Source: Candidatus Omnitrophota bacterium (GTDB lineage: Bacteria; Omnitrophota; Gorgyraeia; Zapsychrales; Zapsychraceae). Taken from it: 64,000 nucleotides of DNA. Below are positions 1 to 64,000 of this stretch, piece after piece. Both the position numbers and the translations under genes were made by a program. The DNA lies in the NCBI GenBank assembly GCA_020429915.1, contig JAGQKV010000006.1, positions 5,458-69,457 on the forward strand, in the 5' to 3' direction. The notes below the pieces were generated by a model, which did no database searches, was not told where the DNA came from, and saw only the letters and a list, made by a program, of their open reading frames with translations. The number at the start of each line of letters is the position of its first letter. The stretch's first letter is position 1.

Positions 1-2
1 TC

Positions 3-389
3 GCACATGTGCTGGACGTCAGCGGGAGCGGGGCGCCGCTGCAATTCGGCGCATTTAAATACTACCTCTTTCCGAGCATGATGCAGCGTTTCGATAACCG
101 GTTTTTACGCATCCAGGATATTATGGCCCAGATCCCGGAATCGGAAATCAACCGGCTGCAGACCTTCGTGCCGGCCCCCAACGGCGCTCTGGTGATCGAC
201 GACGATCCGGTGCAGGAGCAGCCGTTTAACCGTGTCTGGCTGATGAGCGCCAGTTGGGACAATAAGGGTGATCAGGAGGCCATTCTCAATATTAACGCCT
301 TGCAGGTGCGTTCGCTGTTCGACAGGTTGTTCCATAAGAAATCAACTCAAATCAACGACGGGATTTATCTTGAACTTTACGAAAAGTAA
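3..389 (+). CDS. 3' end of an upstream gene, open from the window edge; function unknown
   Basis: Reading frame is open from base 3 with no upstream stop inside the window. Codon usage matches neighbouring genes. I recognise no motif. Confidence 0.35.
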   Translation, partial: AHVLDVSGSGAPLQFGAFKYYLFPSMMQRFDNRFLRIQDIMAQIPESEINRLQTFVPAPNGALVIDDDPVQEQPFNRVWLMSASWDNKGDQEAILNINALQVRSLFDRLFHKKSTQINDGIYLELYEK

Positions 390-2187
390 TCATATTCTCG
401 CGCTGCTGGTGTTTTTGTTTTTGTCGGTTTTGTTTACGGCGCCTATCTACGATAATTCCGACATGTGGGGACAGAAGGACTGGGACCAGTTCGTGATGTG
501 GAATGCGGTGCCGTACCGGACGATCACCGAGTTTCGTCAATTTCCCCTGTGGAACCCTTACGTCAACGGCGGGAACGTGATGCTGGCGCATCCTCAATCC
601 GCGTTCCTGTCACCGTTTTTTATCTTCGTCCTGATCTTCGGTCCGTATCTCGGGCTCAAGATCCAGATCACCGTGCATGTGTTTCTGGGATTGTGGGGCA
701 TGTTCCTGCTCGCCAAAAACCTGGCGCTGCGCGATATGGCGGCCTACCTGGCGGCGTTCGTCTTTATGTTTGCCGCCGTGTATCCGCTGCATCTGACCGA
801 AGGGCACACCGAATGGCTGTGCATGGCGTTTATGTCGTGGCTGTTTCTCGCCTATCGCAAAAGTCTCGACGATATCCGCTATGTGCTGGCCGGTATTGTC
901 TTTCTCAGCCTGATTCTGCTCAACGGCAGCGTGGACGTCTTCAATATCTTTAATGTCTTTCTAGGGTTGTACGCGGTCCTGACGGCCGCGCGTTCGCGCG
1001 ACTGGATGCCGGTCAAATCCCTGATGATGATCTTCGCGGGGACCTTTCTGCTGTGTGCGGTCAAACTGTTTCCCATGCTTGACTTTATCCGTGAATTTCC
1101 CCGCACGGGGGAAGAAGCGGGCGGTGGTGTGACTTTGGGGATTCTTTTCCGGATGTTGCTGGATCCCAACCAGGAAACGCTCGATATGATGAACTGGCTC
1201 GACGGGTACCGGATGGGCTTGACGCATGAGTGGCACGAGTACGGCGCGTATGTCGGAATTCTGCCGCTGGTGTTGGGACTCGCGGGCTGTGTCATTTTCT
1301 TCCGGAAATACTGGCCGCTGATCGTCTCTGGCATGGCTATGCTGCTGATCGCCCTGGGCGACGGGACTATGTTGAATGCGTGGCAGCTCTTGCGCCGTCT
1401 GCCGGTTTACGATTCGCTCACTGTCCCGTCGCGTTATATTGTGGGGTTCGTTTTTCTGTTGGCGCTCACCGCCGCGATGACCCTGCAGCTGATCAATGAC
1501 CGGTTGGCCGGTCAGCGCGGTCTACGGGCCAAGGTTCTTAAGGGGGCGGTGGTCCTGATGTTTCTGTTTATTCCGTACCATCTCATTGAGATGAATTCGA
1601 GCATCTTCTGGAACGCCTTCCGGGTGGAGCCGGTCACTTTGCGTCACAATCCGGTTTTTGCCCAGCGCTACCGCGAGGTCCGTTTTCAGGAAGAATATGT
1701 GACCAACAGTTCGATCTATCCGGTCTTTATGAGTAATTCCGGAATTGTCGAGGGGTACGAAGTGATGCAGTTGACACGGGGCGCCGTAACGGTGCTCGGC
1801 GAATCCGGCTACCGGGGAGAGTATTTTTTTGATTTTCCCCGGGGAGAGCGGGAGCTGGTTCTGTTTTCCCCGAATAAACTGGTATTCGACATCAAGCTGG
1901 ACCGTTCCAATCTGCTGATCATCAACCAGAATTATCACAAGGGGTGGACGGCGTCTATTCCGGGCCACCGGCTCGCCGTCTCCCAAACCGCCGGATTGAT
2001 TTCGGTCGTGTTGCCGGAAGGGGAGTACCGGCTTGAACTGACGTACCGGCCGCAGCCGTTTCTCGTCGGAGGTGCCGTTTCGTTGTTGACGCTGGTCCTG
2101 CTACTGGCTAAGGCTTGGGAATGGCGTTCCCCGTCCGGCGGGCGCGGACGGAAGAAGTCCGAGAAGCCGCACGCCGCCGTTTCCTGA
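388..2187 (+). CDS. YfhO-family polytopic membrane protein (putative exofacial glycosyltransferase)
   Basis: About 12 predicted TM helices. The 'FPLWNPYVNGGNVMLAHPQSAFLSPFF' segment matches the YfhO family signature (WNPY..GG...PQ). The track ORF starts at 268 but overlaps the preceding gene in another frame; the real start is probably a non-ATG codon near 388-465, just before the first TM helix. A C-terminal soluble domain is present. Confidence 0.6.
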   Translation, partial: NHILALLVFLFLSVLFTAPIYDNSDMWGQKDWDQFVMWNAVPYRTITEFRQFPLWNPYVNGGNVMLAHPQSAFLSPFFIFVLIFGPYLGLKIQITVHVFLGLWGMFLLAKNLALRDMAAYLAAFVFMFAAVYPLHLTEGHTEWLCMAFMSWLFLAYRKSLDDIRYVLAGIVFLSLILLNGSVDVFNIFNVFLGLYAVLTAARSRDWMPVKSLMMIFAGTFLLCAVKLFPMLDFIREFPRTGEEAGGGVTLGILFRMLLDPNQETLDMMNWLDGYRMGLTHEWHEYGAYVGILPLVLGLAGCVIFFRKYWPLIVSGMAMLLIALGDGTMLNAWQLLRRLPVYDSLTVPSRYIVGFVFLLALTAAMTLQLINDRLAGQRGLRAKVLKGAVVLMFLFIPYHLIEMNSSIFWNAFRVEPVTLRHNPVFAQRYREVRFQEEYVTNSSIYPVFMSNSGIVEGYEVMQLTRGAVTVLGESGYRGEYFFDFPRGERELVLFSPNKLVFDIKLDRSNLLIINQNYHKGWTASIPGHRLAVSQTAGLISVVLPEGEYRLELTYRPQPFLVGGAVSLLTLVLLLAKAWEWRSPSGGRGRKKSEKPHAAVS

Positions 2188-2205
2188 AAGGCTGTCGCGT
2201 ATTCC

Positions 2206-3723
2206 ATGAACACATCCGCGCGCAAATCCTCCTCAGCCGATCCTGCCATGACTGTGTGGTTGTGGATTATGATCGGCTTTATGGGCTACCGTTTGGTGTT
2301 ATACGCGCTGTACGCGGTGGACCACATTACCTATCCCTTCGACTACGATGCCGGTGAGGGGCTGATCCTCAGCCGTGCCTGGATCATGGCGCGGGGTGGC
2401 GATATCTATTCGCCCGTTACCGTCGAGCCTTACTTCGTCATGAACTACCCTCCGGTGTTTGAGGGGTTGGTCGCGGTCGTGGCCAGGCTGTTCGGTCCCG
2501 GCCACTGGATCGGCCGGCTGCTGTCGGTGACCGCCGCGGGCGTCTGTGCCTTTTGTGTCAGCCGGATTGTCCGGCAGCATTCCGGCAAATCCCTGTCGGC
2601 GGTCGCGGCGGGGCTCCTTTTGTACGCCTCCTGTTGGTTGACGAGCTGGTCCGTGATCAGCCGGGTGGATACTTTCGGTTTAATGTGCACGCTGGCCGGA
2701 TTGGCCGTCATGTCGCGGGATGCCTCGCGGCGGACGGTGCGGACAGTTCTAGCGGGAGCGGTGCTGTTCAGCTTGGCCTTATTCACCCGGCAGAGCCTGA
2801 TTGCCGCCCCGCTGGCCTGCGCCTTGGCCTACCTGTTTCCCAATGACAATGAACCGCAGCGCCGACGTCACAAGATCGTTTTTCTCGGCGCGATGATCGT
2901 CATCCCGGCGGTCTTGCTGGCGGTTATGCAGCTGGTCACCTGCGGAGAATTCTACCGGCACACAGTGCTCTATACCATGGGGGAATTTGAAGTTGCTCAT
3001 TTCACGCGCTGGATCGGCGACTACCTCAATATGCACGGAGCGACGGTTGTGCTGTGTGCGGGATATGCGTTCATGCGCCGGCGTGAGCCGCGTCTGCGAG
3101 TCCCGCTGTTGTTTTGGGTCCTGTCCCTGGCCGTGTCTTTCACGGCCGGTAAGGAGGGGGCATCGATCAACTACTTCCTGGAATTCTGGGCGGCCAGTTG
3201 TATTCTGATCGGATTGATGCTCGGTGAACTCGAACACTTTCGCGGTAGCGGCTGGCGCCGACTGGCCGGGCCGGTGATCGTCGGCATCCTGTTCGTACAG
3301 GTGCTGGTCATGCATTACCGTACCGATTTTAATCATGTGCGGGAAGTGTACCGCCAGAGTTCCGCCCGGTTATCCGCATACGTGCGCGACTCCCCCGGAG
3401 AGGTCCTTTCGGAGTACACCGGATATCTCGTGATTAACGGTAAACAGCCGGTTTATCAGCCGTTTTCCATGACGCAACTCGCTGAACGCGGACTGTGGGA
3501 TGAAGAAAAGTTTATTGCGGATATCGAACGCGGGCGGTTTTCCTTGATTGTTATGACCAATGTCGGGATGGGTTACGGCCGCTGGTCGCAGCGGATGATT
3601 GACGCGGTTAAATCTCATTATGATTTGATCGATACACTACCGTGCTACGAGTTGTCGTTTTATGAAAGCAGCGTCAACGTCAACAATGTGTATCGTCGTA
3701 AACAGATCGCGGGGAAGAGATGA
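2206..3723 (+). CDS. GT-C fold membrane glycosyltransferase (PMT/ArnT/GT87-like)
   Basis: Polytopic membrane protein with an acidic first-loop motif 'FDYDAGEGL' following TM1, as in GT-C enzymes. Its stop overlaps the next start (ATGA at 3720). Confidence 0.5.
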   Translation: MNTSARKSSSADPAMTVWLWIMIGFMGYRLVLYALYAVDHITYPFDYDAGEGLILSRAWIMARGGDIYSPVTVEPYFVMNYPPVFEGLVAVVARLFGPGHWIGRLLSVTAAGVCAFCVSRIVRQHSGKSLSAVAAGLLLYASCWLTSWSVISRVDTFGLMCTLAGLAVMSRDASRRTVRTVLAGAVLFSLALFTRQSLIAAPLACALAYLFPNDNEPQRRRHKIVFLGAMIVIPAVLLAVMQLVTCGEFYRHTVLYTMGEFEVAHFTRWIGDYLNMHGATVVLCAGYAFMRRREPRLRVPLLFWVLSLAVSFTAGKEGASINYFLEFWAASCILIGLMLGELEHFRGSGWRRLAGPVIVGILFVQVLVMHYRTDFNHVREVYRQSSARLSAYVRDSPGEVLSEYTGYLVINGKQPVYQPFSMTQLAERGLWDEEKFIADIERGRFSLIVMTNVGMGYGRWSQRMIDAVKSHYDLIDTLPCYELSFYESSVNVNNVYRRKQIAGKR

Positions 3724-5339
3724 GCGGGCGGCAGGTTAAGATTCTGTTGGCCGGCGGCGGAATGTTCGTGGCGGCGGCCTTATTGTTTGCCCGGTTGGGG
3801 GCGATCCCGTTATGGGATGATGAGGCCACGACCGCGTTGTTCGCGCAATCGGTGTGGCGGACCGGCGATACCGACGTGCGGGTGGGGCACAATATCGTGG
3901 CCTATCAGTCCGGCGTGGAAATCAGGGATGGGAAGAACCGGGTCATCCCGCCGTTGCCGTTTTATCTGGCCGCCCCTTTTGTGGGGAACGCACCGGGTTC
4001 GGCGCTGGCCGCGCGTTTGCCGTTTGCGTTGTGCGGCCTGGCCACCATCGGGGTGATTATTTTATGGCTGGCGCGCACGGGAGTATGCGCGGGGACGTGG
4101 CTGGCGATGCTCGCGGGACTCTTGTGCAATGTTTCGTTTCTGCTCTTCAGCCGGCAATGCCGCTATTATGCGCCGGTGATGCTGTTGTCGGTGATCTCTG
4201 CTTATTTCTATCAGTTTCGTGACCGGGGCCGTCTGTATTTGTTTGGATTGATCACCGCCGGCGTGTTGCTGCTGAGCGCCAACTATCTGTGTTACGCCGG
4301 GGTTATGGCCTGCCTGGCGGTGGACTACCTGATGTGGGGTCGGCGGGCGCGGGCATATCCGATCGGGGACATTCTGCTGTTTGTGGCGATCCAGCTGGCG
4401 GCGGTTGGCGCGGTCGTAATATTTTACAATCCGTTCGGCGTTGACATCTGGAACGTTCCGCGGCAGGCGTGGATCGTCGAAAAACTCACCTTATTTTTCT
4501 GGAACTGGCGGGATCTCAACAGCAATGAATTCGGGGCCGGATTGCTGATCGCGATGGCAGCGATCCTGGGGTTCTTCGGCAGGGACCGGCAGGCCCGCCG
4601 GGCGGTAACGGCGCTCACGGTATACATTGCGGTGGTGAGCGTGTTGACCCCACAGCCCGTCAACCTGTTGTCCGTGGCCTTTGTGCGTTATCTGGTTCCG
4701 GTCATACCGCTGTGCGTGTGGATTACGGTGATCTGTGTGCGGTACACCGCGACGCGTCACTACGTTTTGGCGGTCGTGCTGGCCGTTCTCGTCTTCGGGA
4801 CCAATATCCTGCACGGCGGTCCGCTCGTCGGAACCGACCCGCGGACGGTTTTCAGTTCGGTCATCGCGCAGGGGAAGTTTCGTAGCACCATTGCGCAATA
4901 CATCGGGGAACTGATCGACCCTCCGCCCAGCGCGTACGGCGAGATGGCGCAGTGGATCAACCGTCATGTCGGGGAGGGGCAAAGTGTATGGGTAACGCCC
5001 GGTTACGCGACGTACCCGCTGATGTACCACGCCCCGCGCGCGCTGTATGCCTGGCAGCTCGAGGCCGGATCCGGCCGTTTTCCCGGGCTGCCCGCGATTC
5101 ACTTTGCCGGACAACAGGCGCCCGAATTTATCGTTGCCTTCGGTCCGTACCGGGCGCAGGCCCTGGCGGCGATGGAGAAATTGAAGGCCCGGGGAATGTC
5201 GTACCGCGAAGAAGGGACCGTCAACCGTTACTGGTATGATCTGATCCGACCCGAACTGTTTTGGCACGCCTTTGGGGAGGTCCGTGAATTTTCGCCGGAT
5301 GACGAAGCGGTGTACCTGTACCGGAGACAGCGGCCGTAA
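3720..5339 (+). CDS. GT-C glycosyltransferase, family 39/83-like (ArnT/PMT_2-type)
   Basis: 'PLWDDEATTALFAQSVW' after TM1 is the canonical DE motif of ArnT/PMT_2 enzymes. 10-12 TM helices plus a C-terminal periplasmic domain. Confidence 0.6.
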   Translation: MSGRQVKILLAGGGMFVAAALLFARLGAIPLWDDEATTALFAQSVWRTGDTDVRVGHNIVAYQSGVEIRDGKNRVIPPLPFYLAAPFVGNAPGSALAARLPFALCGLATIGVIILWLARTGVCAGTWLAMLAGLLCNVSFLLFSRQCRYYAPVMLLSVISAYFYQFRDRGRLYLFGLITAGVLLLSANYLCYAGVMACLAVDYLMWGRRARAYPIGDILLFVAIQLAAVGAVVIFYNPFGVDIWNVPRQAWIVEKLTLFFWNWRDLNSNEFGAGLLIAMAAILGFFGRDRQARRAVTALTVYIAVVSVLTPQPVNLLSVAFVRYLVPVIPLCVWITVICVRYTATRHYVLAVVLAVLVFGTNILHGGPLVGTDPRTVFSSVIAQGKFRSTIAQYIGELIDPPPSAYGEMAQWINRHVGEGQSVWVTPGYATYPLMYHAPRALYAWQLEAGSGRFPGLPAIHFAGQQAPEFIVAFGPYRAQALAAMEKLKARGMSYREEGTVNRYWYDLIRPELFWHAFGEVREFSPDDEAVYLYRRQRP

Positions 5340-5485
5340 CCCGGTTCCGTGTCCGGAAGTATCTGAATCTGTTGTCTTTTGCGGTCTTAGTACGGTATGA
5401 TAGTCAACAATGCGACCGTCTGCGGCGGGAATTGATCCGCGATCGCGTTGTCCAGAGCCGCCAACCGGTATCGGGGAATACGCCG

Positions 5486-7417
5486 ATGAAGAAAATTTCC
5501 GTCCTGGCCATCATGGTATTCGTGATCGGGGTCGCCTTGCGTGTCCAGCTGTTGCAGGCGCCCTATATCGAGGACGAACGTAAAAATATATATATCGCGC
5601 AACAGATTTCGTTCGAGCCGGGACACGCGTATCTTCCGCTCGAACACAAAGAAATCACGCATCCGCTGTTAAACGTGTATCTGACCAAACTGGGCATGAG
5701 CGTGTGGGGTGAAAGCGGACCCGGCCCGCGTGTGATCCATTTTCTGCTCGGATCACTGACTTTGGCGCTGGTATACCTGTTGGCACGCACGTGGGGCGAA
5801 ATGGCCGGGGTATGGGCGCTGGCCGCGCTGGCTTTTAATCCTTATCATTTGCATGCCACCGTGCGTGCCGAGAATGCCAGCTCGCTGCTGTTTTTTACGG
5901 CGCTGGCGCTGTGGCTTTTTTACCGCGCGATGGAGACCCGGCGCGGTAAGTGGATGATCGCGCTGGGACCTGTTATGGGGGCCGCCTTTTTGACCAAGGG
6001 CGTCAGTCTCCTGCTGGTGCCGGCCATGGGACTGCTGTTGATAGGTCACGCCGATCAGCGCTTCTGGTGGCGCTCCCGCAGTCTTTACATCGCGGTCGGG
6101 CTTTTCATACTGACGATCAGCCCATGGCTGATTTGGGTGAGTGTGCACGGGACGTATCAGCTGATGTTCGAGCCGGGTATGTATAAACCCGCGATGATCC
6201 GGTTGAATCCGACCGCCGTTCATTTTTACCTGATTGATTTGTTTTGCCGGTTGAACCACGTCGAACCGCGGATGGTCACCAGTTGGGAGTACGGTCGTAT
6301 GGATATCGTCTCGGGACTGGTGTTGTTGCTGGGCGTCGTGTGGGCGGCTCTGAACAAGCCGGACCGCCTGGCGCGTTGGCTGCTGGCCTGTTTTACCGTC
6401 ATCGTGGTCGTGTTGAGTTTTTTCCGCCGGGATGGCAACGCCGTCGGTGAGTTTTGGTGGGTCAATCTGAGCTTGATTCCGGCGGTTTGTCTGGCCGGCA
6501 GGATGCTGTCGTCCTGGAACAGCTGCGGCAGGATGTTTCGTCTGATGACCTTCGGTGTCTTTGTTTTCTTATGCGTCCACGCGGCCTGTTTTGTCCGTAC
6601 GTTGCCGGGCGATATCTTGTATCCCCCGCGGCGGTTTTGTCCGTTGGTCGATCAGGATTACACGGTGGGCCGTCTGGCCATGACGGACGGCCGCTATGAT
6701 TTGGCCCGCAGCGAGTTTAAACAACATCTCCGGTACGCACCGAACAATGTCGAGATTCTCAGTTTTCTGGGATTGCTGAATTTTCACCAGGGCCACTTTG
6801 ATGCGGCCGTCGACTATTGGGCGCGGGCGTTGGTTTTGGATCCGCATTATGTTCATGTCAGCAACAAGCTGATCAATCACAGTGCGGTGTTGCGCGCGCA
6901 TTTCTTGCGGCGATGGTATGAGAATACAACCGATCCGCAGACCGCTTACTATTTGGGCGTGGTGAATTTCTACGACGGGCAGTTCGATCAGGCCCGGGCC
7001 TTTTTCGACCGCTTGTCCCGACTTGAGCCGGGGTTGCCCGCGGCGGCTTATTACAAGGCCCGTATTCACTATGCCAAAAAAGAGTACGCTGTGGCCGAGA
7101 CAATGCTCCGGGAGGTCTTGCGGGGAAGGCCGGGTTTCACCGGCGCCCATTTTGCGCTGGGCCAAGCCTACTTGAAAGAAGGCCGTTACCGGGAAGCCGT
7201 GGCCGCCTTTGACGGGGAATTGCGGTCCAATCCGCAGGATTTAAAATCGATGTACTACCGGGCACAAGCGTTCGAGAAATCGGGTGCCGCGGGCGAGGCG
7301 TCCGTTGCCTACCGGGCCGCGCTGGATCTCGTTCACGCCGATCTGATTCAGCGTCTGCGCGAGACGGATCCGTCGCCATACATCAAAATACTGTCATTAA
7401 CAAGGGGAGCGTCTTGA
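5486..7417 (+). CDS. GT-C (PMT_2/ArnT-like) glycosyltransferase fused to a C-terminal TPR domain (TMTC-like architecture)
   Basis: Start taken at the ATG at 5486 (MKKISVLAIMVF..). 'YIEDERKNIYIAQQI' is a first-loop DE motif. The C-terminal ~230 aa carry TPR-like repeats (e.g. 'AYYLGVVNFYDGQFDQARAFFDRL..', 'AHFALGQAYLKEGRYREAVAAF'). Confidence 0.6.
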   Translation: MKKISVLAIMVFVIGVALRVQLLQAPYIEDERKNIYIAQQISFEPGHAYLPLEHKEITHPLLNVYLTKLGMSVWGESGPGPRVIHFLLGSLTLALVYLLARTWGEMAGVWALAALAFNPYHLHATVRAENASSLLFFTALALWLFYRAMETRRGKWMIALGPVMGAAFLTKGVSLLLVPAMGLLLIGHADQRFWWRSRSLYIAVGLFILTISPWLIWVSVHGTYQLMFEPGMYKPAMIRLNPTAVHFYLIDLFCRLNHVEPRMVTSWEYGRMDIVSGLVLLLGVVWAALNKPDRLARWLLACFTVIVVVLSFFRRDGNAVGEFWWVNLSLIPAVCLAGRMLSSWNSCGRMFRLMTFGVFVFLCVHAACFVRTLPGDILYPPRRFCPLVDQDYTVGRLAMTDGRYDLARSEFKQHLRYAPNNVEILSFLGLLNFHQGHFDAAVDYWARALVLDPHYVHVSNKLINHSAVLRAHFLRRWYENTTDPQTAYYLGVVNFYDGQFDQARAFFDRLSRLEPGLPAAAYYKARIHYAKKEYAVAETMLREVLRGRPGFTGAHFALGQAYLKEGRYREAVAAFDGELRSNPQDLKSMYYRAQAFEKSGAAGEASVAYRAALDLVHADLIQRLRETDPSPYIKILSLTRGAS

Positions 7418-8670
7418 AAGTTATCCCGCGCCGGTTGGTCGCGTTTGAAAAAGGGGAATTGGCCGCGAGCTGGCGGGTCCTGCGCGGCGAAGAGGAGGCC
7501 GGACTGGTTGCTGAATTTGAGCAGCGGTTCACCGAGTACGTGAGCGTCCCCTACGCGATGGCGGTCTCTTCGGTGCGTGACGGTTTTTCGTGCCTGCTGG
7601 ACGTGCTCGAATTCGCGCCCGGCGACGAAATCATCATGGCCGCCTACAACTATCATGTCATGCCGCTGATCGTTAAAAAGCGCGGACTGGTGCCGGTCTT
7701 CGCGGACATCGATCCGGACACGCTGAATATCGATCCCGGTCAAATCGAAAGATTGATCACCGACAAGACCCGGGCGGTTATTGTGACCCATCTGTTCGGA
7801 CGGTCGGCACGCGCGACGGAAATCCAAAAGATCTGCCGGGAACGCGGGCTGATATTGCTCGAGGACGCGGCCCACGCGTGCGGGGCCGAATGCGACGGCC
7901 GCAAGGTCGGCGGGTTCGGCGATTTCGGGATGTTCAGCTTCGGGACCGGTAAATGTCTGGTGACGCTCGGCGGGGGGGTCATCGTCTCCCGGAACACGGA
8001 AGTGTTTACCAGGCTCCGGGAGCGGTTGGACAATCAGGACCACCCGGGGGAACGCTGGCACAGCACCAGTTACTATCTTAAATGCCTGCTGCAAATTGCA
8101 CTCACCAACCGGACGCTGTTTGCGGTCCTGGTATATCCTTGGATTTTGTTGGCCGACCTGATACGGCTGGACATCATCGAACGGCTGACCGGAGATAAAT
8201 ATACGTCGGCGGATGTCAGCGCCAAGAGCCAGGTGCAGCCGTTCGCTGAATTCCAGGCCCTGCTCGGATTGCAGCAACTCAAGCGGCTGGACGCCATGAA
8301 CGACAAACGGATCGCGCGCGCCCAGCTGCTCGACCGCTATCTTGAGGATGTGAAAGAGATCAAACGGATCCCGGTTGTGGGGAACCGCGAGCACATCGCC
8401 CAGTCGTACACCGTTATTTGCGATGATAAGAACGCGCTGCGGCGGCATTTGCTGCGTAAAGGCATCGACACCAAAGAATCGTCTATGCGCAATTGCGCGC
8501 AGTTCCTGGGGGCGGACGGCCCGTTTCCCGGTATGGCCGGGATCGACGACCGTATTGTCGAATTGCCCTGTTCCCAACACCTGAGTGAAAACGAGATGTT
8601 ATACCAGGCCAATGCGGTCCGGGACTTTTTCGGCTATCCGATGACATCCGGTCCGGGCGGAGGCAGATGA
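7414..8670 (+). CDS. DegT/DnrJ/EryC1/StrS-family PLP-dependent sugar aminotransferase
   Basis: 'GDFGMFSFGTGKCL' is the PLP-lysine region. Overall fold-type I aminotransferase layout typical of nucleotide-sugar aminotransferases. The overlapping 410-aa antisense ORF (7348-8580) is rejected. Confidence 0.8.
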   Translation: MKVIPRRLVAFEKGELAASWRVLRGEEEAGLVAEFEQRFTEYVSVPYAMAVSSVRDGFSCLLDVLEFAPGDEIIMAAYNYHVMPLIVKKRGLVPVFADIDPDTLNIDPGQIERLITDKTRAVIVTHLFGRSARATEIQKICRERGLILLEDAAHACGAECDGRKVGGFGDFGMFSFGTGKCLVTLGGGVIVSRNTEVFTRLRERLDNQDHPGERWHSTSYYLKCLLQIALTNRTLFAVLVYPWILLADLIRLDIIERLTGDKYTSADVSAKSQVQPFAEFQALLGLQQLKRLDAMNDKRIARAQLLDRYLEDVKEIKRIPVVGNREHIAQSYTVICDDKNALRRHLLRKGIDTKESSMRNCAQFLGADGPFPGMAGIDDRIVELPCSQHLSENEMLYQANAVRDFFGYPMTSGPGGGR

Positions 8671-9446
8671 TGGCAGATTTCTGGAAAGACAAGGTCGTGA
8701 TCGTCACCGGCGCTTCTTCGGGAGTGGGCCGCAGCTGCGTCGAGGAGATGTCCGCGCGGAGGGCCAAGGTTGTGCTGGCGGCCCGCCGGCTGGAGCGGAT
8801 GCAGGAAATCGGAGAGACACTTCCGCGGGAGTCGACGCTGATCGTTCAAACGGATGTGGGAAAACAGGGCCAGGTCGAGGCGATGGTCCGCCGGACGGTG
8901 GAACATTTCGGACGGGTGGACGTCCTGGTCAACAACGCCGCCGTCGGTATGGGCGGGAATGTGATCACCTGTCCGCTCGATAAATACGAAGAACTCATGC
9001 AGATCAATGTCTTCGGCGCGTTGTACTGCATGCGGGCCGTGTATCCGCACATGAAGGCACAGGGCGGCGGGGCGATTGTCAATGTCAGTTCGATCGCCGG
9101 CTTCAAAGGCTTTTACACCTGCGGGCTTTATGCCAGCTCCAAGCACGCCCTCAACGGCATGAGCGAAAGCTTAGGAGAAACGGCACGCAAAGACAACATT
9201 CACGTGGCGTTGATCTGTCCGGGAAAGATCGAGACGGAATTTGACCAGAAGCTTTTGTATTTCGAAGGGAAGCGCTCGACTGAGAACAGCGGCATCGAGC
9301 CGGTCGAAGTCTGCCGGGCGATCATGCGCGCCGTCGAGAAAAAGAAGTGCCTGATCGTCCTCGGAAAAAAGTGCATGCCGCTGTATTTGTTGAACCGACT
9401 GTCGCCGGAGCTGACGAACTTTCTGATCCGCAAGCTCTACGCCTGA
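8667..9446 (+). CDS. Short-chain dehydrogenase/reductase (SDR)
   Basis: 'VTGASSGVG' Rossmann motif and the 'YASSKHAL' catalytic YxxxK. About 259 aa, classical SDR length. Confidence 0.85.
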   Translation: MMADFWKDKVVIVTGASSGVGRSCVEEMSARRAKVVLAARRLERMQEIGETLPRESTLIVQTDVGKQGQVEAMVRRTVEHFGRVDVLVNNAAVGMGGNVITCPLDKYEELMQINVFGALYCMRAVYPHMKAQGGGAIVNVSSIAGFKGFYTCGLYASSKHALNGMSESLGETARKDNIHVALICPGKIETEFDQKLLYFEGKRSTENSGIEPVEVCRAIMRAVEKKKCLIVLGKKCMPLYLLNRLSPELTNFLIRKLYA

Positions 9447-9477
9447 CCGTGTCCCGGACGCGACTAAAATCGAATTC

Positions 9478-11226
9478 ATGAGAAGCAAAGACATCTCCAT
9501 CGCTTTTATTTGCAATGCCGTTTTATTGGGCCTGTTATGCGCCGATGCCCTCGGTCTCAATCTGTATCTCCGGGCTTTGTTCGTCAATTTGGCGATGTAT
9601 GTGGTCCCCGGAACGGGCTGGCTGGGCATCATGCGCCGGCATGTTTCGAGCGCGGTGTTCCTGTTGTTTTTTCAATTCGTCCTGTCCGTTGCCGCGTTGA
9701 TCGTCCTGCATTTGGGATTCCTCGCCGCGGGACACGTCCCGGACACGCACACGTTTTTAGTCGGTCTGCTGGTCCTGACAAATGCCGGTATTCTCGTCAG
9801 CCGGCCGGCAGCGGCGTTCGCCATGCTGCGTTTTGATTACTGGCGGATCGTGATTCTGGGCGTGACCCTGGTCTGCGTTTATACCTGCGTGTTTGCGGGC
9901 ATGCGCACTCTCCCCGGACAGTTGGACCTCGACGGCGAACATCAGGGAACGGCCTACGGGATCGTCCACGAGTTCCGGCCCTATCTGACCAGCGACATCA
10001 TCGCCTCGCCGTACTACTTCGCCCATCCGCCGTTAACCAATATTTTTAACGCCTACAGCACTTTGCTGTTGAACCGGACGGAAGATTACCGTTATTTTTA
10101 CGAAACCGCGAAACAGACCGAGCGCGTGCTCGGCTTGCGCCCCGGCGGACAGGAACCGGTGAGCCTTGGTCCGGAGCGGGGAAGTTTGATTTACTTCCAG
10201 GGCAGTACCTATGTCTTCCGGACGATGCGCGGCAATGACATGCTGGACCGGCCGATTTCCCGGCAAAGGGTGATGGAACATTTGGCGGCACCGGATCAAA
10301 AGAAGTTCTTCGACGATCCGCGGCCGTTTCCGGCGCGCGCTTCGAATATTTTTGCCAGCCTGTTCGTCCTGTGCGTGCTGTTTCAGTGGATCACCAAGCT
10401 GACGAATTCGCGGCTATTGGGTATCGTCGCCGGATTTGTCTATGTCTTCTCGCCGGGGATTTTCATCCGCTCCTGTTTCTCCGAGCACGTGGCCTTCACC
10501 AACGCCCTGTTGGTCGTATTGGCCTATCAGTTTTGTTTTCCCGAAGAATTCCGGGGAAAGGGACGTTGGGGCGGCCTGCTGGCCTATGTCCCGGGGCTGA
10601 TCGCCGGGCTGATCAATCAAAAAATAGTAATCATGGTCGCGCCGGTACTGGTGATGGAAGTCGTGACGTGTCTGCGGCAACGCGGGGCCGGGTCGTGGGC
10701 GGTCCGGCTTGTGAAGGCGGCGCCCATTCCCGCGGGTTTCGCGGCGGGCACGGTGCTGTTTTGGATCTACGGTCTGGCGATTGACCCGGCGGCGTTTTTT
10801 ATTTCGCATCTGCGGACACATTTTTTCGACCGTCTGCTGCATTTGAACACCATGTTCGGCGGGGATTATCCCGGCGCCGGTCTGCTCTGGTATCAGTTCA
10901 ATCACGAATTTCCGCCTTTTTTGCTGAGCGTCTTCGCTGTGTTGTATAGTTTAAAGAGCCAGCGCAACCGGACTGTCGTCTTTTTGACCGCCTGGGCCGT
11001 TTTCGGCGGAGTCCTGTTTTCCGTGGTCGACTGGAAACAAACCAATCATCTCACTCAGCTGACGATTCCGTTGTTGGCCGTGTTGATGATGTATATCGAA
11101 CAGCAGCCGCTCGCCTACAAACGGGTGTTAAAGGTTTTGGTGGGGTTGTGTCTGCTTTACGGTTTCTGGTTCGACATGCAGCTGCTGGCGGATTTTCATT
11201 TTTACAAACCGGTCAGCGGATGGTAA
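9478..11226 (+). CDS. Polytopic membrane protein, possibly a further GT-C-type glycosyltransferase
   Basis: More than 12 hydrophobic helices. A loop 'DGEHQGTAYGIVHEF' is reminiscent of GT-C first-loop motifs. No firm family assignment. Confidence 0.4.
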   Translation: MRSKDISIAFICNAVLLGLLCADALGLNLYLRALFVNLAMYVVPGTGWLGIMRRHVSSAVFLLFFQFVLSVAALIVLHLGFLAAGHVPDTHTFLVGLLVLTNAGILVSRPAAAFAMLRFDYWRIVILGVTLVCVYTCVFAGMRTLPGQLDLDGEHQGTAYGIVHEFRPYLTSDIIASPYYFAHPPLTNIFNAYSTLLLNRTEDYRYFYETAKQTERVLGLRPGGQEPVSLGPERGSLIYFQGSTYVFRTMRGNDMLDRPISRQRVMEHLAAPDQKKFFDDPRPFPARASNIFASLFVLCVLFQWITKLTNSRLLGIVAGFVYVFSPGIFIRSCFSEHVAFTNALLVVLAYQFCFPEEFRGKGRWGGLLAYVPGLIAGLINQKIVIMVAPVLVMEVVTCLRQRGAGSWAVRLVKAAPIPAGFAAGTVLFWIYGLAIDPAAFFISHLRTHFFDRLLHLNTMFGGDYPGAGLLWYQFNHEFPPFLLSVFAVLYSLKSQRNRTVVFLTAWAVFGGVLFSVVDWKQTNHLTQLTIPLLAVLMMYIEQQPLAYKRVLKVLVGLCLLYGFWFDMQLLADFHFYKPVSGW

Positions 11227-11241
11227 GAGAGAGGCGTCTGA

Positions 11242-13017
11242 ATGCAACGGGTCGTTGATTGGTTGAGGGACAATCGCACACTGTTGTGGCTGACATGCGC
11301 GCTGTGTCTGTTGCGGGCGGCGCCCTTATTCAGTGTGGAGGCGATTTGGCCGTCGCTCGAACGCTTCTATGCCGGAACCGTGGCCCGCGAGATGGCCGAC
11401 GGGCTGAAAATGCCACTCCTGGATTATCAATTCAGCAGCTATGAACCCGGATGGCTGCTGGCGGGTTTGCTTTGCCTGCCCTTTATGAAGCTCGTCGGTT
11501 TCACGTCGTTCGGCATGGCGTTGGCCGGGATATTATTGGACGCGATTCAATTTGTGATTTTTTATCGCATCCTGAACCGTTACATCAATCCACGCGTGGC
11601 ATTGTTTTACGGTTTGCAATATATCATCGCGCCCTACATTCTTCACGTCACCAACATCTTCGTCAACTTCAGTTATTTTGACCTGCCCTTTCTGACCGCC
11701 CTGTTTTTGGGAATGTATCTGAAGATTTTTCGTGACAACGGGGTTCACGCCGTTGTCGGGGGGACGGGCTTTTCGTTGTTTTGTCTGGGGCTGTTGGGTG
11801 GATTCTCGACGTGGCTTTGCCTGGCTTTTTTACTGATCGCCGTGCCGTGCCTGGTGCATTGGCGGGTTTATGTCCGCCGCGCGCGGCCGCGGGAAGTAGG
11901 CGCGTTTCTGGGCGGGTTCCTGATCGGCTTGAGCCCGTTGTTACTGCGCTGGTCCACCTTTGCCGGCGGAATCCAAAGCGGAATCCTTGAGCGGATCCTG
12001 GCGCAGGACGCCGGCGGGTTCATTTCAAGGTTGATTGGATTTCTTGCGGTGCGGCCGGCGTTTGCCTGGTCGGTGTTCTTTCAGTACATCGAGATCCTGG
12101 GTGTCCTGCTTTTTGTGATACTCATTATTCTGAGGAGAAAAGAGCTCGGCCGGGCCGTATCCGGATTATTCGGCGGCCGGGTCGGGGCTCCGGACGACAA
12201 CGGACTTCCGGTGATCTATATCGTCTATCTCCTGACGTTTATCACGGTATTCTGTTCGAGTGATTTTTCGAATGAACGGTATTTTCAGCCTGTGTATCCC
12301 TTTTTATTCGGCTGCAACGCCATGGCCGTTGACGGGCTGATGCGGATGCGGTCGCGCGTTTGGGGCCGGATCGGCACGGGGGTCCTGACTTTGCAATTGC
12401 TGCTGGCGGCGGCCGACTGCGCGACGGTCCCGCTGTATCGGACCGCGCCGAACCTGGCGCTCTTTCGCGACCGGGCCTATTCATACGCGTTGATCGGTTG
12501 CCTGTCCAGCTGGCGCTTCCGCCTGGACCCGCGGCGGGTGATGGCCATTTACGCGCGGTTGAAATCCGACGAAGACCGGCAGGCCTACATGCGGGGCTTC
12601 GGCTTCGAACTGGCAGTGGAAAGTGACGATACGCTTGCCGACGATTATTTCCAGTACCTGCGGGAGCATTTCCCCACAGACGACGGACGCCGCCGCGCTT
12701 TTCGCGTCGGACTCTTGCTGGGGCAGGGACAGCGGCAGTACGAAGGTACCGCGTTGTCCGAATTTTATCCGACGATACTGCAGTCCGTCACCCGGGAGGA
12801 GGTGCGACGATTCGTGAAGGAACAGGTTCGGCTGATCGGTTTTGAGGACGATGCCGACCGGCCGGCGTTATATGCGGGACTGGGTCAACAGTTTTTTGCG
12901 GTAGCCCCGGACATCGGGCTGCCCGCGGCGGAGGTAATTCCGTTTATTGAAGAGAAGTACCGGGGTGATTTCTTTCAAGGCCGGTTGCTGGCCGATCGTT
13001 ACCGGGATCAAATCTAG
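11242..13017 (+). CDS. ArnT/PMT-like membrane protein with a unique C-terminal soluble domain (paralog 1 of a tandem pair)
   Basis: 591 aa. 'WPSLERFYAGTVAREMADG' resembles the ArnT 'DEARYAEIAREM' loop. The N-terminal ~330 aa are membrane-embedded; the C-terminal ~250 aa are soluble. Clear paralog of the next gene. Confidence 0.5.
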   Translation: MQRVVDWLRDNRTLLWLTCALCLLRAAPLFSVEAIWPSLERFYAGTVAREMADGLKMPLLDYQFSSYEPGWLLAGLLCLPFMKLVGFTSFGMALAGILLDAIQFVIFYRILNRYINPRVALFYGLQYIIAPYILHVTNIFVNFSYFDLPFLTALFLGMYLKIFRDNGVHAVVGGTGFSLFCLGLLGGFSTWLCLAFLLIAVPCLVHWRVYVRRARPREVGAFLGGFLIGLSPLLLRWSTFAGGIQSGILERILAQDAGGFISRLIGFLAVRPAFAWSVFFQYIEILGVLLFVILIILRRKELGRAVSGLFGGRVGAPDDNGLPVIYIVYLLTFITVFCSSDFSNERYFQPVYPFLFGCNAMAVDGLMRMRSRVWGRIGTGVLTLQLLLAAADCATVPLYRTAPNLALFRDRAYSYALIGCLSSWRFRLDPRRVMAIYARLKSDEDRQAYMRGFGFELAVESDDTLADDYFQYLREHFPTDDGRRRAFRVGLLLGQGQRQYEGTALSEFYPTILQSVTREEVRRFVKEQVRLIGFEDDADRPALYAGLGQQFFAVAPDIGLPAAEVIPFIEEKYRGDFFQGRLLADRYRDQI

Positions 13018-13028
13018 GAGAGCGAAAG

Positions 13029-14804
13029 ATGGAAGGCATCGGCCGCTGGCTGAAGAATAACCGGAGTCTGGTGATCCTCACCGCCGCCCTTATCGCGGCG
13101 CGGGTGTCGTTGATTTTCTGCACCGAGCAGCTGTGGCCGTCGCTGGAACGGTTCTACACCGGGACCGTGGCCAAGGAGTTGGCCGACGGCATGGCCATGC
13201 CGCTGTGGGATTATCAGTTCAGCAGCTATGAGGCCGGGTGGCTGCTGGCGGCCCTGCTGTGCCTGCCGTTCTTTAAACTGTTCGGTTTTACGTCCTTTGC
13301 CATGGGCTTGTGCGGCATTATTCTCTACGTCATCCAGTTCGTTTTGCTCTACCGGCTGATCGAAAGGGGACTGAACCGCCGGGTCGCCGTTTTCTTCGGC
13401 CTGCAATACCTGTTCGCGCAGTATATCTTCAATCTCAACGCCCTGTTTGTCGGCTTTAACTACTTTAACATCGTTTTCCTGTACGCCCTGTTCCTCACTT
13501 TTTACCGGGCGGTCTTCCGCGACAATGCGATCCACGGTGTGGTCGGCGGGCCGTTGCTTTCGTTGTTTTTCTTAGGGCTGCTCGGCGGGTTTTCGACATG
13601 GGTGTGCTACGCCTTCGCGTTGATTGCGATCCCGTGCTTCATTCACTGGTGGATTTATTACCGTTCCCGGGATCTGCGGACGGTAGTGAGTTTTGTCGCC
13701 GGTTTCGTACTCGGCGGCAGCCCGTTGTTTTTTCGAATCGCCACGTTCGCCGGTGGGATCAAGACGGATATCCTGGCCAAGATCATCGCACAGGATTTGC
13801 CGGGCTTTATCGCGAAGTTTTGGCATTTTATCGGATTTGAACACAGTTACGCGCGTTCGGTGTTTTCCGATTACCTGGAGATCCTGGGAACGATTTTATT
13901 TGCGCTGATCATCTTTTTGAAGCGAAACGACCTGGGCCGTTTACTCGGTGCCGTTTTCGGATCGCGTGCCGTGGAAGAAGGCGAGAGCGGGACGTTTTTG
14001 CTGTTCTGTCTGTACCCCGCGGCCTTCCTGACCGTGTTCTGTCTGAGCGGTTTCGCGGACTACCGCTACTTTGCGCCGGTCTATCCGTTTGTCTTCGCTG
14101 TGAACGCCATTGCCGTCGATCTTCTGCTGAGTTACCGGAACCGATTTGTGAAGGGATTGGGGGCCGGATGTCTCGGGGTTTTATTGCTTTTTGGGGTGGC
14201 CGATAGTATAATTATACCGCTATATCCGGTTGCACCGAATCTTGCTTTATTCCGCGACGAGGCCTATTCCTACGAACTTTTGGGGTGTCTGGTCAGCTGG
14301 CGCTTTAAGGATGACCCCAGACGGGTTATGCGTGTGGTCAACCGGCTTTCCGACGATGAGAAACGCACGGATTTATTGCGCGGTTTCGGATTCGAGCTGG
14401 CCTTCGACGGGAACGAAGAACTCATCAAAGAGTACGATGTTTTTTTCGCCAACACCTACCGTCACCGGCCGGCGTTCCTGAAGGCTTATTCCAAGGGGTT
14501 TGTGATGGGGCTCGGCCACGAATATTTCGACGGCACGCCCCTCGGCGAATATTATCCGGAGGTCTTGCGGAATATCCCGCGCACCGGAGTCGAGCGGTAC
14601 TTGGTTAAGAAGCTGGACTTGATCGATATGCTCGATCCCCGGTACCGGCCGAAATGCTACATCGGTTTAGGTTTCCAGTTTTCCGCCCTTGAGGAGGAAT
14701 ACGGTCTGGACGCAGAATTTGTAACGCACCGGATCGGCACGGAGTATCACGACGACTTTATGCGTGGTGTCGCGCTTGGAAAAACATATACTTACCGGCT
14801 CTAA
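13029..14804 (+). CDS. ArnT/PMT-like membrane protein (paralog 2 of the tandem pair)
   Basis: 591 aa and collinear with the previous gene ('WPSLERFYTGTVAKELADG', 'DYQFSSYEAGWLLAALLCLPF', 'ALFRDEAYSYELLGCLVSWRF' conserved between the two copies). Confidence 0.5.
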   Translation: MEGIGRWLKNNRSLVILTAALIAARVSLIFCTEQLWPSLERFYTGTVAKELADGMAMPLWDYQFSSYEAGWLLAALLCLPFFKLFGFTSFAMGLCGIILYVIQFVLLYRLIERGLNRRVAVFFGLQYLFAQYIFNLNALFVGFNYFNIVFLYALFLTFYRAVFRDNAIHGVVGGPLLSLFFLGLLGGFSTWVCYAFALIAIPCFIHWWIYYRSRDLRTVVSFVAGFVLGGSPLFFRIATFAGGIKTDILAKIIAQDLPGFIAKFWHFIGFEHSYARSVFSDYLEILGTILFALIIFLKRNDLGRLLGAVFGSRAVEEGESGTFLLFCLYPAAFLTVFCLSGFADYRYFAPVYPFVFAVNAIAVDLLLSYRNRFVKGLGAGCLGVLLLFGVADSIIIPLYPVAPNLALFRDEAYSYELLGCLVSWRFKDDPRRVMRVVNRLSDDEKRTDLLRGFGFELAFDGNEELIKEYDVFFANTYRHRPAFLKAYSKGFVMGLGHEYFDGTPLGEYYPEVLRNIPRTGVERYLVKKLDLIDMLDPRYRPKCYIGLGFQFSALEEEYGLDAEFVTHRIGTEYHDDFMRGVALGKTYTYRL

Positions 14805-14818
14805 TTCAGGAGGCCTAC

Positions 14819-15985
14819 ATGTATCAATCCCAGGAAAAACCGACCCGCCTTAATTATTTCCAGAAAGTCGTCAGCCATCTTACTTATTTTGATTTCGTCT
14901 ACAAAAATCCCTGGGTTGTAGCCCGCCTTATCAAGAATTATTTCCGAATCATCGTCTTGCGGCAGCAGGTTATCCGCATTATCGATATCGGCGTTACCGC
15001 CGCATGCAACGCCAAGTGCGCGCATTGCTGCAGCGACGCCACCGTCGACACGCGCTGCACCACGCAAGGTGCGCCTGAGATGCGTGAACCGCTCGACATT
15101 GAAGAAATCGAAGATATCATCGCTCAAAGCGTGAAGATGGGTGCCGTGATTTTCAATTTCCTCGGTGGCGAACCACTGGTGTACAAAGACATTTACCGCG
15201 CCATCCGTTGCGTCAAGAAGCATCATGCCATCGCCGGGATGTCGACGAATGGATTTCTGCTTTCCGAAAAGGTCGTCGCTCAGTTGAAAGAAGCCGGGCT
15301 TGACTGCATTCAGGTGGACCTCGGCGGGGGACTCAATCCCAAGGAAATCGACGAGATCCGCGGACTCACCGGATGTCTTGACAGGGCGCTGAACGGGATC
15401 CGGCTGCTGAAGGAGGCCAACATCAAGGTCATTATGAGTACGATCATGACCAAGAAGAATGCCGCCAACGGGGACATCTGGAAGATGGTTCAGCTAGCCA
15501 AGGACCTGAACATCAAGATCAACGTCAATTGCTCCTCACGCACCGGCGGGTGGGCCGGCAATGAGGACAGCGAGCTGTCCGAAAAGGAATTTGCGATCTA
15601 CAAGGAAATCATCAAGATGCCGCACACGCGGTGGGCCGGCAGCACGAATTATTTTGCCGAGTTCTGTCCCTGCGGGACCGAAAAGATCATGATCACCACT
15701 TACGGTGAGATTCAGCCCTGCGGGTTGATCCCGCTTTCTTACGGGAATTTCCGCAGCGAGGCGATCAATGATATCTGGACCCGCATGCAGACCCAGAAGA
15801 TCATTTGTGACGGCAAGAAGGAAAAGGCCTGCCGCTCCGCCTGGGATAAGGACATCATCCGGCTGAACACATCCATGTATGAAACGGATAAGCCCAAACC
15901 GTTGCGGGTCGACGACATTCCCCAGGAGCGGTTGAAGGCCACGGAAAAGCCGGCGGATTCGACGGTCAATTCTTCCCAATCGTAG
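14819..15985 (+). CDS. Radical SAM enzyme with C-terminal SPASM/twitch domain
   Basis: 'CNAKCAHC' CX3CX2C radical SAM cluster motif. A second C-terminal Cys cluster 'CPCGTEK..PCG' is typical of SPASM/twitch auxiliary domains. An AGGAGG RBS lies 7 nt upstream. Confidence 0.75.
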   Translation: MYQSQEKPTRLNYFQKVVSHLTYFDFVYKNPWVVARLIKNYFRIIVLRQQVIRIIDIGVTAACNAKCAHCCSDATVDTRCTTQGAPEMREPLDIEEIEDIIAQSVKMGAVIFNFLGGEPLVYKDIYRAIRCVKKHHAIAGMSTNGFLLSEKVVAQLKEAGLDCIQVDLGGGLNPKEIDEIRGLTGCLDRALNGIRLLKEANIKVIMSTIMTKKNAANGDIWKMVQLAKDLNIKINVNCSSRTGGWAGNEDSELSEKEFAIYKEIIKMPHTRWAGSTNYFAEFCPCGTEKIMITTYGEIQPCGLIPLSYGNFRSEAINDIWTRMQTQKIICDGKKEKACRSAWDKDIIRLNTSMYETDKPKPLRVDDIPQERLKATEKPADSTVNSSQS

Positions 15986-16007
15986 TCACGATCCGGAGAC
16001 AAAAGTC

Positions 16008-16052
16008 AATTGCGGCAAGGGTTTGCGATAATCTCGCGCTTGCCGCCCGGGT
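16008..16052 (+). terminator. Stem-loop immediately downstream of the first rSAM gene (possible terminator or attenuator)
   Basis: GCGGCAAG(16008-16015)...CTTGCCGC(16045-16052): an 8-bp perfect inverted repeat with a 29-nt spacer/loop that contains a smaller hairpin. There is no strong T tract. Confidence 0.3.
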
Positions 16053-16105
16053 TTAAGTATTCTATCCTTGTAGCATAGATTTCCGCTCCGGCCGCCGTCC
16101 GATAT

Positions 16106-16136
16106 TTGTAGACAAAGAGGTTAATGGGGATATAAT
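16106..16136 (+). promoter_or_regulatory. Candidate sigma70-like promoter for the second SPASM rSAM gene
   Basis: TTGTAG(16106-16111)-N19-TATAAT(16131-16136) inside a 231-bp AT-rich intergenic region. Confidence 0.3.
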
Positions 16137-16216
16137 ATTACTACTATAAATCAGTAGAAACACGGATACCGGATGCGTGGACAGACGCCCGAACGACCCG
16201 CCTCAAAGGCCATAAG

Positions 16217-17272
16217 ATGATAAATATAAACAACTTATGGAAACACAGAAAATTGCTGCGTAACAATTTTCAGATTGTTCCCAGAGTTGTCCAGGATTAC
16301 TACCGGCTGCTGGTCCTGAAACAGCCGGTCCTGCGCAAAGTGGACATTGCCGTGATTGCCGGGTGCAACGCGAAATGTCCTTTTTGTTTTGCCGCGACCC
16401 TGGAAAATGAGGAGGGCCCGCAACTCAGCCTTCCCGAGATTCAGGGGATCGTCACCGAAGCGGTTAAGCTCGGGGCCATCGCGGTGGAGTTTATCGGCGG
16501 TGAACCGTTGATGTGCCGCCACCTCGCCGACGCGGTCCGCTTTGCCCGCCGCCAGAATGTCCTCACCAGCACCACCACCAACGGCCTGCTGCTTACACAC
16601 AAAAAGATCCATGAGCTCAACGACGCCGGCCTGAATGTCATCCAGATCAGTCTCGACAGCGCCGATCACCGCGAACACGATGCCAGCCGGGGTGTACCCG
16701 GCTGTTACGCCAAGATCATGCAGGCCATTGAATGGATTCGCGAAACCGATATCGAGCTGATGCTCAGCACGGTGGCCACCAATGAAAACCTCAGTAACGA
16801 CGGTGTCATGAAGGTTGTGAAGTTTGCCGAGCATCTCGACGTCCCGATCACCGTCAACCCGGCCTCCAAGGCCGGGGGCTGGAAAGGGAATGCCAACGTC
16901 CTGCTGACCGATGAGAACCGCCGCCGTTTCGAACAGATCGTGCAAACGTCCCACGCGCGCTGGGCCGGCCAGGTGAATTTCCTTAAAGAGGGGTGTCCGT
17001 GCGGTAAAGAGGTTATTTATGTCACGGCTTACGGACATGTGATCCCCTGCGGTTTTATCCAGATTTCTTACGGAAATATCCGGCAGGAACCCCTGACCCA
17101 AATCTGGGACCGGATGCAGGAGCACCGGCTCATGCAGGAAGATAAAAACACCTGTATCGCCGCCTTTGACAAGGCATTCATTAAGGATTACATCGATCCG
17201 CTCGATCGCCGGGAAGATTTGCCGGTTTACATCCACGACCATCCCACATACAAGCAGAAGGTGAACGGATAA
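16217..17272 (+). CDS. Radical SAM enzyme with SPASM/twitch domain (paralog of 14819-15985)
   Basis: 'CNAKCPFC' CX3CX2C motif and C-terminal 'CPCGKE..PCG'. Collinear similarity with the preceding rSAM (e.g. 'VLRKVDIAVIAGCNAKC' vs 'VIRIIDIGVTAACNAKC'; 'HARWAGQVNF' vs 'HTRWAGSTNY'). Confidence 0.75.
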   Translation: MININNLWKHRKLLRNNFQIVPRVVQDYYRLLVLKQPVLRKVDIAVIAGCNAKCPFCFAATLENEEGPQLSLPEIQGIVTEAVKLGAIAVEFIGGEPLMCRHLADAVRFARRQNVLTSTTTNGLLLTHKKIHELNDAGLNVIQISLDSADHREHDASRGVPGCYAKIMQAIEWIRETDIELMLSTVATNENLSNDGVMKVVKFAEHLDVPITVNPASKAGGWKGNANVLLTDENRRRFEQIVQTSHARWAGQVNFLKEGCPCGKEVIYVTAYGHVIPCGFIQISYGNIRQEPLTQIWDRMQEHRLMQEDKNTCIAAFDKAFIKDYIDPLDRREDLPVYIHDHPTYKQKVNG

Positions 17273-17274
17273 CT

Positions 17275-18699
17275 ATGAAAGTACTGCTCGTCAATCCCTG
17301 GTCGCTTAAGAAATTCAATGTGATTGTGATTCCCAACATCAGTCTGGGTTATCTCGCGGCGTCGCTGATGAAGGCGGGGCACGAGGTGGAAATTCTGGAT
17401 TGTGTCCGGGACCGTATCGATCCCGATCAATTTGAAAGCCGGATTCGTGAGAATCCCGACTATGACCTGATCGGATTTTCGTTGTTTACGACCTACGTAG
17501 GAGCGGTCAAGAAATATACCGAGGCGATCAAACGGATCAATCCGCGCATCGCAACCGCGGTGGGCGGTCCGCACGCCGTGCTCGAACCGGTGGAAACTTT
17601 GGAGATCCTCACGGACGTCGACTTCGGATTCCGTGGCGAGGCGGAAATCGGGATATGCCAACTCGTCGAAGTCCTCGGCATGGAGGCCGACCCGTATGGT
17701 CACGACCGGTTGCGCGAGGTGGATAATCTGGTGTGGCGCGACAAGGGCGGTGAAATCGTTTGCAATCCCCGCGTGATGATCGACGATCTGGACAGCCTGC
17801 CGTACCCGCCGTGGGATATTATGAATCCGGGCAAGTATCCGCTGGCCCCGATCGGAGTCTTTTCCAAACGGCGCAAAGTTGCGCCGATCATCGCCACGCG
17901 CGGCTGCCCGTACCCGTGCACTTTTTGCGCGGCCGGAAAGATGTCCGGCAAAAAGATGCGCACCCGTTCGGTGGAAAACATTCTGGATGAAATCAAACTG
18001 CTGGTGGACAAGTTTGGCGTCGAGGAAATCAATATCCTGGATGATAACTTTACGTTGCAACACAAGCTGGTCGAGGATTTTTGCCACGGATTGATCGACA
18101 ACAATATCGATATTACCTGGTCCTGTCCCAACGGGGTCCGGCTCGACACGCTCGACGCGGAGTTATTGAAGTTGATGGAGCGGGCCGGCTGCTATTCCTT
18201 CGGTGTCGGCATCGAGTGGGGCACGTCCAAGATGCTCAAGATCACGCGCAAGTGCGTGACGCTGGCCACCATCCGTGAAAAGGTGGACCTGATCAAGGCC
18301 AACACCAATATCCGGGTGACCGGCTTCTTCATGCTCGGGCATCCGGAAGAAACGATCGAAGACGTGGAGGCTACCATTGACTTTGCCTGCAGTCTGAATA
18401 TCGACCGGGCCAATTTTTTCAACTTTTCGCCGTTTCCGGGGATTGTCGAATACGACAAACTGAAACGGGAAGGGAAGGTCATCAAGAACTGGTATGACTC
18501 GCTTTATATCAACAGCGTCGTGTACACGCCGCGGCAGATGACCCGCCAGCAATTGGTCAATCTGCAGCGCAAGGCCTTTTGGCGGTTCTACACGCGCCCG
18601 CGGATATTCTTTAATATTCTGAAGGAGATTAAATCGTTCAGCCAGTTTATGGTGGTCTTCAAAAAATCGATGCGGTTAGTCTTCGTTCACGGTCAGTAG
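17275..18699 (+). CDS. B12-binding-domain radical SAM enzyme (class B rSAM)
   Basis: N-terminal Rossmann-like cobalamin-binding region ('VLLVNPW...GYLAASL..GHEVEILD'). 'TRGCPYPCTFC' CX3CX2C motif. Confidence 0.75.
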   Translation: MKVLLVNPWSLKKFNVIVIPNISLGYLAASLMKAGHEVEILDCVRDRIDPDQFESRIRENPDYDLIGFSLFTTYVGAVKKYTEAIKRINPRIATAVGGPHAVLEPVETLEILTDVDFGFRGEAEIGICQLVEVLGMEADPYGHDRLREVDNLVWRDKGGEIVCNPRVMIDDLDSLPYPPWDIMNPGKYPLAPIGVFSKRRKVAPIIATRGCPYPCTFCAAGKMSGKKMRTRSVENILDEIKLLVDKFGVEEINILDDNFTLQHKLVEDFCHGLIDNNIDITWSCPNGVRLDTLDAELLKLMERAGCYSFGVGIEWGTSKMLKITRKCVTLATIREKVDLIKANTNIRVTGFFMLGHPEETIEDVEATIDFACSLNIDRANFFNFSPFPGIVEYDKLKREGKVIKNWYDSLYINSVVYTPRQMTRQQLVNLQRKAFWRFYTRPRIFFNILKEIKSFSQFMVVFKKSMRLVFVHGQ

Positions 18700-18703
18700 T
18701 GAG

Positions 18704-20116
18704 GTGCGTACGGTGTCTACGGCGAAAGTATCGTTAATTCGACTCGACCTGGGAAACAGCAAAAATATCAAGCATCCCTACCATTGTTCTCCGCCTTTTT
18801 CTTTAAAATATCTGGAAGCGATCCTGCGGGAGAGCGGCTTTGAGGACGTACGACTCTACGATGCCATGCCGGGCCGTCACCGCAATGAAGATGTGCTTGC
18901 CGAACAATTGACCCGTCGGCCGGACTTTGTCATTTATACGGTGAACGTCACCACCCTCAAGGAATTCCGCGCCTTCAATGCCCGTCTCAAACAGGAGCGC
19001 CCGGTGCTGACGGTGGCTATGGGGTCGATCGATCCGCGGTTCGTTCCGCCGGAGCTGGATATCTATCTGCCCGGAGAGGCCGAGGTGGAGGCCGCACAGC
19101 TTTTGCAGCGCATCGTTGACGGGGAAAGCGACGCCGAGACGGAAATCACCCGTTACGCCAAATACAAACAGGGACCGCAGCCGAATTTTCTCGTCCACAA
19201 TCTGGATGACCTGCCGTTTCCGGTTTACACCCGTGATGAAATCAAGGACTACCGGTTCATTTATCCGGTGCGGATGTCGCGCAAATTGCGCTGGGGTCAT
19301 ATCCTGTCGTCGCGCGGATGCCCGTATAAATGCACCTTTTGCTCGCCGGTGACGCGGGAAAGTTACGGCGCGAAGGCCCGGTTACGCTCGGCCGCCAATG
19401 TAGTCGATGAGATCGAGCGTCTGAAAGAGCAGGGTGTGAACATGATCAGCTTTGACGACGACCTGTTGACCATTACCCGCCGGCATATCACGGAGTTGTG
19501 TGATGAGATGATCCGCCGCGACGTGCAGATGAACTGGCTGGCGCATTCGCGCATCGACAATATCGATTACGAATTGCTGCGCAAAATGAAGGCGGCTGGT
19601 TGCGTGCTGCTGCGTTTCGGCGTCGAGTCCGGATCCGCCCGGATTGTGGCGTCTTTGACCAAATCGTTCAAGAAGATCGACTGGAACGACCAGGCCAAGA
19701 GAATATTCCGTTATGCCAGGGAGCTCGATATCGCTACCCATGCGCTGTTGATTATCGGCAGCCCGACCGAAACCGAGGCTGAGATCCAGGAAACATTTCA
19801 ACTGGTAAAGGAAATCAACCCCGACATCATGCAGATCCACTTCTTCAGTCCGTATCCGGGTTCCGTCAGCTATGAGCAGCTCAAGACCGAGTTGAGCGAA
19901 GATCAGGTGATGAACATGTTTCATTACGAACTTCCGCGGCAGACCATGGGTTCCCTGAATTCGGAGCGTTTAGGGCAAATCCGGTCGGACCTGTACCGGC
20001 GCATCTTTCTTAATCCGCGCTTCTTTTTCAGTCACATGCGCAAGTATTTCAGTTTTTATATGACAAACCTCGATGTCTTCTACCGGCTGTCCAAGGGTCT
20101 GATTTACATTAGATAA
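18704..20116 (+). CDS. B12-binding-domain radical SAM enzyme (paralog of 17275-18699)
   Basis: GTG start. 'SRGCPYKCTFC' motif. Collinear with the preceding gene ('LDDLPFPV', 'AAGCVLLRFGVESGS'). Confidence 0.7.
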   Translation: MRTVSTAKVSLIRLDLGNSKNIKHPYHCSPPFSLKYLEAILRESGFEDVRLYDAMPGRHRNEDVLAEQLTRRPDFVIYTVNVTTLKEFRAFNARLKQERPVLTVAMGSIDPRFVPPELDIYLPGEAEVEAAQLLQRIVDGESDAETEITRYAKYKQGPQPNFLVHNLDDLPFPVYTRDEIKDYRFIYPVRMSRKLRWGHILSSRGCPYKCTFCSPVTRESYGAKARLRSAANVVDEIERLKEQGVNMISFDDDLLTITRRHITELCDEMIRRDVQMNWLAHSRIDNIDYELLRKMKAAGCVLLRFGVESGSARIVASLTKSFKKIDWNDQAKRIFRYARELDIATHALLIIGSPTETEAEIQETFQLVKEINPDIMQIHFFSPYPGSVSYEQLKTELSEDQVMNMFHYELPRQTMGSLNSERLGQIRSDLYRRIFLNPRFFFSHMRKYFSFYMTNLDVFYRLSKGLIYIR

Positions 20117-20120
20117 TTCC

Positions 20121-21389
20121 ATGACCAAGAAGTTACCCCGCGACAAGCGCGGCCCGCTCGTCGGGATTATATTCTTTCTCGTTCTTTTGTTTCTGATCGA
20201 AGCGGCGTCCTATTTGTGTCCGGCCAAACCCGACCGGCTGGAACGGATCCGCGCCGTATTGCGCCAGGACAGCCAGTTGTTCTGGCGCCAGCGCGCGCAT
20301 TTGAATACCGTCTTTGAGGGCGCGGCCGTACGGACCAACCGGTTGGGACTTCGCGACGAGCCGGTGAGCAAGGGCGGAAAGAAGCCGGTACTGCGCATCG
20401 TGACCCTCGGTGCCTCGCCGACATTCGGGTGGGGGGTAGAGCAAAACGATACCTACGCCCAGGTGCTTGAACGGATCCTGCGCGACACCTTAAATACCGA
20501 GCAGGTGGAGGTGATCAACGCCGGACAGATCGGTTTCAGTTCCTATCAGGGGCTGAAGTTTTTCCGGGAGGTGATCCTGCCGTTGAAGCCGAATATGATC
20601 ACCGTCTCGTATGTGATCAACGACGTGGACAAGTACCGGTTTTTCCGCAACCACTCGGCCCCTGACAGCCAGCTGAAGCCGCAGAGCGGATTGCTGGTGG
20701 CCGTGGAGAACGCGCTGGAACACAGCCGGTTTTTTCGTTTATATCGCAAGTTGGTCAACGGGACCAAATCGGCGTCGCAACAATTTTTCGGGGAGCGCGG
20801 CACCGGCGAATACCGGGAGTCACGGCGGGTGTCCCCGGAGGAATATCGCGCGAATATCACGGCACTGATCGATTTGGCACAACAGCACGGTATCGACGTG
20901 GTCCTGGTCAAGATGCCGGTCAATCTGCCGCAGCCGGTGAAGGTCCCGGAAAGCAATGTGATCCGGGCGAAGCAGACCGTGACCGAGGCGATGGTGTGGG
21001 CCGAGCGTGGTTACCGGGAGGAAGCCATCCGTTTACTGCAACAGGCGCTGGCGTACAATCCCAACACGCCCCGGGCGCACTATTATCTCGGGCAGCTCTA
21101 CCAGCGCACGGGCAAACGCAAGCAGGCCCGCAAACATTTTGAACGCACCGTTGTCCTGGAACTGTACGAATGCGCGCGGCTGGCCCTGGAGTACCACCGT
21201 GTGCTGGACGACATTGCCGCGCAGCGTGATGTTCGTCTGGTCGACGTGGTCACGGCCTTTGACGAATACCGCCGCTACGGCGGAGACTACCTGTTTCTGG
21301 ATCCGGAGCATGACACCATTCATCCCAACCGCACGGGTCACGCCGTGATCGGCTGGGCCATTTACGACGAAATCTTCGCGCGGCCGTGA
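20121..21389 (+). CDS. Membrane-anchored SGNH/GDSL-family hydrolase with an inserted TPR module
   Basis: N-terminal TM helix. Block I 'VTLGASPTFG', block III 'VINAGQIG', block V 'DTIHPNRTGH' (DxxHP). TPR-like 'AIRLLQQALAYNPNTPRAHYYLGQLYQRTGKRKQARKHFERT' sits between blocks III and V. Confidence 0.65.
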   Translation: MTKKLPRDKRGPLVGIIFFLVLLFLIEAASYLCPAKPDRLERIRAVLRQDSQLFWRQRAHLNTVFEGAAVRTNRLGLRDEPVSKGGKKPVLRIVTLGASPTFGWGVEQNDTYAQVLERILRDTLNTEQVEVINAGQIGFSSYQGLKFFREVILPLKPNMITVSYVINDVDKYRFFRNHSAPDSQLKPQSGLLVAVENALEHSRFFRLYRKLVNGTKSASQQFFGERGTGEYRESRRVSPEEYRANITALIDLAQQHGIDVVLVKMPVNLPQPVKVPESNVIRAKQTVTEAMVWAERGYREEAIRLLQQALAYNPNTPRAHYYLGQLYQRTGKRKQARKHFERTVVLELYECARLALEYHRVLDDIAAQRDVRLVDVVTAFDEYRRYGGDYLFLDPEHDTIHPNRTGHAVIGWAIYDEIFARP

Positions 21390-21402
21390 GCCTGCGCAAC
21401 CG

Positions 21403-21636
21403 GTGAAGACGATGACAAAGCCGAACGAACAACCCGATCCCCAACGGAAGCCGGAACGGCTCAAGAACAAGAAGATCAACACCAACAAAGAACTGTTGGT
21501 CGAGCTGTTCCAGATGATCAAGGAGCACAAGAAATGGTGGCTGTTGCCGTTCCTCTTAGTTCTGGCCTTTCTCAGTATTTTTGTGAACCTGGCCGGTAAC
21601 TCCTCCATTCTTCCCGCGATATACGCCCTGTTTTAG
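21403..21636 (+). CDS. DUF5989-like small membrane protein
   Basis: C-terminal 'ELLVELFQMIKEHKKWWLLPFLLVLAFLSIFVNLAGNSSILPAIYALF' matches the DUF5989 pattern (..KERKKWWLLPIIL..L.S..APFIYTLF). There is an unusual ~25-aa basic N-terminal extension; the start may be further downstream. Confidence 0.5.
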   Translation: MKTMTKPNEQPDPQRKPERLKNKKINTNKELLVELFQMIKEHKKWWLLPFLLVLAFLSIFVNLAGNSSILPAIYALF

Positions 21637-21686
21637 TATCAATCCGCGCACCGTCCGCCCGGACAGGCCATTCGGAATATTCCGTC

Positions 21687-22439
21687 ATGAACAAAAACCA
21701 TATGAAAATAGCGACCGTCATCCTCATTGTGGGTGCTGTGGCCTATAGTGTGTATGTTTTCCTGCAGGAGAGCGGCCGCGCGCGCATGGAGCAGCATTGG
21801 TCGGGGCAGCGTTTTGCCGCGCGGGATTATTATCCGCTGACGCCCGGGAACAAGTGGACATATCGTATCAGTGGTGATGACGAGCAATCCCGTTTGGACG
21901 TCGAAATCACCCAACGGGTGCAGTGGCAGGGACGCGATGCCGTCCGGGTGACTTTCAACGACGCGGCTTCAAAGATTCTCGGATTCGCCGAGAGCGGTCT
22001 GGTTAAATATCAGGAGATCGACGACGGAGAACAGGAAGTTTATGATCCTCCAGGCAGCATATTGCCCGATTTGACGTTCGGCGAATCCAGGGTGTTTCAT
22101 CCCAAATACGTTATGCAAACGGCGGACGCGGAGGTCGCCACCCGGGCTGCCGCCGAAATGAGTTTTTGGCTGGATACCATCGAAAGCGTCAAGGTGCCGG
22201 CCGGCACTTTCCGGGATGTCCTGAAAGTCGGCTATTACGACCGTTGGGAAGAAGAGGACGGGAGTTTCGATATCAGCCGCGGATATATCTGGTTTGCCAG
22301 GGGCGTCGGGATTGTTAAAATCAAAGGCTCGGCCACCGAAGTCGATCCCGAGAGCGGTCGGCGCGAGACGGAAAAGGAAATGCACGTGCTGGTATCGTAT
22401 CATATCGCCGGCGATGCACGGGAGGGCCGTAGTGAATAA
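21687..22439 (+). CDS. Hypothetical membrane-anchored protein
   Basis: N-terminal TM helix followed by a ~200-aa soluble domain. Codon usage is consistent with neighbouring genes. No motif recognised. Confidence 0.45.
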   Translation: MNKNHMKIATVILIVGAVAYSVYVFLQESGRARMEQHWSGQRFAARDYYPLTPGNKWTYRISGDDEQSRLDVEITQRVQWQGRDAVRVTFNDAASKILGFAESGLVKYQEIDDGEQEVYDPPGSILPDLTFGESRVFHPKYVMQTADAEVATRAAAEMSFWLDTIESVKVPAGTFRDVLKVGYYDRWEEEDGSFDISRGYIWFARGVGIVKIKGSATEVDPESGRRETEKEMHVLVSYHIAGDAREGRSE

Positions 22440-23757
22440 AACAGACGCCCAACGGAATTGGGGATTAGTCGTGGCCGGCATTTTGGCCGCATTTTTGTTG
22501 TTGGAAGCCGGGCTGCGGCTGGCCGGTTTTGTCTTCATGCAAACCCAGCAGGCCAGTAACCGCCGGGCCTTGAACACCGCCGGTGCGGTGCGGGTGTTGT
22601 GTCTGGGGGAATCGACCACCGCGTTGGGCGGCGCGCATGCGTATCCGCAGCTGTTGGAGCAGATTCTCAACCAAAATCCGGACGGCCGCGTGTTTCGGGT
22701 CATCAACAAGGGCGTGCCCGGGATCACCACCGACCACATTCTTGCCGGGCTCGATGACACCTTGAAGAAGTATGAACCGCATGTCGTGGTGGCGATGATG
22801 GGGATCAACGACGAGGACGGGGACGCGTCCTCCTGGGAAGAGCGCCTGCTGCATAAGTCCCGCGTGGTGCGGTTGCTGCAACTGATCGGCCGTCACGCCG
22901 CGCAGTCCCTGCCGTTTACTCACGCTGCACGCGAGAAGAAACTCTTTGACGAATTCATGAACAGCTGGGAGCAGGGGACTTCCGGCGAACCCGGCAAGGC
23001 CGAGTCGCTTTTCCGTCGCCAGCTGCGGGATCATCCCGATGATGTCGATGCTTATCTTGAACTGGCCAACTGGTTGCTTGTGCTCGACAAAGACGACGAG
23101 GCCATGTCCTTACTCGATGAAGCACAACGCAAATTTCCCGACAATGACGACATTCAGCTCGGCAAGGGGATCGCTTACCTGTTCCAGGACAGATGGGATG
23201 ACGCGGCGCGCGAACTTTACAACTACATCCAGCATGTAGGATATAACGATGATGCCTATATGGGCCTCGGCTGGGCCTTCATGCGGCAGGGCAAATACCT
23301 CCAGGCCGAAGAGATCCTGCGGCAAAATCTGGCGTTGAATCCCACGGACGCGGCCTTCGGGGCGTTGATCCTGTGTTACGAAAAGCAGGGTAAAACGGCC
23401 ATGGCAGAGAAGTACGGGCGGTTGGCGGAGGAGCGGCGCGCGCGCCGGCTGCTGCCGGTGACCCAGGACCGGTATCGGGAGCTGTACGCGGAGCTTCACC
23501 GGCGCGGGATCCCGCTGGTGGCTGTCCAGTATCCGCGGCGGGATGTCGGCCTGCTGCAGGCGGTTCTGGGCGAACGGGAGGGAATCGCGTTCGTGGACAA
23601 CAAGGCGAGCTTCGACGCGGCAGTCGCCCGGGACGGCTACGAGACGTATTTTATCAACAATTTCGCCGGGGATTTCGGTCACGGCACGGCGACCGGCAAC
23701 CGGCTGCTGGCCGAGAACGTGGCTAAGGCGGTGCTCGGGCTGGTCACGACGTTTTAA
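22414..23757 (+). CDS. Membrane-anchored SGNH hydrolase with inserted TPR module (paralog)
   Basis: Start set at the ATG at 22414 (the track ORF starts at 22294 and would overlap the previous gene by ~145 nt). One TM helix. 'VLCLGESTTALGG' (block I), 'VINKGVPGITTD' (block III), TPR repeats at aa ~240-370, 'FAGDFGHGTATGNRL' (block V). Confidence 0.65.
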   Translation: MHGRAVVNKTDAQRNWGLVVAGILAAFLLLEAGLRLAGFVFMQTQQASNRRALNTAGAVRVLCLGESTTALGGAHAYPQLLEQILNQNPDGRVFRVINKGVPGITTDHILAGLDDTLKKYEPHVVVAMMGINDEDGDASSWEERLLHKSRVVRLLQLIGRHAAQSLPFTHAAREKKLFDEFMNSWEQGTSGEPGKAESLFRRQLRDHPDDVDAYLELANWLLVLDKDDEAMSLLDEAQRKFPDNDDIQLGKGIAYLFQDRWDDAARELYNYIQHVGYNDDAYMGLGWAFMRQGKYLQAEEILRQNLALNPTDAAFGALILCYEKQGKTAMAEKYGRLAEERRARRLLPVTQDRYRELYAELHRRGIPLVAVQYPRRDVGLLQAVLGEREGIAFVDNKASFDAAVARDGYETYFINNFAGDFGHGTATGNRLLAENVAKAVLGLVTTF

Positions 23758-23811
23758 GTGAAAATATGCTAGAATATAAATACTTATATTATTACCCGGA
23801 CAGGATTCCCC

Positions 23812-25269
23812 ATGACCAAGAGAAAACTCGCGCTCCGCTATAAGCTTCTTATCAGCCTGATCAGCCTGCTTTTTAGTCTGACCGCCCTCGAACTGGGATT
23901 GGCAGCCGTCGGCCGGATTTATTACAGCCCGGACGAGGTCTACCGGGACGATGAATTGGAGGCGACGGGTAACGGTCCGGCCAAGACCCTGGTGGCCGTG
24001 GGCGATTCCTTTACCCACGGCGGTCTGGTCGCCGGGGACGCCACCTACACCCACTTCCTGCGTCAAATCCTGCGTGAGCAACAATACACCGATTACCGCG
24101 TCAAGAATCTTGGGATCTGCGAACTCAACAGCGGCGAGTTGCTCAAACGCATCCCGCGGATTATCGACCGGAACCAGCCCTACGCCATCCTGCTCCTGGT
24201 CGGTGCGACCAACCGTTTTAATCCCTGGGACTACGAGGCCTACGCCAACAAGGACTTTGTCAGCACGCTGAAAAAGAATTTCTTCAATCTGCGCGTGGTG
24301 AAGATGGCGCGTTTTATCGGTCTGGCCCTGACGGCGAACCGCGATATGGACCGCAACGGTTTGCTCAGTCTGATCGGTCCCGGCGACCGCAGCCGCAATA
24401 CACGGCATGACCTGCATCTGGAATATCTCGAGGAACGGCAGGAGGAGGCGGACATAAATTCCCCCGACGAGGTCGCCCGGGTGTGGGCTCTTTACAAGGA
24501 GGGCCGTAAAGCCGAAGCCCTGCACCGGGCCGAAAAACTCTTCACCGGACGCAGCCCGCGGGGACGCGAACTGCTGTTCGCCCTGACCTATTTTTACCTG
24601 AAGAATGACCGGCCCGATAAGGTTCAGGAAATGATCGCCTTGGCCACCAAAAACGACCGGGAGTCCGAGGAGATCCTCAATTTCATGACGTTCTACCGTT
24701 TTGAGCTGGCCCGCTGGCATCGGGAGCATTTGCAATATGACGAAGCCATCGACTGGTATCTTAAGGCCATCGCACTCGATCCGGATGCCGATTATTTTTT
24801 CTTTGAGCTTAACAAGATTTTCGATCTGCAGAGCCGGTATACCTCCAAGATGCTTTACGACAAACTCGCGGCGCTCGCCGACGAAAATCCGGACATCGCG
24901 CTCAGCCGGATGTATCAGAATCATCTCAAGCTCTACCGTGACAAACAAAAGTGGGAAGACGGAATCGGGGACTGGCTGCGGCATGATCTGGACGCCATCG
25001 CTGCCCTCTGTCGGCAGCGCGGGATCAAGCTGATTATCCAAAAGTATCCCGTGTCGTATCCGTTGGCGAATTCGGTGATCGAGGAGATTGCCCGTAAGTA
25101 CGACCTGCCCGTCGTCGATCATTTGACCCGCTTCCGTGACCTGGAACCGAAGAAAGATTATCTTTACGATGATGATCACTGCACGCCTGCCGGGCACCGG
25201 ATCATGGCGGAGAATATATACAAAACGCTGGTCAAGACGCAAACGGTCACTCATGAAAAGACAAATTAG
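23812..25269 (+). CDS. Membrane-anchored SGNH hydrolase with inserted TPR module (paralog)
   Basis: TM helix. 'LVAVGDSFTHGG' (GDSxx block I). TPR-like region ('ALYKEGRKAEALHRAEKLF', 'YDEAIDWYLKAIALDPDADYFF'). C-terminal 'DDDHCTPAGHRIMAENI' (block V DxxH). Confidence 0.65.
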   Translation: MTKRKLALRYKLLISLISLLFSLTALELGLAAVGRIYYSPDEVYRDDELEATGNGPAKTLVAVGDSFTHGGLVAGDATYTHFLRQILREQQYTDYRVKNLGICELNSGELLKRIPRIIDRNQPYAILLLVGATNRFNPWDYEAYANKDFVSTLKKNFFNLRVVKMARFIGLALTANRDMDRNGLLSLIGPGDRSRNTRHDLHLEYLEERQEEADINSPDEVARVWALYKEGRKAEALHRAEKLFTGRSPRGRELLFALTYFYLKNDRPDKVQEMIALATKNDRESEEILNFMTFYRFELARWHREHLQYDEAIDWYLKAIALDPDADYFFFELNKIFDLQSRYTSKMLYDKLAALADENPDIALSRMYQNHLKLYRDKQKWEDGIGDWLRHDLDAIAALCRQRGIKLIIQKYPVSYPLANSVIEEIARKYDLPVVDHLTRFRDLEPKKDYLYDDDHCTPAGHRIMAENIYKTLVKTQTVTHEKTN

Positions 25270-26758
25270 CAATGTCCATCTGATCCGCACCTTTATTCCG
25301 GTCGGCACCGGCGGACCCATTCCGCCGCTGGAGATGCTGTATGTGGCTTCGCAACTGCGCCGGACCTTCGCAGACACATTGCAACTGCGCTTGACGGACA
25401 CCGGTGTGGGAAATTTGAGTGTAGAGGATATCCGGGATGAATGGGGTGGGTTCGCTCCGGACCTGATCATCCTCTACGCGTTGTCGTGGGAAGCCGGTTT
25501 GGTCCACGCGCTCGCCGCGGTTGTCAAAGAGCTTCATCCCGATACGGCGGTCGTTGTCTTCGGGCAATTGGCCACGTTTTCGGGTCAGTACCTGTGCGAG
25601 GATCCGCATATCGATTTTGTGGTGGTCGGCGAGCCGGAGCTGACGGTCGCGGAACTGGTGGGGGCGCTGCGGGAGGAGCACAAAGATCTGAGTAGTATCA
25701 ACGGACTTGCTTACCGTGTGGACGGCGCCGTGACAATGACCGCGCCGCGGGTGTATCCCGACAATATCGATGCGTTTGAAATCATCCCGGAGATGTGGGA
25801 TGCCATCGATATCCGCCGTTACGCGCAGTACGAAAACTGGAACGGGGCGATCAAGGAAGACTTTTATATTCCCATCCTGACGCAGCGTGGATGCCCGTTC
25901 AAGTGCACGTTCTGCCGGGAAACGTACGGCAAGAAATTTCACGCCCGCTCGCCCGAGCACGTGCTGGCCGAAATAAAATTCCTGCACGAACGGTACGGAG
26001 CCAGAGAGTTTCATATTTACGATCCGGTCTTTAACTATGACCAGGACCGCGCCAAGCGGATTTGTCAGCTGATCATTGATGCCGGTTTACCGATCAGTCT
26101 GGCTTTTCCTCACGGGGTCCGTGCCGACATCATGACCGAGGAATTGCTGACCCTGATGCGCCGCGCCGGCACGTACAAATTGGTGTACGGCATTGAGTCG
26201 GCATCGCGGCGGCTGCAGAAGGCCTTCCGTAAAAATCTGAACCTCGAGCAGGTGCGCGAGATCATCCGCGTGACGGCGGACAAGGGTATCATCACCGGCG
26301 GCTATTTCATGCTCGGCCATCTCAGCGAAACCGCCGGGGAGATTGAAGAGACCATTCGCTTTGCCGTCACCTCGGACCTCGACGTGGCCTCGTTTTTCAA
26401 GGCCACCGATTATGATGACGTCAACAAGATCTACGCGTCCAAGTTCAAAGACAACCTCGACGACACGGATATCTTCGCCGGGATTCGCGACATCGCGTAT
26501 TACGCCGTGAACCGGTCGCAGGCCGCGGTGGACGCGGCGGAGTTGAACCGGCTGGTTCTGTCGGCACAGCGCCGGTTTTATTTTCACCCGCGCCGGATAT
26601 GGCGGGGATTCGGTCGGTATCCGAGCAAACGCAAATACATTAAGAATCTGATGACCGCTGCAGGGCTGATCCTGCAAGGGTATATCGTTCAGTCCCTGAC
26701 GGCGGACACAACCGCGAAAAAGCCGGCGGCCGGAGCCGTCGCGCATTCGCATGCCTGA
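25253..26758 (+). CDS. B12-binding-domain radical SAM enzyme
   Basis: Start at the ATG at 25253 (MKRQISNVH..), overlapping the previous stop by 17 nt. 'TQRGCPFKCTFC' CX3CX2C motif with an N-terminal cobalamin-binding-like domain. Confidence 0.7.
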   Translation: MKRQISNVHLIRTFIPVGTGGPIPPLEMLYVASQLRRTFADTLQLRLTDTGVGNLSVEDIRDEWGGFAPDLIILYALSWEAGLVHALAAVVKELHPDTAVVVFGQLATFSGQYLCEDPHIDFVVVGEPELTVAELVGALREEHKDLSSINGLAYRVDGAVTMTAPRVYPDNIDAFEIIPEMWDAIDIRRYAQYENWNGAIKEDFYIPILTQRGCPFKCTFCRETYGKKFHARSPEHVLAEIKFLHERYGAREFHIYDPVFNYDQDRAKRICQLIIDAGLPISLAFPHGVRADIMTEELLTLMRRAGTYKLVYGIESASRRLQKAFRKNLNLEQVREIIRVTADKGIITGGYFMLGHLSETAGEIEETIRFAVTSDLDVASFFKATDYDDVNKIYASKFKDNLDDTDIFAGIRDIAYYAVNRSQAAVDAAELNRLVLSAQRRFYFHPRRIWRGFGRYPSKRKYIKNLMTAAGLILQGYIVQSLTADTTAKKPAAGAVAHSHA

Positions 26759-26760
26759 TC

Positions 26761-26961
26761 ATGAAAACGATACGGAAAATAATGGCTTTTATCTTGTGCG
26801 GGATCGGATTGATTTTGCCGTGGAAGCTGCGCTGCATCTACATCGAGATCCTGGGCTGGATCACCCAGTTTGTTTATTTGTCTTATATCGTCATTCTCAA
26901 ATTTATTCTACAGGAACTGCAAAAGGCCAAGGCCGAACAGGCAAACTATGAAACTCAATGA
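26761..26961 (+). CDS. Small hydrophobic protein (two TM helices)
   Basis: 66-aa ORF starting 3 nt after the upstream stop. Hydrophobic. Overlaps the next start by 14 nt. Confidence 0.3.
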   Translation: MKTIRKIMAFILCGIGLILPWKLRCIYIEILGWITQFVYLSYIVILKFILQELQKAKAEQANYETQ

Positions 26962-27799
26962 GACGGCGACACTATTTTCAGGCGGGACCGACTCGACGCT
27001 GACCGCGGCCTTGATGGCCGAGAAGTTCGACAAGATCCATCTTATCACTTATGACCGATTCGCGTTTTCGTCGGTCATGAATCCGATGGTGAACGTTAAG
27101 AAGCTGCGCGATAAGTACGGCGAGGACAAGTTCGATTTCCACGTCATCAAGGTCGAGAAGCTGACCCGTTTCGTTTTCTACGAACGTTACTTGCACAACA
27201 TCCGTAAACACGGCTTCTTCTTATTGACGATATGCGGATTGTGCAAACTGGCGATGCACGTGCGTACCGTGATCTTTTGCCTGGAAAACGGGATCCCCAA
27301 TGTCTGCGACGGCGCCAATCAGGGCATGCACCTGTTCCCGGCCCAGATGGCCAGCGTGATCAAGGAGTACGGCGATATGTACACGCGCTACGGGATCACC
27401 TATTCCAATCCCGTATTTAAATATGAAGGGCCGCAAGATCTGGATTTTACGGACCGCCTGCGTCTGGAGCGCGTGCTGTCCCGGGACAAGGAGCCTGCAA
27501 CCGCGACGGCCGCACGCACCGCCAACACCACCGGCCGCAAACTGTATGAACTGGGCCTGATGCCGTCGGAAAACGTGAAGGGCACCGAACTCGACCGGAG
27601 GATGCAGCCGCGCTGTTTTCAATTTATCCTCTTTAATGTCTTCGTCCACTGGTTTTATCTGGCGGACCATACGTATGAAGAATACCAGGACGCGACGGTC
27701 CGGTTTTATCAGGATAAAATTCGGGCCATGGTGAAGCATTTGGATGACTATGCCGCCGCCGGCGCTGACAGCCGGTTGGCGAGAATGATCGAAAGGTGA
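26948..27799 (+). CDS. PP-loop superfamily ATP pyrophosphatase (putative sulfurtransferase/adenylyltransferase)
   Basis: Start at the ATG at 26948. 'LFSGGTDST' is the SGGxDS PP-loop motif. Conserved Cys pairs ('CGLCKLAMH','FCLENGIPNVCDGAN'). Confidence 0.65.
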   Translation: MKLNETATLFSGGTDSTLTAALMAEKFDKIHLITYDRFAFSSVMNPMVNVKKLRDKYGEDKFDFHVIKVEKLTRFVFYERYLHNIRKHGFFLLTICGLCKLAMHVRTVIFCLENGIPNVCDGANQGMHLFPAQMASVIKEYGDMYTRYGITYSNPVFKYEGPQDLDFTDRLRLERVLSRDKEPATATAARTANTTGRKLYELGLMPSENVKGTELDRRMQPRCFQFILFNVFVHWFYLADHTYEEYQDATVRFYQDKIRAMVKHLDDYAAAGADSRLARMIER

Positions 27800-27800
27800 A

Positions 27801-28169
27801 TTGATGATCGGTGATACCGGTTGCTGCGGATTTTCGGGGATACAGAAAGGGCCGAACCTGTTCGGGCTGCTGACGCTGTCGGTGCCGATGCTGGTGGTGT
27901 GCCTGGCAGTTTACCCGCTGATGTTTGTGCTCGGCGCCTTTAATCCGGCTGCGGCCCGACGCAGAGACCAGGTCCGGATCATCATCCGTGCCAACTTCAA
28001 TCTGATCCATCAAAAGACGTTCTTTCCGTTGTTCCGCTGTAAGATGGCCGGCACCGTGTTCCGTTTCTCACCGCGGTTGTCCGGATTGCTGTACCGTTCG
28101 TTTAATCTCGCCGCCTTTTTATTGATCTGGTTATGCGTGTTGTTGCCGGTCTTGGCGTGGATAAAATAG
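27801..28169 (+). CDS. Small membrane protein
   Basis: 122-aa ORF starting right after the upstream stop, with 3 hydrophobic helices. Confidence 0.35.
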   Translation: MMIGDTGCCGFSGIQKGPNLFGLLTLSVPMLVVCLAVYPLMFVLGAFNPAAARRRDQVRIIIRANFNLIHQKTFFPLFRCKMAGTVFRFSPRLSGLLYRSFNLAAFLLIWLCVLLPVLAWIK

Positions 28170-28172
28170 CTT

Positions 28173-29390
28173 ATGAGTTTGGATATCAACGCAATCCGTA
28201 ACGACTTTCCCGCGCTGCAACGCCTCATCAAAGGCAAACCGCCGGTTTATTTCGACAATGCCTGCATGACCCTGCGGCCGCAGACGGTTATCGACGCGAT
28301 GACGCACTATTACCGGGAACACCCCAGCTGTCATCGCCGGTCGATCCACAAATTCGGCAAGGAAACCACCGCCGCGTATGATAAAGCCAAGAAAACGGTG
28401 CGCGCGTATATCAATGCCAAGGACGCCGATGAGATCGTCTTTACCAAAAACGCCACCGCCGGGATCAACATTGTCGCGCACGGTTTGAACTTTCAGCCCG
28501 GGGATGTCCTTCTGACGACGACGCTGGAACACAACTCCAATTTCTTACCGTGGCAATTCGTGGCCAAAAAGGCGGGGGCGAATCTCGCGGCGGTGCCGTT
28601 GACGCCGGAACTGACCTTTGATCTGGACGCGTATCGCAAGGCCCTTACCGATGAGGTCAAGGTCGTGGCCGTTCCGCATAAGAGTCACATCACAGGGTAT
28701 ACCTATCCGGTCAAAGAGATCATTCAACTGGCCCACGCGCGGGGCGCGGTGGTGCTGATCGACGCGGCGCAAAGCGCGGCCCAGGACGACATCGACGTCC
28801 AGGAGCTGGATGCGGACTTCCTGGTGTTTTCTTTTCACAAGATGCTCGGTCCCAGCGGCACAGGCTGCCTGTACGGAAAGAAGAGTTATCTGGACAACCT
28901 GACGCCGGTGTTTATCGGCGGGGAGACCGTAGACGATGTCAGTCACAACGCCTATGCGTTAACCAAGGTCCCGGAACGGTTCGAGGCGGGGCTGCAGGAT
29001 TACGCCGGGGCAATGGGCGTGACCGCGGCAGTGGAATATTTGCAGCGTGTCGGTCGTCCTGCCGTCCGCGCGCATATCGGGAAATTGAACGCCTTGGTCA
29101 CCCAAGGCATCTCGGAATTGCCCAAGGTCCGCATCCTCGGTCCGGCCGCGGCGGCACAACGCGGCGGGATCGTTAATTTCCAGATCGACGGCATGGATGC
29201 GGGTGAGTTGTCGATCATTCTCGATGAAACCGACAATATCATGACCCGCAGCGGGGTGCATTGCTGCCACGCGGGATACAAACGGCACAATCTGAGCCCG
29301 AGTTTACGGGTATCGTTTTATATGTATAATACAGAACAAGAAGCGGAGCTTTTTGTCGACCGGCTGAAGAAGATCGTCCGTTTTTTCTAA
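28173..29390 (+). CDS. Cysteine desulfurase, class V aminotransferase (SufS/CsdA-like)
   Basis: 'FSFHKMLGPSGTGCLYG' is the PLP-lysine region; 'TRSGVHCCHAGY' matches the SufS active-site Cys loop (RxGxHCA). Confidence 0.8.
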   Translation: MSLDINAIRNDFPALQRLIKGKPPVYFDNACMTLRPQTVIDAMTHYYREHPSCHRRSIHKFGKETTAAYDKAKKTVRAYINAKDADEIVFTKNATAGINIVAHGLNFQPGDVLLTTTLEHNSNFLPWQFVAKKAGANLAAVPLTPELTFDLDAYRKALTDEVKVVAVPHKSHITGYTYPVKEIIQLAHARGAVVLIDAAQSAAQDDIDVQELDADFLVFSFHKMLGPSGTGCLYGKKSYLDNLTPVFIGGETVDDVSHNAYALTKVPERFEAGLQDYAGAMGVTAAVEYLQRVGRPAVRAHIGKLNALVTQGISELPKVRILGPAAAAQRGGIVNFQIDGMDAGELSIILDETDNIMTRSGVHCCHAGYKRHNLSPSLRVSFYMYNTEQEAELFVDRLKKIVRFF

Positions 29391-29393
29391 AAC

Positions 29394-30692
29394 ATGAATA
29401 TACTGCTGATCAAACCGTACTGGCCTTATCCCTACGGCAAAGGGGAGCACACCTATAACCGTATATGGCCGCCGTTGTCGCTGGCGAATTGCGCTGCGAT
29501 TCTGGAACAGCGGGGGCATACGGTGGCCATCCTCGACGCGCACGCGCGGCGTATCCGCCCCCGATATATCGCGCGGCACATCGGCGGCTACGACAAGATA
29601 TTCCTGACATCATCTTCCTTGGACCGCTGGCAGTGTCCCAACGTCAATATGGTCCCCTTCTACGAAACCACCTCCGCGCTACGCGAGGCAGGCGCCGGGT
29701 TTTACGTGATGGGTTATCACGGGACTGTCGACGCGCAGAATGTCTTGGAACAGAGCGGGGCGCGCGCCGTCATCCGCGGCGGGCCCGAATTCATCGTAGC
29801 CGATATTTGCGCCGGCACCCCGCTGGCACAGATCAACGGCGTGAGCTATTTTGAAGGCGAAACCTTCCGCGCCAATCCCGATTACGGCAATTTCGAACTG
29901 ACCGAGCTGCCGGTACCGGCGTTTCATCTGCTCGATATCGACAAATATTTCTACGAGATTCTGGGCAAACGGTTCATGCTGTTCGAACTGGGCCGGGGCT
30001 GCAACTTCGGCTGCAAGTTTTGCAACCGCATCATGTACGCGCCCAAGCTGCGGGTGAAGACCAGCGAGCAGATGTGCGAAGAGGTGCGGACGGCCGTGGA
30101 GGAGCACGGCGTGAAGACGGCCTATTTCATGGACCTGGAATTTCTGCACTACAAAAATCATGTCAGCCGGCTGTGCGACTTCTTGATTGAAAAGAACTAT
30201 AACTTCAAATGGTGCTGCCAGACGCGGGCCGATTCGGTTGACCCGGACATTCTCGCGAAAATGAAGCAGGCCGGTTGTCAACTCATCCACGTCGGGGTGG
30301 AGAGCGGAACGAAAAAATACCTCGACCTCACCAACAAGTCCATTTCCCCTGAGCAGATTTTGGAGGGGGTCTCCATGTGTCGGGCCGCCGGGATCAAGAC
30401 GCTGGCCTTTTATATGTTCGGGTTAAAAGAGGAATCGGAAGACGACCGCCGGGAGACGTTTCGCTTTGCCAAAAAGCTGAACACCAACTTTGTCTCCTTC
30501 CACAAGGTCTATCCGTACCTGAAGAGCAATGTGTACATGCCGGATATCAATTTCAACAAATACATCGATAATTACATCCGCCGGGTGTATATCCAGTACT
30601 ACCTCCGTCCGGAATACATCTGGAGTTCGGATATGCTGACCCTGCTGCGCAGTTTCCGGGTGTTCATGGGGCGTTTACTGACTCTTATATGA
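29394..30692 (+). CDS. B12-binding-domain radical SAM enzyme
   Basis: 'GRGCNFGCKFC' CX3CX2C motif. N-terminal Rossmann-like domain ('ILLIKPYW..LSLANCAAILEQRGHTVAILD'). Confidence 0.7.
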   Translation: MNILLIKPYWPYPYGKGEHTYNRIWPPLSLANCAAILEQRGHTVAILDAHARRIRPRYIARHIGGYDKIFLTSSSLDRWQCPNVNMVPFYETTSALREAGAGFYVMGYHGTVDAQNVLEQSGARAVIRGGPEFIVADICAGTPLAQINGVSYFEGETFRANPDYGNFELTELPVPAFHLLDIDKYFYEILGKRFMLFELGRGCNFGCKFCNRIMYAPKLRVKTSEQMCEEVRTAVEEHGVKTAYFMDLEFLHYKNHVSRLCDFLIEKNYNFKWCCQTRADSVDPDILAKMKQAGCQLIHVGVESGTKKYLDLTNKSISPEQILEGVSMCRAAGIKTLAFYMFGLKEESEDDRRETFRFAKKLNTNFVSFHKVYPYLKSNVYMPDINFNKYIDNYIRRVYIQYYLRPEYIWSSDMLTLLRSFRVFMGRLLTLI

Positions 30693-32722
30693 TGAATCCC
30701 ATCCGTATATCCATCATCCTTCCCGTTTACAATGAAGAAGCGAATATTCAGCGCACTGTTGAAGAGGCGGCGCAGTGGTTGAAGCAGTGCGCCGGTATCT
30801 CCGCTTACGAAATCGTGGCGGTGAACGACGGCAGCCGCGACAACAGCGGTAAAATCCTGGAGCGTTTGAAAACCGAAGTCGAGAATCTCGTGGTGGTGGA
30901 CTATCCCGGGAACAAGGGATACGGAGGCGCGCTGGTGAGCGGGATTCGCGTGGCCCGTTACGACTGGATCCTGCTGATGGACTCCGACGGACAGTTCAAG
31001 ATGGACGCGCTGGCCGGTCTGCTCGAGTATACAGAGGAACACGACATCGTGGCCGGATACCGCCGGCAGCGGCAAGATAATTTCCTGCGCATCTGGCTCG
31101 GCGAGCTGTATACATTCCTGGCCGGCGCCTTCCTGAAGGTTCGGCTGCGCGACATCAACTGCGGATTCAAATTGTTCCGCAAATCTTTTCTGGATGTCGA
31201 CGGGATCAACACACATGCCGGCGCATTTTATACCCATGTCTTTATGAACGCGCACGCCAAGAACGCGCGGATCAAGGAAGTCCCGGTTGCGCATCACCCG
31301 CGCCCGGCCGGACGGTCGACAGGAGCCAGCCCCAAGGTGGTGATGATGGCCGTCAGTGATTTTTGGGACCTGCTGTTCGGTCGGGGACGGTCATCCGCCG
31401 CGCCGACACGCACGTCATGGGCCGGCAAAGCGGGCCTGCTGATCCTCGGTTGTTTTCTGACGCTGGTCGTGCTCGAGGTAGGCATGCGGACGTCCGGCGC
31501 CCTGATCACCACGGCGCAGTCTTTGCAGAACCGTTTGGCTGTCCGTGACGACAGCCGCTACCGCATTCTGTGCGTGGGGGAATCGACCACCTTCTTCGGG
31601 ACCTACAATTACGCGTATCCGCATATGCTCGAGGAGATCCTTAACCAGCACCCGGCCGGAAGCGAGTACCGGGTCTTTAATGAAGGACAGATCGGCACCG
31701 ATACGGATGAAATTCTCGAAGACCTGTCGGACCATCTGCGACGGTACCGACCGCACATGGTGATCGCGATGATGGGTGTCAACGACGCCTTCGGAGAGGA
31801 TTTGGGAACGGTGCCGGCGGGAGGGTTCTCGCATTTGCGTGTGGTCCGTTTGATGCAGCTCATTCGTCGTCACTGGCAGGAAAAGTTCGGGTCCTATCGC
31901 GGTGACCGCCATGTCGAACGGGGATACGAGTTTTTGAGTGACGGTGACATCGAGGAGGCGTGGGCGGAGGTGGAACGGGCCCGGCGGGCCGGTGCGCCGC
32001 CGGCGGAAATTGAAGCTCTGACCGGACATATCCATTGGCTGGCTGCCGGTGATTTCGACCGGTCGGCGGCGGCCTATGACAAGGCCCTCAGTCTGGACCC
32101 CGGCCGCGAGTGGCTTTATGAAGATTATTTTCAGGTCCTGTACTACGGCAATCGTTATGAAGAGGCTGCCGGTGTGATGCAACGGATGCTGGCCCGCTTT
32201 CCCAAATCAGAGGATGCCTACCGGAAGCTGGGGAAGGTGTATCTTCAACTGAAACAGTACGACAAACTCGAGGCCCTCCTGCAAAAGGCGGACGAGCAGG
32301 TTCCCGATGATCCGGGGATGATCAGGATCCGGGCGGCCTATCATCTGGCCAAGGGGGAAACCGACCGGGCCGAACGTCTTTTTGAACGCTATGCCGAGTA
32401 TGAACGTCAACACACCAATCCGCGGACGGCGGATAATTACCGTATCCTGCGGGATACGGTCCTGGCCTCGGGGGCTGAATTGGTAGCCGTACAGTATCCG
32501 TTGCGGGACGTGGATTCGCTCAAGGCCATGCTGAACAATGACCGGCGGGTCACTTTCGTCTCCAACGAGGATAATTTCAAGTCAGCGGTCCTGGAACACG
32601 GCTACGGCCAGCTCTTCACCGACCAATTTGCCGGCGACTTCGGTCATTTGAGCGACCGCGGGAACCGTCTGCTGGCCGGTGCGGTGGCCGAAGCGATTTT
32701 AGGGCATCTGCAAAGGCGGTAA
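30689..32722 (+). CDS. Fusion protein: GT2 (DPM1/GtrB-like polyprenyl-phosphate glycosyltransferase) plus SGNH hydrolase with TPR insertion
   Basis: N-terminal 'ISIILPVYNEE...VAVNDGSRDNS...LMDSDGQ' is a GT2 DxD-type domain. A TM helix follows, then 'RILCVGESTTFFG' (block I), 'VFNEGQIGTDTD' (block III), TPR repeats and 'FAGDFGHLSDRGNRL' (block V). Confidence 0.7.
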   Translation: MMNPIRISIILPVYNEEANIQRTVEEAAQWLKQCAGISAYEIVAVNDGSRDNSGKILERLKTEVENLVVVDYPGNKGYGGALVSGIRVARYDWILLMDSDGQFKMDALAGLLEYTEEHDIVAGYRRQRQDNFLRIWLGELYTFLAGAFLKVRLRDINCGFKLFRKSFLDVDGINTHAGAFYTHVFMNAHAKNARIKEVPVAHHPRPAGRSTGASPKVVMMAVSDFWDLLFGRGRSSAAPTRTSWAGKAGLLILGCFLTLVVLEVGMRTSGALITTAQSLQNRLAVRDDSRYRILCVGESTTFFGTYNYAYPHMLEEILNQHPAGSEYRVFNEGQIGTDTDEILEDLSDHLRRYRPHMVIAMMGVNDAFGEDLGTVPAGGFSHLRVVRLMQLIRRHWQEKFGSYRGDRHVERGYEFLSDGDIEEAWAEVERARRAGAPPAEIEALTGHIHWLAAGDFDRSAAAYDKALSLDPGREWLYEDYFQVLYYGNRYEEAAGVMQRMLARFPKSEDAYRKLGKVYLQLKQYDKLEALLQKADEQVPDDPGMIRIRAAYHLAKGETDRAERLFERYAEYERQHTNPRTADNYRILRDTVLASGAELVAVQYPLRDVDSLKAMLNNDRRVTFVSNEDNFKSAVLEHGYGQLFTDQFAGDFGHLSDRGNRLLAGAVAEAILGHLQRR

Positions 32723-32726
32723 GACT

Positions 32727-33920
32727 ATGGAATTCGGATTCATGAAACGGGTGGACTACTGGGCGGGAAGGCCGCTGTGCTGGCTTTTGACGCTGTGGCG
32801 CCGGATCATACCCGGCCGGCCGGCTCGAGCAATGCCTCCCGAGCGGATCCTGATCATCAAGCCCTCGGAGTTGGGGGCGATTATCCTCGCTTTTCCGCTG
32901 ATCAACCGGTTGCAGCAACAGTACCCGCAGGCCCGGATCAGTTTTCTGACCTTTGCCGCCAATCGCTCGTTATTCGAAGTCAGCCGGATGGTCCCGGCCG
33001 ATCAGATAATCACCCTGCGGGAGGGGTCTTTCGGCGTTTTTCTGACCGATGTGATATCGGCTCTGGCCCGGATCCGGCGGGAGCGGTATGATGTGGTGAT
33101 CGATCTGGAGTTCTTTTCACGCTTCACCGCGATCGTGAGCTTTTTCAGCGGTGCCCCCAAGCGGGCCGGTTTTCACCGCTACAGCATCGAGGGGGTTTAT
33201 CGCGGGGATCTGTTCACTCACAGGGTGCCCTACAATCCGCACCGTCACGTCCAGCAGATGTACCTCCACATGATTTCCAGTTTGGACAAATCCTTTAAGG
33301 ATACCCCCGAGAATGATGCCCCGGATCCCGACTACGGAACGGATTGGCGCTACCAACCCTCCGACGACACACGTGACCGGATACGGACAAAATTGGCGGC
33401 TGAAGGGGTGGATCCGGCGGCCCGCCTCTATTTGTTGGCCCCGGGGGAGGGACGAATCCCGTTGCGGGAATGGCCGTTAGAGAACTTTGTGAGCCTGGCT
33501 GACCGGATTCTGGAGGACCCGCAGGCCAGGGTGGTGGTCGTCGGGCTGCAAGATCCTGCCGGACGTGCCGGGCATTTGCTCAATACGGTCCGCTCCCGCG
33601 ACCGGGTCACCGATTGGGTAGGCCGGACCGACCTCCCTGAGCTGCTGACGCTTTTCTCCCTGGCCAAGGGGGTGGTGGCCGCCGATTCGGGGCTGGCGCA
33701 TCTGGCCGCGCTGACCCCGGTTAAAAATTACGTCCTGTTCGGCCCCGAGCATCCGCGCATCTTCCAACCGTTGGGCGAGAACACCGTGGTATTCTATCTC
33801 GGCCTCCCATGTTCGCCGTGTCTGTCTGTCTTTAATCATCGCAACTCCGCCTGCCGGGACAATCTCTGTCTGAAGCATATCTCCGTGGACGAAGTTTACC
33901 GGTCGCTTGTGGATAACTGA
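32727..33920 (+). CDS. Glycosyltransferase family 9 (heptosyltransferase, WaaC/WaaF-like)
   Basis: 'ILIIKPSELGAII' N-terminal motif and 'VVAADSGLAHLAAL' (GT9 'DSGPMHLAAA' motif). Confidence 0.7.
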   Translation: MEFGFMKRVDYWAGRPLCWLLTLWRRIIPGRPARAMPPERILIIKPSELGAIILAFPLINRLQQQYPQARISFLTFAANRSLFEVSRMVPADQIITLREGSFGVFLTDVISALARIRRERYDVVIDLEFFSRFTAIVSFFSGAPKRAGFHRYSIEGVYRGDLFTHRVPYNPHRHVQQMYLHMISSLDKSFKDTPENDAPDPDYGTDWRYQPSDDTRDRIRTKLAAEGVDPAARLYLLAPGEGRIPLREWPLENFVSLADRILEDPQARVVVVGLQDPAGRAGHLLNTVRSRDRVTDWVGRTDLPELLTLFSLAKGVVAADSGLAHLAALTPVKNYVLFGPEHPRIFQPLGENTVVFYLGLPCSPCLSVFNHRNSACRDNLCLKHISVDEVYRSLVDN

Positions 33921-34005
33921 GTGGAAAACCCGTGGAAAACTTTGTGGGCAGGTGATCAGTATCGGGAATTTTTTGTGAAATATCTAGTTTATTTCGTTGT
34001 TGGTC

Positions 34006-34034
34006 TTGCAATCGAAATCATTGTGTTTTATATT
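34006..34034 (+). promoter_or_regulatory. Candidate sigma70-like promoter in the AT-rich region upstream of the PilZ genes
   Basis: TTGCAA(34006-34011)-N17-TATATT(34029-34034). The intergenic region 33921-34172 is about 35% GC. Confidence 0.3.
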
Positions 34035-34172
34035 TGAGGTAAGTTTCTCCGGAAAGCGTTTTCACTCCTGTCCATCGCATCTCTAGGTGAAAATAATTTA
34101 GATTTTAGTTGCAAACCCTTGAAAGATTGTTAGACTGAACATTAACAATCCGAGTAAATTAGAGTATATCTA

Positions 34173-34508
34173 ATGCCGAAAGTTCTCAACAAGCGTAGGA
34201 CCAAACGTCTCAGTTGTGAAGTTCCCCTCGAAGGGCAAAAGGGTAGTGTCTTTGAAGCCACCCAAGTTGTCGACTTCAGTAAAGGGGGACTAGGATTCGT
34301 ATCTTCTCGACGGATTCCCGTCAACAAACGCATCCCCATCCAACTCGATCTTCAGGAAGATGACATGCCCGTGCTGGTCATCGGCCGCGTCAAGTGGTCC
34401 CGTCCGATCAACGGCACCGGACAATACCGCGTCGGAATCACCTTTGAAGAGGTGATGCACGGATCAAAAACCCGCCTTCAGGAATTTTTCCGTAACAACC
34501 ATGAATGA
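34173..34508 (+). CDS. PilZ-domain c-di-GMP-binding protein
   Basis: 'RRTKRL' (RxxxR) and 'DFSKGGLGF' (D/NxSxGG) PilZ signatures. Confidence 0.7.
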   Translation: MPKVLNKRRTKRLSCEVPLEGQKGSVFEATQVVDFSKGGLGFVSSRRIPVNKRIPIQLDLQEDDMPVLVIGRVKWSRPINGTGQYRVGITFEEVMHGSKTRLQEFFRNNHE

Positions 34509-34851
34509 AGAAATCCGTAAGGACGACCGCCGGTTGTTCGAACGGTTTTCGGCCCGCTATCCCGCGCGATTTAAAGACGAGCGTGAAGACTTCGGGGAGA
34601 AAATCTATCTGCGCGATGCCTCGGCTTTCGGGGCGCGTTTATCAGGACGCGACCGTCTTTTTCTCAACGACAAAATCAGCATTGAAGTCGATGTTCCCGA
34701 CGGCATGGCGCCCATGGATCTGAAAGGCGAAGTGGTGTGGATCAGCAAGAATGCCCAGAACGTCTGGGATTTCGGAATCCGTTTTCATAAGGTTGAGTTG
34801 CTGCGCCTCGCCCGTCTCTACAAATTCCACGTTAACACCCTGCCCGCCTGA
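34501..34851 (+). CDS. PilZ-domain protein (second, tandem)
   Basis: 'RRLFER' (RxxxR) and 'DASAFGARL' (DxSxxG). Overlaps the first PilZ gene by 8 nt. Confidence 0.6.
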   Translation: MNEEIRKDDRRLFERFSARYPARFKDEREDFGEKIYLRDASAFGARLSGRDRLFLNDKISIEVDVPDGMAPMDLKGEVVWISKNAQNVWDFGIRFHKVELLRLARLYKFHVNTLPA

Positions 34852-35082
34852 CGGTTGGAAGCCGGGTTAAACCCCGATTTCCTGACCGCGACCGTTTAGT
34901 CCCCGGACATGTGACCGTTCCATACCCTTTGTTCAGGGGATCTGCCGGGTCCTGCCGCCTGCACGGGCACGTTTGCGGTGCAGGGTAAAGGCGGGTGAAT
35001 TCAGCTTGACCTGTCTGTCCCTGCCATGCTAAACTTTTGCCTCTATTAATTTCCCAGCTGGTTTCGTAGCCAAGACGCACCG

Positions 35083-37809
35083 ATGAGCCACCCTTTATAC
35101 ACATATCTTGATGACGCGATGACCTTCACATCGGCATCCGCGGCGCGCTGCCGTACACTTTACTTTCCATTATGCGGACCGACGGAGAATCAGCTCAAGT
35201 GCGCCGTCAGCCCGTACCTTGCCGGAGATATCAAACTCGACAAATCAGCTTATGTGACGCCGCCGGTGTCCCGGGAGGATCTGCGCCGTCCGCTGCGAAA
35301 TGTCTTTGTCTCCGTCGACGGGGCCGTATGCGCCCTGGCCGATCCCTACGGCGATGCCTCGTTGTTGACCGTGACCGCCGGACAGTTGTGGCATCAGGTC
35401 ACCCGGATTTTTCCCGAGGCCGGTATATCGGTCTCCGTGGTGAACTTTTGTCCCGCCGGCGACGACTGTGTCGAATTGATGCGGGTCAATGTGCGCAATG
35501 ACTCTGATACCGCCAAGACCGTCACTCCGACCGTCGCTGTGCCGTTGTTCGCCCGGGCTCTTGAGAACAAACACGATCACGAGCATGTGACCAGTTTGTT
35601 GAACCGGATCGAACAGGTCGCCGAAGGCGTGCTGGTGAATCCGACGATGAAGTTTGACGAAACCGGACACCTTCCCAATGAACGCGTCTATTTCGTATAC
35701 GGCGTGGACGGCAAGGGAGCCCCGGTGGACGGATCGTTTCCGACTATTTCAGCGTTCTGCGGTGAACAAGGTGATTTCCACCGGCCCGCCGCGATTTACG
35801 CAGCCCGTGAACCGGTCGCGTTGCCCGAGGGGGAGCGCCACGGTCAGGAGGCCGTCGGTGCCCTGCGGTTTGCGCGGATATCACTGCCGCCGGGACAAAC
35901 CGGATCCTATCTCGTGGCCGTGGGGATTGCCTCCGATTACGACAATTCTGTAGAGATATTCAACCGCTACAAAACCCCTCAGCTCATCGATCAGGCCCTG
36001 GCCGACAACAAGACTTATTGGGCCGCCAAGACGGCTTCGATCACCGTCCACAGCGGCGATGCCGATTACGACGCGTGGATGCGCTGGGTTGTTCTGCAAC
36101 CGGTGCTGCGGCGGATCTTCGGCTGCTCATTTTTGCCGGACCATGATTACGGCAAGGGCGGCAAGGGCTGGCGCGATATCTGGCAGGACCTGTTGTCCCT
36201 GATTCTCATTGAGCCGGAACAAGTGCGTGACAACCTGATCAATAATTTCGGCGGAGTGCGCATTGACGGATCAAACGCCACGATTATCGGCGCCCGTCCC
36301 GGTGAATTTATCGCCGACCGTAACAAAATTTCGCGGGTATGGATGGACCACGGCGTGTGGCCGTTGCTGACGCTTTCTCTTTATATAGACCAGACCGGCG
36401 ACTATGATATTTTGCTCGAACAGCAACCCTACTTCCGTGATCATCAGCGGGCCCGGAACATGCGTCGTGACGGCGCGGATTATTCCGGAAGCGGGGAAGA
36501 GGCCGCATTCGAAGGTAACCGGCTGCGTGACCACGAAGGGACCGAATACCGGGGCACGCTCATCGAACACCTCCTGGTCCAGGCGCTGGTGCAATTCTAT
36601 AATGTCGGCGAACACAACATCATCCGTTTGGAGAACGCCGACTGGAACGACGGGCTGGATATGGCCTTTGAACGCGGTGAAAGTGTCGCGTTTGCCAGCC
36701 AGTATGGCGGTAATCTGCTGCGTCTGGCCACCCTTTTGGATGAACTTGCCGAGCGTAAGGGCCTGGAAGATATTTCCGTAGCCAGGGAACTGTTGCTGCT
36801 GCTGGACAATGTCAGCGATCCGGTCGACTATGACGACATCGAGGCCAAACAGGCGGTCCTGTTGAAGCACTATTTTCCCGCGGTGGAACCCTGCGTGTCG
36901 GGAAAAAAGGAAAATGTGACGGTGAAGGATGTCGTGAAAAATCTGCGGCACAAAGGGCAGTGGATATTCGATCACATCCGCCAGCAGGAAAAAATCTCCG
37001 TTGACGGCCATACCTGGTTTAACGGCTATTATGATAATCAGGGACAGCGGGTGGAAGGGAAGGTCGGCGGCGTGACCCGCATGACATTGACCGGTCAGGT
37101 CTTTCCGGTCATGAGCGGATTGGCTAAGGAGAATGACATAGTAAAGATCATCGCGGCCGTGGACAAGCATCTGCGTGATACCGCATTGGGAGGTTACCGG
37201 TTAAATACAGATTTTCAGCGGCCGCATTATCTCGACCTCGGCCGAGCCTTCGGTTTTGCTTACGGCACCAAGGAAAACGGGGCGTTCTTCAGTCATATGA
37301 TCGTAATGTACGCTTACGCGCTGTACCGGCAGGGCTTCGCGCGGGCGGGACACGCGGTGCTCGACTCGATTTTCCGGATGTGCCAGGATACCGATAAAAG
37401 TCTGATCTATCCCGGGGTTCCCGAGTATCTTGATTCCCTGGGAAGAGGTATGTACCATTACCTGACCGGATCGGCCAGCTGGCTGGTCCTGACTGTGTTG
37501 ACACAGGTCTACGGCGTCGCCGGAGAAGGCGGACGGCTGCGGTTGCGTCCGCAGCTGGTGAAGGCGCAGTTCGACGGTGACGGTTGCGCGATTGTGCGCT
37601 GTATGTTTGCCGGTAAAAGGATCTGTGTGACATATTCCAACCCGCAACATCTGGAATTCGGGGACTACCAGGTGACCGGGGCGGCGGTAAACGGAACGAA
37701 AGTGGCAGGTGCCGGGTTGCCCGCGCCTGCCGTGTGCATTGAACGGTCGGTTATCGCCAAGGCCGTGGCCGACGTACAGATCAACGTGTCCCTGGGGCCG
37801 CGGGGTTGA
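35083..37809 (+). CDS. Large (alpha/alpha)6-type glycoside phosphorylase/hydrolase, GH94-like (cellobiose/beta-glucan phosphorylase family)
   Basis: 908 aa. 'GWRDIWQDLL' and 'ENADWNDGLDM' resemble conserved GH94 active-site segments. No signal peptide. The family call is tentative. Confidence 0.5.
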   Translation: MSHPLYTYLDDAMTFTSASAARCRTLYFPLCGPTENQLKCAVSPYLAGDIKLDKSAYVTPPVSREDLRRPLRNVFVSVDGAVCALADPYGDASLLTVTAGQLWHQVTRIFPEAGISVSVVNFCPAGDDCVELMRVNVRNDSDTAKTVTPTVAVPLFARALENKHDHEHVTSLLNRIEQVAEGVLVNPTMKFDETGHLPNERVYFVYGVDGKGAPVDGSFPTISAFCGEQGDFHRPAAIYAAREPVALPEGERHGQEAVGALRFARISLPPGQTGSYLVAVGIASDYDNSVEIFNRYKTPQLIDQALADNKTYWAAKTASITVHSGDADYDAWMRWVVLQPVLRRIFGCSFLPDHDYGKGGKGWRDIWQDLLSLILIEPEQVRDNLINNFGGVRIDGSNATIIGARPGEFIADRNKISRVWMDHGVWPLLTLSLYIDQTGDYDILLEQQPYFRDHQRARNMRRDGADYSGSGEEAAFEGNRLRDHEGTEYRGTLIEHLLVQALVQFYNVGEHNIIRLENADWNDGLDMAFERGESVAFASQYGGNLLRLATLLDELAERKGLEDISVARELLLLLDNVSDPVDYDDIEAKQAVLLKHYFPAVEPCVSGKKENVTVKDVVKNLRHKGQWIFDHIRQQEKISVDGHTWFNGYYDNQGQRVEGKVGGVTRMTLTGQVFPVMSGLAKENDIVKIIAAVDKHLRDTALGGYRLNTDFQRPHYLDLGRAFGFAYGTKENGAFFSHMIVMYAYALYRQGFARAGHAVLDSIFRMCQDTDKSLIYPGVPEYLDSLGRGMYHYLTGSASWLVLTVLTQVYGVAGEGGRLRLRPQLVKAQFDGDGCAIVRCMFAGKRICVTYSNPQHLEFGDYQVTGAAVNGTKVAGAGLPAPAVCIERSVIAKAVADVQINVSLGPRG

Positions 37810-37885
37810 AAGGAAAGGTTTTGATTTTTTTCAGGCCCCGTGTTATACTCCTAACTTCATAAATTTCAATACCATTGGAGTCACT

Positions 37886-39190
37886 ATGAAAAAGATCATA
37901 GCGTTAGTTTTGCTCGTCGTGATGGCCGTGGTCGGATGCTTTTTTTGGGGCTGCGGAAAGAAACCGGTCAACACCAACGAGATCCTCATCTGGCACTGGA
38001 TGACCGACCGCCACCAAGCCTTCGAAACACTCGCCCAGCAATATTCAGAACAAACCGGCGTCGCCATCAAAATCCAGCTTTTCGCTCCTCCCGATACCTA
38101 CAGTCAACGCATCACCGCCTCCGCTCAAGCCAACACACTTCCCGACATCTTCGGTATTCTCGACAAGAAGGAAATTTTTGCCGACTTTATCAAGTACGGA
38201 CTGGTTGCCGATTTGACGGACGAGTACAAGAAGGATGACGGGGCGTGGGAACAGGCCATGTTTCCCAAGGCGCTGGAAGTCAACCGTTTTACCGCGGACA
38301 ATATCTACGATGTAAAGCCCGGAATTTACGGAGTGCCGATCGACGTTACCAACATTCAAATGCTCTACAACAAGGATTTATTGGAGAAGGCCGGGGTGAA
38401 GGAAGTGCCGCGGACTTTCGATCAATTTCTGGCGGCGGTCAAAAAGCTCAATAGCGTCGGTATATCCGGCCTGGTCTCCGGATGGGGCGAAATTTGGCTG
38501 GCCGACGCCTTCGCGTCCAATTACGCCTTTAACATCATGGGCGAACAGAAGATCATGGACACTTATCAAGGGAAGGTGCCCTACACCGATCCGGATTGGC
38601 TGAAAGTCTTCCGGGTCTTCAAAACTTTGAGCGAGGCGGGCGCCTTTGCCGAGGGGGTCGTGACCAAGCCCAACAAGGAAGCCGAACAGGACTTCGCGCT
38701 GGGCCGGGCGGCATTCGCTTATAACGGTTCATGGTGCGTTAACGTTTATCACGATATGAACCCGGATTTGAATTACAGCGCGATGCTGCCGCCGAAGATG
38801 AATCCGGATCGTCCGATGAAAATTTGGGGCGGGGCCGGGTCGTCGTTTGTGGTGAATGAGCAGTCTGCGAAGAAGGAACAGGCGATTGCCTTTTTGAAAT
38901 GGTTGTCCGCTGAAAAACAGCAGGCTTATCTCGCCAGGGAAACACGCAACCTGCCGGCGAACCGCAAGGCCCTTGCTGCGATTCCCGAGGTCCTGTCCGA
39001 TTTTGCCAAGGTCATGGACAACACCACCCACCCCACGATCTGGAAGTACAATGAACTTCCCAAGGTGACGGAGGCCTTCGACAAAGGTCTGCAGTCCATC
39101 GTCATCGGTGAGAAAACGCCGAAACAGGTGGCGGAAGAAGTGCAAAAGGTCAAGGAACGCGAAATGGAAAAACAACGCAACCGGCAGTAG
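37886..39190 (+). CDS. ABC transporter extracellular solute-binding lipoprotein (CUT1 sugar family)
   Basis: Start at the ATG at 37886 (MKKIIALVLLVVMAVVGC..). Lipobox signal. SBP family 1-like sequence ('ILIWHWMTDRHQAFETLAQQYSEQTGV'). Confidence 0.8.
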   Translation: MKKIIALVLLVVMAVVGCFFWGCGKKPVNTNEILIWHWMTDRHQAFETLAQQYSEQTGVAIKIQLFAPPDTYSQRITASAQANTLPDIFGILDKKEIFADFIKYGLVADLTDEYKKDDGAWEQAMFPKALEVNRFTADNIYDVKPGIYGVPIDVTNIQMLYNKDLLEKAGVKEVPRTFDQFLAAVKKLNSVGISGLVSGWGEIWLADAFASNYAFNIMGEQKIMDTYQGKVPYTDPDWLKVFRVFKTLSEAGAFAEGVVTKPNKEAEQDFALGRAAFAYNGSWCVNVYHDMNPDLNYSAMLPPKMNPDRPMKIWGGAGSSFVVNEQSAKKEQAIAFLKWLSAEKQQAYLARETRNLPANRKALAAIPEVLSDFAKVMDNTTHPTIWKYNELPKVTEAFDKGLQSIVIGEKTPKQVAEEVQKVKEREMEKQRNRQ

Positions 39191-39193
39191 ACT

Positions 39194-40111
39194 ATGGCTA
39201 AACGTCAAAAAATGAGTTCCATCAAACTCGCCGACATTTCGGAGAACTACCTGTTCATCCTGCCCGCCGTCATCATTTTCGCCATCTTTTACATCTATCC
39301 TTTTATCGATATCATCAATTTGTCCCTTCATGAATGGAAGGGGATCGGTCCGAAGGTGTTTGTCGGATTGCGCAATTTCAAGGAATTGATGTCCGACAAG
39401 ATTTGGTGGAAGTCGATCTGGAACGCGACCTACATCACCCTGTGGGCGCTGACCTTCCAAAACGTGCTGGCATTCATGCTCGCGTTGGCCTGCGACCGCG
39501 AAATCCGCTTCAAGAAGTTTTACCGGGTGGTGTTTTTTATCCCGCCGGTACTTTCGCAGGTGGTGGTCGGTTTGATCTGGCGGTGGATTCTCAACGCGGG
39601 CAAGCAGGACGGCCAGTACATCGGACTGCTGAATCATCTGCTCGACAGCATCGGGTTGCATCATCTGACCAATGATTGGTTGTCGGATCCGGCAACGGCG
39701 CTGACTTGTATCGCCATTGTGCATTGCTGGATGGGGTTCGGCTGGGGCTTCATCATGTTGCTGGCCGGTCTGCAGACCATCGACAAGCAGTTATACGAAG
39801 CGGCCAAAGTCGACGGTGCCAGCAGCTGGTCCACGTTCTGGAATGTGACCATTCCGATGATGGTACCCGTCATCCTGGTGGTTGTGATCCTGACCGTACT
39901 CGGATCGATGCAGGCCTTCATCCTTGTGCTGTCGATGGTCGGCCAGGGACTGGTGCATCACACCGATGTCCCCGTCACCCGGATATTGGGCGCGATGCAG
40001 GGGACCAAGGAGTTCGGCTACGCCTGCGCCATGGGTGTGAACTTCGCCATCATCCTGATCGCGGTCTCGGCCCTGATGAAGATGGGCTCGAATAAACTCA
40101 AACAAGCCTAG
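39194..40111 (+). CDS. ABC sugar transporter permease (MalF/UgpA-like)
   Basis: Six TM helices and an EAA-type loop 'YEAAKVDGASSWSTFWNVTIPM'. Confidence 0.85.
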   Translation: MAKRQKMSSIKLADISENYLFILPAVIIFAIFYIYPFIDIINLSLHEWKGIGPKVFVGLRNFKELMSDKIWWKSIWNATYITLWALTFQNVLAFMLALACDREIRFKKFYRVVFFIPPVLSQVVVGLIWRWILNAGKQDGQYIGLLNHLLDSIGLHHLTNDWLSDPATALTCIAIVHCWMGFGWGFIMLLAGLQTIDKQLYEAAKVDGASSWSTFWNVTIPMMVPVILVVVILTVLGSMQAFILVLSMVGQGLVHHTDVPVTRILGAMQGTKEFGYACAMGVNFAIILIAVSALMKMGSNKLKQA

Positions 40112-40140
40112 CGTTAAACGGATACAGGAGAAGCCCGGGA

Positions 40141-40980
40141 ATGAACGGATATATCATACGGCGAAACATGCGGTATTTCGTGTTACACCTTTTTCTTATG
40201 TCGGTGGCCGTCACCTGCCTGTTTCCCCTCTTTTACATGATCCGTTGTTCGGTCATGGACAATCAGACCATTTTTACCGACAAAGGTATTCTGCCCAGCG
40301 TGGTGAATTTCGGTAATTATGCCACGGCCTGGGTTGACGGAAATTTCGGGACGTTTTTCTTTAACAGTATGCTGTACACCACCAGCGTGGTGATCGGGAT
40401 CGTCGTGATTTCTTCCATGGCGGCTTATGCCTTCTCCCGGCTGAGCTTTCCCGGGCGTGACTGGTTTTACTACATGTTCGTGATCGCGATGATGATCCCG
40501 TTACCCGGGTCTTTCGTGCCGCTGTTCGTTTTGATGAACAAGCTGCATCTTACGAATACCAAGATCGGTTATATCCTGTGTATGATCAACGTGGGGCTGT
40601 CGTTGAGTGTCATCCTGCTCAAGACGTTCTTCGACAAAATGCCGTCGGACCTGGAAGATGCGGCACGCATCGACGGCTGCACCAAGTGGCAAATCTGGTG
40701 GAACGTCGCCCTGCCGTTGGCCCGTCCCGCGGTGGCCGTTATTGTCATCTTCAATGCCTTGAACGTCTGGAATGAGTTTATCCTGGCGCAATTACTATTA
40801 AGTGAAGAGGTCCATATGCCGTTGCAGGTGGGGCTCATGAAGTTCATCAACGTACATACCGTCAATTACCCCATCATGATGGCCGGACTGACCATCGCCG
40901 CTGTTCCGATCATCCTGTTGTACTTAGCCATGCAAAAACACATCATTAAGGGACTTTCATCAGGAGCTGTTGTAGGATGA
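40141..40980 (+). CDS. ABC sugar transporter permease (MalG/UgpE-like)
   Basis: 'EDAARIDGCTKWQIWWNVALPLARPAV' EAA motif and six TM helices. Confidence 0.85.
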   Translation: MNGYIIRRNMRYFVLHLFLMSVAVTCLFPLFYMIRCSVMDNQTIFTDKGILPSVVNFGNYATAWVDGNFGTFFFNSMLYTTSVVIGIVVISSMAAYAFSRLSFPGRDWFYYMFVIAMMIPLPGSFVPLFVLMNKLHLTNTKIGYILCMINVGLSLSVILLKTFFDKMPSDLEDAARIDGCTKWQIWWNVALPLARPAVAVIVIFNALNVWNEFILAQLLLSEEVHMPLQVGLMKFINVHTVNYPIMMAGLTIAAVPIILLYLAMQKHIIKGLSSGAVVG

Positions 40981-43310
40981 TTTCAAACGTATCTTTTCGT
41001 ACCTGGGCGCTCGCCGCGGCGGGCGTTGTATTCCTTTCTCTGTCAACCGCCATGCCGGCTGCAGCCGACGATTATGACACTGCCAAGGTTAAAGATCCGG
41101 TCGTCGACGAGGCTTGGGCCGCTTCCGCGCAACGGCAAAAGGAGAAACTCGACGAGTTGGTCTCCACCTGCCGAGAGAAGTTCGAGAAGAAGGCCGAGAA
41201 ACTGCAGGCCGGGCTCACCGAATTTCCCAAAGTTTCGGAACGGATCAAATACCAGCCACTGAACGATCTGGCTACCTGTCTCTTTATTGAAGCCGAATAC
41301 ACCATGAACTCCGGTAAGAAAGACGAGGCCATCGAGAAATTTGAGTTTATTCTGGATAACTTCAGCTGGGGCCAGGCGTGGGACGCGCGCACCGGGGCGT
41401 TTTGGTCTATTGCCGAAAAGAGCCAGGCTTCGATCGATGTGATGAAGGGGATCGAGCGCAAGGAGGAAACCGTAGATTTGGAAAATCTCCTGCGGACAGT
41501 CCCCAAAATGCACACACCGGGAACCGAGAAGATCGTGGACTACAAGAAATACGGCGAATTTCTTAACGTCGGCAAAGAAAACTATCACTACAGGATTAAG
41601 GACATCGATGGACTCAAGGCCGCCGTCGGCGAGGGAATATATCCCAATATCGGAGCGATCTATCAGAATCCCGGCTACAAGAAGGCCAAGAAAGAGGGCC
41701 GGCTCGAAGGAAGCCACTGGCCCTTCGTGAATTCGACCGACCTGGAGGCCGCGTACTTCAAGTGGTTTACCGCCCCGGAACCGTGGGGCGTGCGCATGTA
41801 TTACATCGGATTGATCTTCGAGAGGGCCGGCCTGTACTATGAGGCGCTACGGGCGTATCATTCGTTGCTCGTCCATTATCCCAAGACTATCGGTTACACC
41901 TACTGGGACACTCCCTGGTATCCGGCCCAGGCGGCCATTGCCAAGATCCGGCATATCCTGCGCACGCATCCGGAACTGAATCTCGAGGCGAAGTATATGA
42001 AGGTGGAGGTCCTCAAAGGATTCGACAACAATCCCAAGAATGACAAGATCCTCACCTGGCCCGGCAAGATCGTCAAGCGCGGGCTGGTCGAAAAGGTCGA
42101 CGAGCTGTTCCCGTGGAGCGAAAAGAAGGTCGAGCTTGATACCGTGGTGGAACGTAAAGGGGAAGGCAAGGTGCAAGTCGTTAAATACGACAACGGCCAT
42201 TGGCAGTTGATCGTGGAAGGCAAACCCTTCCTGATCAAGGGGATGACCTACGATCCGACCAAGGTCGGTCAGTCGCCCAACAAAGGCACGCTCGAAAACT
42301 GGATGGAAGAAGACACCAACGGCAACGGACTGGCCGACGGGCCTTTCGACTCATGGATCGACGTTAATCTCAACAATAAGCAGGACGAAGACGAGCCGGT
42401 TGTGGGTGACTTTCAGCTGATGAAGGAAATGGGGGTCAACGCCATCCGTTTCTATCATGTGCCCACCACACCGCACAAGGAAGTCCTGCGCAGACTGTAT
42501 GAAGAGTACGGGATCCGGGTCATCCTGGGCGACTTCCTCGGCAAGTACGCGGTCGGCTCCGGTGCCACCTGGCTGGAAGGGACCGATTACGAAAACGAGG
42601 AACATAAGGCCAAGATGATGGAGAACGTCAAGAAAATGGTCATGGAGCACAAGGATGAGCCGTATATCCTGATGTGGCTGCTGGGGAACGAAAACAACTA
42701 CGGCGTTGCCTGCAACGCCGATAAAAAGCCCGCGGCGTTCTTTAAGTTCGCCGACGAGGCTGCGCAATGGATCAAATCGGTCGACAAGGACCACCCGGTG
42801 GCGATCGCCAGCGGGGACACGCTTTATCTCGACATCTTTGCCGAGAATGCGCCCAACATCGACATATATGCCGCCAATGTGTACCGCGGTGACTACGGGT
42901 TCGGGTCATACTGGGAGCAGGTATACGACGCGACGAAAAACAGCAAACCGGCGTTCATTACGGAGTACGGAGCGCCGGCTTATGCCGGAAACATGACACT
43001 GGAGGAAGCGGAACAGGCCCAGGCCGATTATCATCGCGGGAACTGGTTGGATATCTACGATAACTCCGCCGGTCAACCCAACGGAGTCGGTAATGCGCTC
43101 GGTGGCGTTGCCTTTGAATTTCTGGACGAGTGGTGGAAGAACTACGAGCCCTTCCGTCACGACCGCAAGTCGGACACCGTCGGTCCGTTCCCCGGGGGGT
43201 ACTATTACGAGGAATGGTTCGGCCTCGTCGGACAGGGCAACGGCCAGCACAGTCCCTTCCTGCGTCAGCCGCGCAAGGCATACTATCAATACAAGGAATT
43301 ATGGAACTAA
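40977..43310 (+). CDS. Secreted GH2-like (TIM-barrel beta-glycosidase) protein with a novel N-terminal module
   Basis: Signal peptide. 'MWLLGNENNYG' (acid/base region, WxxGNE) and 'AFITEYGAPAYAG' (nucleophile ITEYG) are typical of GH2 beta-glucuronidase/mannosidase-type TIM barrels. The N-terminal ~150 aa are homologous to repeats in 43561-44415. Confidence 0.55.
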   Translation: MISNVSFRTWALAAAGVVFLSLSTAMPAAADDYDTAKVKDPVVDEAWAASAQRQKEKLDELVSTCREKFEKKAEKLQAGLTEFPKVSERIKYQPLNDLATCLFIEAEYTMNSGKKDEAIEKFEFILDNFSWGQAWDARTGAFWSIAEKSQASIDVMKGIERKEETVDLENLLRTVPKMHTPGTEKIVDYKKYGEFLNVGKENYHYRIKDIDGLKAAVGEGIYPNIGAIYQNPGYKKAKKEGRLEGSHWPFVNSTDLEAAYFKWFTAPEPWGVRMYYIGLIFERAGLYYEALRAYHSLLVHYPKTIGYTYWDTPWYPAQAAIAKIRHILRTHPELNLEAKYMKVEVLKGFDNNPKNDKILTWPGKIVKRGLVEKVDELFPWSEKKVELDTVVERKGEGKVQVVKYDNGHWQLIVEGKPFLIKGMTYDPTKVGQSPNKGTLENWMEEDTNGNGLADGPFDSWIDVNLNNKQDEDEPVVGDFQLMKEMGVNAIRFYHVPTTPHKEVLRRLYEEYGIRVILGDFLGKYAVGSGATWLEGTDYENEEHKAKMMENVKKMVMEHKDEPYILMWLLGNENNYGVACNADKKPAAFFKFADEAAQWIKSVDKDHPVAIASGDTLYLDIFAENAPNIDIYAANVYRGDYGFGSYWEQVYDATKNSKPAFITEYGAPAYAGNMTLEEAEQAQADYHRGNWLDIYDNSAGQPNGVGNALGGVAFEFLDEWWKNYEPFRHDRKSDTVGPFPGGYYYEEWFGLVGQGNGQHSPFLRQPRKAYYQYKELWN

Positions 43311-43384
43311 GCCCGGGATTTTTTGGGCCGGTCTTAAGTTCATAATATACAATATTTTACGATTTTTTGTCGACGACCGATTCG

Positions 43385-43413
43385 TTGGCAAAAAAAGGGA
43401 AATATTGTATACT
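43385..43413 (+). promoter_or_regulatory. Candidate sigma70 promoter for the repeat-protein gene
   Basis: TTGGCA(43385-43390)-N17-TATACT(43408-43413). A strong RBS AAGGAGG lies 8 nt before the ATG at 43561. Confidence 0.4.
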
Positions 43414-43560
43414 TATGTAACTTATTCACACGGTTCCACTTTCCCCAGCGCCGGACCGGTTCTGTTCCAGCCAAGTACGGTCACGGAATTTCATATTTGC
43501 CTGACATTACATAGAGCAGGACGGAGTTTAATTAGCATTATTTTTAAGGAGGAGAAGGTA

Positions 43561-44415
43561 ATGAAAAAGATGGTACTCGCACTCACGATTTTAACAGCGT
43601 CCCTGGGAATGATCCATCCCCCGCAGGCCATGGCCTACAATTTTGGTGATTTCCGTTCAGAGACCTTGACGACAAAGGCCTGGATGGCGCTGAAGGAAGG
43701 TGATATCGAAGCCGTACTCGCTTACACCAACAAATGTCTCGAGCTTTACGCCGAGCAGGCACAAAAGATGCAAGCCAGTCTCGAAGACTATCCGCAAGGC
43801 AGCAACGACGATATTTTTTCTTACTGGGCATTGAACGACATCTCGACATCGTTGTTTATCCAGGGAGAGGCCTACCGTCAAGCCGGGATGGAAGATGAAG
43901 CCAAGGAAGCCTTCATGAAGGTCGTCAACGACTACACGTACGGACAGGCGTGGGACCCGAAAGGATGGTTTTGGAAGCCGGCCGAGGCCTCCAAGGAAAA
44001 GTTGCTGATGATCGAAACGGGTTCCGATATCGACTTCGGCGACTATACCTCATCGTTTATGACAACGCAGGCATGGAAGGCCCTGAAGGACAACGACCTC
44101 GAATCTGTTTTGATCTACACCGACAAGGTGATCGCGCTGTACGGCGACAAGGCCGTGGAAATGCAAAACTCCCTGACGGAATACGCTTGGGAATCCAAAG
44201 ACAAGATCTTCAGCTACTGGGCCCTCAATGACGTAGGAACTTCGCTGTTCATCCGCGGGGAAGCTTACAAGAAGGCCGGCGAAACGGACAAGGCCCGTGA
44301 AGCCTACAAGTCCCTGGTCGATGACTTCTATTACTCACAATGCTGGGACCCGAACGGCTGGTTCTGGAAGCCGGCCGAAGCCGCTCAGCAAGCCCTTGAA
44401 GAATTAGAAGCGTAA
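43561..44415 (+). CDS. Secreted protein made of two tandem ~125-aa repeats of an undescribed module
   Basis: Start at 43561 (MKKMVLALTILTASLG signal peptide). The two repeats share 'F(S)YWALND..TSLFI.GEAY..AG..D.A.EA...V(V)D...Y.Q.WDP.GWFWKPAEA'. Confidence 0.6.
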   Translation: MKKMVLALTILTASLGMIHPPQAMAYNFGDFRSETLTTKAWMALKEGDIEAVLAYTNKCLELYAEQAQKMQASLEDYPQGSNDDIFSYWALNDISTSLFIQGEAYRQAGMEDEAKEAFMKVVNDYTYGQAWDPKGWFWKPAEASKEKLLMIETGSDIDFGDYTSSFMTTQAWKALKDNDLESVLIYTDKVIALYGDKAVEMQNSLTEYAWESKDKIFSYWALNDVGTSLFIRGEAYKKAGETDKAREAYKSLVDDFYYSQCWDPNGWFWKPAEAAQQALEELEA

Positions 44416-44563
44416 AACGCCCGTTTTTTCGCAATTATCTCAAAATTCTTCTTCCAATTTTTCTCCATCCCGATACAATAAAGTTCTGTATCGGGATGGA
44501 GAATCCCGAGTTTCTAATCGATCCCAACCGCAATCAATCCAATGTCAGGAAGGCAATGACACC

Positions 44564-45253
44564 ATGATGATCCGAGTTCTCATCCTGCTTCTGGCGGTCA
44601 GTCTGGCTGCCTGTGATTCCGCCCAAAGCCCGAAAATGCCCACTGTCGTCTCAAATAAGGCGCAGGCCGAGACGCCGCCGCAACCGGCCCAGCCGGCCAA
44701 ACCGGTGGTGGAGGAGGAGTCCCAAGAGTCCGATTTCAGACGGTTTTATGTTTATTCCGACAAGGGAGCCCGGGACAATCATTATGTTCCTTCAGGATTT
44801 ATGCCGGACGGCAAGTGCATTTCCTTCAATGACCGTTGGCAGGAAGAATGTCAGAACGGCAAGACCTGCATCAAGATCGTTTACGACATCGAGTGCTCCA
44901 AGGAGCATCAGGAATGGGCCGGCATCTATTGGTTGAATCCGGCCAACAACTGGGGCCGCCGCAAGGGCGGTTACAACCTGACCGGCGCCACTAAGCTGAC
45001 GTTTTGGGCCAAGGGAGAGATCGGCGGGGAACAGATCCAGGAATTCACCATCGGCGGCGTCGAAGGCGATTATCCCGATTCCGACAAAATCGTCATCGGT
45101 CCGGTCATCCTTTCCGACGAGTGGAAGCAATATTCGGTGGATCTGCAGGGTAAAGACCTGTCCTATATCAGCGGCGGATTTGCCTGGTCGACCGAGGTCG
45201 CAGTCAATCCCGAGTCGTGCGTGTTTTATCTCGACGAAATCAAATTTCAGTAA
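44564..45253 (+). CDS. Lipoprotein with a beta-sandwich (CBM/galactose-binding-like) C-terminal domain
   Basis: Lipobox 'LAAC', a Pro/Gln-rich linker, then ~150 aa with 'WAKGEIGG...FYLDEIKF' reminiscent of carbohydrate-binding modules. Confidence 0.5.
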   Translation: MMIRVLILLLAVSLAACDSAQSPKMPTVVSNKAQAETPPQPAQPAKPVVEEESQESDFRRFYVYSDKGARDNHYVPSGFMPDGKCISFNDRWQEECQNGKTCIKIVYDIECSKEHQEWAGIYWLNPANNWGRRKGGYNLTGATKLTFWAKGEIGGEQIQEFTIGGVEGDYPDSDKIVIGPVILSDEWKQYSVDLQGKDLSYISGGFAWSTEVAVNPESCVFYLDEIKFQ

Positions 45254-45294
45254 TCCGTTTGTGCGAACCGCGTCTGAACGCGGTTCCGCGCCGA

Positions 45295-45325
45295 AGACAG
45301 GCCGTTTCCGGCCTGTCTTTTTTTG
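45295..45325 (+). terminator. Rho-independent terminator
   Basis: AGACAGGCCG-tttc-CGGCCTGTCT followed by TTTTTTT. It is preceded by a second hairpin GAACCGCG-tctgaa-CGCGGTTC at 45265-45286. Confidence 0.7.
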
Positions 45326-45458
45326 TCCTGCCCGGTAAAAATCCTTCTGAGATAACCATTTAGAAAAAAATACCCGTCAAAAAAAAGGGGATTATTCTTG
45401 TTAATATATTAATACTTTGATATATTCAGTATTAAATTGTGTTAACAATAGAGGGGTT

Positions 45459-46817
45459 ATGTCCAGATCTATCAAAGTCGGATATGTGATTCTGATCGTT
45501 ATGATTCTGGGGGTGCTCGGATTTCTGGGGTACACCCTCATGGAGATGCAAAAGCTCACCGACACCAAGGCTGTGGTCGAGGAAGAGCTTGAATTAGCCG
45601 ACGCCCGCACCAACGAAAAGATCAAAGAAAACAAGAAATTGACCGAACAGGTCGAGACCCTCACGACGGAAAAGGAAGCGCTGGAGAAACAGCTCAGCGA
45701 AACCACCGCCAAGTCCATCGAACTCGAGCAGCAATTGCTCGGGATGACCGCCGAACGCGACAAGTGGAAGACGGACTTCGACACCATCACCAAGACCCGC
45801 ATCGATCTCGAAAATCAAGTCAAGACGCTGACCAAGCAAATCGACGACACCAAGAATCAACTGGACGAACAGAAACAACTCGCCCGCCAATTGAACGAGT
45901 CCGCGATCGGTTTCGGGACCAGTGGCGACAAAAACGGCGGCGGTCCTGTGGCCTACACCGTCGAAAAATCCAAATCGCAAGTCATCGAGATCCCCAAAGA
46001 TATTCCCCCGGCTTCGGATGAATCGTATTGGGCCAATCTGCTCCGGGACAAGGCCGAACTTGAGGTTAAGCTCCAGGGTATGGAAGACAACCTTGCCCAG
46101 AGTTCGATTCAAATTGTCGAACTGCGTCAGCAAAATGAAGATCTGCAGTTGGAACTCGACACGTTGCAGGCGCAAAGTGACGACCTCGCGCAGGAAATCA
46201 AATATAAAAGCAACATGATCAACAATCTTTCGCTGGAGTTGGCCCGCACCAAGAACGACAAGAAATTTATCTCCGACCGGCTGACTCGTATCCAACAGGA
46301 GAACGGCGGATTGCGTGAGGAGTTGCGCCAGCTCGTCGAGGCCAAGAGCTCCCTGCAGAAATCCATAGTGCGGCTGACCCAGGACAAGAACAAGGTCGAA
46401 CGCGAACTCGGCAGCGCCGAGAATTTGATTCAAAGCAAGATCGACGAGATTTGGGAAATCAAGGAGAGCCTCGACCGGACGTTTAAAGAATCCACCCAAA
46501 AGTTTCAGTCGCCGGGCACTGTTGAACTCCCCCCGATCATGGTGAGCTCCGGAGGCAACGCTCCGGCTATCAAATTCGACTCGGGCGCCACCGAACCGGG
46601 ATTCAACGGTCGCATCGTCAGCGTCAATGAAGAGAACAATTTTGTCATCGTGGACGTCGGGGAAGAGGCCGGCGTGGGGCTGGGAGACGCGCTTAGCGTC
46701 TACCGGGATTCCAAATACGTGGCCCAGTTGGAAGTGATTCAGGTCCGCAAGGATATTGCCGCCGCCGACATCAAGAACCAGTGGACGCAGGTTCAGGTGG
46801 GCGATACGATCCGCTAG
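45459..46817 (+). CDS. Membrane-anchored coiled-coil protein with a C-terminal beta domain
   Basis: Start at the ATG at 45459. N-terminal TM helix, then ~300 aa of heptad-rich low-complexity sequence (E/L/K/Q-rich). C-terminal 'GRIVSVNEENNFVIVDVGEEAGVGLGDAL'. The 429-aa antisense ORF is rejected. Confidence 0.5.
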   Translation: MSRSIKVGYVILIVMILGVLGFLGYTLMEMQKLTDTKAVVEEELELADARTNEKIKENKKLTEQVETLTTEKEALEKQLSETTAKSIELEQQLLGMTAERDKWKTDFDTITKTRIDLENQVKTLTKQIDDTKNQLDEQKQLARQLNESAIGFGTSGDKNGGGPVAYTVEKSKSQVIEIPKDIPPASDESYWANLLRDKAELEVKLQGMEDNLAQSSIQIVELRQQNEDLQLELDTLQAQSDDLAQEIKYKSNMINNLSLELARTKNDKKFISDRLTRIQQENGGLREELRQLVEAKSSLQKSIVRLTQDKNKVERELGSAENLIQSKIDEIWEIKESLDRTFKESTQKFQSPGTVELPPIMVSSGGNAPAIKFDSGATEPGFNGRIVSVNEENNFVIVDVGEEAGVGLGDALSVYRDSKYVAQLEVIQVRKDIAAADIKNQWTQVQVGDTIR

Positions 46818-46897
46818 GGCCGGCGGTCCTGTCTCGGCCCCGTTCCGGGTAACCTTCAACGGACAACGCCAATCGCCGCACAATCCGAGGAGAGTTC

Positions 46898-47902
46898 ATG
46901 CCCAAGAAAAAAATCAGCATCGAGGACGTCGCCCAGCGGGCCAAGGTCTCCATCACCACCGTCTCACGAGTAATCAATAACGTTCCCACCGTATCCGACA
47001 AGAACAGAGCCAAAGTCGAAGAGGCCATCGCGGCCCTTAAATTCAAACCCAATGTCAGCGCCCAGCGTCTGGCCCGCGGTGTCAACAACGCCATCGGCTT
47101 GGTGATGCCCGGGTATCCCGGGATCTTCCATTCGTATTATGCGATCGAACTGATCCGCGGGGTGGGGCATGCCTGCGAAACACACCGCATGGACATGGTG
47201 TTCCATATCACCGACGGGAACAATCCCATCAACTCGAATAATGTCGACGGGATCATCTTTGCGGATATTATCGAAAACCGTAAGCAGGTCGACGCGGCCA
47301 TGGCCGGCGGGACCCCGGTGCTGATCATCAACAACCGGGTCGACGATATGGAAATCAATTACGTGGCGATCGACAATTTCGAAGGCGGCCGCATCGTGGC
47401 TGAATATCTCACCGGGTTCGGTCATGAACGCATCGCCACGATCACCGGCAAGCTTACCACGCAAAGCGGTCATCACCGCTTCGAAGGTTTCAAGCAGTAT
47501 TTGGAATCGCATAACGGCGGCATTCCGCCGCAATATGTCATCGAGGGTGATTACTCCCGGCGCAGCGCGCGTTTGGCCGCCGAAGATTTTCTCAAACTGG
47601 ACGAGCGGCCCACGGCTATCTTTGCGGCCAGTGACGACATGGCGTTGGAGGCTATTGCCGTCCTGTTGGAGAAGGGCCTGCGGGTCCCGGAAGATATCTC
47701 GGTGATCGGGTTTGATGATAATCCTGCCTGTCTGTTTGGACCGGTCGCGTTAACGACCGTTCGCCAGCCGCTGTTCCAAATGGCGGAACAGGCCGTCAAG
47801 GTCCTGGTTGACGCCATTAACAAGAAGAACGAGGGCCACGTTCAGCAGGTGCTCACGCCGGAGATCGTAGTCCGGGAGACCTGCTGCCCCCCCCAAAAGT
47901 AA
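46898..47902 (+). CDS. LacI-family transcriptional regulator
   Basis: N-terminal HTH 'ISIEDVAQRAKVSITTVSRVINN' and a periplasmic-binding-protein-like sugar-binding domain. Confidence 0.85.
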   Translation: MPKKKISIEDVAQRAKVSITTVSRVINNVPTVSDKNRAKVEEAIAALKFKPNVSAQRLARGVNNAIGLVMPGYPGIFHSYYAIELIRGVGHACETHRMDMVFHITDGNNPINSNNVDGIIFADIIENRKQVDAAMAGGTPVLIINNRVDDMEINYVAIDNFEGGRIVAEYLTGFGHERIATITGKLTTQSGHHRFEGFKQYLESHNGGIPPQYVIEGDYSRRSARLAAEDFLKLDERPTAIFAASDDMALEAIAVLLEKGLRVPEDISVIGFDDNPACLFGPVALTTVRQPLFQMAEQAVKVLVDAINKKNEGHVQQVLTPEIVVRETCCPPQK

Positions 47903-48006
47903 GCCTCCACGCCGCCGCCGTGATCCAGCAATTGAAGTTGACAATTCATCCCGCGGCAGGTATCTTATACCTTACCAATTAAACCTTTTTAACCGGTTTT
48001 TAAACT

Positions 48007-49899
48007 ATGTCTCAGCATTTTGATGTCATTGTGATCGGGGGCGGACACGCCGGCGTGGAAGCGGCCTTGGCGGCCAGCCGGATGGGGGCTGCGACCCTGA
48101 TGATGACCTTTTCCAAGCATACGATCGGTCAAATGAGCTGCAATCCCGCCATCGGCGGTGTCGGCAAGGGTCAGCTGGTGAAGGAGATCGACGCGCTGGG
48201 CGGCGAAATGGGTTTGGCCGCGGACCGCACCGGCATCCAGTTCCGTCAGTTGAACGCCTCCAAGGGGCAGGCCGTGCGCTCGTCGCGTTGCCAGTCCGAC
48301 CGCAAGCGTTACAAAGAATATATTCAGCGGGTTGTCCTCAGTCAACCGAACCTGAGCGTGATCGAAGACAAAGCCGCCGAAGTGATTGTGACCAACGGCC
48401 GTGTGACCGGGCTGAAGTCCGAAGGCGGGTTGACCTTTGCCTGTCGGACCGTGGTCGTGACCACCGGGACCTTTTTGCGCGGCCGTATTCATGTGGGCCG
48501 TGAGATCACCCCGGCGGGACGGGTGGGGGAACCGAATTCTACCCGGTTGGCGGATAACTTCGAAGATCTCGGTTTTGAGGTGGTGCTGTTCAAGACGGGA
48601 ACGCCGCCGCGGATCGACGGCAAGAGCATCGATTTTTCCCAATTGACCCCGCAGTTTTCCGACGATGTCCCGGTCCCGTTTTCTTTCCGCACGCCGGAGA
48701 TTCCCCGGGACCAGCCGTTGCTGCCGTGCCACATTACCTTTACCAACGAACGGACGCACCAAATTATCGCGGACAATATGCATTTGTCTCCGATGTATTC
48801 CGGGCAGATTGAGGCCACGGGAGTGCGCTATTGCCCGTCCATCGAAGACAAGCTCGATAAGTTCTCGGGCAAGAACAGCCATCACGTTTTTCTGGAACCG
48901 GAAGGACTGGACACCGACGAGTACTATCCTAACGGGATTTCCACCGGATTGCCGCTGGCCGTCCAGGAAGAATTTGTCCATTCTATCGCCGGACTGGAAC
49001 ACGCGGTGATCACACAGCCGGGGTATTCTATCGAGCACGGTGTCGTTCCGCCGACGAGCTTGAAACCCAATCTGGAGACCAAGACGGTCGGCGGACTCTT
49101 TTTGGCCGGTCAGATCAACGGGACCACCGGTTATGAAGAGGCCGGCGCCCAGGGGTTGATGGCCGGCATCAACGCCACGCTGTACGCGCGCGACGCCGAA
49201 CCGTTCATCCTGCGCCGCGATGAGGCCTATATCGGCGTGTTGATCGATGATTTGACCACCAAAGGGACGCAGGAACCTTACCGCATGTTCACGTCACGGG
49301 TGGAATACCGTCTGATTGTCCGCGAAGACAATGCGGACAAACGGCTGTCGGGACACGGCCACCGTCTGGGCATCCTGGATGACCGGACCTATGCCGGGAT
49401 TGAGGCGAAGTACGCGCTCATCACCCGGGAGATACGACATTTACGTGAAACCCGGATCCATCCCGGTAAAGAGATTAATGCCCGGCTCGCTGAATATAGC
49501 AGCAGTCCGCTGCTGCAGCCGGCCTCGCTGGCCGACCTGATCAAACGGCCGGAGCTGTGTTATGCGACCGTGGCCCCTTGGGACGGCGAATTGAAGGATT
49601 GTCCGCCCAAGGTGATCGAGCAGATCGAATATGAGCTTAAGTATGAAGGCTTTATCCAGCGTCAGCTGAAGGATGTCGAAAAATTCAAGCATCTGGAGAA
49701 CATCCGGATCCCCGGTGAGCTGGATTATGACGCGATTCCGGGGCTCTCCATCGAGGTCCGCCAGAAGCTCAAGTGTTTTACCCCGCTCAATCTGGGGCAG
49801 GCCAACCGGATTTCCGGGATCACGCCGGCCGCCATCTCCCTGCTGATGGTCTACTTGCGCAAGCATTTCGACCGGCAGAATCACGTCCCCGCGGCATAG
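48007..49899 (+). CDS. mnmG: tRNA uridine 5-carboxymethylaminomethyl modification enzyme MnmG (GidA)
   Basis: 'FDVIVIGGGHAGVEAALAASRMGA' FAD-binding motif and 'CNPAIGGVGKGQLV'. About 630 aa with high overall similarity to MnmG. Confidence 0.95.
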   Translation: MSQHFDVIVIGGGHAGVEAALAASRMGAATLMMTFSKHTIGQMSCNPAIGGVGKGQLVKEIDALGGEMGLAADRTGIQFRQLNASKGQAVRSSRCQSDRKRYKEYIQRVVLSQPNLSVIEDKAAEVIVTNGRVTGLKSEGGLTFACRTVVVTTGTFLRGRIHVGREITPAGRVGEPNSTRLADNFEDLGFEVVLFKTGTPPRIDGKSIDFSQLTPQFSDDVPVPFSFRTPEIPRDQPLLPCHITFTNERTHQIIADNMHLSPMYSGQIEATGVRYCPSIEDKLDKFSGKNSHHVFLEPEGLDTDEYYPNGISTGLPLAVQEEFVHSIAGLEHAVITQPGYSIEHGVVPPTSLKPNLETKTVGGLFLAGQINGTTGYEEAGAQGLMAGINATLYARDAEPFILRRDEAYIGVLIDDLTTKGTQEPYRMFTSRVEYRLIVREDNADKRLSGHGHRLGILDDRTYAGIEAKYALITREIRHLRETRIHPGKEINARLAEYSSSPLLQPASLADLIKRPELCYATVAPWDGELKDCPPKVIEQIEYELKYEGFIQRQLKDVEKFKHLENIRIPGELDYDAIPGLSIEVRQKLKCFTPLNLGQANRISGITPAAISLLMVYLRKHFDRQNHVPAA

Positions 49900-49926
49900 T
49901 CCGCCCGCCCGTGGCAGGACAACTTA

Positions 49927-49956
49927 TTGACAGCCGAAACCGGGCAGTGTTATAAT
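49927..49956 (+). promoter_or_regulatory. Near-consensus sigma70 promoter upstream of cysK
   Basis: TTGACA(49927-49932)-N18-TATAAT(49951-49956), about 85 nt upstream of the cysK ATG. Confidence 0.45.
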
Positions 49957-50041
49957 CCCCTTTCCACAGCAAAATTAGCCTAAAAATAAGCATTTCAATA
50001 AGTTTAGTCTTAATTACCAGCCACCATCACGGAGGACGATT

Positions 50042-51004
50042 ATGAGTACAGCCGCCACCAACACCGGTATGAATGTCGCCAATGACGTTACGGAACTCAT
50101 CGGCAAGACGCCGCTGGTCCGTCTCAACAAAATGAACACGGGCTGCCATGCGGAAATCCTGCTCAAGCTTGAGTTCTTCAACCCGTTGGGTTCGGTCAAG
50201 GACCGTATCGGCCTGGCCATGATCGAGGCGGCGGAACGTGACGGAAAGATCACCAAGGGCAAGACGGTCATCCTCGAGCCGACCTCGGGCAATACCGGGA
50301 TTGCGCTGGCGTTTGTGGCCGCGGTCAAAGGATACAAGTGTACCCTGACCATGCCGGAGACGATGAGTCTCGAACGGCGCGCCCTGCTGAAGGCGTTCGG
50401 GGCCAACTTGGTCCTCACGCCGGGGGCCGAAGGGATGAAGGGGGCGATCAACAAGGCTAATGAACTGGCCCAGAGCGATCCGAATTATTTCATTCCCCAA
50501 CAATTCGAGAATCCGGCTAATCCGGAAGTTCACCGCAATACCACGGCCGAGGAAATTTGGGCCGATACCGCCGGCAAGGCCGATATCCTGATCTCGGGAA
50601 TCGGGACGGGCGGAACGATCACGGGTGTATCGGAAGTCCTCAAGAAAAAGAAATCTGAATTCAAGACGGTGGCGGTGGAGCCGAAAGGATCGCCTGTTCT
50701 GTCCGGCGGCCAACCCGGACCGCACAAGATCCAGGGGATCGGCGCCGGCTTTGTTCCGGGAATTCTCAACACCGGTATTATTGATGAAATCGTTCAGGTC
50801 GATAACGAAGAGGCCTTCGAACATGCCAAGACCGCGATGCGGGAAGAAGGGATCCTGTGCGGGATCTCTTCAGGAGCCGCGATTTGCGCCGCTCTGCAAG
50901 TCGCCCGCCGGGAAGAAAACAAAGGCAAGATCATTGTGGCGATCATCCCCAGTACCGGAGAGCGCTATCTGAGTACCGATCTTTTCGCCGAATATCGTAA
51001 CTAG
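50042..51004 (+). CDS. cysK: Cysteine synthase (O-acetylserine sulfhydrylase)
   Basis: '[32 protein letters not shown]' PLP-binding region. 320 aa. Confidence 0.9.
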
Positions 51005-51013
51005 TCTTTATCC

Positions 51014-51058
51014 GGGGAGCATCGTCCGTACCCGCGTCGATGCTTCCCGTTTTTATTT
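51014..51058 (+). terminator. Rho-independent terminator after cysK
   Basis: GGGGAGCATCG(51014-51024), a 13-nt loop, CGATGCTTCCC(51038-51048), then GTTTTTATTTT. Confidence 0.6.
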
Positions 51059-51079
51059 TGAAGAAGTAGCCCGGCGAAC

Positions 51080-51862
51080 ATGGACCAATCGCTGTCCCGT
51101 AAAATTTTCAAGTTTGTGCTGCTGTTTTTGTTGCTCCTGCTTTGCTGGAGCGCCAGTCAGCACTATGATGTGAGCCTGGAGGAGATTCAGCAGAAATTCC
51201 GCGGCTACTCGCTGGCCGCCTCGGGTTTGATTTTTATCGGCACTTATGTCGTCCTGACCAATCTGGTCTGGTTCGGGCCCAAGGATATCTTGCGCACCGC
51301 TGCAGCGCTGATCTTCGGCGGAACGGTGAGCACGGTCTTCGTGGTCGTGGGGGAAATGATTAATTCCGTCGTGCTGTTTCATATCAGCCGGTTCTTCGGC
51401 CGGGAATTTGTGGAAAGCCGGTTGGGCGATAAGAAGGGGAAGCTGGCCAAGATTACCCGCAGCCGTTCGGCCGTCGGCGTGTTTACGATCCGTATCAATC
51501 TGCTGGTGCCGCTGCGTTTTACGGACTTGGGTTACGGCTTGACTAACATATCTTTTAACAGGTATCTGTGGCCGGCGAGTCTGGCATTGCTTCCGCGGGT
51601 GTTTTGGCAGCAGTATTTTCTGGCCACCGGCGGTGTGGCCGTGCTGGAATCGATGGGAAAGCTCGTTTCAGGCCGTCCGGCCGACGCGCGGGTCTTGCTG
51701 CTTCCGGGCCCGGACAACCCGTTGTACACCTACTATATGGAAAATACGCTGTTCTGGGTTTGCACGTTATGTTATATTTTAATAATTGTCATTCTGACCC
51801 TTCTGGTGAGCAGCCGGAAAATTATGGAGCTGATGAACAAAGAGGAAGCCTCGGATGGATGA
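51080..51862 (+). CDS. TVP38/TMEM64 (DedA superfamily) membrane protein
   Basis: 'LIFGGTVSTVFVVVGEMINSVVLFHISRFFGREFV' matches the TVP38/DedA core. Confidence 0.6.
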   Translation: MDQSLSRKIFKFVLLFLLLLLCWSASQHYDVSLEEIQQKFRGYSLAASGLIFIGTYVVLTNLVWFGPKDILRTAAALIFGGTVSTVFVVVGEMINSVVLFHISRFFGREFVESRLGDKKGKLAKITRSRSAVGVFTIRINLLVPLRFTDLGYGLTNISFNRYLWPASLALLPRVFWQQYFLATGGVAVLESMGKLVSGRPADARVLLLPGPDNPLYTYYMENTLFWVCTLCYILIIVILTLLVSSRKIMELMNKEEASDG

Positions 51863-52445
51863 AGAAGCGTCCAAACTAATGCGTATTATATTTCTGATTC
51901 TCTTCGTTTGCTACGGCATCAAGCTGTGGTTCACGCGGGGTGATCACATCTACCGTGGAGACGGATACTCCATCGAGTTTCCCGTGGGATGGACCGATTA
52001 CGAAAAGGTGAATCCGGATCGCCGCCGCAAAAAGAAGAAATTCTCCGTGGAGGACCGGGATAAACCGAAAACGGTCACATATGTCACCGAAGAGGTGGAT
52101 CAGGACTCCGGCGCTTATGCCGCCAGTATGAGTATTTCGTCTTTGAAGCTTGAGACCGCCGCCTGGCTGGAAGATGAATGGGGCAAGATCGTGATGTCCG
52201 TGATGGAGCAGGGTAACCGTATCATCGACAAGGGCCAGGTCCTGATTGACGAGGAAGAATCCAAATGGATATTTTATGAAAGCCCACCCCAGCTGAACGC
52301 GGTCACTTTTGAGTTTTACATTATTACTGAAGGGAACATGTTTTACCGGATTTCTTTCACCGCCCTGCGCAACAGCTTCGACAAGTACCGCCCGGAATTC
52401 GAACGCGCCAAAGACACCATGAAGATCAAGAAGGGGCTCTTCTAA
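51855..52445 (+). CDS. Hypothetical protein with N-terminal TM anchor
   Basis: 196-aa ORF overlapping the upstream gene by 8 nt. No recognised motif. Confidence 0.4.
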   Translation: MDEEASKLMRIIFLILFVCYGIKLWFTRGDHIYRGDGYSIEFPVGWTDYEKVNPDRRRKKKKFSVEDRDKPKTVTYVTEEVDQDSGAYAASMSISSLKLETAAWLEDEWGKIVMSVMEQGNRIIDKGQVLIDEEESKWIFYESPPQLNAVTFEFYIITEGNMFYRISFTALRNSFDKYRPEFERAKDTMKIKKGLF

Positions 52446-52497
52446 TCACCGGTCCCCCCGCCGATCGTTTCAGTTCACAATACAATATAAAAGAAAA

Positions 52498-53526
52498 TTA
52501 ACGGGCCGGTTCGTTTTGGATCCGCCGCCAGTCGGTAAAGACCGGGTCGAAATTGCGCGCCTTGAGCATGGCCACCACGTCGTCGACACCGCGCCCGTCC
52601 TCGATATCGAATTGAGGATCCTGCCGGTCACGGTCAATCAACGTGTATCCGCCGACGGCGGTGTTCGAGCCGGCCGACATGCGGGTGATGCCGAATTCCA
52701 GGATACGGTCGCGTAATGCCGGGGTTTCACGTGTAGAGAGATTGATGCCGACGCGCGGAAAGAGGATCCGGGTCAGGCAGATGATCTTGACGAAGGTGGC
52801 ATCGTCCACGTTCGCGCGAATGAAATCAACGTCCTTGATCGGCTGCAACCGGGGAAAAGAGAGGCTGTACTCGACCCCGGGATAAGTCTTTTCCATGGCC
52901 CGCAGATGCGAGTACAGCGCGCACAAATCTTCCGTGATGTCGGCCAGGCCCAGCAGAATCCCCATGGCGATAGTGCGCATGCCGGCGGCCGCGGCGCGCG
53001 CCGGGGCGCGGTAGCGAAAGTTGTAATCCGCCTTGATGCCCGACAGATGTACTTCCGTATATCGCTGCCGGTCATATGTCTCCTGATAGACGGTAATCCC
53101 GTCGGCCCCGGCTTCAAACAATGCCCGGTAATCCTCTTCGTCCATCGGATGCACTTCGAGCGCGATGCTGGGGAAATAATCCCTGGCGACACCCACCGCC
53201 TCTTTCAGATAGGACAGCGGCGTGACTTTGTACGATTCACCGGTCAACAGCAGGACATTCTCGATGCCTTGCCGGGCCAGGAAGGCCATTTCCCGGTGCA
53301 TCTGTTCTGGCGTGAGTTTAAATCGCGTAATCCGGTTCTTACTGTGGAATCCGCAGTAGGTGCAGTGACTGGAACAAAAGTTTGACAGATACAACGGCGC
53401 GTACAGAGCGATCGTGCGTCCGAACTGGCGTTCGGTCAGTTCCTTGGCCTCGCGCGCCAGGGCTTCCAGCGTCGCGGGTCGCTCGTCCTGCAAGACTCGT
53501 CGGATATGGTCCGGGCTGATGGTCAT
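52498..53526 (-). CDS. thiH: 2-iminoacetate synthase ThiH (radical SAM tyrosine lyase)
   Basis: '[16 protein letters not shown]' CX3CX2C motif. Sits with thiG and thiS. Confidence 0.8.
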
Positions 53527-54326
53527 TCGTAGAGAAATCCGGTTAAGGGGGAAGAGGCGTCGGCGTCGGACTTTTTGCGCGGAAGACCGCTTAGGTAGGC
53601 CTGCCGTCCGGCCCGGACCGCCAGCGCAAATGCCTCGGCCAACGGGGCGGGATGCCCGGCGGTAGCGACGGCCGTATTGACCAGCACCGCGTCGGCGCCC
53701 ATCTCCATGGCCTCGGCCGCTTGGGACGGCCTGCCGATCCCGGCATCCACCACAATCGGCACATCGATTTCGTCGATCAGCACACGAATCAGCTCCGCGG
53801 TCTTCAGCCCCTGGTTGCTGCCGATCAGTGATCCGAGCGGCATCACCGTCGCCGCGCCGGCCTTCACCAGCGCGCGCGCCACGTACAAATCGGGCGTGAC
53901 ATAAGGCAGCACCGTGAATCCGTCTGCGGCCAGGATCTCGGTGGCCTTGATCGTTTCCTGGTTATCCGGCAGGAGGTACTTGGAATCGTTGATGACCTCG
54001 ATCTTAACCCATTTGCCGCAGCCCGAGGCCTCAGCCAGCCGCGCGATGCGGACGGCCTCCTGAGCGGTTCGCGCGCCCGAGGTATTAGTCAGCAGGGTCA
54101 CGTCGGGGGGAATATACTCGAGGATATTTTCTTCGTGCCGTTCCAGATCGATGCGGCGCAGGGCCACGGTCACCAGTTCGGTGCGGCAGGCCCGGATACT
54201 GTCGGCGAGGTCCTGCTTGTTTTTGAATTTGCCTGTCCCCAGAAAGAAACGGCTGGTGAAGGTCTTGCCCCCGATACACAACGGTTCGTCGGGACGGATG
54301 TTTGTCGTTGGCGACGGAATCTGCAT
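53523..54326 (-). CDS. thiG: Thiazole synthase ThiG
   Basis: 'LGTGKFKN', '[21 protein letters not shown]', '[16 protein letters not shown]' are ThiG hallmarks. Confidence 0.9.
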
Positions 54327-54432
54327 GATAGTCTACTGTGCCCTTGTTTTTGGTGACCTTTTGGGATGTCCCGCCGACCGGTAACGCGGGATAAGGTTCG
54401 GATGGGAGTGAGACCGGTCGTAAATTGGGGGG

Positions 54433-54633
54433 TTATCCGCCCCCCACAAAGCTGACCAGCTCGAGGATATCGCCCTCACGGATCCTGATTTCATCCCAAC
54501 GGGGGTCCCGGACGATCTCGCCGTTGAGTTCGGCAATCACCCGGCGGGATTGCGGACTGAACTGTTGCACAATGTCGTTCAGGGACGGTTCGCCCGCCAA
54601 TTCCTGCATTTTGCCGTTCAGGGTGATGGTCAT
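54433..54633 (-). CDS. thiS: Sulfur-carrier protein ThiS
   Basis: 66 aa, 'MTITLNGK...' ending in GG. Confidence 0.85.
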   Translation of the reverse strand: MTITLNGKMQELAGEPSLNDIVQQFSPQSRRVIAELNGEIVRDPRWDEIRIREGDILELVSFVGGG

Positions 54634-54722
54634 GCGTGTATATTAGAGCATCCACATGGAAATTGCAACATTTTCTCCCCGGGTACCGACCGGATTTGAC
54701 GTTACCGGCGGATGATGGGATA

Positions 54723-54929
54723 ATGGCCGCTATGAGTGAGTATATTTGCCCCCATTGCCGCAATCCGATCTATGATGAGGATGCCCTGTCCTGTCATTTT
54801 TGCGGGGAAAGCCTGAACCGCTCCGGTTCGGGATTCCTCGGCAAACTGCGCTACCAGAATCCCCGGATCGTCTGGTATGTGCTGGCCGGGCTGGTGGCCC
54901 TGTCGGTGTTTCTGCTGTTTGTGCGCTAA
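54723..54929 (+). CDS. Small zinc-ribbon protein with C-terminal TM helix
   Basis: 'CPHC...(18 aa)...CHFC' zinc-ribbon cysteines, then 'IVWYVLAGLVALSVFLLFV'. Start chosen at the internal ATG at 54723. Confidence 0.4.
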   Translation: MAAMSEYICPHCRNPIYDEDALSCHFCGESLNRSGSGFLGKLRYQNPRIVWYVLAGLVALSVFLLFVR

Positions 54930-55026
54930 TTCCTTCAGAACATTAGTCTAACGGGAATTCCCTGGCATTCGGGACGGATTTGTAGTATAAAAGGGCAATA
55001 TCGGGCATTCCCCATTCAAGGCTAAC

Positions 55027-55599
55027 ATGCTGAATTCGAAATTTTCCCGGTTTTTTGTTTGTTTCTGCCTAGGCCTGATATTGAGCGTCCCGGCGGCATG
55101 GGGGTACCATTGCGCCGATCCCCACTTTAGCAGTAAAAAATGCCGGATCGCGCACAGCTACGCTAATTCGGACGTCATCTTCATGGGGCAATTGCTGAGC
55201 GTGGATGAGCGCCTGTCCGATTCCGGCCTGCCGGTCTTTACCAGTGAATTCTTTGTAAAGGAATCGTATCGCGGCGGGGTCACCGGTCAGATTAAGATAT
55301 TCTCGGAGGGTGGGGTCAATCCGCCCCAAAATATTGCCGGGCATTACATCGTGTTCGCGATTAAGGCAGGGACGGGGAAATACTTTTCCAATCCCTGTTC
55401 GAATTACCGGTTCGTTCCGATCGAAACGCCGTTGGTCGATACGCCCATGCAGACGCAGCTGAGGCGCATCGCCACCACAACCGATTGGTCATTTAGCGAC
55501 GAAGGTTGCGTCGCGGTTAAAACGACTTTTATTAAGCCTCACGAGAAACACACAACGCATCAAGATGCCGTATACGATACACGAAATCAAGAAGATTGA
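55027..55599 (+). CDS. Secreted hypothetical protein
   Basis: Signal peptide '[18 protein letters not shown]'. 190 aa. Its 3' end overlaps the leuS start by 35 nt. Confidence 0.45.
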
Positions 55600-58045
55600 G
55601 CAGAAGTGGCAGGAATACTGGCGCACCCACAAGGTGTTTGAGGCCTCCTCCGATACCTCCCGTGAGAAATACTATGTGCTGGAGATGTACCCGTATCCCT
55701 CCGGCAAACTGCACATGGGGCACGTCCGCAACTATACCATCGGCGACGTAATAGCCCGTTTCCGCCGCATGCAGGGCTGCAATGTCCTCTATCCGATGGG
55801 TTTCGATTCCTTCGGCTTGCCCGCCGAGAATGCCGCCATCAAGAACAACGTCCATCCGCGCGCCTGGACCGATCAACGTATGAACGACATGGTCGCCCAG
55901 ATGAAGACGCTCGGTCTCAGCTATGACTGGACGCGTTTTCTGTACAGCCACAGCGAAGAATATTACCGCTGGAACCAGTGGATCTTTATCCAAATGTTCA
56001 AGCAGGGACTGGTATACCGAAAAAAGGCCCTGGTCAACTGGGACCCGGTGGATCAGACCGTACTGGCCAATGAGCAGGTGATCGACGGAAAAGGCTGGCG
56101 TTCCGGGGCGGAGGTCGAGAAGCGCGAGATCGACCAGTGGTTTATCAAGATCACCGCTTTTACCGAGGATCTGCTCGCCGACCTGGACAAGCTCGAGAAC
56201 TGGCCGGAACGGGTCAAGACGATGCAGCGCAACTGGATCGGCAAGAGCCACGGGACCACGATCAATTTCGACGTGCTCGACGCCGGCGGCAACAAGATCG
56301 ACGAACTGCAGACATTTACTACGCGTCCGGATACGGTTTTCGGAATCGAATACGTGGTGCTGGCGCCGGAGCATCCCAAGTGCCGCGAATGGGTGAAAGG
56401 ACGCGACCACGAACAGGATGTCCTGGATTTTATCGCCAGTATGGACAAGGAGTCCCTGATCGACCGTATGGGCGAGGGCCGCGAAAAGAACGGCCGGCCG
56501 CTCGGGGTCTTTGCCAGGAATCCGGTCAACGGCAAGGTCGTGCCGTTGTGGACGGCGGACTACGTATTGATGGATTATGGGACCGGCGCCGTCATGGCCG
56601 TGCCCGCGCACGATCAGCGTGATTATCTCTTCGCCAAAAAATATAATTTGCCGATCTCGGTGGTCATCCGGCCGGAAGACGTTGCCGAGCTGAAGGCCGA
56701 GGATATGACCGCGGCGTATGTCGAGCCGGGGATCATGGTCCATTCCGAGCAGTTCGACGGCATCGGCAGCACCGAGGCGATCACCAAGATTTCGGAATGG
56801 ATGGAGGAGCAGGGGACCGGTGAACGCACGATCACTTACCGTCTCAAGGACTGGCTGATTTCGCGCCAACGTTATTGGGGAACGCCGATCCCGATTTACT
56901 ACGACAATGACGGTAATCCACATCCCGTTCCGGAGAGCGAGCTGCCCGTCAAGCTTCCCGACGACATCGAATTCGGCAAGGGCAACCCGCTGCAGACCTC
57001 GGAGAGTTTTCGGTACTACACCGATCCGGACACCGGCAAACAATACCGCCGCGAGACAGACACCATGGACACCTTCTTCGATTCGTCTTGGTACTACATC
57101 CGGTACACCGACGCGCAGAACCGCAATGAAATCTTCAGCAAGGATATGGCCAACTACTGGCTGCCGGTGGACCAGTACATCGGCGGCATCGAGCATGCCA
57201 TCCTGCACTTGCTGTATTCCCGGTTTTTTACCAAGTTCTTCAAGAGCATCGGCCTGGTCGAGACCGAAGAGCCGTTCTTCCGGCTGCTGACCCAGGGGAT
57301 GGTTCTGTTGCACGGCGAGGTGATGTCTAAGTCCAAGGGCAACGTCGTCGATCCGGATGACATCATCAAGAAGTACGGCGCCGACTCGATGCGGTTGTTT
57401 ATCCTGTTTGCCGCGCCGCCCGAAGACCAGCTGGAATGGAACGACCAGGCCATCGACGGGGCATGGAAGTTTCTCGGGCGGATCTGGAGCCTGGTCGAGA
57501 AACGCTATCAGCCGACCGACGAGTTCGTCGATCCGTCCAAGTTCGACAAGGACGACAAAGACATCTTCCGCGAGATCAACGCCGCCGTTAAAAAGGTCGG
57601 CGAGGACATTCAGAATTACAAATTCAACACCGCCATCAGCTGCCTGATGATCCTCATGAACAACCTCGACAAGTATGAAGTCGATGAGGCCAAACCGCAC
57701 AAACAGGCCCTCTTCAACCACATCGCCCAGACCGTGGTCCTGCTGCTGGTCCCGTTTGCTCCGCATATGTGCGAGGAGTTATGGGAAAAGCTCGGGCACA
57801 GCGACTGCGCGGCGCTGACGACCTGGCCGGAGTTCGACGAAAAGGCGCTCGAGTTGGATGAGGTCGAGGTCATCGTCCAGGTCAACGGCAAACTGCGCGC
57901 GCGGGTGACCGTCGCCGCCGACATCGCCGAAGACGCCCTCAAAGAAATCTGCCTGGCCCAGGAGCACGTTAAGACCTTCGTCGACGGCAAGCCCATCCGC
58001 CGCTTCATCTACGTCCCCGGCAAACTGGCGAATATCGTCGTTTAA
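55565..58045 (+). CDS. leuS: Leucine--tRNA ligase
   Basis: '[20 protein letters not shown]' (HIGH) and '[10 protein letters not shown]' (KMSKS). 826 aa. Confidence 0.97.
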
Positions 58046-58095
58046 TCCACCCTTACTATCACTCGCTTCCCCTCCCAAACAAAGCGTTGCCTAAT

Positions 58096-58113
58096 GGTAA
58101 CATTTGTGTTACC
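58096..58113 (+). promoter_or_regulatory. Perfect 7-4-7 palindrome (putative operator) overlapping the toxin start region
   Basis: GGTAACA-tttg-TGTTACC, 3-20 nt upstream of the ATG at 58116. Confidence 0.45.
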
Positions 58114-58115
58114 TT

Positions 58116-58439
58116 ATGATTAGAGTCGAGGAATATATCACCGCAGACGGAAGGAGTCCGTTTGCGGAATGGTTTGATGGTCTGAGTCCGCAGGCGGCGG
58201 CCAAGGTAAATACCTATTTAACCCGTGTCGGATATGGAAATACGTCCAGTTTCAAGCCAATAAAAGGTGCGTTGCAGGAGATCCGCATCAACTGGGGTCC
58301 CGGTTACCGGATTTATGTCGGCCGGGACGGCCGAACAGTAATTATTTTATTGGGCGGCGGGACCAAACAACGGCAGCAGAAAGATATTCAAACCGCTGCG
58401 GCCCTGTGGGATGAATATAAGAATCGTAAAAAGGGATGA
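58116..58439 (+). CDS. Type II toxin, RelE/ParE superfamily (HigB/HI1419-type addiction-module killer protein)
   Basis: 'MIRVEEYITADGRSPFAEWFDGL...IKGALQEIRINWGPGYRIYVGRDGRTVIILLGGGTKQRQQKDIQTA' fits the HI1419-like killer family. An alternative TTG start lies at 58104. Confidence 0.7.
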   Translation: MIRVEEYITADGRSPFAEWFDGLSPQAAAKVNTYLTRVGYGNTSSFKPIKGALQEIRINWGPGYRIYVGRDGRTVIILLGGGTKQRQQKDIQTAAALWDEYKNRKKG

Positions 58440-58443
58440 CCTT

Positions 58444-58761
58444 ATGGCGATCACACGGAAATTTAAGGGGACCGTTCAGGCCCGCGCCGAGCGCGATCCC
58501 GAGTTTCGCACAGCAATCCTGCGGGAGAGTATTGAGTGTATGCTCGCTGGAGATCTCAAAACGGGCAAGGCATTGCTGAGGGATTATATCAACGCGGCAG
58601 TCGGATTTGAAAAGCTGAGCAAGCTGACGAAAAAGGATCCCAAGAGCCTGATGCGCATGTTCAGCGCCACCGGCAATCCCACCGCCGCTAATTTGTTTCA
58701 GGTGATCAGGATTTTGCAGAAGAAGGAAGGTGTACGGTTTGTTGTTAGAGCGGTAGACTAA
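58444..58761 (+). CDS. Addiction-module antidote protein (HigA/HI1420-type HTH antitoxin)
   Basis: Starts 5 nt after the toxin stop. 'MAITRKFKGTVQARAERDPEFRTAILRESIECMLAGDLKTGKALLRDYINA...' matches the putative addiction-module antidote family. Confidence 0.65.
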   Translation: MAITRKFKGTVQARAERDPEFRTAILRESIECMLAGDLKTGKALLRDYINAAVGFEKLSKLTKKDPKSLMRMFSATGNPTAANLFQVIRILQKKEGVRFVVRAVD

Positions 58762-58783
58762 ACGAAGATTATATAAGAATTCC

Positions 58784-59269
58784 ATGAAAGTTTTCAAAAC
58801 CAAATTGTCCAGTCACTTACCGTTTCTTTTCCTAGATGGAATAGTATTGGGTGTACTCTGTTTTGGTGGGATCGGTAAAAGTAATTTGCCGGCAGATATT
58901 CTGATTACTTCTACTGTATTCATGGTGTTTTTGCTTGTAGGTCATGTTCTACTCTTTAGCAGACGTCTCATTATATCAGAATCGAACATTACCGAGACAA
59001 TCCTAGGAAAATGGCATCGCGGTTTAAACTGGACAGACGTAGCAAAAGTTCACAGCACTTACCTGTTGTATCCGGAGTCTGAAGGAATACTTATCTTGAA
59101 GACGAAGACAAGTTCAAGGCAAAAGGGACTCGCAATTCTTATCACATCATATCCAATTGAAGCTTTGCGAGAATTCCTGAGGCGTACACCGGAGGACGTG
59201 CCGGTCTATATCTACAAGTACCTTCAACGAAAGTTGGACAGTCAGCAAACACTTTTTTACAGTGATTAG
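58784..59269 (+). CDS. Orphan membrane protein in a low-GC islet
   Basis: 161 aa, two TM helices, about 42% GC versus ~60% for the window, AT-rich codon usage. Confidence 0.4.
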   Translation: MKVFKTKLSSHLPFLFLDGIVLGVLCFGGIGKSNLPADILITSTVFMVFLLVGHVLLFSRRLIISESNITETILGKWHRGLNWTDVAKVHSTYLLYPESEGILILKTKTSSRQKGLAILITSYPIEALREFLRRTPEDVPVYIYKYLQRKLDSQQTLFYSD

Positions 59270-59330
59270 CTACTCATAGCCTGGTCTAACACACCCCCAT
59301 CCCCACCCGTTTCCCCTCGGAACATGGAAG

Positions 59331-59678
59331 ATGTTTTCTTTATCGAAGAACGAGACCCGCTTTGTGCTGGTCGTCCTGGCCGTGATCCTTTCGGGATCGG
59401 GGCTGAACTATCTCATCAAATGTTATCCGCATTTGTTGCAGATCGTCAATCTCGTCGACAGCGAGTGGATCTATCCGTGGTATGACGTCAACACGGCCAC
59501 GGCCGACGAACTCATCCAAATCCCGTACATCGGCAATTATACCGCGCGAGCGATCATCCGGTTCCGAGAAGAGCGCGGACCGGTCACCGATCTCGAACAA
59601 CTCAAAGAAATCCCCGGTATCCGCGATGCCAATTTTCGGCGCTTTGCCCCCTACCTGCGGGTGAGGAGGCAAAAATGA
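59331..59678 (+). CDS. comEA: ComEA-family helix-hairpin-helix DNA-binding competence protein
   Basis: 'VNTATADELIQIPYIGNYTARAIIRFREERGPVTDLEQLKEIPGIRDANFRRF' is the classic ComEA HhH tandem. Confidence 0.8.
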   Translation: MFSLSKNETRFVLVVLAVILSGSGLNYLIKCYPHLLQIVNLVDSEWIYPWYDVNTATADELIQIPYIGNYTARAIIRFREERGPVTDLEQLKEIPGIRDANFRRFAPYLRVRRQK

Positions 59679-61240
59679 AGCCGCGCGGGCCGGCGCTGTT
59701 GTGGCTGACCGGCGCGTTCATGGTCGGGATCGTGTTGGACGGACACGTCACCTTACCGCACGTGATCAGTGCCTTTGGTGCGGCCGGACTCTTGTTGAGC
59801 CTGAAAACGATCCGCGACCGCGGCCGCGCCCGCGCGTTTTTGGTCGGTATTTTGTGTCTGTGCGCCGGTGTGATTCATACCCGGGCTCATCAGTACCTTG
59901 CGGCCGATCACATCGTTCGTCACGCCAAATCCCTGGGTTCCCGTCCGCTTACCGTGGAGGGGGTGGTGGTCTCCGAGGTCCGCCGCCGTGTTCTGGTCAA
60001 CACGGTCAAGACATCGTTCACCTTAAAGATGGAACGCGTTATGGTCGACGGAACGGTACGTGCTGTTTGCGGCCGGGTGCTGGTCAATCTCTTTGCTCCC
60101 GTCGACGTAATCTACGGTGACCGGCTGCGCCTCACCGGGAAATTGCACCGGCCGTTTGAATTCTCCGCCAACGATAATTTTTCCTACCGTAAGTATTTGC
60201 AAAACAAGGGCGTTCACTACATCTTCAGCGTCAAGCGTGGAAATCCGGTAGCGATCACCGGGCAGGACGCCCGCTACCGCTGGCGCGCCGTTTTCCTTGA
60301 AGCACGCCGGCGGCTGATCGGGTATCTCAAAGGGTATCTGACGGAAAACGAAACCGGTATCATGCAGGCGGTCGTGCTCGGCGAACGCTCGGCCATTCCG
60401 CCGCATGTCCGTGAACTCTTCGTGCGCACCGGCACCGCGCACGTGCTGGCGGTCAGCGGCCTGCATGTGGGGATCGTGGCGCTGCTGGTCATGACGGCAC
60501 TGCAGCTTCTGCGCCTGCCGCGGAGTTGGCAATATGTGCTGACTATAGTGCTGATTATGTTGTATGTTCTGCTGACCGGCGCGCGGCCGTCCACGGTGCG
60601 CGCGGCGGTGATGTCGGTCGTCTTCGTCGGCAGTCTGATCCGCGAACGCGAAGCGAATGCCCTGGCGATGTTGAGCTGCGCGGCGCTGCTGATCCTCCTG
60701 AACAATCCTTTGAACCTGTACGATATCGGTTTTCAGCTGTCTTTCGCCTGTATCCTGGCGATGATCACCATCGGCCGGCGTCTCGAAAGGGCGATCGAAC
60801 CGCTGGCGGAACGCCGTGAGTGGAAAGGCTGGCGCCGGCGGCTGCTGCGTGCGGTCATCATTTCGTTTGCGGTATGGATCGGGGTGGAAGGGCTGGTGAT
60901 GTATCACTTCAATCTGATCACCCCGGTGTCGGTGCTGGCGAATGTGTTCGTGATCCCGCTCATTACCGCGGTGGTCCTGCTCGGGACGGGATTGCTGAGT
61001 ACGGCGCTGTGCTGGCCGTGGCTGGCCGCGCAGGCGGCCGTCTGCCTGAAGGCGGCGTTGAGCCTGATGGTGGCCGTGACATTTCTGTGCGCCCGCCTGC
61101 CCGGGGCGTATATCTACATCCGGCCTATCGGCTTGCCGGAACTGGCGCTCTATTATGTTATTATTGGGATGATTTTTGGAATGCCGTGGGGTATAATAGG
61201 GTCAAAATTCAACCTCTTTCAGCTCTGGTCGAAAAATTGA
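59675..61240 (+). CDS. comEC: ComEC/Rec2-family DNA internalisation channel (competence domain only, no metallo-beta-lactamase domain)
   Basis: 'TGTAHVLAVSGLHVGIVALL' ComEC signature. 521 aa. Confidence 0.8.
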   Translation: MKPRGPALLWLTGAFMVGIVLDGHVTLPHVISAFGAAGLLLSLKTIRDRGRARAFLVGILCLCAGVIHTRAHQYLAADHIVRHAKSLGSRPLTVEGVVVSEVRRRVLVNTVKTSFTLKMERVMVDGTVRAVCGRVLVNLFAPVDVIYGDRLRLTGKLHRPFEFSANDNFSYRKYLQNKGVHYIFSVKRGNPVAITGQDARYRWRAVFLEARRRLIGYLKGYLTENETGIMQAVVLGERSAIPPHVRELFVRTGTAHVLAVSGLHVGIVALLVMTALQLLRLPRSWQYVLTIVLIMLYVLLTGARPSTVRAAVMSVVFVGSLIREREANALAMLSCAALLILLNNPLNLYDIGFQLSFACILAMITIGRRLERAIEPLAERREWKGWRRRLLRAVIISFAVWIGVEGLVMYHFNLITPVSVLANVFVIPLITAVVLLGTGLLSTALCWPWLAAQAAVCLKAALSLMVAVTFLCARLPGAYIYIRPIGLPELALYYVIIGMIFGMPWGIIGSKFNLFQLWSKN

Positions 61241-61272
61241 CATTCGGGCCGGAGTGTGTAGAATAGGCCGAT

Positions 61273-62235
61273 ATGAAACGAATCCCGCTTACTCTATTAT
61301 GTCTGATCTGCCTGCTGGGCGGCGCGGCCGTGCCGGCGCAGGCCTTCTGGGTATGGACCCCCGAGACCAACAAATGGGTCAATCCCAAGTACGCGGTCAA
61401 GGACACCCCCAAGGAACAATTCGAATTCGCCATGGGTTTCTTCGAGGCGAAAGACTACAAAGAGGCTATCCGAGAATTCCGCAAACTGCTCAAGAATTAC
61501 CCGCGTTCGGTGGAGGCCCCCGATGCCCAGTTTTACATCGGCAAGGTCTTCGAGGCCGAAGGCGACCTGATGGGAGCGTTCAAGCACTATCAGAAGGTGG
61601 TCGACCGCTACCCGTTCAGTGAACGGTCCGGTGACATCGTTCAGCAGCAGTATGACATCGCGGTAAAGATGCTGGAGGGGGAACAAGAACGCGGCATGCT
61701 CAAGGAGATCATTTCCGGCAGCGGCCCCGATTATGACGTCATCGAGGTCTTCCGCACGGTGATTAAGAACGCACCGTACGGCCCGTTGGCCGCGGTGTCC
61801 CAATACAAAATTGGCCTCTACCTGATGGAAAAGGGGATGTACCCGGACGCGCGGGACGAATTCGAAAAGGTGATCAACGACTACCCTACCAGCGAATGGG
61901 TGAAGGCCGCCCAATACCAGATCGCGGTGGCCGATTCCAAGCGGTCCGTTGACGCCGAGTACGATCAGCGCATCACCGCCTCGGCCAAGGAAGAGTTTCA
62001 GGATTTCCTGGAGGTCTACCCGGACGCGGAACTGTCCGACAAGGCCAAGGACGAAATCGAGCGCCTCAAGGACAAGGAAGCCGAAAACAACTTCGTCATC
62101 GCGCAGTTTTACGAAAAACAAAAGCGCTTTGAATCCGCCAAGATTTACTACCAAATCGTCGTCGACCAATATCCCACATCCAAGTGGTCCTCCAAGTCGC
62201 TCAAGAGGATCCGGGAGTTGAATAAAAAGGATTAA
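61273..62235 (+). CDS. BamD/YfiO-like TPR lipoprotein
   Basis: Signal peptide. TPR hairpins ('FEFAMGFFEAKDYKEAIREFRKLLKNYPRSVEAPDAQFYIGKVFEA..', 'AVSQYKIGLYLMEKGMYPDARDEFEKVINDYPTSEWVKAAQYQIAV'). Position next to lptE. Confidence 0.6.
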   Translation: MKRIPLTLLCLICLLGGAAVPAQAFWVWTPETNKWVNPKYAVKDTPKEQFEFAMGFFEAKDYKEAIREFRKLLKNYPRSVEAPDAQFYIGKVFEAEGDLMGAFKHYQKVVDRYPFSERSGDIVQQQYDIAVKMLEGEQERGMLKEIISGSGPDYDVIEVFRTVIKNAPYGPLAAVSQYKIGLYLMEKGMYPDARDEFEKVINDYPTSEWVKAAQYQIAVADSKRSVDAEYDQRITASAKEEFQDFLEVYPDAELSDKAKDEIERLKDKEAENNFVIAQFYEKQKRFESAKIYYQIVVDQYPTSKWSSKSLKRIRELNKKD

Positions 62236-62762
62236 TGAAACTCTTCCGCGTGCTTATCCTTTTGACCGTGGCCGTTTCACTTTATGGCTGCGGTTATACC
62301 TTCAAATCCGCGCTGCCCGCCGGTCTGACCACCATCTACGTGGAGACGTTCGAGAACAAGATCGACTTTACCGCCGAGAACCGCCGCAATCTGTATCTCC
62401 CGCTGCTCGAGCAGGACGTGCGCCGCGCCGTGACCGACCGCTTTCTGTTTGACGGAAATCTGAAACTCAATGACGAAAATAACGCTGATCTGATCCTGAC
62501 CGGAAAACTCCTGAACTACCGCCGGGTCGGTTTGCGCTTTTCCAGCAACGACGACGTTGAGGAGTATCGCGTTTACATCACGGTCAGTCTGACATTGACC
62601 CGTAACGGCGAGGAAGAACCGATGTGGGAGGAGTCGTCGTTTATCGGCGAGGCCACCTATTTCGTGAGCGGATCTCGGGCGACCAGCGAAGAATCGGCCG
62701 TGCGCGAGGCCGTGGAAGATTTGGCCCGCCGCATCGTCGAGCGGACCGTCGAGAATTGGTAA
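62235..62762 (+). CDS. lptE: LPS-assembly lipoprotein LptE
   Basis: Lipobox 'SLYGCGY', 175 aa, LptE-like sequence, and conserved neighbour holA downstream. Confidence 0.7.
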   Translation: MKLFRVLILLTVAVSLYGCGYTFKSALPAGLTTIYVETFENKIDFTAENRRNLYLPLLEQDVRRAVTDRFLFDGNLKLNDENNADLILTGKLLNYRRVGLRFSSNDDVEEYRVYITVSLTLTRNGEEEPMWEESSFIGEATYFVSGSRATSEESAVREAVEDLARRIVERTVENW

Positions 62763-62804
62763 CGGCCGATATGCGAGACCACCGGACGGGAGGCTGACCA
62801 CCGC

Positions 62805-63452
62805 ATGATTTACTTACTCAAAGGCGATGACTACCGGGCCAAAGAAGCCAAGATCGACGCATTGAAAAAGGAAATCCTCGTCCACCCGGACGCGCCGCGC
62901 TTCGACTTCGACCACTTCAACGCCGAAAAGCTTCCCCCCGCTGAGTTAAAGAAAGCCCTCGTGGCCGTACCGGCTGTCAATCCCCGCCGTCTTGTTTTTA
63001 TCCGAAATATCCAAAAAGCCGTCGAACAGAATCAGAGGATCCTGCTGGAGTTCGCGCAGAGTGAACCGGATCATTGCGTGGTGATTGGCGATATCAGCGC
63101 TCCGTCGCAAAAGGGGTTCCTGACCAAACTTTCCAAGATCGGCCGGAAGCTTGAGTTCGATGCGGGCCGAAAGACCGTGGTGTGGGACGTAACCAACCAG
63201 ATCGAAGCCCGGAATACGAAGGAGGCGGTGCGTTTGTTATGTGTGATGATCAGCGAAGGGAATCATCCGCTGCAGATCATGGGGGGATTGGTTTGGTTTT
63301 GGGGCAGAATGAAGAACAAAGTCCCGGCGGGAAGATTTCAGCAGGGCTTGCGGGAATTGCAGGCCGCCGACTTGAATATAAAACGATCCCGGCTGGCGCC
63401 GGATCACGCGGTTCAGATTCTGGTTACGAAGCTATGCTTGTTAGCAGCTTAG
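62805..63452 (+). CDS. holA: DNA polymerase III delta subunit (short form)
   Basis: 'MIYLLKGDDYRAKEAKIDALKKEI' is a typical HolA N-terminus. Conserved lptE-holA synteny. Only 215 aa. Confidence 0.6.
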   Translation: MIYLLKGDDYRAKEAKIDALKKEILVHPDAPRFDFDHFNAEKLPPAELKKALVAVPAVNPRRLVFIRNIQKAVEQNQRILLEFAQSEPDHCVVIGDISAPSQKGFLTKLSKIGRKLEFDAGRKTVVWDVTNQIEARNTKEAVRLLCVMISEGNHPLQIMGGLVWFWGRMKNKVPAGRFQQGLRELQAADLNIKRSRLAPDHAVQILVTKLCLLAA

Positions 63453-63690
63453 CGTAGCGGGACTTGCGGCGGCCGGCCGTGTTCTTTTGCAGGATGCCTC
63501 TTTTAGCGGCCTTATCCAGCTTCTTGTACACCGTCTTCAGATTTGATTTGGCCTCATCCCCGTTTTTTTCTTCGACCGACTTGATGTAGGACTTGACCGT
63601 CTTCTTCAGATCCGTTTTGATGTCCAGATTGCGCAGATGCCGCTTGCGGTTCTTACGTAACTCTTTGACGCCTGAGTATCTTTGTGGCAC
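63424..63690 (-). CDS. rpsT: 30S ribosomal protein S20
   Basis: 88 aa, '...ELRKNRKRHLRNLDIKTDLKKTVKSYIKSVEEKNGDEA...AAKRGILQKNTAGRRKSRYAKL'. Divergent from murJ as in many bacteria. Confidence 0.9.
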   Translation of the reverse strand: MPQRYSGVKELRKNRKRHLRNLDIKTDLKKTVKSYIKSVEEKNGDEAKSNLKTVYKKLDKAAKRGILQKNTAGRRKSRYAKLLTSIAS

Positions 63691-63768
63691 AGTCGTGACT
63701 CCTTTGTGTGTTAACGAAAATCGCTTCCCTTGCGTAAATGAGCGATAAATATAGCAAATAGGGGATTA

Positions 63769-64000
63769 AATGTCAAATGATAAATTGTCCCCGGAGCCCT
63801 CTCCCGGGGCCCGGCCGGCCCCGGACCACGATTCCCACCGATCGCTGATCCGTTCCACCTCGATCCTGTCGCTGGGGACCCTCAGTTCCCGGATTTTGGG
63901 CTTTTTGCGGGATATCGTGCTTGCCCGGCTGCTGGGAACGGGACTCCGGGCGGACGCCTTTTTTGTCGCCCTGAAAATCCCTAACCTGTTCCGGGACATG
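63769..64000 (+). CDS. murJ: Lipid II flippase MurJ (MviN), 5' fragment running off the window
   Basis: 'SLIRSTSILSLGTLSSRILGFLRDIVLARLLGTGLRADAFFVALKIPNLFRDM' is the MurJ N-terminus. Not in the supplied ORF track; truncated at the window end. Confidence 0.8.

Follow-up and report, generated by a model that had tools for sequence, protein, structure and literature searches.

What would a bacterium build with a long series of glycosyltransferase-like membrane proteins encoded side by side? The question is raised by a locus of a Candidatus Omnitrophota bacterium, contained in the 64,000-nt stretch of DNA analysed here (the window; contig JAGQKV010000006.1), of which position 1 corresponds to position 7796 of L007. 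Positions 370–14804 encode seven polytopic proteins (G1–G4 and G7–G9), a DegT-type aminotransferase (G5) and a classical short-chain dehydrogenase/reductase (SDR; G6), as a sequence-only reading had observed, and all lie on the + strand (DegT 213 bits, adh_short 183 bits). The region is probably the central part of a long operon of co-directional genes for extracytoplasmic glycosylation from lipid-linked sugars, whose product is most likely a complex glycan at the outer face of the inner membrane.

From position 9 to 33920 every gene lies on the + strand, and neighbouring genes overlap or leave short gaps. The 4-nt overlaps read earlier at 3720 (ATGA), 7414 and 8667 (ATGA, joining G5 to G6) are all present, although the one at 7414, which joins G4 to G5, is TTGA with a TTG start rather than ATGA or GTGA. 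The remaining G1–G9 junctions measure 11–31 nt, except for G3–G4, which are 146 nt apart when ATG 5486, the public gene call, is taken as the start of G4; the longest open reading frame of G4 begins at TTG 5372. The first gene had been placed at 388, which is wrong, as G1 begins with TTG at 370 and shares 20 nt with the upstream gene, which ends at 389. This upstream gene, G0 (541 aa, PMT_2 with 47.2 bits, cutoff 26.1), contributes its C-terminal piece to the window (9–389, +) and starts about 1.2 kb upstream (gene call L007 6559–8184). The earlier count of "seven or more" transferases is thereby borne out, with a total of eight GT-C genes comprising G0, G1–G4 and G7–G9.

All seven polytopic proteins within the array, classified by hydropathy, carry a short K/R-bearing N-tail followed by the first hydrophobic helix, and in six of them an acidic motif comes directly after that helix, the exception being G7. 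The motifs quoted previously for five of the proteins are all present. The GT-C identity of G2 (505 aa; 2206–3723, +) and G4 (643 aa; 5486–7417, +) is supported by scores above the Pfam PMT_2 threshold: G2, with DYDAGEG after its first transmembrane helix, reaches 48.2 bits (cutoff 26.1), while G4, with YIEDERKNIYIAQQI, matches PMT_2 (87 bits), PMT (46 bits) and, in its C-terminal domain, many TPR families. G3 (539 aa; 3720–5339, +) is a divergent PMT_2-like GT-C without a Pfam match of its own. Weak PMT_2 matches are found in 13 of 45 G3 homologues, some of which are labelled GT39 or ArnT-like by their sources, and comparison of the G3 and G0 families by hhalign gives a probability of 91.9% (E 7e-7, 375 columns). 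Its WDDEATTA motif follows the first transmembrane helix, and no member of the family alignment departs from W32, D34 and E35. G1 (605 aa; 370–2187, +) is a weaker case, a probable GT-C. Its first loop reads YDNSDMWGQKDWDQF...WNPYVNGG, and the acidic motifs are kept in its orthologues, but the earlier YfhO-like label derives solely from a sub-threshold match to the C-terminal end of the Pfam profile (25 bits, cutoff 28.5). One orthologue reaches 32 bits against YfhO, two show weak N-terminal GT-C_AftD matches, and the sole NCBIfam matches of G1 are PgfM1/M2 (25 against a cutoff of 1400). No profile link between G1 and the other GT-Cs of the array was found.

For G7 and G8 the assignment comes from predicted structures. 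G7 (9478–11226, +) has no match in Pfam, NCBIfam or PDB sequences and belongs to a family of 291 representatives from many phyla. Its AF2 model reaches pLDDT 89 and pTM 0.91, and the best 24 Foldseek matches in the PDB are all GT-C enzymes, ArnT being first (E 2e-5). G8 (11242–13017, +) represents a rare family with eight homologues found and no family match, in which a GT-C fold is followed by an all-helical C-terminal domain; its model, built from eight sequences (pLDDT 77, pTM 0.80), retrieves ArnT, STT3, ALG9, AglB and AftA/B first. Taken together, the first matches of the two proteins are ArnT, DPY19, ALG9/12, STT3, AglB, AftA/B, PglB, Pmt and Emb, with moderate TM-scores of 0.40–0.48. 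G9 (13029–14804, +) lies in tandem with its paralogue G8 (49% identical across 587 aa) and falls just short of the PMT_2 cutoff (24 bits against 26.1), and five of the eight G8/G9 family members show weak PMT_2 matches. E40 and D61 are invariant in the G8/G9 alignment, and G8 contains ERFYAGTVAREM. The invariant acidic motif of the G7 family, D150-x-D152 (DLDGEHQGTAYG), lies after about five helices.

These data bear on the very improbable alternative that a subset of the polytopic proteins, above all G1, G3, G7 and G8/G9, are transporters, flippases, scaffolds or pseudoenzymes which share with GT-Cs no more than the appearance of a helical bundle. G1, G3, G7 and G8 indeed pass no curated family threshold, profile searches against PDB sequences gave nothing, the acidic motif of G7 is away from the canonical position behind the first transmembrane helix, and one polytopic protein could serve as the flippase, since none was identified in the block. 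The Foldseek lists of G7 and G8, however, consist almost wholly of GT-Cs at probability 1.00, transporters appearing at 0.3 or below; profile comparison ties G3 to PMT_2; GT2 lipid-sugar synthases are encoded near relatives of G7; and such invariance of Asp/Glu motifs across families is not expected of scaffolds. Transporter folds and loss of the catalytic Asp/Glu, the two outcomes named beforehand as contrary to a GT-C reading, were looked for by Foldseek (G7 and G8) and by alignment, which returned GT-C folds and conserved acidic residues, and the GT-C interpretation is supported.

A transferase of GT-C fold together with a lipid-linked donor is the hallmark of three-component extracytoplasmic glycosylation (PMC11127046). 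The gene at 30689–32722 (+) encodes a GT2 domain (105 bits), one transmembrane helix (aa 248–266) and SGNH and TPR domains. The earlier suggestion that it provides a plausible donor synthase holds up, as its nearest PDB relatives, ArnC (1.2e-17), GtrB (2.8e-11) and DPMS (1.2e-9), fit a lipid-donor synthase, and the protein is a candidate polyprenyl-phosphate sugar synthase. Against NCBIfam, it stays below threshold for PgfS, the best match (74, cutoff 500), ArnC (71, cutoff 529) and PpgS. The sugar itself may be prepared by the pair at the center of the array. G5 (7414–8670, +) is a DegT/DnrJ/EryC1-type PLP sugar aminotransferase (PF01041, 212.9 bits) with DAAHA and SFGTGK motifs, whose best NCBIfam matches, DesI, PseC, LegC, WecE and ArnB, are all under their equivalog cutoffs. 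G6 (8667–9446, +; adh_short 183.5 bits) shows TGASSGVG, NNAA and YASSK. SDRs among nucleotide-sugar enzymes are usually of the extended type, and the classical type of G6 counts against such a role. G5, G6 and the GT2 protein probably make an amino sugar and load it onto the lipid. G7 always directly follows the DegT–SDR pair in Omnitrophota, and of the GT-Cs it is therefore the likeliest to transfer the amino sugar. Outside Omnitrophota, an ArnC/DPM1-type GT2 gene is found within 10 kb at 21 of 41 G7-family loci and a G1-like gene at 11 of 41 (both raw counts with no control set). One 25%-identical G7 relative is flanked by a PMT_2 gene on one side and by two small GT2 genes on the other.

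The known three-component systems (GtrB-GtrA-Gtr*, CsbB-GtcA-YfhO, GT136; PMC11127046, PMC8035078) likewise combine a GT2 polyprenyl-phosphate sugar synthase with a GT-C that uses a lipid-monophosphate donor outside the cytoplasm. They employ one GT-C, whereas the Omnitrophota locus has eight from at least five unrelated sequence families, a GT2 fused via one transmembrane helix to SGNH and TPR domains, and additional radical-SAM and SGNH-TPR genes. In contrast to these systems, no flippase gene of the GtrA, SMR or MATE type was seen in a scan of all predicted genes of the block, and none of the gaps between them is long enough for one.

The additional genes begin directly downstream of G9, all on the + strand, with two radical SAM/SPASM genes (14819–15985 and 16217–17272), the latter preceded by a 231-nt gap. 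In L001, L003 and L011, orthologues of both are found at the corresponding place (54–68% identity). They are followed by two B12-binding radical SAM genes (17275–18699, 83% identical across genomes, and 18704–20116) and three membrane-anchored SGNH/GDSL-TPR proteins (20121–21389, 22294–23757 with an uncertain start, and 23812–25269), each with a single N-terminal hydrophobic segment and orthologues in syntenic loci. The block continues with a DUF3108-like protein (21687–22439), a B12-radical SAM gene of uncertain start (25136–26758), a PP-loop-like reading frame with an SGGTDS motif (26870–27799), a SufS-like cysteine desulfurase (28173–29390), another B12-radical SAM gene (29394–30692) and, after the GT2 gene, a heptosyltransferase-like GT9 as the last co-oriented gene (32727–33920; Glyco_transf_9 82.5 bits; heptosyltransferase II 114 bits, cutoff 134.6).

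It is improbable that two independent modules, one for glycosylation (GT-Cs, DegT, SDR and GT2) and one of radical-SAM, SPASM and B12-radical-SAM enzymes, merely adjoin by happenstance, with the latter maturing small Cys-rich peptides in a RiPP-like manner or making an unrelated lipid or cofactor. The best scores of the SPASM proteins do fall to peptide-maturase and cofactor families (PqqE, StsB, SkfB, GeoRSP) and those of the B12 proteins to HpnJ, BchE, ApyD and P-methyltransferases, all sub-threshold; the 231-nt gap contains an 11/12 sigma-70-like match (16109–16136), and three small secreted Cys-rich proteins are encoded upstream. Against this, signal or anchor sequences are present in these small proteins, while the radical SAM proteins lack hydrophobic segments, which predicts a cytoplasmic location; related loci interleave the two gene classes, with a B12-radical SAM gene between G3 and G4 in L001, L003, L006 and L011; and the entire gene order is kept across lineages. 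The order G0-G1-G2-G3-G4-DegT-SDR-G7-G8, four radical SAM genes and SGNH/TPR is shared by four other Omnitrophota lineages, with 30–83% amino-acid identity and DegT-SDR-G7 contiguous in each, and the array is therefore more than chance. It is a real and previously uncharacterised locus, probably an operon for extracytoplasmic glycosylation.

With donor identity, topology, order of steps and acceptor as we infer them, G6 would oxidise a sugar hydroxyl in the cytoplasm and G5 would aminate the resulting keto sugar to give an amino sugar. The ArnC/GtrB-like GT2 at 30689 would attach sugars to polyprenyl phosphate, and the products would be flipped across the membrane. At the periplasmic face, each of the eight different GT-Cs would contribute one residue or linkage by means of the conserved acidic residues of an extracytoplasmic loop, G7 transferring the amino sugar, and the array may decorate one acceptor stepwise, as the sequence-only reading proposed. 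Judged by gene neighbourhood, the most likely candidate acceptors are the secreted Cys-rich proteins encoded at the operon head. The TPR domain of G4 might recruit protein substrates, with the radical-SAM, B12-radical-SAM and SGNH-TPR products possibly tailoring the glycan or the proteins further. The head genes encode a Peptidase_S74 fibre-type protein, a 1433-aa repeat protein, three Cys-rich secreted proteins of about 80 aa and a 448-aa protein whose Flp-pilin-like N-terminus was seen by eye and not confirmed by the Pfam scan.

The Streptococcus mutans Pgf operon (PgfS, PgfM1, PgfE, PgfM2) modifies surface adhesins and likewise brings YfhO-type GT-Cs together with a GT2 and an enzyme that modifies the sugar (PMC5856776). 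As PgfM1/M2 for G1 and PgfS for the GT2 are the nearest named models and belong to streptococcal protein glycosylation, they were counted in favor of a protein acceptor, although neither score comes near its equivalog cutoff. Unlike S. mutans, the Omnitrophota bacterium is a diderm with eight GT-Cs, and the proteins proposed as substrates are rich in Cys and not in Ser/Thr. The PMT/TMTC O-mannosyltransferases (GT39/GT105; PMC7801869) share with G4 the arrangement of a PMT-type GT-C with C-terminal TPRs, a likeness of domain arrangement alone; G0 and G2 are also PMT_2 members, and Pmt structures are among the fold matches.

Alternatively, the array could build or decorate a lipid-anchored glycan, such as LPS lipid A/core or a lipoglycan, and the upstream Cys-rich proteins would then be co-expressed surface components. 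We regard this as the less probable reading. A lipid or LPS acceptor would agree just as well with the GT9 and the ArnB-, ArnC- and ArnT-like similarities. Both G7 and G8 have ArnT as their best structural match, ArnC is the nearest relative of the GT2, G5 scores 113 bits against ArnB, a heptosyltransferase-II-like GT9 closes the block, and the genome encodes LptE and BamD, which indicates a diderm with LPS machinery. The Arn pathway (PmrHFIJKLM), which adds aminoarabinose to lipid A, shares a DegT-type aminotransferase, an ArnC-like GT2, an ArnT-like GT-C fold and the logic of moving an amino sugar via a lipid carrier to periplasmic transfer. The equivalog thresholds, however, are not approached (ArnB 113/631 for G5, ArnC 71/529, ArnT 20/567); family matches of the ArnA/ArnD type (formyltransferase, extended SDR, deformylase) were not found in the locus, which has a classical SDR where ArnA has an extended-SDR domain; and Arn uses a single GT-C, lipid A modification needing far fewer than eight different ones. 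The TPR protein-interaction domain of G4 and the secreted Cys-rich proteins that open the operon in three divergent genomes also argue for the protein acceptors preferred here.

A precedent for serial GT-Cs acting on one lipoglycan is provided by mycobacteria, where lipomannan, lipoarabinomannan and arabinan are reported to be assembled stepwise outside the cytoplasm by distinct GT-Cs (PMC3123699, PMC12041299). In the mycobacterial and corynebacterial sets (EmbA/B/C, AftA–D, MptA–D, PimE), distinct GT-Cs likewise use polyprenyl-phosphate sugars for one complex glycan, and AftA/B and Emb are among the structural matches of G7 and G8. No sequence relationship was found beyond the weak GT-C_AftD matches of G1 orthologues. 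These sets belong to another phylum with another envelope, and the contiguity of the genes in a single operon is a feature of the Omnitrophota locus.

All genes predicted between positions 9 and 33920 of the window lie on the + strand, and the best-supported reading of this run of genes is an operon that glycosylates outside the cytoplasm, with polyprenyl-phosphate sugars as donors. The window comes from a Candidatus Omnitrophica/Omnitrophota metagenome-assembled genome (MAG) and forms part of ENA scaffold ERZ28655481 scaffold_11, its position 1 corresponding to position 7796 of locus L007, and both L007 and L009, which extend the sequence upstream, hold the complete gene whose tail occupies 9–389. 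Because this gene (G0; L009 8395–10020), which overlaps the start of the next one, encodes a 541-aa PMT_2-type GT-C protein, the array has eight members and reaches beyond the window edge. A sequence-only reading had counted "seven or more" membrane glycosyltransferases, in line with the eight obtained once G0 (47 bits for PMT_2) is added, and had placed the start of the array at 388, which has to be corrected: G1 (370–2187) begins with a TTG at 370, and its first 20 nt fall within the upstream gene, which ends at 389. It is followed by the polytopic proteins G2 (2206–3723), G3 (3720–5339) and G4 (5486–7417; ATG 5486 in the public gene call, TTG 5372 in the longest ORF), the DegT/DnrJ/EryC1 aminotransferase G5 (7414–8670), the classical SDR G6 (8667–9446), and the polytopic proteins G7 (9478–11226), G8 (11242–13017) and G9 (13029–14804). 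The junctions proposed as ATGA or GTGA overlaps are ATGA at 3720 and 8667, but that at 7414 is TTGA with a TTG start. The remaining spacers within the array measure 11–31 nt, except for 146 nt before G4. The 231-nt gap before the second radical SAM (rSAM)/SPASM gene contains, at 16109–16136, the best sigma-70-like match of the region, which agrees at 11 of 12 positions and could be an internal promoter. A terminator scan returned 45 sites against 23 expected, nearly all of them within T-rich membrane-protein genes, and was taken to be uninformative; an Rfam scan of the window found no RNA family.

GT-C enzymes are polytopic integral membrane proteins with about 11–13 or more transmembrane helices. 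By definition they carry an acidic motif of the DxD, DD or DE type shortly after the first transmembrane helix, in the first extracytoplasmic loop (PMC6801728). Hydropathy analysis gives many hydrophobic segments in all seven polytopic proteins of the window, and AF2 models G7 and G8 as helical bundles. In all seven, a short basic N-tail leads into a first hydrophobic helix, and in all except G7 an acidic motif comes next (DWDQ in G1, DYD in G2, DDE in G3, EDE in G4 and E40...D61 in G8 and G9). These motifs are conserved in the family alignments of G3, G8/G9 and G1, and the peptide motifs quoted in the sequence-only reading were all found in the translations. This succession of basic N-tail, first helix and acidic motif is the published GT-C arrangement (PMC6801728). 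Neither transporter folds, in the G7 and G8 models, nor a lack of the conserved Asp/Glu, in the family alignments, came to light, and the initial classification proves essentially right.

The individual assignments differ in strength. The gathering cutoff of Pfam PMT_2 (PF13231; 26.1 bits) is passed by G2 (48.2 bits), G4 (87 bits) and G0 (47.2 bits), G4 additionally matching Pfam PMT with 46 bits and carrying a C-terminal TPR array, while G9 (24 bits) falls below it and G8 and G3 give no hit. G3 itself is 100% identical to an NCBI protein from a Candidatus Omnitrophica/Omnitrophota MAG. Its family has more than 427 members, among which a weak PMT_2 match appears in 13 of 45 sampled and some are labelled GT39 or ArnT-like by their sources. 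Profile comparison with hhalign aligns it to the PMT_2 family of G0 over 375 columns from the N-terminus (probability 91.9%, E 7e-7) and to the G2 family with a profile–profile probability of 70%; W32, D34 and E35 are invariant in its alignment and D33 is conserved in at least 90% of members. G8 and G9 are paralogues (49% identical) from a tiny family of eight sequences, five of which show a weak PMT_2 match and in which E40, Y43, T46 and D61 are invariant. Among solved structures, the first matches to the AlphaFold model of G8 (pLDDT 77, pTM 0.80) are ArnT, STT3, ALG9, AglB, AftB and AftA. For G1, the label YfhO holds in the looser sense of YfhO/AftD-like, but not as family membership: its match to Pfam YfhO (PF09586; gathering cutoff 28.5 bits) reaches 25 bits and covers profile positions 762–835 of 835 only, that is the last 75. 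One G1 orthologue scores 32 bits on the same model, likewise at the C-terminus only, two orthologues show weak N-terminal GT-C_AftD matches (E 2e-4 and 2e-3), and the first-loop motifs WGQKDWDQF and QFPLWNPYVNGG are kept in orthologues. Searches of PDB sequences returned nothing meaningful with the family alignments of G7, G3, G8/G9 and G1 or with G2 alone, and TPR proteins only with G4. As hhalign found no link between the PMT_2-type families and either G1 or G7, the GT-C case for G7 and G8 is drawn from structure prediction and that for G1 from weak Pfam matches, G1 being the weakest of the putative assignments in the array.

Searches of Pfam, NCBIfam and PDB sequences gave no match to G7, either alone or at the family level, and its AlphaFold model is of high quality (pLDDT 89, pTM 0.91). 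In a Foldseek comparison with the PDB, all 24 best matches are GT-C proteins, with ArnT first (E 2e-5, TM 0.45/0.48), followed by DPY19, ALG12, STT3, AftB, AftA, PglB, PIG-U (a subunit of GPI transamidase that has the GT-C fold), Pmt4 and EmbB. A HMMER profile search of 1.84 billion representatives yielded 291 clusters of this family, 185 of them at E ≤1e-30. Among 50 diverse members, D150, R287, G420 and H448 are invariant, and D152, H183, P184, K382, R452, D518, W519 and H524 are conserved in at least 90%. The canonical position directly after the first helix lacks an acidic motif in G7; instead, D150-x-D152 follows about five hydrophobic helices in all 50 members, and the motif [DE]-D-x-D-x-[DE]-x-Q-G-T-x-Y-G always sits 120–190 residues into the family module. 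The acidic motif is thus kept but shifted by an N-terminal extension.

A genome scan with the alignment A1 (the wider A4 being too divergent) found relatives of G7, all in MAGs, in Omnitrophota, Planctomycetota, Patescibacteria, Alphaproteobacteria, Acidobacteriota, Gemmatimonadota, Elusimicrobiota, Fermentibacteria and Eisenbacteria. One relative, 25% identical, has a PMT_2 gene on one side and two small GT2 genes on the other. An ArnC/DPM1-type GT2 gene lies within 10 kb in 21 of 41 loci outside Omnitrophota, a raw count, and a G1-like gene (often adjacent in Planctomycetes) and a PMT_2 gene occur in 11 and 9 of these loci, respectively (again raw counts). These neighbourhoods support a lipid-sugar-dependent role for the family. 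In six Planctomycetota MAG loci (L020, L023, L024, L028, L030 and L037), a distant G7-family gene and a G1-like (YfhO/AftD-like) gene share a strand and lie within 150–600 bp of each other, which suggests a recurrent pairing of G1 and G7 outside Omnitrophota.

Use of polyprenyl-phosphate-linked donors on the extracytoplasmic face is predicted with indirect support from three sides, namely the GT2 gene of the operon, the GT2 genes beside distant G7 relatives and the positive-inside N-tails. The GT2 at 30689 had been put forward as a plausible donor synthase, and the comparison with solved structures fits this role: the domain (30689–31468) is of the GtrB/ArnC/DPM1 type (ArnC E 1.2e-17, GtrB 2.8e-11, DPMS 1.2e-9), and its nearest NCBIfam models are PgfS, ArnC and PpgS, each below cutoff. 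It forms the N-terminal, cytoplasmic ArnC/GtrB-like part of an unusual 677-aa fusion (30689–32722), in which a single predicted transmembrane helix (aa 248–266) separates it from SGNH and TPR domains. Three membrane-anchored stand-alone SGNH-TPR paralogues of the fusion start at 20121, 22294 and 23812, and the domain content of the set suggests a possible (de)acylation of the lipid-linked sugar or glycan on the far side of the membrane. For the sugar itself, G5 scores 213 bits for DegT/DnrJ/EryC1, with DesI, PseC, LegC, WecE and ArnB as its best, sub-threshold NCBIfam models, and G6 scores 183 bits as a classical SDR with the TGxxxGxG, NNAA and YxxxK motifs intact.

This gene content can be compared with three-component systems and their glycosylation logic (PMC11127046). 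A polyprenyl-phosphate GT2 is present here, whereas the dedicated small flippase has no counterpart in the block, and the operon is enlarged to eight GT-Cs and an amino-sugar supply; it would follow the same logic, with G5 and G6 providing the amino sugar. No flippase of the GtrA, SMR or MATE type was found among the genes from 9 to 33920, where intergenic gaps do not exceed 374 nt. The sole candidate for a lipid-carrier transporter in the window is a DedA/VTT membrane protein (51080–51862), 17 kb downstream and unlinked to the operon; proteins of this family have been connected with the translocation of polyprenyl phosphate.

The gene order is conserved well beyond this genome. The series G0, G1, G2, G3, (B12-rSAM), G4, DegT, SDR, G7, (DUF3108-like, SGNH/TPR), G8, two rSAM/SPASM, two B12-rSAM and SGNH/TPR recurs in four other Omnitrophota lineages (L001/L002, GCA_050181705.1; L003/L005, GCA_030429765.1; L006; L011), with amino-acid identities of 30–83%. 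DegT, SDR and G7 are contiguous in all four, and L011 is without clear counterparts of G2 and G3. In the window, the block that follows G9 up to 33920 comprises two rSAM/SPASM and four B12-rSAM genes, the three membrane-anchored SGNH-TPR genes, a PP-loop-like ORF, a SufS-like desulfurase, the GT2 fusion and a GT9. The rSAM and SGNH-TPR genes are co-conserved with the GT-Cs, among which they are interleaved in relatives, and probably belong to the same pathway. The B12-rSAM gene at 17275–18699 is 83% identical to its orthologues, while neighbouring genes there reach just 35–68%, which implies unusually strong constraint; it passes no curated family threshold, the best models being P-methyltransferase, BchE, ApyD and HpnJ. 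At 26870–29390, an ORF with a PP-loop SGGTDS motif (weak DUF7411 match only) adjoins the SufS-type cysteine desulfurase, and the pair could serve a sulfur-transfer step or the Fe-S supply of the six radical-SAM enzymes.

Upstream of the window, in the L009 480–8268 region, a series of secreted-protein genes on the same strand as the array forms the start of the operon, separated by a 297-nt spacer from a divergent gene. It encodes a Peptidase_S74-domain protein (384 aa), a repeat protein of 1433 aa that contains 158 Cys and matches Sushi weakly, a protein of 448 aa with an Flp-prepilin-like N-terminus (GQSIIEYALLITLVLAGV), and three Cys-rich proteins of 79–87 aa that share the motif G[YF]T[SA]G.YG.P...IC. 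Homologues occupy the equivalent position in two other Omnitrophota genomes, in L005 and L006 (1–4900). Identification of the 448-aa protein as an Flp pilin was set aside, as the N-terminal resemblance was judged by eye only and Pfam gives no hit; it serves as a lead only. The Cys-rich secreted proteins are candidate substrates for glycosylation, for the radical-SAM enzymes or for both.

Two kinds of acceptor come into question. A protein acceptor is favoured by these co-encoded secreted Cys-rich proteins, by the TPR domain of G4 and by the Pgf-like nearest models, the equivalog cutoffs of Pgf protein glycosylation being missed here (PgfS 74.4 of 500, PgfM1 24.7 of 1400, PgfM2 19.9 of 1500). 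A lipid or LPS-type acceptor is favoured by the similarities to ArnT, ArnC and ArnB and by the GT9. The BamD-like (YfiO/TPR) and LptE genes at 61273–62762 bear on this alternative, since they mark the organism as a diderm equipped for LPS assembly. Classification of the locus as an Arn-type operon for lipid A modification was rejected: the NCBIfam equivalog thresholds all failed (ArnB 113.3 of 631, ArnT 20.2 of 567, ArnC 70.8 of 529), neither ArnA nor ArnD is present, and a set of eight GT-Cs with TPRs does not fit such a pathway. Within the preferred reading of extracytoplasmic glycosylation, a more specific proposal, tentative and on the whole rather unlikely, is an Omnitrophota-specific maturation of a surface fibre or pilus. 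The eight GT-Cs would glycosylate the co-encoded secreted Cys-rich proteins (the giant repeat protein, the Flp-like protein and the three peptides of about 80 aa) residue by residue in the periplasm with a glycan containing amino sugars and rSAM-tailored residues, and G7 would found an unclassified GT-C family with its DxD loop after a four-helix N-terminal extension.

The components of the locus are of known kinds. New are the organisation, with eight GT-Cs of several unrelated families in a single conserved operon; two predicted GT-C-fold families without curated models, that of G7 (about 290 clusters from many phyla) and the rare G8/G9; and the atypical location of the acidic motif in G7. 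A search of the Omnitrophota literature found no description of the cluster. The Omnitrophota are an abundant, uncultured group of bacteria, often ultra-small and possibly dependent on a host. Across divergent members, the operon combines eight glycosyltransferases predicted to use lipid donors, enzymes for amino-sugar synthesis, six radical-SAM enzymes and SGNH-TPR proteins of the periplasm beside giant and pilin-like secreted proteins, a gene content that points to a complex surface glycoconjugate, which could mediate attachment. The G7 and G8/G9 families would enlarge the catalogue of GT-C enzymes and offer concrete targets for biochemical characterisation.

Directly after the glycosylation block, two tandem, overlapping small genes (34173–34851) encode PilZ domains of the c-di-GMP receptor type (45 bits each). 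A separate glycan-utilisation cluster follows at 35083–47902, with a GH94-like phosphorylase, an ABC sugar transporter (one SBP and two permeases), a GH2-like TIM-barrel protein, TPR proteins, a coiled-coil protein and a LacI-family regulator.

Follow-up and report, generated by a model that had tools for sequence, protein, structure and literature searches.

The PP-loop ATP pyrophosphatase YcfA of Erwinia amylovora is encoded beside the class-V PLP enzyme YcfC, which has no catalytic cysteine and acts as a C-S lyase, and together they make the thioamide in 6-thioguanine synthesis (PMC12494993). The Dlt and PatA/PatB acylation systems, of the MBOAT-SGNH type, combine a cytoplasmic ATP-dependent adenylate-forming enzyme with a membrane-anchored, outward-facing SGNH protein, and FxYxxF is the acyl-shuttle motif of DltX and PatA (PMC12148441). 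Within the SxtI-SxtJ-SxtK-SxtL group of the saxitoxin cluster, the 54 aa SxtK adjoins the GDSL/SGNH protein SxtL (approximately 426 aa), and an adenylate-forming group transferase lies in the neighbourhood (PMC2679770). Further points of comparison are the Arn (ArnB, ArnC and ArnT) and CsbB/YfhO pathways, and radical SAM enzymes that act on sugars, such as BlsE, AprD4/AprD3, BtrN and the GenK-type B12 methylases.

Here, we analysed a 64 000 nt stretch of DNA from an uncultured Omnitrophota bacterium (the window) that shares elements with all of these systems. Our best reading, held tentatively and with somewhat less than even confidence, is that the genes between approximately 0.3 and 33.9 kb form a composite cell-envelope tailoring locus of three modules, A, B and C (Table 1), in which radical and sulfur chemistry in the cytoplasm would be linked to SGNH-mediated transfer, in the periplasm, to a glycoconjugate of the envelope. 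The first-pass annotation of this DNA had matched the cluster to no characterized pathway, and this stands: NCBIfam gave no curated equivalog match for any cluster gene, every score being far under its cut-off, and the literature searches turned up no account of a comparable system.

Gene content and organization of the locus

Pfam profile searches bore out all the domain calls made in the first-pass annotation, including six radical SAM enzymes (two SPASM and four B12-type), each with an intact CX3CX2C motif. The three SGNH-TPR proteins, the GT2-SGNH-TPR fusion, DUF5989, GT9, and the DegT aminotransferase and SDR upstream were all matched by Pfam. The 'battery' of GT-C glycosyltransferases is better described as a set of candidates, namely the four membrane proteins at 268-7417: PMT_2 is significant in two proteins only (2206-3723 and 5372-7417), and the other five membrane proteins score below threshold or have no match. 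No nucleotide-sugar synthase, flippase or exporter was identified in the window. Two gene models changed, as the start of the PP-loop gene was corrected from 26870 to 26948, and a conserved 59 aa ORF, p59, had been missed from the gene list. Membrane topologies given below are predictions from hydropathy and the positive-inside calculation only.

Table 1. Features of the locus, with positions in the window
Feature	Position	Strand	Basis or remark
Polytopic membrane protein, weak YfhO-like C-terminus	268-2187	+	Pfam, transmembrane counts
Polytopic membrane protein, PMT_2	2206-3723	+	Pfam, significant
Polytopic membrane protein, no family	3720-5339	+	Pfam
Polytopic membrane protein, PMT_2 and C-terminal TPR	5372/5486-7417	+	Pfam, significant; start from gene call
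DegT-family aminotransferase	7414-8670	+	Pfam, 213 bits; start of module A
Classical short-chain dehydrogenase (SDR)	8667-9446	+	Pfam, 184 bits
TM7, polytopic membrane protein	9478-11226	+	Transmembrane counts
TM8, polytopic, 591 aa, tandem paralog of TM9	11242-13017	+	Transmembrane counts
TM9, polytopic, 591 aa, tandem paralog of TM8	13029-14804	+	Sub-threshold PMT_2
Radical SAM/SPASM enzyme A, CNAKCAHC at residue 63	14819-15985	+	Pfam Radical_SAM and SPASM
Radical SAM/SPASM enzyme B, CNAKCPFC at residue 50	16217-17272	+	Pfam Radical_SAM and SPASM
B12-binding radical SAM enzyme 1	17275-18699	+	Pfam B12-binding and Radical_SAM
B12-binding radical SAM enzyme 2	18713-20116	+	Pfam B12-binding and Radical_SAM; end of module A
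SGNH1, membrane-anchored, inserted TPR	20121-21389	+	Pfam Lipase_GDSL_2 and TPR; cassette member
DUF5989 microprotein, 74 aa	21412-21636	+	Pfam, E 5e-15; cassette member
p250, membrane-anchored, 250 aa, weak DUF3108-like match	21687-22439	+	
SGNH-TPR enzyme 2 (SGNH2)	22432-23757	+	Pfam Lipase_GDSL_2 and TPR
SGNH-TPR enzyme 3 (SGNH3)	23812-25269	+	Pfam Lipase_GDSL_2 and TPR
B12_3, cassette radical SAM enzyme, CPFKCTFC at residue 214	25253-26758	+	Pfam B12-binding and Radical_SAM
p59, hydrophobic microprotein, 59 aa	26782-26961	+	Gene calls; cassette member
DUF7411 PP-loop ATP pyrophosphatase, 283 aa	26948-27799	+	YcfA homolog; cassette member
TM122, two-helix membrane protein, 122 aa	27801-28169	+	Between PP-loop gene and SufS
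SufS-type (type II) cysteine desulfurase	28173-29390	+	Pfam Aminotran_5, 379 bits
B12-type radical SAM enzyme 4 (B12_4), CNFGCKFC at residue 203	29394-30692	+	Pfam
GT2-SGNH-TPR fusion	30689-32722	+	Pfam Glycos_transf_2, GDSL and TPR
GT9, heptosyltransferase-family glycosyltransferase	32727-33920	+	Pfam Glyco_transf_9, 82.5 bits; last cluster gene

The genes of the cluster are co-directional and closely packed, with spacings of -17 to +54 nt, but a single 231 nt gap (15986-16216) interrupts them, and the several 4 nt overlaps noted previously reduce to one (30689/30692) between 14819 and 33920. A 252 nt gap follows the GT9 gene, and the genes further downstream are unrelated to the cluster. Among close relatives, synteny runs on into unrelated PilZ and GH94 genes.

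Modules A and C

Module A (7.4-20.1 kb) is a lineage-specific block comprising the DegT and SDR genes, membrane proteins, and two SPASM and two B12 radical SAM enzymes, and would serve in sugar tailoring. The DegT and SDR pair is kept along with the downstream genes in groundwater relatives (L004-L006), and TM7 and TM9 have syntenic orthologs in L004/L006; of the three proteins TM7, TM8 and TM9, only TM9 gives a PMT_2 match, and this is below threshold. The left border of 14819 originally proposed for the cluster falls inside a block shared with a relative, and had to be abandoned: the SPASM/B12 pair belongs with the DegT, SDR and membrane genes beyond it. Orthologs of B12 enzymes 1 and 2 (55-83 % identity) are restricted to related Omnitrophota-type contigs. 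SPASM enzyme A scores best in NCBIfam with an AhbD-like model, reaching 109 bits where the cut-off is 500, and the nearest solved relative of SPASM enzyme B, whose family is narrow (15 matches), is the cytosylglucuronate decarboxylase BlsE (E 3e-13). The best promoter-like site (16109-16136) lies within the 231 nt gap, 5′ of SPASM enzyme B.

As in the systems that modify sugars by radical chemistry, SPASM/twitch and B12-type enzymes are encoded here with an aminotransferase and an SDR, and BlsE (for SPASM enzyme B) and AprD4 (for B12_3) are among the best solved relatives. However, these matches have modest E values (1e-11 to 1e-13) and are confined to the radical SAM core, none of the enzymes reaches a family cut-off, and genes for an aminoglycoside or nucleoside scaffold are absent from the locus.

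Module C (29.4-33.9 kb) consists of B12_4, the GT2-SGNH-TPR fusion and GT9. The B12 domain of B12_4 scores 25 bits, under the 32-bit Pfam cut-off; orthologs of this enzyme occur in close relatives only, and the Bacteriovorax radical SAM enzyme at the same position is unrelated. The fusion is predicted to place its GT2 domain in the cytoplasm and its SGNH-TPR domain in the periplasm, with one membrane helix between them. Its GT2 domain resembles polyprenyl-phosphate glycosyltransferases (ArnC and PgfS), which fits the GT-C enzymes upstream. GT9 scores 114 bits on the NCBIfam heptosyltransferase II model, for which the cut-off is 134.6. Together with the upstream PMT_2 proteins, module C would make a polyprenyl-phosphate-linked sugar and transfer it outside the cytoplasmic membrane. 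The locus thereby resembles the Arn and CsbB/YfhO pathways in its DegT aminotransferase, its polyprenyl-phosphate-transferase-like GT2, and its PMT_2 and YfhO-like GT-C membrane enzymes. Unlike the Arn pathway, it has no equivalent of ArnA, ArnD or ArnE/F, and the ArnC model gives 71 bits against a cut-off of 529; unlike both pathways, it has a GT2 fused to a periplasmic SGNH-TPR domain and six radical SAM enzymes interleaved among the other genes.

The five-gene cassette of module B

The core of module B (20.1-29.4 kb) is a five-gene cassette of SGNH1, DUF5989, B12_3, p59 and DUF7411, accompanied by TM122, SufS and additional SGNH-TPR enzymes; we found no paper or curated family that describes it. 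The catalytic residues of SGNH1 (S99, G138, N167, D398 and H401) show little or no variation among 43 homologs, and its AF2 model (pLDDT 90.7) has the SGNH esterase fold. Orthologs with 27-52 % identity adjoin DUF7411 in many loci. Each SGNH-TPR domain follows a single N-in membrane anchor, which predicts a periplasmic location. Genes of the SGNH3 type recur close to the cassette, and the p250/SGNH2 pair lies in a different place in one relative (L002).

In DUF5989, a basic N-terminus precedes a single membrane helix, which is followed by a tail of 12 residues with an invariant LPAIYALF at its end; this C-terminus is identical or nearly identical across about 30 loci. In 22 of 32 loci, an SGNH gene is followed on the same strand, at most 115 bp away, by DUF5989. 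The tail resembles FxYxxF in position and in its Y/F pattern, with the tyrosine three residues before the C-terminal phenylalanine (IYALF, compared with FIYNEF and FIYANF), although the first motif position is Ala rather than Phe in most members. The cassette shares with the Dlt and Pat systems a five-gene operon, a single-pass microprotein, a predicted outward-facing SGNH enzyme on a membrane anchor and an ATP-dependent adenylate-forming enzyme in the cytoplasm. It differs from them in lacking an MBOAT, AT3 or carrier protein, in using a PP-loop enzyme rather than an ANL-family ligase as activator, and in also having a putative sulfur relay and a radical SAM enzyme of the B12 type. SGNH1 differs too, as it carries a TPR insert and its structural neighbours are generic esterases, among them TesA/lysophospholipase L1 and lipolytic GDSL proteins, with DltD and PatB absent from the top 50. 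No polytopic conduit (MBOAT, AT3 or other) by which the transferred group could cross the membrane was found beside DUF5989, either here or among the top neighbour families, which weighs against our preferred reading. A second parallel is saxitoxin. SxtK is similar in size to the DUF5989 protein and probably belongs to this family, given that Pfam shows SxtJ and DUF5989 occurring together; the window, however, lacks a carbamoyltransferase and SxtJ, and has a B12 radical SAM enzyme, p59 and DUF7411 instead.

The nearest solved structures to B12_3 are 9ccb, AprD4 and TokK, and its orthologs (approximately 40-53 % identity) adjoin p59 and DUF7411 in 25 of 32 metagenome loci and in a further contig, L092. 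The p59 gene, whose last 14 nt are shared with the start of the PP-loop gene, encodes the motif LPW(R/K)LR...E.LGW.TQ; identity is 76-83 % in L002 and L003, and about 32 sequences can be aligned. The PP-loop protein itself (SGGTDS) has only weak Pfam matches to DUF7411 and QueC. Its AF2 model (pLDDT 84.8) matches YcfA with a Foldseek E value of 8e-10 and TM scores of 0.60/0.76, and the profile comparison gives E 1.8e-18. Its family comprises just 624 clusters in a set of 1.84 billion representatives.

The first-pass annotation placed SufS next to the PP-loop gene; a 122 aa membrane protein in fact separates them, but the pair is, judged by homology, a genuine sulfur module, since a YcfA homolog is accompanied by a SufS that keeps its catalytic cysteine. 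SufS aligns over its full length with Bacillus subtilis SufS (E 5e-92), retains the PLP lysine as well as the active-site cysteine, and scores 427 bits against TIGR01979, with a cut-off of 475. The intervening TM122 has Cys-Cys-Gly at its N-terminus and a further conserved cysteine in a basic loop, and may relay persulfide sulfur. In at least 13 of approximately 17 distinct loci, DUF7411 and SufS are separated by an ORF of 116-127 aa that carries CCG or CCS at its N-terminus. SufS and TM122 are missing from more than half of the loci. The parallel with YcfA-YcfC thus extends to a PP-loop ATP pyrophosphatase beside a class-V PLP enzyme, with the SGGxDS loop and the active-site F-P-x-Q segment retained. 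However, DUF7411 is only approximately 19 % identical to YcfA; Y128 and Q129, the L-Cys-binding residues of YcfA, and its base E134 are replaced; and DUF7411 has an extra C-terminal extension and four invariant, family-specific cysteines (Cys96, Cys99, Cys111 and Cys223). Its partner is a true SufS rather than a C-S lyase, the module includes the membrane proteins p59 and TM122, and the substrate is probably not a guanine nucleotide. Only the conserved cysteines would point to the proposed persulfide or Fe-S route for DUF7411.

Recurrence of the cassette across bacteria

Across the 32 metagenome loci, SGNH was present in 27, p59 in 26 (by tblastn), B12 radical SAM in 25, DUF5989 in 21 and SufS in 12. 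Among 184 ORFs of at least 200 aa near DUF7411 homologs, from 14 diverse metagenome loci, 46 (25 %) encoded radical SAM enzymes and 31 (17 %) SGNH proteins, an association greater than chance. The cassette genes also cluster in Bacteriovorax stolpii, Halobacteriovorax marinus and an Elusimicrobiota MAG, and the Bacteriovorax locus has a PqqD-like protein beside its SPASM enzymes. In L057 and L064 the cassette occurs together with PMT_2-TPR, GT9 and DegT; other neighbours are NDP-sugar epimerases or dehydratases and PMT_2, and many DUF7411 loci also have a carbamoyltransferase-SxtJ gene.

The cluster had been interpreted as a single system, a view that its separable modules do not sustain. Module A is also seen without SGNH1 downstream, and in a 5.98 Mb contig (L092) the cassette stands alone between unrelated flanks, in the order DUF5989-B12_3-p57-DUF7411-SGNH1. 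As no glycosyltransferase lies near this minimal cassette, its target need not be a glycan.

Possible functions of the locus

The nearest characterized relatives are all natural-product enzymes (YcfA for 6-thioguanine, BlsE for blasticidin and AprD4 for apramycin), the sxt cluster holds DUF5989-type and GDSL genes, and the cassette is present in predatory Bacteriovoracaceae. These facts would suit a small molecule, secreted or periplasmic, for example a thio-modified relative of the aminoglycosides, nucleosides or alkaloids, whose soluble scaffold is tailored by the radical SAM, DegT, SDR and YcfA-like enzymes, with DUF5989 and SGNH proteins as accessories, as beside the carbamoyltransferase in saxitoxin clusters. 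We consider such a product unlikely: the similarities are all far under family cut-offs, the window contains no scaffold-forming enzyme (NRPS, PKS or cyclitol synthase) and no exporter, and eight or nine polytopic GT-C-like proteins, with four membrane-anchored, predicted-periplasmic SGNH-TPR domains, point to an envelope target. The earlier statement that no precursor-peptide ORF is present needs revision, as it leaves out of account DUF5989 and p59, microproteins that are both highly conserved and may act as subunit, shuttle or substrate. One of these, most likely DUF5989, could be the substrate of a RiPP-like or cofactor-like pathway, in which the B12 radical SAM and PP-loop/SufS enzymes modify its short C-terminal peptide in the cytoplasm before membrane insertion, giving a methylated residue, a thioamide or a C-terminal thiocarboxylate, and SGNH processes the peptide outside. 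The DUF5989 C-terminus is extremely conserved across phyla, in the manner of the cofactor precursors PqqA and MftA, B12 and SPASM radical SAM enzymes are often peptide maturases (sub-threshold NCBIfam matches to such families occur here), and the PqqD-like protein of Bacteriovorax adjoins SPASM enzymes. This explanation too has only a small probability, given that the window has no RRE or PqqD domain, leader peptidase or transporter, that both microproteins are conserved over their full length rather than as a conserved leader and variable core, and that DUF5989 also accompanies carbamoyltransferase-SxtJ in loci without a B12-type radical SAM enzyme; saxitoxin clusters, with SxtK as the predicted DUF5989 equivalent, make no peptide-derived product.

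A third possibility, which we likewise think improbable, is that the cassette remodels membrane lipids, with B12 enzymes methylating, cyclizing or cross-linking chains or head groups (compare HpnP, HpnR, HpnJ and tetraether synthases), SGNH proteins acting as periplasm-facing lipases or acyltransferases, and PP-loop/SufS thiolating a head group. The best sub-threshold NCBIfam matches include HpnJ, BchE and a lipid-type B12 radical SAM family, but these score no better than unrelated B12 radical SAM families; the lipolytic neighbours of SGNH1, the uniformly small membrane proteins among the non-catalytic partners and the minimal cassette without a nearby glycosyltransferase would all be compatible with a lipid, but lipid-synthesis genes (acyltransferase, isoprenoid or hopanoid) are absent from the window and from the frequent neighbour families, and the TPR inserts and the GT2, GT-C, GT9 and DegT context better fit polymer or protein targets. 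Finally, the locus could be a mosaic of unrelated operons, with SufS and the PP-loop enzyme as housekeeping proteins (Fe-S supply for radical SAM enzymes, or tRNA thiolation) amid independent surface-glycan genes. The separability of the modules, the continuation of synteny into PilZ and GH94 genes and the internal promoter-like site favour a mosaic, yet we judge it very unlikely: DUF7411 is too rare for a housekeeping protein, almost always adjoins p59, B12 radical SAM, SGNH and DUF5989 across phyla, has the radical SAM and SGNH neighbours counted above, and is joined again with PMT_2, GT9 and DegT in distant loci.

Under the reading that we prefer, tailoring of an envelope glycoconjugate, the B12 radical SAM enzyme would modify a small group or a membrane-bound intermediate in the cytoplasm. 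Kept at the membrane by p59, the YcfA-like PP-loop enzyme would then adenylate a carbonyl or carboxyl of the B12-modified substrate, and sulfur, passing from cysteine to SufS and on through the Cys-Cys protein TM122 and the conserved cysteines of DUF7411, would replace or attack the adenylated oxygen. SGNH1, anchored in the membrane, would act at the outer face, either transferring the group to an envelope polymer or trimming it there. DUF5989 would assist, and its invariant C-terminal tyrosine tail may serve as a carrier in the manner of DltX. The modules may be linked, and the glycan C-methylation, O-acyl editing and thio-modification proposed in the first-pass annotation may be among the outcomes. 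The cassette spans several phyla, including culturable predatory bacteria, in which it is open to experimental test.

Gene content and organization of the cluster

Our analysis confirmed the cluster observed in the first-pass annotation. Its domain calls were upheld one by one by Pfam, which recovered two Radical_SAM+SPASM and four B12-binding+Radical_SAM proteins, three GDSL/SGNH+TPR proteins that stand alone, one GT2+SGNH+TPR fusion, the DUF5989 microprotein, a SufS-like class-V aminotransferase (427 bits on TIGR01979) and a GT9 protein; all six radical SAM enzymes have the CX3CX2C motif, as had been claimed. One microprotein ORF, p59, had been overlooked. This ORF and the start of the PP-loop gene DUF7411 were established from source-contig gene calls and conservation in relatives. 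None of the 16 cluster proteins reached the cut-off of a curated NCBIfam model, so none can be assigned to a named enzyme.

The upstream part encodes a DegT aminotransferase, a classical SDR and seven membrane proteins, all polytopic; a significant Pfam match to PMT_2 was obtained for just two of the seven. Two others of the seven are tandem paralogs, and a membrane-anchored protein lies further along (Table). In L002, a close relative, the latter protein and SGNH2 are located upstream of SPASM_A, outside the cassette described below.

Spacing between genes ranges from −17 to +54 nt, with a single 231-nt gap as the sole exception. In the close relatives L002 and L003 about 8 bp separate the two SPASM genes, indicating that the gap is peculiar to this genome. 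It contains the best sigma-70-like site, the only notable one; promoter and terminator counts showed no excess over shuffled expectation. Rfam identified no RNA elements in the whole window, and hence no cobalamin riboswitch.

Table. Positions of the cluster, its parts and other features (window coordinates unless a contig or accession is named)
Feature	Positions	Strand	Description
Plausible genes of the cluster	268–33920	+	All on one strand
Membrane protein	11242–13017	+	591 aa, polytopic; tandem paralog, no family
Membrane protein	13029–14804	+	591 aa, polytopic; tandem paralog, sub-threshold PMT_2 match
Intergenic gap	15986–16216		231 nt
Sigma-70-like site	16109–16136		11/12 matches
SGNH1-DUF5989	20121–21636	+	First half of cassette
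Membrane-anchored protein	21687–22439	+	250 aa; only a weak DUF3108-like match
B12_3-p59-DUF7411	25253–27799	+	Second half of cassette
p59	26782–26961	+	59 aa; 14-nt overlap with PP-loop start
DUF7411	26948–27799	+	PP-loop enzyme
TM122	27801–28169	+	Cys-Cys membrane protein
PilZ-domain proteins	34173–34851		Two, adjoining, directly after cluster
Secreted repeat protein	40977–43310		Motif SYWALND..TSLFI.GEAY
Secreted repeat protein	43093–44415		Same motif; repeated modules in common with its neighbour
L092 cassette	ctg13255c, 7255–11287		On a 5.98-Mb contig
L007	CP025704, 3607544–3628380		Bacteriovorax stolpii

Past 33920 come unrelated genes, which encode two PilZ proteins, GH94, functions in sugar uptake, LacI, MnmG, ThiG and LeuRS. 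Given these housekeeping and sugar-uptake functions, we rejected the genes at 34–64 kb as members of the system. The position of the PilZ pair is kept in L002 and L003, in L036 and L045, too, the cassette is followed by PilZ-like matches, and these neighbours could be a c-di-GMP link to surface-polymer genes. The two secreted repeat proteins lie downstream of GH94 and a sugar ABC importer.

A recurrent five-gene cassette

The cluster is modular. Two GTDB genomes, approximately 65% identical, share this gene set with its order almost unchanged, but this synteny runs on into unrelated downstream genes and so says little about function. More distant loci were more informative. A groundwater relative keeps a single block, DegT-SDR-TM7-TM9-SPASM_A-SPASM_B-B12_1-B12_2, with no SGNH1 following it. 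The left border of the first-pass annotation, at 14819, therefore cuts through a conserved module, here called module A.

Many homologs of the PP-loop enzyme, with 46–64% identity, were found in Omnitrophota, Elusimicrobiota and a Gottesmanbacteria-labelled contig, and also in two predators in culture, Bacteriovorax stolpii and Halobacteriovorax marinus; an ORF of 57–65 aa lies just before the PP-loop gene in every context inspected. A metagenome scan yielded 80 loci, of which we tallied 32, those carrying a full-length ortholog on 8 kb or more of sequence, searching for partners by tblastn. SGNH genes were present in 27 of the 32 loci, p59 in 26, a B12_3-type radical SAM enzyme in 25 (with a different radical SAM type in four more) and DUF5989 in 21. 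SufS and GT2 each occurred in 12 loci, SPASM enzymes in nine and carbamoyltransferase-SxtJ in eight. When 106 neighbours still lacking an assignment were annotated with Pfam, 13 further radical SAM and six further GDSL proteins emerged, as well as methyltransferases, NDP-sugar epimerases/dehydratases and PMT_2 proteins; overall, radical SAM enzymes make up 25% and SGNH proteins 17% of the larger neighbouring ORFs.

The smallest arrangement defines the core. Locus L092 consists of just DUF5989-B12_3-p57-DUF7411-SGNH1, as overlapping or abutting genes between unrelated flanks, showing that the core can do without PMT_2-TPR, GT9 and DegT genes nearby. A PAS histidine kinase and a sigma-54 activator directly follow this cassette. 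In the window, the five genes are split into two halves separated by lineage-specific SGNH genes. The p59-DUF7411 pair of L012 (Ga0209340_1000001, 1.87 Mb; 60% identity) has no other cassette gene within 10 kb, so partners can be encoded elsewhere in a genome. A B12_3 search of genome contigs found only two close relatives. B12_4 was rejected as a member of the conserved core, as the radical SAM enzyme that follows SufS in Bacteriovorax and Halobacteriovorax is PA0069/Rv2578c-like and unrelated.

In the B. stolpii locus L007, the neighbours of the DUF7411 trio include a PqqD-like protein, three radical SAM enzymes of the SPASM type and a B12 protein resembling methylmalonyl-CoA mutase, together with MeaB. 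Also encoded there are a carbamoyltransferase, SxtJ, FdtA, two or three aminotransferases of the DegT family, GT1, GT2 and a protein with a Peptidase_S74 domain.

DUF7411 and its putative sulfur supply

DUF7411 is an ATP pyrophosphatase of the PP-loop type (SGGxDS) and a homolog of YcfA from Erwinia amylovora. YcfA was the best match to its AlphaFold model (pLDDT 84.8; Foldseek E 8e-10, TM 0.60/0.76), and the sequence profile matched YcfA 9kq6 with an E value of 1.8e-18; TtuA, NcsA, LarE and QueC reached only about 1e-4 in Foldseek. The DUF7411 family is rare: a search of 1.84 billion representatives returned 624 clusters (E ≤1e-3), and only a few dozen were full-length.

YcfA adenylates a guanine carbonyl, to which free L-cysteine is then added, and YcfC, a class-V PLP enzyme that lacks the desulfurase cysteine and acts as a C-S lyase, splits the adduct to leave a thioamide; Y128 and Q129 of YcfA bind L-Cys, and E134 is the guanine-activating base (PMC12494993). 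In the HMMER alignment, DUF7411 has Gly in place of Y128, Met in place of Q129 and Ala or Asp in place of E134, with only F132, P133 and Q135 of the active-site segment retained. An alignment of 33 DUF7411 sequences revealed as invariant SGGTDS (residues 11–16), C96-G-L-C99-K, C111, DGAN, P131/Q133 and R-C223-F-Q, including four family-specific cysteines. TtuA/NcsA-type [4Fe-4S] PP-loop sulfurtransferases bind their cluster beside the ATP site through three cysteines, a CxxC and a distal Cys; C96-x2-C99, C111 and C223 of DUF7411 might serve in such a way, and the structural match to TtuA and NcsA is weak. The partner gene also differs from YcfC: its product aligns with SufS from end to end and retains both the PLP lysine and the active-site cysteine. 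From the loss of the L-Cys-binding residues, the family-specific cysteines and the true SufS partner, we infer that DUF7411 would perform YcfA's overall type of reaction, adenylation followed by sulfur substitution, but via a persulfide or Fe-S route.

The PP-loop gene is often followed by a protein of approximately 120 aa with an N-terminal Cys-Cys-Gly, and then by the SufS-like gene. TM122 and its homologs (L007, L009, L010, L014 and others; 116–127 aa) occupy this place between DUF7411 and SufS, and always have an N-terminal Cys-Cys-Gly or Cys-Cys-Ser and a very basic loop with a further conserved Cys. The charge rule would put these two Cys sites on opposite membrane faces. TM122 would be a candidate acceptor for SufS; even at E 10 it matched no other Pfam family. 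The p59 microprotein is hydrophobic, with a motif, LPW(R/K)LR...E.LGW.TQ, common across phyla. It was also considered as an SxtJ fragment, and rejected for want of any similarity.

DUF5989 and the SGNH-TPR proteins

DUF5989 has a basic N-terminus followed by one helix and a tail of 12 residues, and its charge distribution predicts an N-in, C-out topology. The protein ends in LPAIYALF in essentially every locus, with variants such as APFIYLLF in the most divergent. The C-terminal pattern [A/F/L/V]-I-Y-x-[L/I]-F holds in all of approximately 30 loci, with the Tyr and last Phe invariant. In 22 of 32 loci, the gene immediately upstream of DUF5989 encodes an SGNH protein.

In every SGNH-TPR protein, basic residues lead into a single N-terminal helix, and in the GT2 fusion a membrane helix separates the two domains. 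The positive-inside rule therefore predicts that the SGNH-TPR parts face the periplasm. The SGNH fold of SGNH1 is confidently predicted, its triad (S99, D398, H401) is invariant or nearly so, and the oxyanion residues are also conserved. The closest structures in Foldseek are generic esterases (GDSL proteins, Axe2 and TesA), giving no support to SGNH1 as a DltD- or PatB-specific relative.

In Dlt and PatAB systems, an FxYxxF acyl-shuttle motif carries D-alanine on DltX, or acetate on PatA, to SGNH partners (PMC12148441). The DUF5989 tail resembles this motif in position and Tyr/Phe pattern, and SGNH1, like the SGNH component of those systems, is a membrane-anchored enzyme with a Ser-Asp-His triad, although its closest structures are esterases. 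The parallel has weak points. The first motif residue is usually Ala, and Phe in only two of approximately 30 loci; DUF5989 matched no other Pfam family, DltX included, even at E 10; and the cluster has neither an MBOAT or AT3 protein nor another conduit. Whereas Dlt and PatAB require a polytopic acyltransferase of the MBOAT or AT3 type, none was found in any window protein or in the 25 most frequent families of the 106 DUF7411 neighbours.

A second parallel is with saxitoxin clusters, where sxtI (carbamoyltransferase), sxtJ, sxtK (54 aa) and sxtL (GDSL, 426 aa) adjoin each other. In many DUF7411 loci a carbamoyltransferase-SxtJ gene adjoins DUF5989; neither carbamoyltransferase nor SxtJ was detected in the window by tblastn. 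Together, these arrangements suggest that DUF5989 and SGNH form a common ‘receiving’ pair, served by different adenylate-forming ‘donor’ enzymes.

Discussion

The most economical reading of the locus is envelope tailoring. GT2 (ArnC/PgfS-like at superfamily level), PMT_2, DegT, SDR and GT9 point to glycosylation that uses a lipid carrier and takes place outside the membrane, and we hold an envelope-glycoconjugate model to be plausible, though somewhat short of probable. A more specific proposal, that the five-gene cassette is a new MBOAT-independent envelope decoration system carrying a group on the DUF5989 tyrosine, we consider unlikely in this precise form. Under that proposal, the YcfA-like PP-loop enzyme, with sulfur from a membrane-bound SufS persulfide relay, and the cobalamin radical SAM enzyme would build an activated or sulfur-containing group at the inner membrane face; the group would then ride the invariant C-terminal tyrosine of DUF5989, from which the outward-facing SGNH transferase would place it onto a polymer.

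We consider four rival explanations unlikely, each less probable than the envelope-glycoconjugate model: a small-molecule product, a RiPP-like modification of DUF5989 itself, lipid remodelling and a mosaic of unrelated operons. The Arn pathway resembles the locus in DegT, GT2 domain and PMT_2 at superfamily level only, the ArnC model scored 71 bits against a cut-off of 529, and no Arn-type formyltransferase, deformylase or flippase was found in the window. The GT9 protein scored 82.5 bits with Pfam, and its best NCBIfam model, heptosyltransferase II, reached 114 bits against 134.6, below the level of an LPS heptosyltransferase. BlsE and AprD4 are among the closest solved relatives of the radical SAM enzymes, a kinship compatible with sugar tailoring and far from diagnostic.

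RiPP-like modification would make DUF5989 itself the substrate. RiPP precursors have a variable core, whereas both micro-ORFs here are conserved end to end; the cluster lacks PqqD/RRE, peptidase and ABC exporter domains, and all scores against NCBIfam RiPP radical SAM models were far below the cut-offs. Finally, the cluster might be a mosaic of unrelated operons: module A is separable, and the cassette also stands alone in another genome. The recurrence of the cassette with PMT_2-TPR, GT9 and DegT in the distant loci L057, L064 and L053 favours a functional link over chance adjacency. The first-pass observation is confirmed and its interpretation partly supported; its borders and its view of one system call for revision, and the five-gene cassette is a more interesting object than the whole.

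The individual parts all come from known superfamilies. Taken together, however, a B12 radical SAM enzyme, a PP-loop enzyme of the YcfA type with its SufS relay at the membrane, a pair of conserved microproteins and an outward-facing SGNH-TPR enzyme have no described match in the PDB, in curated libraries of protein families or in the literature that could be searched. In that literature we found no paper on DUF7411, none mentioning DUF5989, neither family in any acyl-shuttle paper, and no mention of this cluster in papers on Omnitrophota.

Our work offers the first functional hypotheses for DUF7411, DUF5989 and two unannotated microproteins, and a tie to the unexplained SxtJ, SxtK and SxtL of saxitoxin clusters; a DUF5989-SGNH receiving half working with carbamoyltransferase-SxtJ would, if true, explain these long-unassigned proteins. 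It would also take the newly described YcfA-type thio-chemistry past a single antimetabolite pathway. If this reading of the cassette holds, it would represent a new conserved envelope-modification system that unites radical SAM chemistry based on cobalamin, sulfur insertion driven by ATP, and SGNH transfer with a microprotein that has a tyrosine tail, three chemistries not known in combination. Omnitrophota are uncultured, but the cassette also occurs in the culturable Bacteriovorax stolpii and Halobacteriovorax marinus, so these hypotheses are open to genetics.

Follow-up and report, generated by a model that had tools for sequence, protein, structure and literature searches.

SPASM/twitch radical-SAM genes widely serve as beacons for the discovery of RiPPs. 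What do two such genes modify when they stand in tandem in a glycan cluster, with no peptide gene beside them? The pair considered here lies in a 64,000-nucleotide stretch of a Candidatus Omnitrophota genome (assembly GCA_020429915.1, contig JAGQKV010000006.1, positions 5,458 to 69,457), which is called the window below. A sequence-only reading had proposed a non-peptide substrate, sugar or lipid. The absence of a peptide gene and of an RRE, the glycan cluster and the fusions of related proteins to DegT and GT2 domains support that proposal, and we put the probability of a non-peptide, glycan-related substrate at about 60%. The two genes are as follows.

14819 to 15985, plus strand: twitch radical-SAM paralog A (388 aa; open reading frame with Pfam Radical_SAM and SPASM matches)
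16217 to 17272, plus strand: twitch radical-SAM paralog B (351 aa; open reading frame with Pfam matches; AF2 model, pLDDT 91)

The two products are 35% identical over 348 aa (BLASTP, E 3e-86), and gene A has an AGGAGG 7 nt upstream of its start. Membership in the radical SAM superfamily is evident from the CX3CX2C motif (CNAKCAHC in A, CNAKCPFC in B), the GGEP form of the GGE SAM-binding motif in both, the alternating strand-helix core in the model, as expected of a partial TIM barrel, and Pfam Radical_SAM scores of 79 bits for A and 77 bits for B (cutoff, 29.5). The Pfam SPASM match is weak, at 25 and 33 bits, respectively. A full SPASM domain carries the seven-cysteine motif CX9-15GX4C-gap-CX2CX5CX3C-gap-C and binds two auxiliary clusters (PMC6231123). 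Both proteins have the first half of it (CX12GX4C) and one distal cysteine, whereas the CX2CX5CX3C block is absent from both in a motif comparison against a 141-member alignment. At the motif level this is the truncated SPASM of twitch enzymes, with cysteines enough for one auxiliary cluster, and we predict that A and B are single-cluster twitch enzymes and not full SPASM enzymes. The earlier description of tandem SPASM/twitch paralogs was therefore right about the paralogs and the twitch domain but not about a full SPASM domain.

In B, the radical-SAM cysteines are C50, C54, and C57, and the auxiliary-cluster cysteines are C260, C278, and C313. Across the 141 aligned family members, CX3CX2C is conserved in 99%, C260 in 100%, G273 in 99%, C278 in 100%, and C313 in 99%. 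Two further cysteines, C163 and C262, are invariant in the clades of A and B; C262, found in only ~9% of the family, is a putative fourth ligand of the auxiliary cluster in these clades. Residue comparison marks B as the canonical copy and A as a divergent one, in which D145, G147, and I154 replace the S, D, and H of the family. Both are predicted to be catalytically intact radical-SAM enzymes.

Do these enzymes belong to a known family? Assignment by NCBIfam, by Pfam at the Radical_SAM/SPASM level, and by PDB sequence gave no specific family at cutoff. The highest NCBIfam score of A or B was 120 bits, for a model with a cutoff of 500; orthology to known peptide maturases or cofactor enzymes is thereby excluded for both. 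For 60 family members the best E value to any NCBIfam model was 1.5e-46. By contrast, a profile of their own family retrieves at least 150 representatives at ≥284 bits, versus 114 bits for the best PDB chain. Membership was defined as the best 150 matches listed, which makes this count a lower bound; the 7,912 matches at E ≤1e-30 were not taken as the family size because known families score only slightly below that threshold. A narrow-alignment search for related loci among GTDB species representatives gave only two true relatives. Judged from sequence, A and B fall within a distinct, large, and uncharacterized twitch family.

The 231-bp spacer between the genes (15986 to 16216) had been described as AT rich, with a stem-loop at 16008 to 16052, a TATAAT box, and a 15-aa open reading frame at 16173. 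Its length is as described. Its AT richness is only mild overall (GC 0.49, versus 0.535 and 0.549 in the flanking genes and 0.558 in the window); a core at 16100 to 16165 has a GC of 0.32. The other three elements are all present, the first two as follows.

16012 to 16046, plus strand: hairpin downstream of gene A, with an 8 + 5 bp stem and a folding energy of -18.5 kcal/mol but no U-tract
16109 to 16136, plus strand: strong sigma-70-like promoter upstream of B (TAGACA at 16109 to 16114, 16 nt, TATAAT at 16131 to 16136; 11 of 12 consensus matches)

Both promoter hexamers and their spacing are kept in two close relatives (loci L046 and L047), and in this lineage an internal promoter probably drives B together with the genes in translational coupling with it. 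The hairpin sequence is not conserved, being deleted in L046 and replaced by a different hairpin in L047; it possibly forms or stabilizes an mRNA end. An intrinsic terminator was rejected, as the hairpin has no U-tract and a terminator scan made no call. So was a structured RNA or riboswitch: the spacer has no Rfam match even at E ≤1, and its fold as a whole is no better than that of shuffled sequences (z = -0.35). The 15-aa reading frame (16173 to 16220) is lost in both close relatives and every other spacer reading frame is likewise nonconserved, which discards a peptide encoded there. In the more distant relatives L001, L003, and L012 the spacer itself is missing, and A and B abut or overlap.

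The pair lies within a glycan supercluster of ~34 kb on one strand, which we regard as a probable locus for cell-envelope glycan biosynthesis and decoration. Its members around A and B, and one glycosyltransferase further on, are as follows.

7414 to 8670, plus strand: DegT/DnrJ/EryC1-family PLP sugar aminotransferase (Pfam, 213 bits; syntenic in L001, L003, and L012)
8667 to 9446, plus strand: classical short-chain dehydrogenase/reductase (SDR), overlapping the DegT stop codon; syntenic in relatives
9478 to 11226, plus strand: GT-C-fold membrane glycosyltransferase-like protein (no Pfam match; AF2 pLDDT 89; Foldseek)
11242 to 14804, plus strand: two tandem 591-aa polytopic membrane paralogs (11242 to 13017 and 13029 to 14804; 49% identical; weak PMT_2 similarity)
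17275 to 18699, plus strand: B12-binding radical-SAM enzyme 1, starting 2 nt after the B stop
18704 to 20116, plus strand: B12-binding radical-SAM enzyme 2, paralogous to enzyme 1 (25% identity)
20121 to 21389, plus strand: SGNH/GDSL hydrolase-TPR protein, starting 4 nt after the stop of B12 radical-SAM enzyme 2
21403 to 21636, plus strand: DUF5989 small membrane protein of 77 aa (Pfam, 55.6 bits; conserved in L001, L012, and L008)
30689 to 32722: GT2 domain protein

The glycan setting claimed in the sequence-only reading extends even to the neighbor without a Pfam match (9478 to 11226), for which Foldseek ranks ArnT first (5f15, E 2e-5) and other GT-C enzymes next, and in which D150, D152, and E154 are invariant in the alignment. 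PMT_2, YfhO, GT2, GT9, and DegT domains are found elsewhere in the cluster (Pfam), which in total encodes four B12 radical-SAM enzymes, six GT-C-type membrane proteins, and several SGNH-TPR proteins. The gene order DegT-SDR-GT-C, followed further on by A, B, and the two B12 radical-SAM genes, is conserved in four lineages; with the SGNH gene at its end and with separate orthologs of A and B, it is seen in L001/L011, L012, and L002/L003. The A orthologs of L001, L012, and L003 are 60%, 55%, and 49% identical to A, and among the genes of the block B12 radical-SAM enzyme 1 shows the highest conservation (83% and 62% identity). Nothing relevant was found in the literature on DUF5989 or on a cluster combining radical SAM, DegT, and B12.

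How far does the association with sugar genes hold beyond this lineage? Family members are fused to DegT aminotransferases (twitch::DegT in P0186 and P0257) and to a glycosyltransferase (GT2::twitch in P0156), which indicates sugar chemistry. Other fusions join the twitch module to class I methyltransferases (P0158, P0161, P0214, and P0253) or to B12 radical-SAM domains (P0209 and P0254), and P0137, P0159, and P0249 have two or three twitch modules per chain, every module with its motifs intact. Among independent contexts, L009 has a twitch::DegT gene, a second family member, a further DegT gene, and two genes for B12 radical-SAM enzymes; GT2::twitch in L010 is accompanied by PMT_2 and a methyltransferase; and YfhO, SGNH, and B12 radical-SAM genes occur in L004.

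Two distant members (L006 and L007; 339 to 367 bits to the family HMM) sit beside UbiA prenyltransferase, polyprenyl synthase, or GPAT-type acyltransferase genes, so that the family may include lipid-acting members. Tes, Mss, Hbs, and Grs modify tetraether lipids; could the target of A and B likewise be the hydrocarbon portion of a membrane lipid or of the polyprenyl carrier? The radical-SAM core of Tes is matched by PDB sequence at 77 bits, and pairs of SPASM and B12 radical-SAM enzymes such as Hbs with Hgm are known in lipid modification (bioRxiv 10.1101/2023.10.20.563219; PMC13459092). Against this, Pfam finds no lipid-synthesis gene in the 34-kb cluster, and the family fusions join DegT and GT2 rather than lipid enzymes. 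Identity with Hbs or Tes is ruled out by cluster number and a missing N-terminal domain: both of those enzymes have a full SPASM with two auxiliary clusters, of which A and B lack the second, and Hbs has an N-terminal extension of ~100 aa that A and B lack. Lipid tailoring by the pair thus seems unlikely, though it is the strongest of the alternatives.

Structure comparison is less partial to sugars. The best Foldseek matches of the B model are BlsE, SkfB, SuiB, MoaA, PqqE, DesII, and anSME, at TM ~0.6, and the peptide-modifying SkfB, SuiB, and CteB score about equal to the sugar-modifying enzymes, which weakens the sugar reading. anSME, a SPASM enzyme with two auxiliary clusters, has a protein substrate, and the likeness to it suggested earlier is poor. 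SkfB, a twitch sactisynthase, is even the best profile match among solved structures (114 bits). Are A and B then peptide or protein maturases, with the DUF5989 protein, a 66-aa or 121-aa membrane protein, or a product encoded elsewhere in the genome as substrate? Small reading frames at 21403 to 21636, 26761 to 26961, and 27801 to 28169 are indeed conserved along with the cluster, as far out as the distant locus L008. Across positions 1 to 34 kb, only the DUF5989 gene and the 66-aa and 121-aa reading frames stand alone in a conservation search, the remaining matches being alternate-frame shadows of conserved genes. However, the three encode hydrophobic membrane proteins 4 to 10 kb from A and B, and the DUF5989 protein does not look like a precursor peptide. 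Comparison of the relatives' loci revealed no conserved short reading frame adjoining the pair, in agreement with the claim that a peptide substrate gene is lacking. An N-terminal RRE, a winged helix plus three-stranded sheet, is present in SkfB, whose precursor gene lies alongside, and an RRE is also found in CteB and SuiB, whereas residues 1 to 40 of the B model form three short helices with no strands. No PqqD-like Pfam match occurs among 25 cluster genes, and Pfam found no peptidase or exporter in the cluster. The NCBIfam maturase models all score far below their cutoffs (PqqE, 104/381; StsB, 95/625; SkfB, 59/300; MftC, 56/265 bits). A maturase function is accordingly improbable.

Diverged tetrapyrrole enzymes of the AhbC/AhbD/NirJ type or MoaA-type enzymes are the most remote alternative, since AhbD is the top NCBIfam match of A and B (109 and 120 bits), MoaA scores 85 to 87 bits, and AhbC/AhbD and NirJ1/NirJ2 are also paralog pairs, but these scores are far below cutoff (500 for AhbD; 87 and 92 against 500 for NirJ2; 284 for MoaA), AhbD and NirJ have a full SPASM where A and B have a single-cluster motif, and there are no tetrapyrrole or molybdopterin genes nearby and no moa genes in the window.

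Which known enzymes, then, come closest to a glycan-directed pair? BlsE, a cytosylglucuronate decarboxylase (PDB 7vob) whose substrate is a sugar nucleoside, leads both the structural comparison (Foldseek E 3.8e-16, TMt 0.66) and the single-sequence search of the PDB (E 3.4e-13). However, the identity is 19%, the alignment covers mainly the radical-SAM core, and B reaches 60 bits with the BlsE model TIGR04466, whose cutoff is 400. BtrN, the 2-deoxy-scyllo-inosamine dehydrogenase of butirosin, is also a twitch enzyme with one auxiliary cluster, and its substrate resembles a carbohydrate and is not a peptide. A DegT-family aminotransferase takes up the keto product (PMC9012708), an arrangement mirrored by the DegT neighbor here and by the twitch::DegT fusions. 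These are circumstantial pointers to the activity that defines BtrN-like alcohol dehydrogenases, in which a secondary alcohol of a sugar or cyclitol undergoes two-electron oxidation and the auxiliary cluster accepts the electrons. BtrN differs in its length (~250 aa), its four-cysteine auxiliary cluster, its antibiotic pathway, and its lack of B12 radical-SAM partners; its similarity to the family profile (60 bits) is confined to the radical-SAM core, and the three-cysteine pattern of the family is closer to MoaA, with its open iron site, than to the fully ligated BtrN cluster (PMC6231123). The aminoglycoside epimerases HygY and NeoN are by description radical-SAM enzymes that remove a hydrogen from a sugar C-H, as the pair would, but they belong to actinomycete secondary-metabolite pathways. 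According to a title cited in PMC10991966, HygY is a twitch sugar epimerase in which one cysteine decides between an epimerase and a dehydrogenase outcome, a switch to which the clade-invariant C163 and C262 of A and B may be compared. At the level of the cluster, the DegT-family aminotransferase, GT2 domain, and ArnT-like GT-C enzymes recall the Arn pathway (ArnB, ArnC, and ArnT), in which an amino sugar is made, loaded on undecaprenyl phosphate, and transferred outside the membrane. That pathway has no radical-SAM enzymes, whereas four B12 and two twitch radical-SAM genes are inserted here.

From context, fusions, and fold, we infer a sugar substrate, a reaction type, and an order of steps. 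The substrate would probably be the sugar moiety of a nucleotide- or polyprenyl-phosphate-linked amino-sugar precursor on the cytoplasmic side, and in each enzyme a 5'-deoxyadenosyl radical would take a hydrogen from a sugar C-H. The substrate radical may be oxidized through the auxiliary cluster to a keto-sugar, in a BtrN-like manner that would feed the DegT aminotransferase, or it may be quenched from the opposite face, giving an epimerization like those of NeoN and HygY. A specific dehydrogenase or epimerase chemistry is a doubtful assignment; a radical dehydrogenase is perhaps unnecessary, because the classical SDR beside DegT could itself supply a keto-sugar. The two paralogs would catalyze two different, sequential steps, and both downstream B12 radical-SAM enzymes could add C-methyl groups or perform related chemistry. 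The sugar, once finished, would be loaded onto the lipid carrier, a step for which the GT2 domain protein is a candidate, and would be transferred outside the membrane by the GT-C enzymes.

More broadly, and tentatively, the twitch family, B12 radical-SAM enzymes, and DegT may constitute a widespread and undescribed radical "sugar-editing" module of anaerobic, mostly uncultivated bacteria, one through which cell-envelope sugars, perhaps while linked to a lipid, receive keto, amino, epimeric, or C-methyl groups, with A and B as two obligatory sequential steps that are sometimes fused in one polypeptide.

A sizeable twitch family would thus be miscalled by the rule that such genes are RiPP beacons. 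To our knowledge, radical-SAM sugar tailoring is known almost only from antibiotic pathways, whereas here, given the proposed substrate, it would be embedded in cell-envelope glycan clusters. If true, this would point to ways in which Omnitrophota and other uncultivated anaerobes make unusual C-methylated or amino sugars for their surfaces without oxygen, and it would offer a way into the function of a large unannotated protein family.

The tandem radical-SAM paralogs A and B lie exactly where the sequence-only reading had placed them, and its main elements (two ORFs, paralogy, spacer, hairpin and TATAAT box) were all found:

14819-15985, + strand: A, an ORF of 388 aa with CX3CX2C and GGEP motifs
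16012-16046, spacer: hairpin, -18.5 kcal/mol, no U-tract
16109-16136, spacer: near-consensus promoter, TAGACA (16109-16114), 16-nt gap, TATAAT (16131-16136), 11/12 matches
16217-17272, + strand: B, an ORF of 351 aa with CX3CX2C and GGEP motifs

A and B are 35% identical across 348 residues (E 3e-86), indicating that they are paralogs, and both match Radical_SAM strongly and SPASM weakly in Pfam. When A and B were aligned with 139 relatives, the radical-SAM cysteines proved to be conserved in 99% of the family, as are C260 (100%), G273 (99%), C278 (100%) and C313 (99%) of the C-terminal domain. The CX12GX4C of A and B corresponds to the initial half of the seven-Cys motif that defines SPASM (PMC6231123), and the CX2CX5CX3C block of that motif is absent from the family alignment, so the C-terminal domains are, by sequence, twitch domains with one predicted auxiliary cluster; of the earlier label "SPASM/twitch", the second half holds and full SPASM does not. 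The family-wide three-Cys ligand pattern resembles that of MoaA, with its open iron site, and the four-ligand possibility in the A and B clades resembles BtrN; C262 is Cys in only 9% of the family and invariant within these clades. B keeps the family-conserved S145, D147, H154, D155 and R158; A is the divergent copy, since it carries D, G and I at S145, D147 and H154.

No NCBIfam model came near its cutoff for A or B, the best being AhbD (109 and 120 bits, cutoff 500). Scores for PqqE, StsB, SkfB, MftC, MoaA and BlsE were all far under their cutoffs, and the profile search proposed earlier reached no known peptide maturase model in NCBIfam. In the AlphaFold model of B (pLDDT 91), only three short helices precede the first barrel strand; these are not an RRE, the N-terminal domain carried by RiPP maturases such as SkfB, CteB and SuiB. 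The top PDB matches of this model are BlsE, SkfB, SuiB, MoaA, PqqE, DesII and anSME; sugar- and peptide-acting enzymes both match at TM ~0.6, so the fold does not discriminate between these substrates. A family profile built from 25 sequences and searched against 1.84 billion cluster representatives gave at least 150 full-length matches at ≥284 bits; against solved structures it scored SkfB best (114 bits), followed by MoaA (97), BlsE (92) and PqqE (91). A local HMM over the fetched loci left a clear gap between family members (≥250 bits) and other radical-SAM/SPASM genes (≤158), and 60 family representatives gave nothing better than E 1.5e-46 in NCBIfam. By these profile comparisons, A and B belong to a distinct, unnamed family. 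Their close clades are rare, with only two GTDB species representatives, one labelled Omnitrophota and one an unclassified MAG. Proteins of the window match those of a Candidatus Omnitrophica MAG at 100% identity.

The genes at 268-33920 are all on the + strand with tiny gaps and form a glycan supercluster, in this order:

Start, + strand: YfhO-like, PMT_2 and PMT_2-TPR membrane proteins
Next, + strand: DegT aminotransferase, classical SDR, three polytopic membrane proteins, then A and B
9478-11226, + strand: first of these membrane proteins, no Pfam match, predicted GT-C fold (model pLDDT 89)
11242-14804, + strand: the other two, tandem 591-aa polytopic paralogs, 49% identical in a gap-free alignment, weak PMT_2 similarity
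After B, + strand: two B12-binding radical-SAM enzymes, SGNH-TPR, DUF5989, two further SGNH-TPR
Next, + strand: third B12 radical-SAM enzyme; trio of 66-aa ORF, PP-loop-like gene and 121-aa ORF; class-V aminotransferase
End, + strand: fourth B12 radical-SAM enzyme, GT2-SGNH-TPR fusion protein, GT9 glycosyltransferase

The 9478-11226 model matches ArnT best in the PDB (E 2e-5), every further match down to rank 24 is also a GT-C glycosyltransferase, and its D150-x-D152-x-E154 motif is invariant. The 11242-14804 duplication is, on sequence comparison, younger than that of A and B. None of the four B12 radical-SAM genes (17275-20116, 25136-26758, 29394-30692) reached an NCBIfam cutoff, the best models being Sden_1168 P-methyltransferase, BchE and HpnJ (150-181 bits). 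The four SGNH/GDSL-TPR paralogs (20121-25269, 30689-32722), one with a fused GT2 domain, suggest extensive O-acyl handling of the glycan. The longest ORFs in 21687-23757 and 23812-26758 overlap by 146 nt (22294 vs 22439) and 134 nt (25136 vs 25269), and the downstream genes probably start later than the first start codon. The conserved four-gene group at 26761-29390 may be a sulfur-transfer module: besides the 66-aa membrane ORF, it encodes a protein of 283 aa whose N terminus weakly resembles a PP-loop ATPase (QueC/DUF7411-like), a 121-aa membrane protein bearing Cys-Cys at its N terminus, and a cysteine-desulfurase-like class-V aminotransferase. The end of the supercluster is marked by 1.16 kb lacking any long ORF (33921-35082), beyond which lie genes for a GH94-like phosphorylase, a sugar transporter of the ABC type and a GH2 enzyme.

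The order DegT-SDR-GT-C-...-A-B-B12-B12-SGNH is conserved in the related loci L001/L011, L012 and L002/L003, each with separate orthologs of A (60%, 55% and 49% identity) and B (67%, 65% and 44%), indicating that the duplication is old and both copies were retained. Elsewhere, L009 combines a twitch::DegT fusion with a second family member, another DegT and two B12 radical-SAM genes; L010 has GT2::twitch, PMT_2 and a methyltransferase; L004 has five B12 radical-SAM genes, YfhO and SGNH; and in the distant L008 the small-ORF/PP-loop trio recurs beside twitch and B12 radical-SAM genes, SGNH and DUF5989. Among the top family representatives listed, twitch is fused to DegT (P0186, P0257), GT2 (P0156), a class-I methyltransferase (at least four cases) and B12 radical-SAM domains (P0209, P0254). 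P0137, P0159 and P0249, also among those listed, are natural chains of two or three tandem complete twitch radical-SAM modules, each with its own intact CX3CX2C and CX9-15GX4C. L006 and L007 differ, with UbiA, polyprenyl synthase or GPAT genes that point to isoprenoid lipids; together with precedents of lipid-acting radical-SAM enzymes (bioRxiv 10.1101/2023.10.20.563219; PMC13459092), these UbiA contexts keep lipid-chain chemistry as an alternative for A and B.

The claim that a peptide substrate gene is missing was borne out. When every ORF of 20-135 codons in 1-34 kb was compared with six related loci, only three stand-alone conserved small genes emerged:

21403-21636, + strand: DUF5989 small membrane protein, conserved in L001, L012 and L008
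26761-26961, + strand: 66-aa ORF
27801-28169, + strand: 121-aa ORF

All remaining matches were alternate-frame shadows of conserved genes. The three products are hydrophobic membrane proteins encoded 4-10 kb from A and B, and modification of one of them remains a second alternative; a literature search found no mention of DUF5989. Forward ORFs in the spacer have 12-22 codons, and the 15-codon one, already doubted as a peptide gene, is not conserved: its ATG is missing in L046, and both L046 and L047 carry indels (3 nt and 2 nt). The more distant L001, L003 and L012 have no spacer, as A and B directly adjoin or overlap there.

The spacer has the 231 bp ascribed to it; its supposed AT-richness is slight overall (GC 0.49 vs 0.535 and 0.549 in the flanking genes) and marked in the core (16100-16165, GC 0.32). 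The predicted stem-loop and TATAAT box are both present, the latter with its TAGACA partner upstream. As a whole, the spacer is no more stably folded than its shuffled versions (z = -0.35), and it matches no Rfam family. The close relatives L046 and L047 (B 85-86% identical; spacers of 182 and 227 bp) retain both promoter hexamers as well as the start codon and its ribosome-binding site; L046 has lost the hairpin, and in L047 an unrelated hairpin takes its place. Gaps from B through the two B12 radical-SAM genes to the first SGNH-TPR gene are 2-4 nt, with DUF5989 13 nt further on. These tight gaps and the conserved promoter suggest that B heads its own transcription unit in this lineage.

The genomic context, the fusions and the lack of a peptide gene support the proposed non-peptide substrate, sugar or lipid, in a glycan cluster. 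On the most parsimonious interpretation, A and B would carry out successive radical tailoring steps on a sugar, probably an amino-sugar precursor. Once tailored, this sugar would be attached to polyprenyl phosphate, and the GT-C enzymes would transfer it, a logic similar to that of the Arn pathway with radical steps inserted. The twitch::DegT fusions bring to mind BtrN, which makes a keto product that a DegT-type aminotransferase takes over (PMC9012708), and the additional cysteines invariant in the A and B clades are reminiscent of HygY, for which an epimerase/dehydrogenase switch is reported in a title cited in PMC10991966; reaction types for the two paralogs would be assigned by such analogy. 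Cofactor chemistry is the least likely alternative. Our literature search turned up no account of this family or of the cluster type. Since sugar-acting twitch radical-SAM enzymes are already known, the family is not categorically new; it is an uncharacterized family in an unusual setting, the envelope glycan clusters of uncultivated anaerobes, rich in B12 radical-SAM genes. It is also a clear counterexample to the practice of reading any SPASM or twitch domain as the sign of a RiPP.
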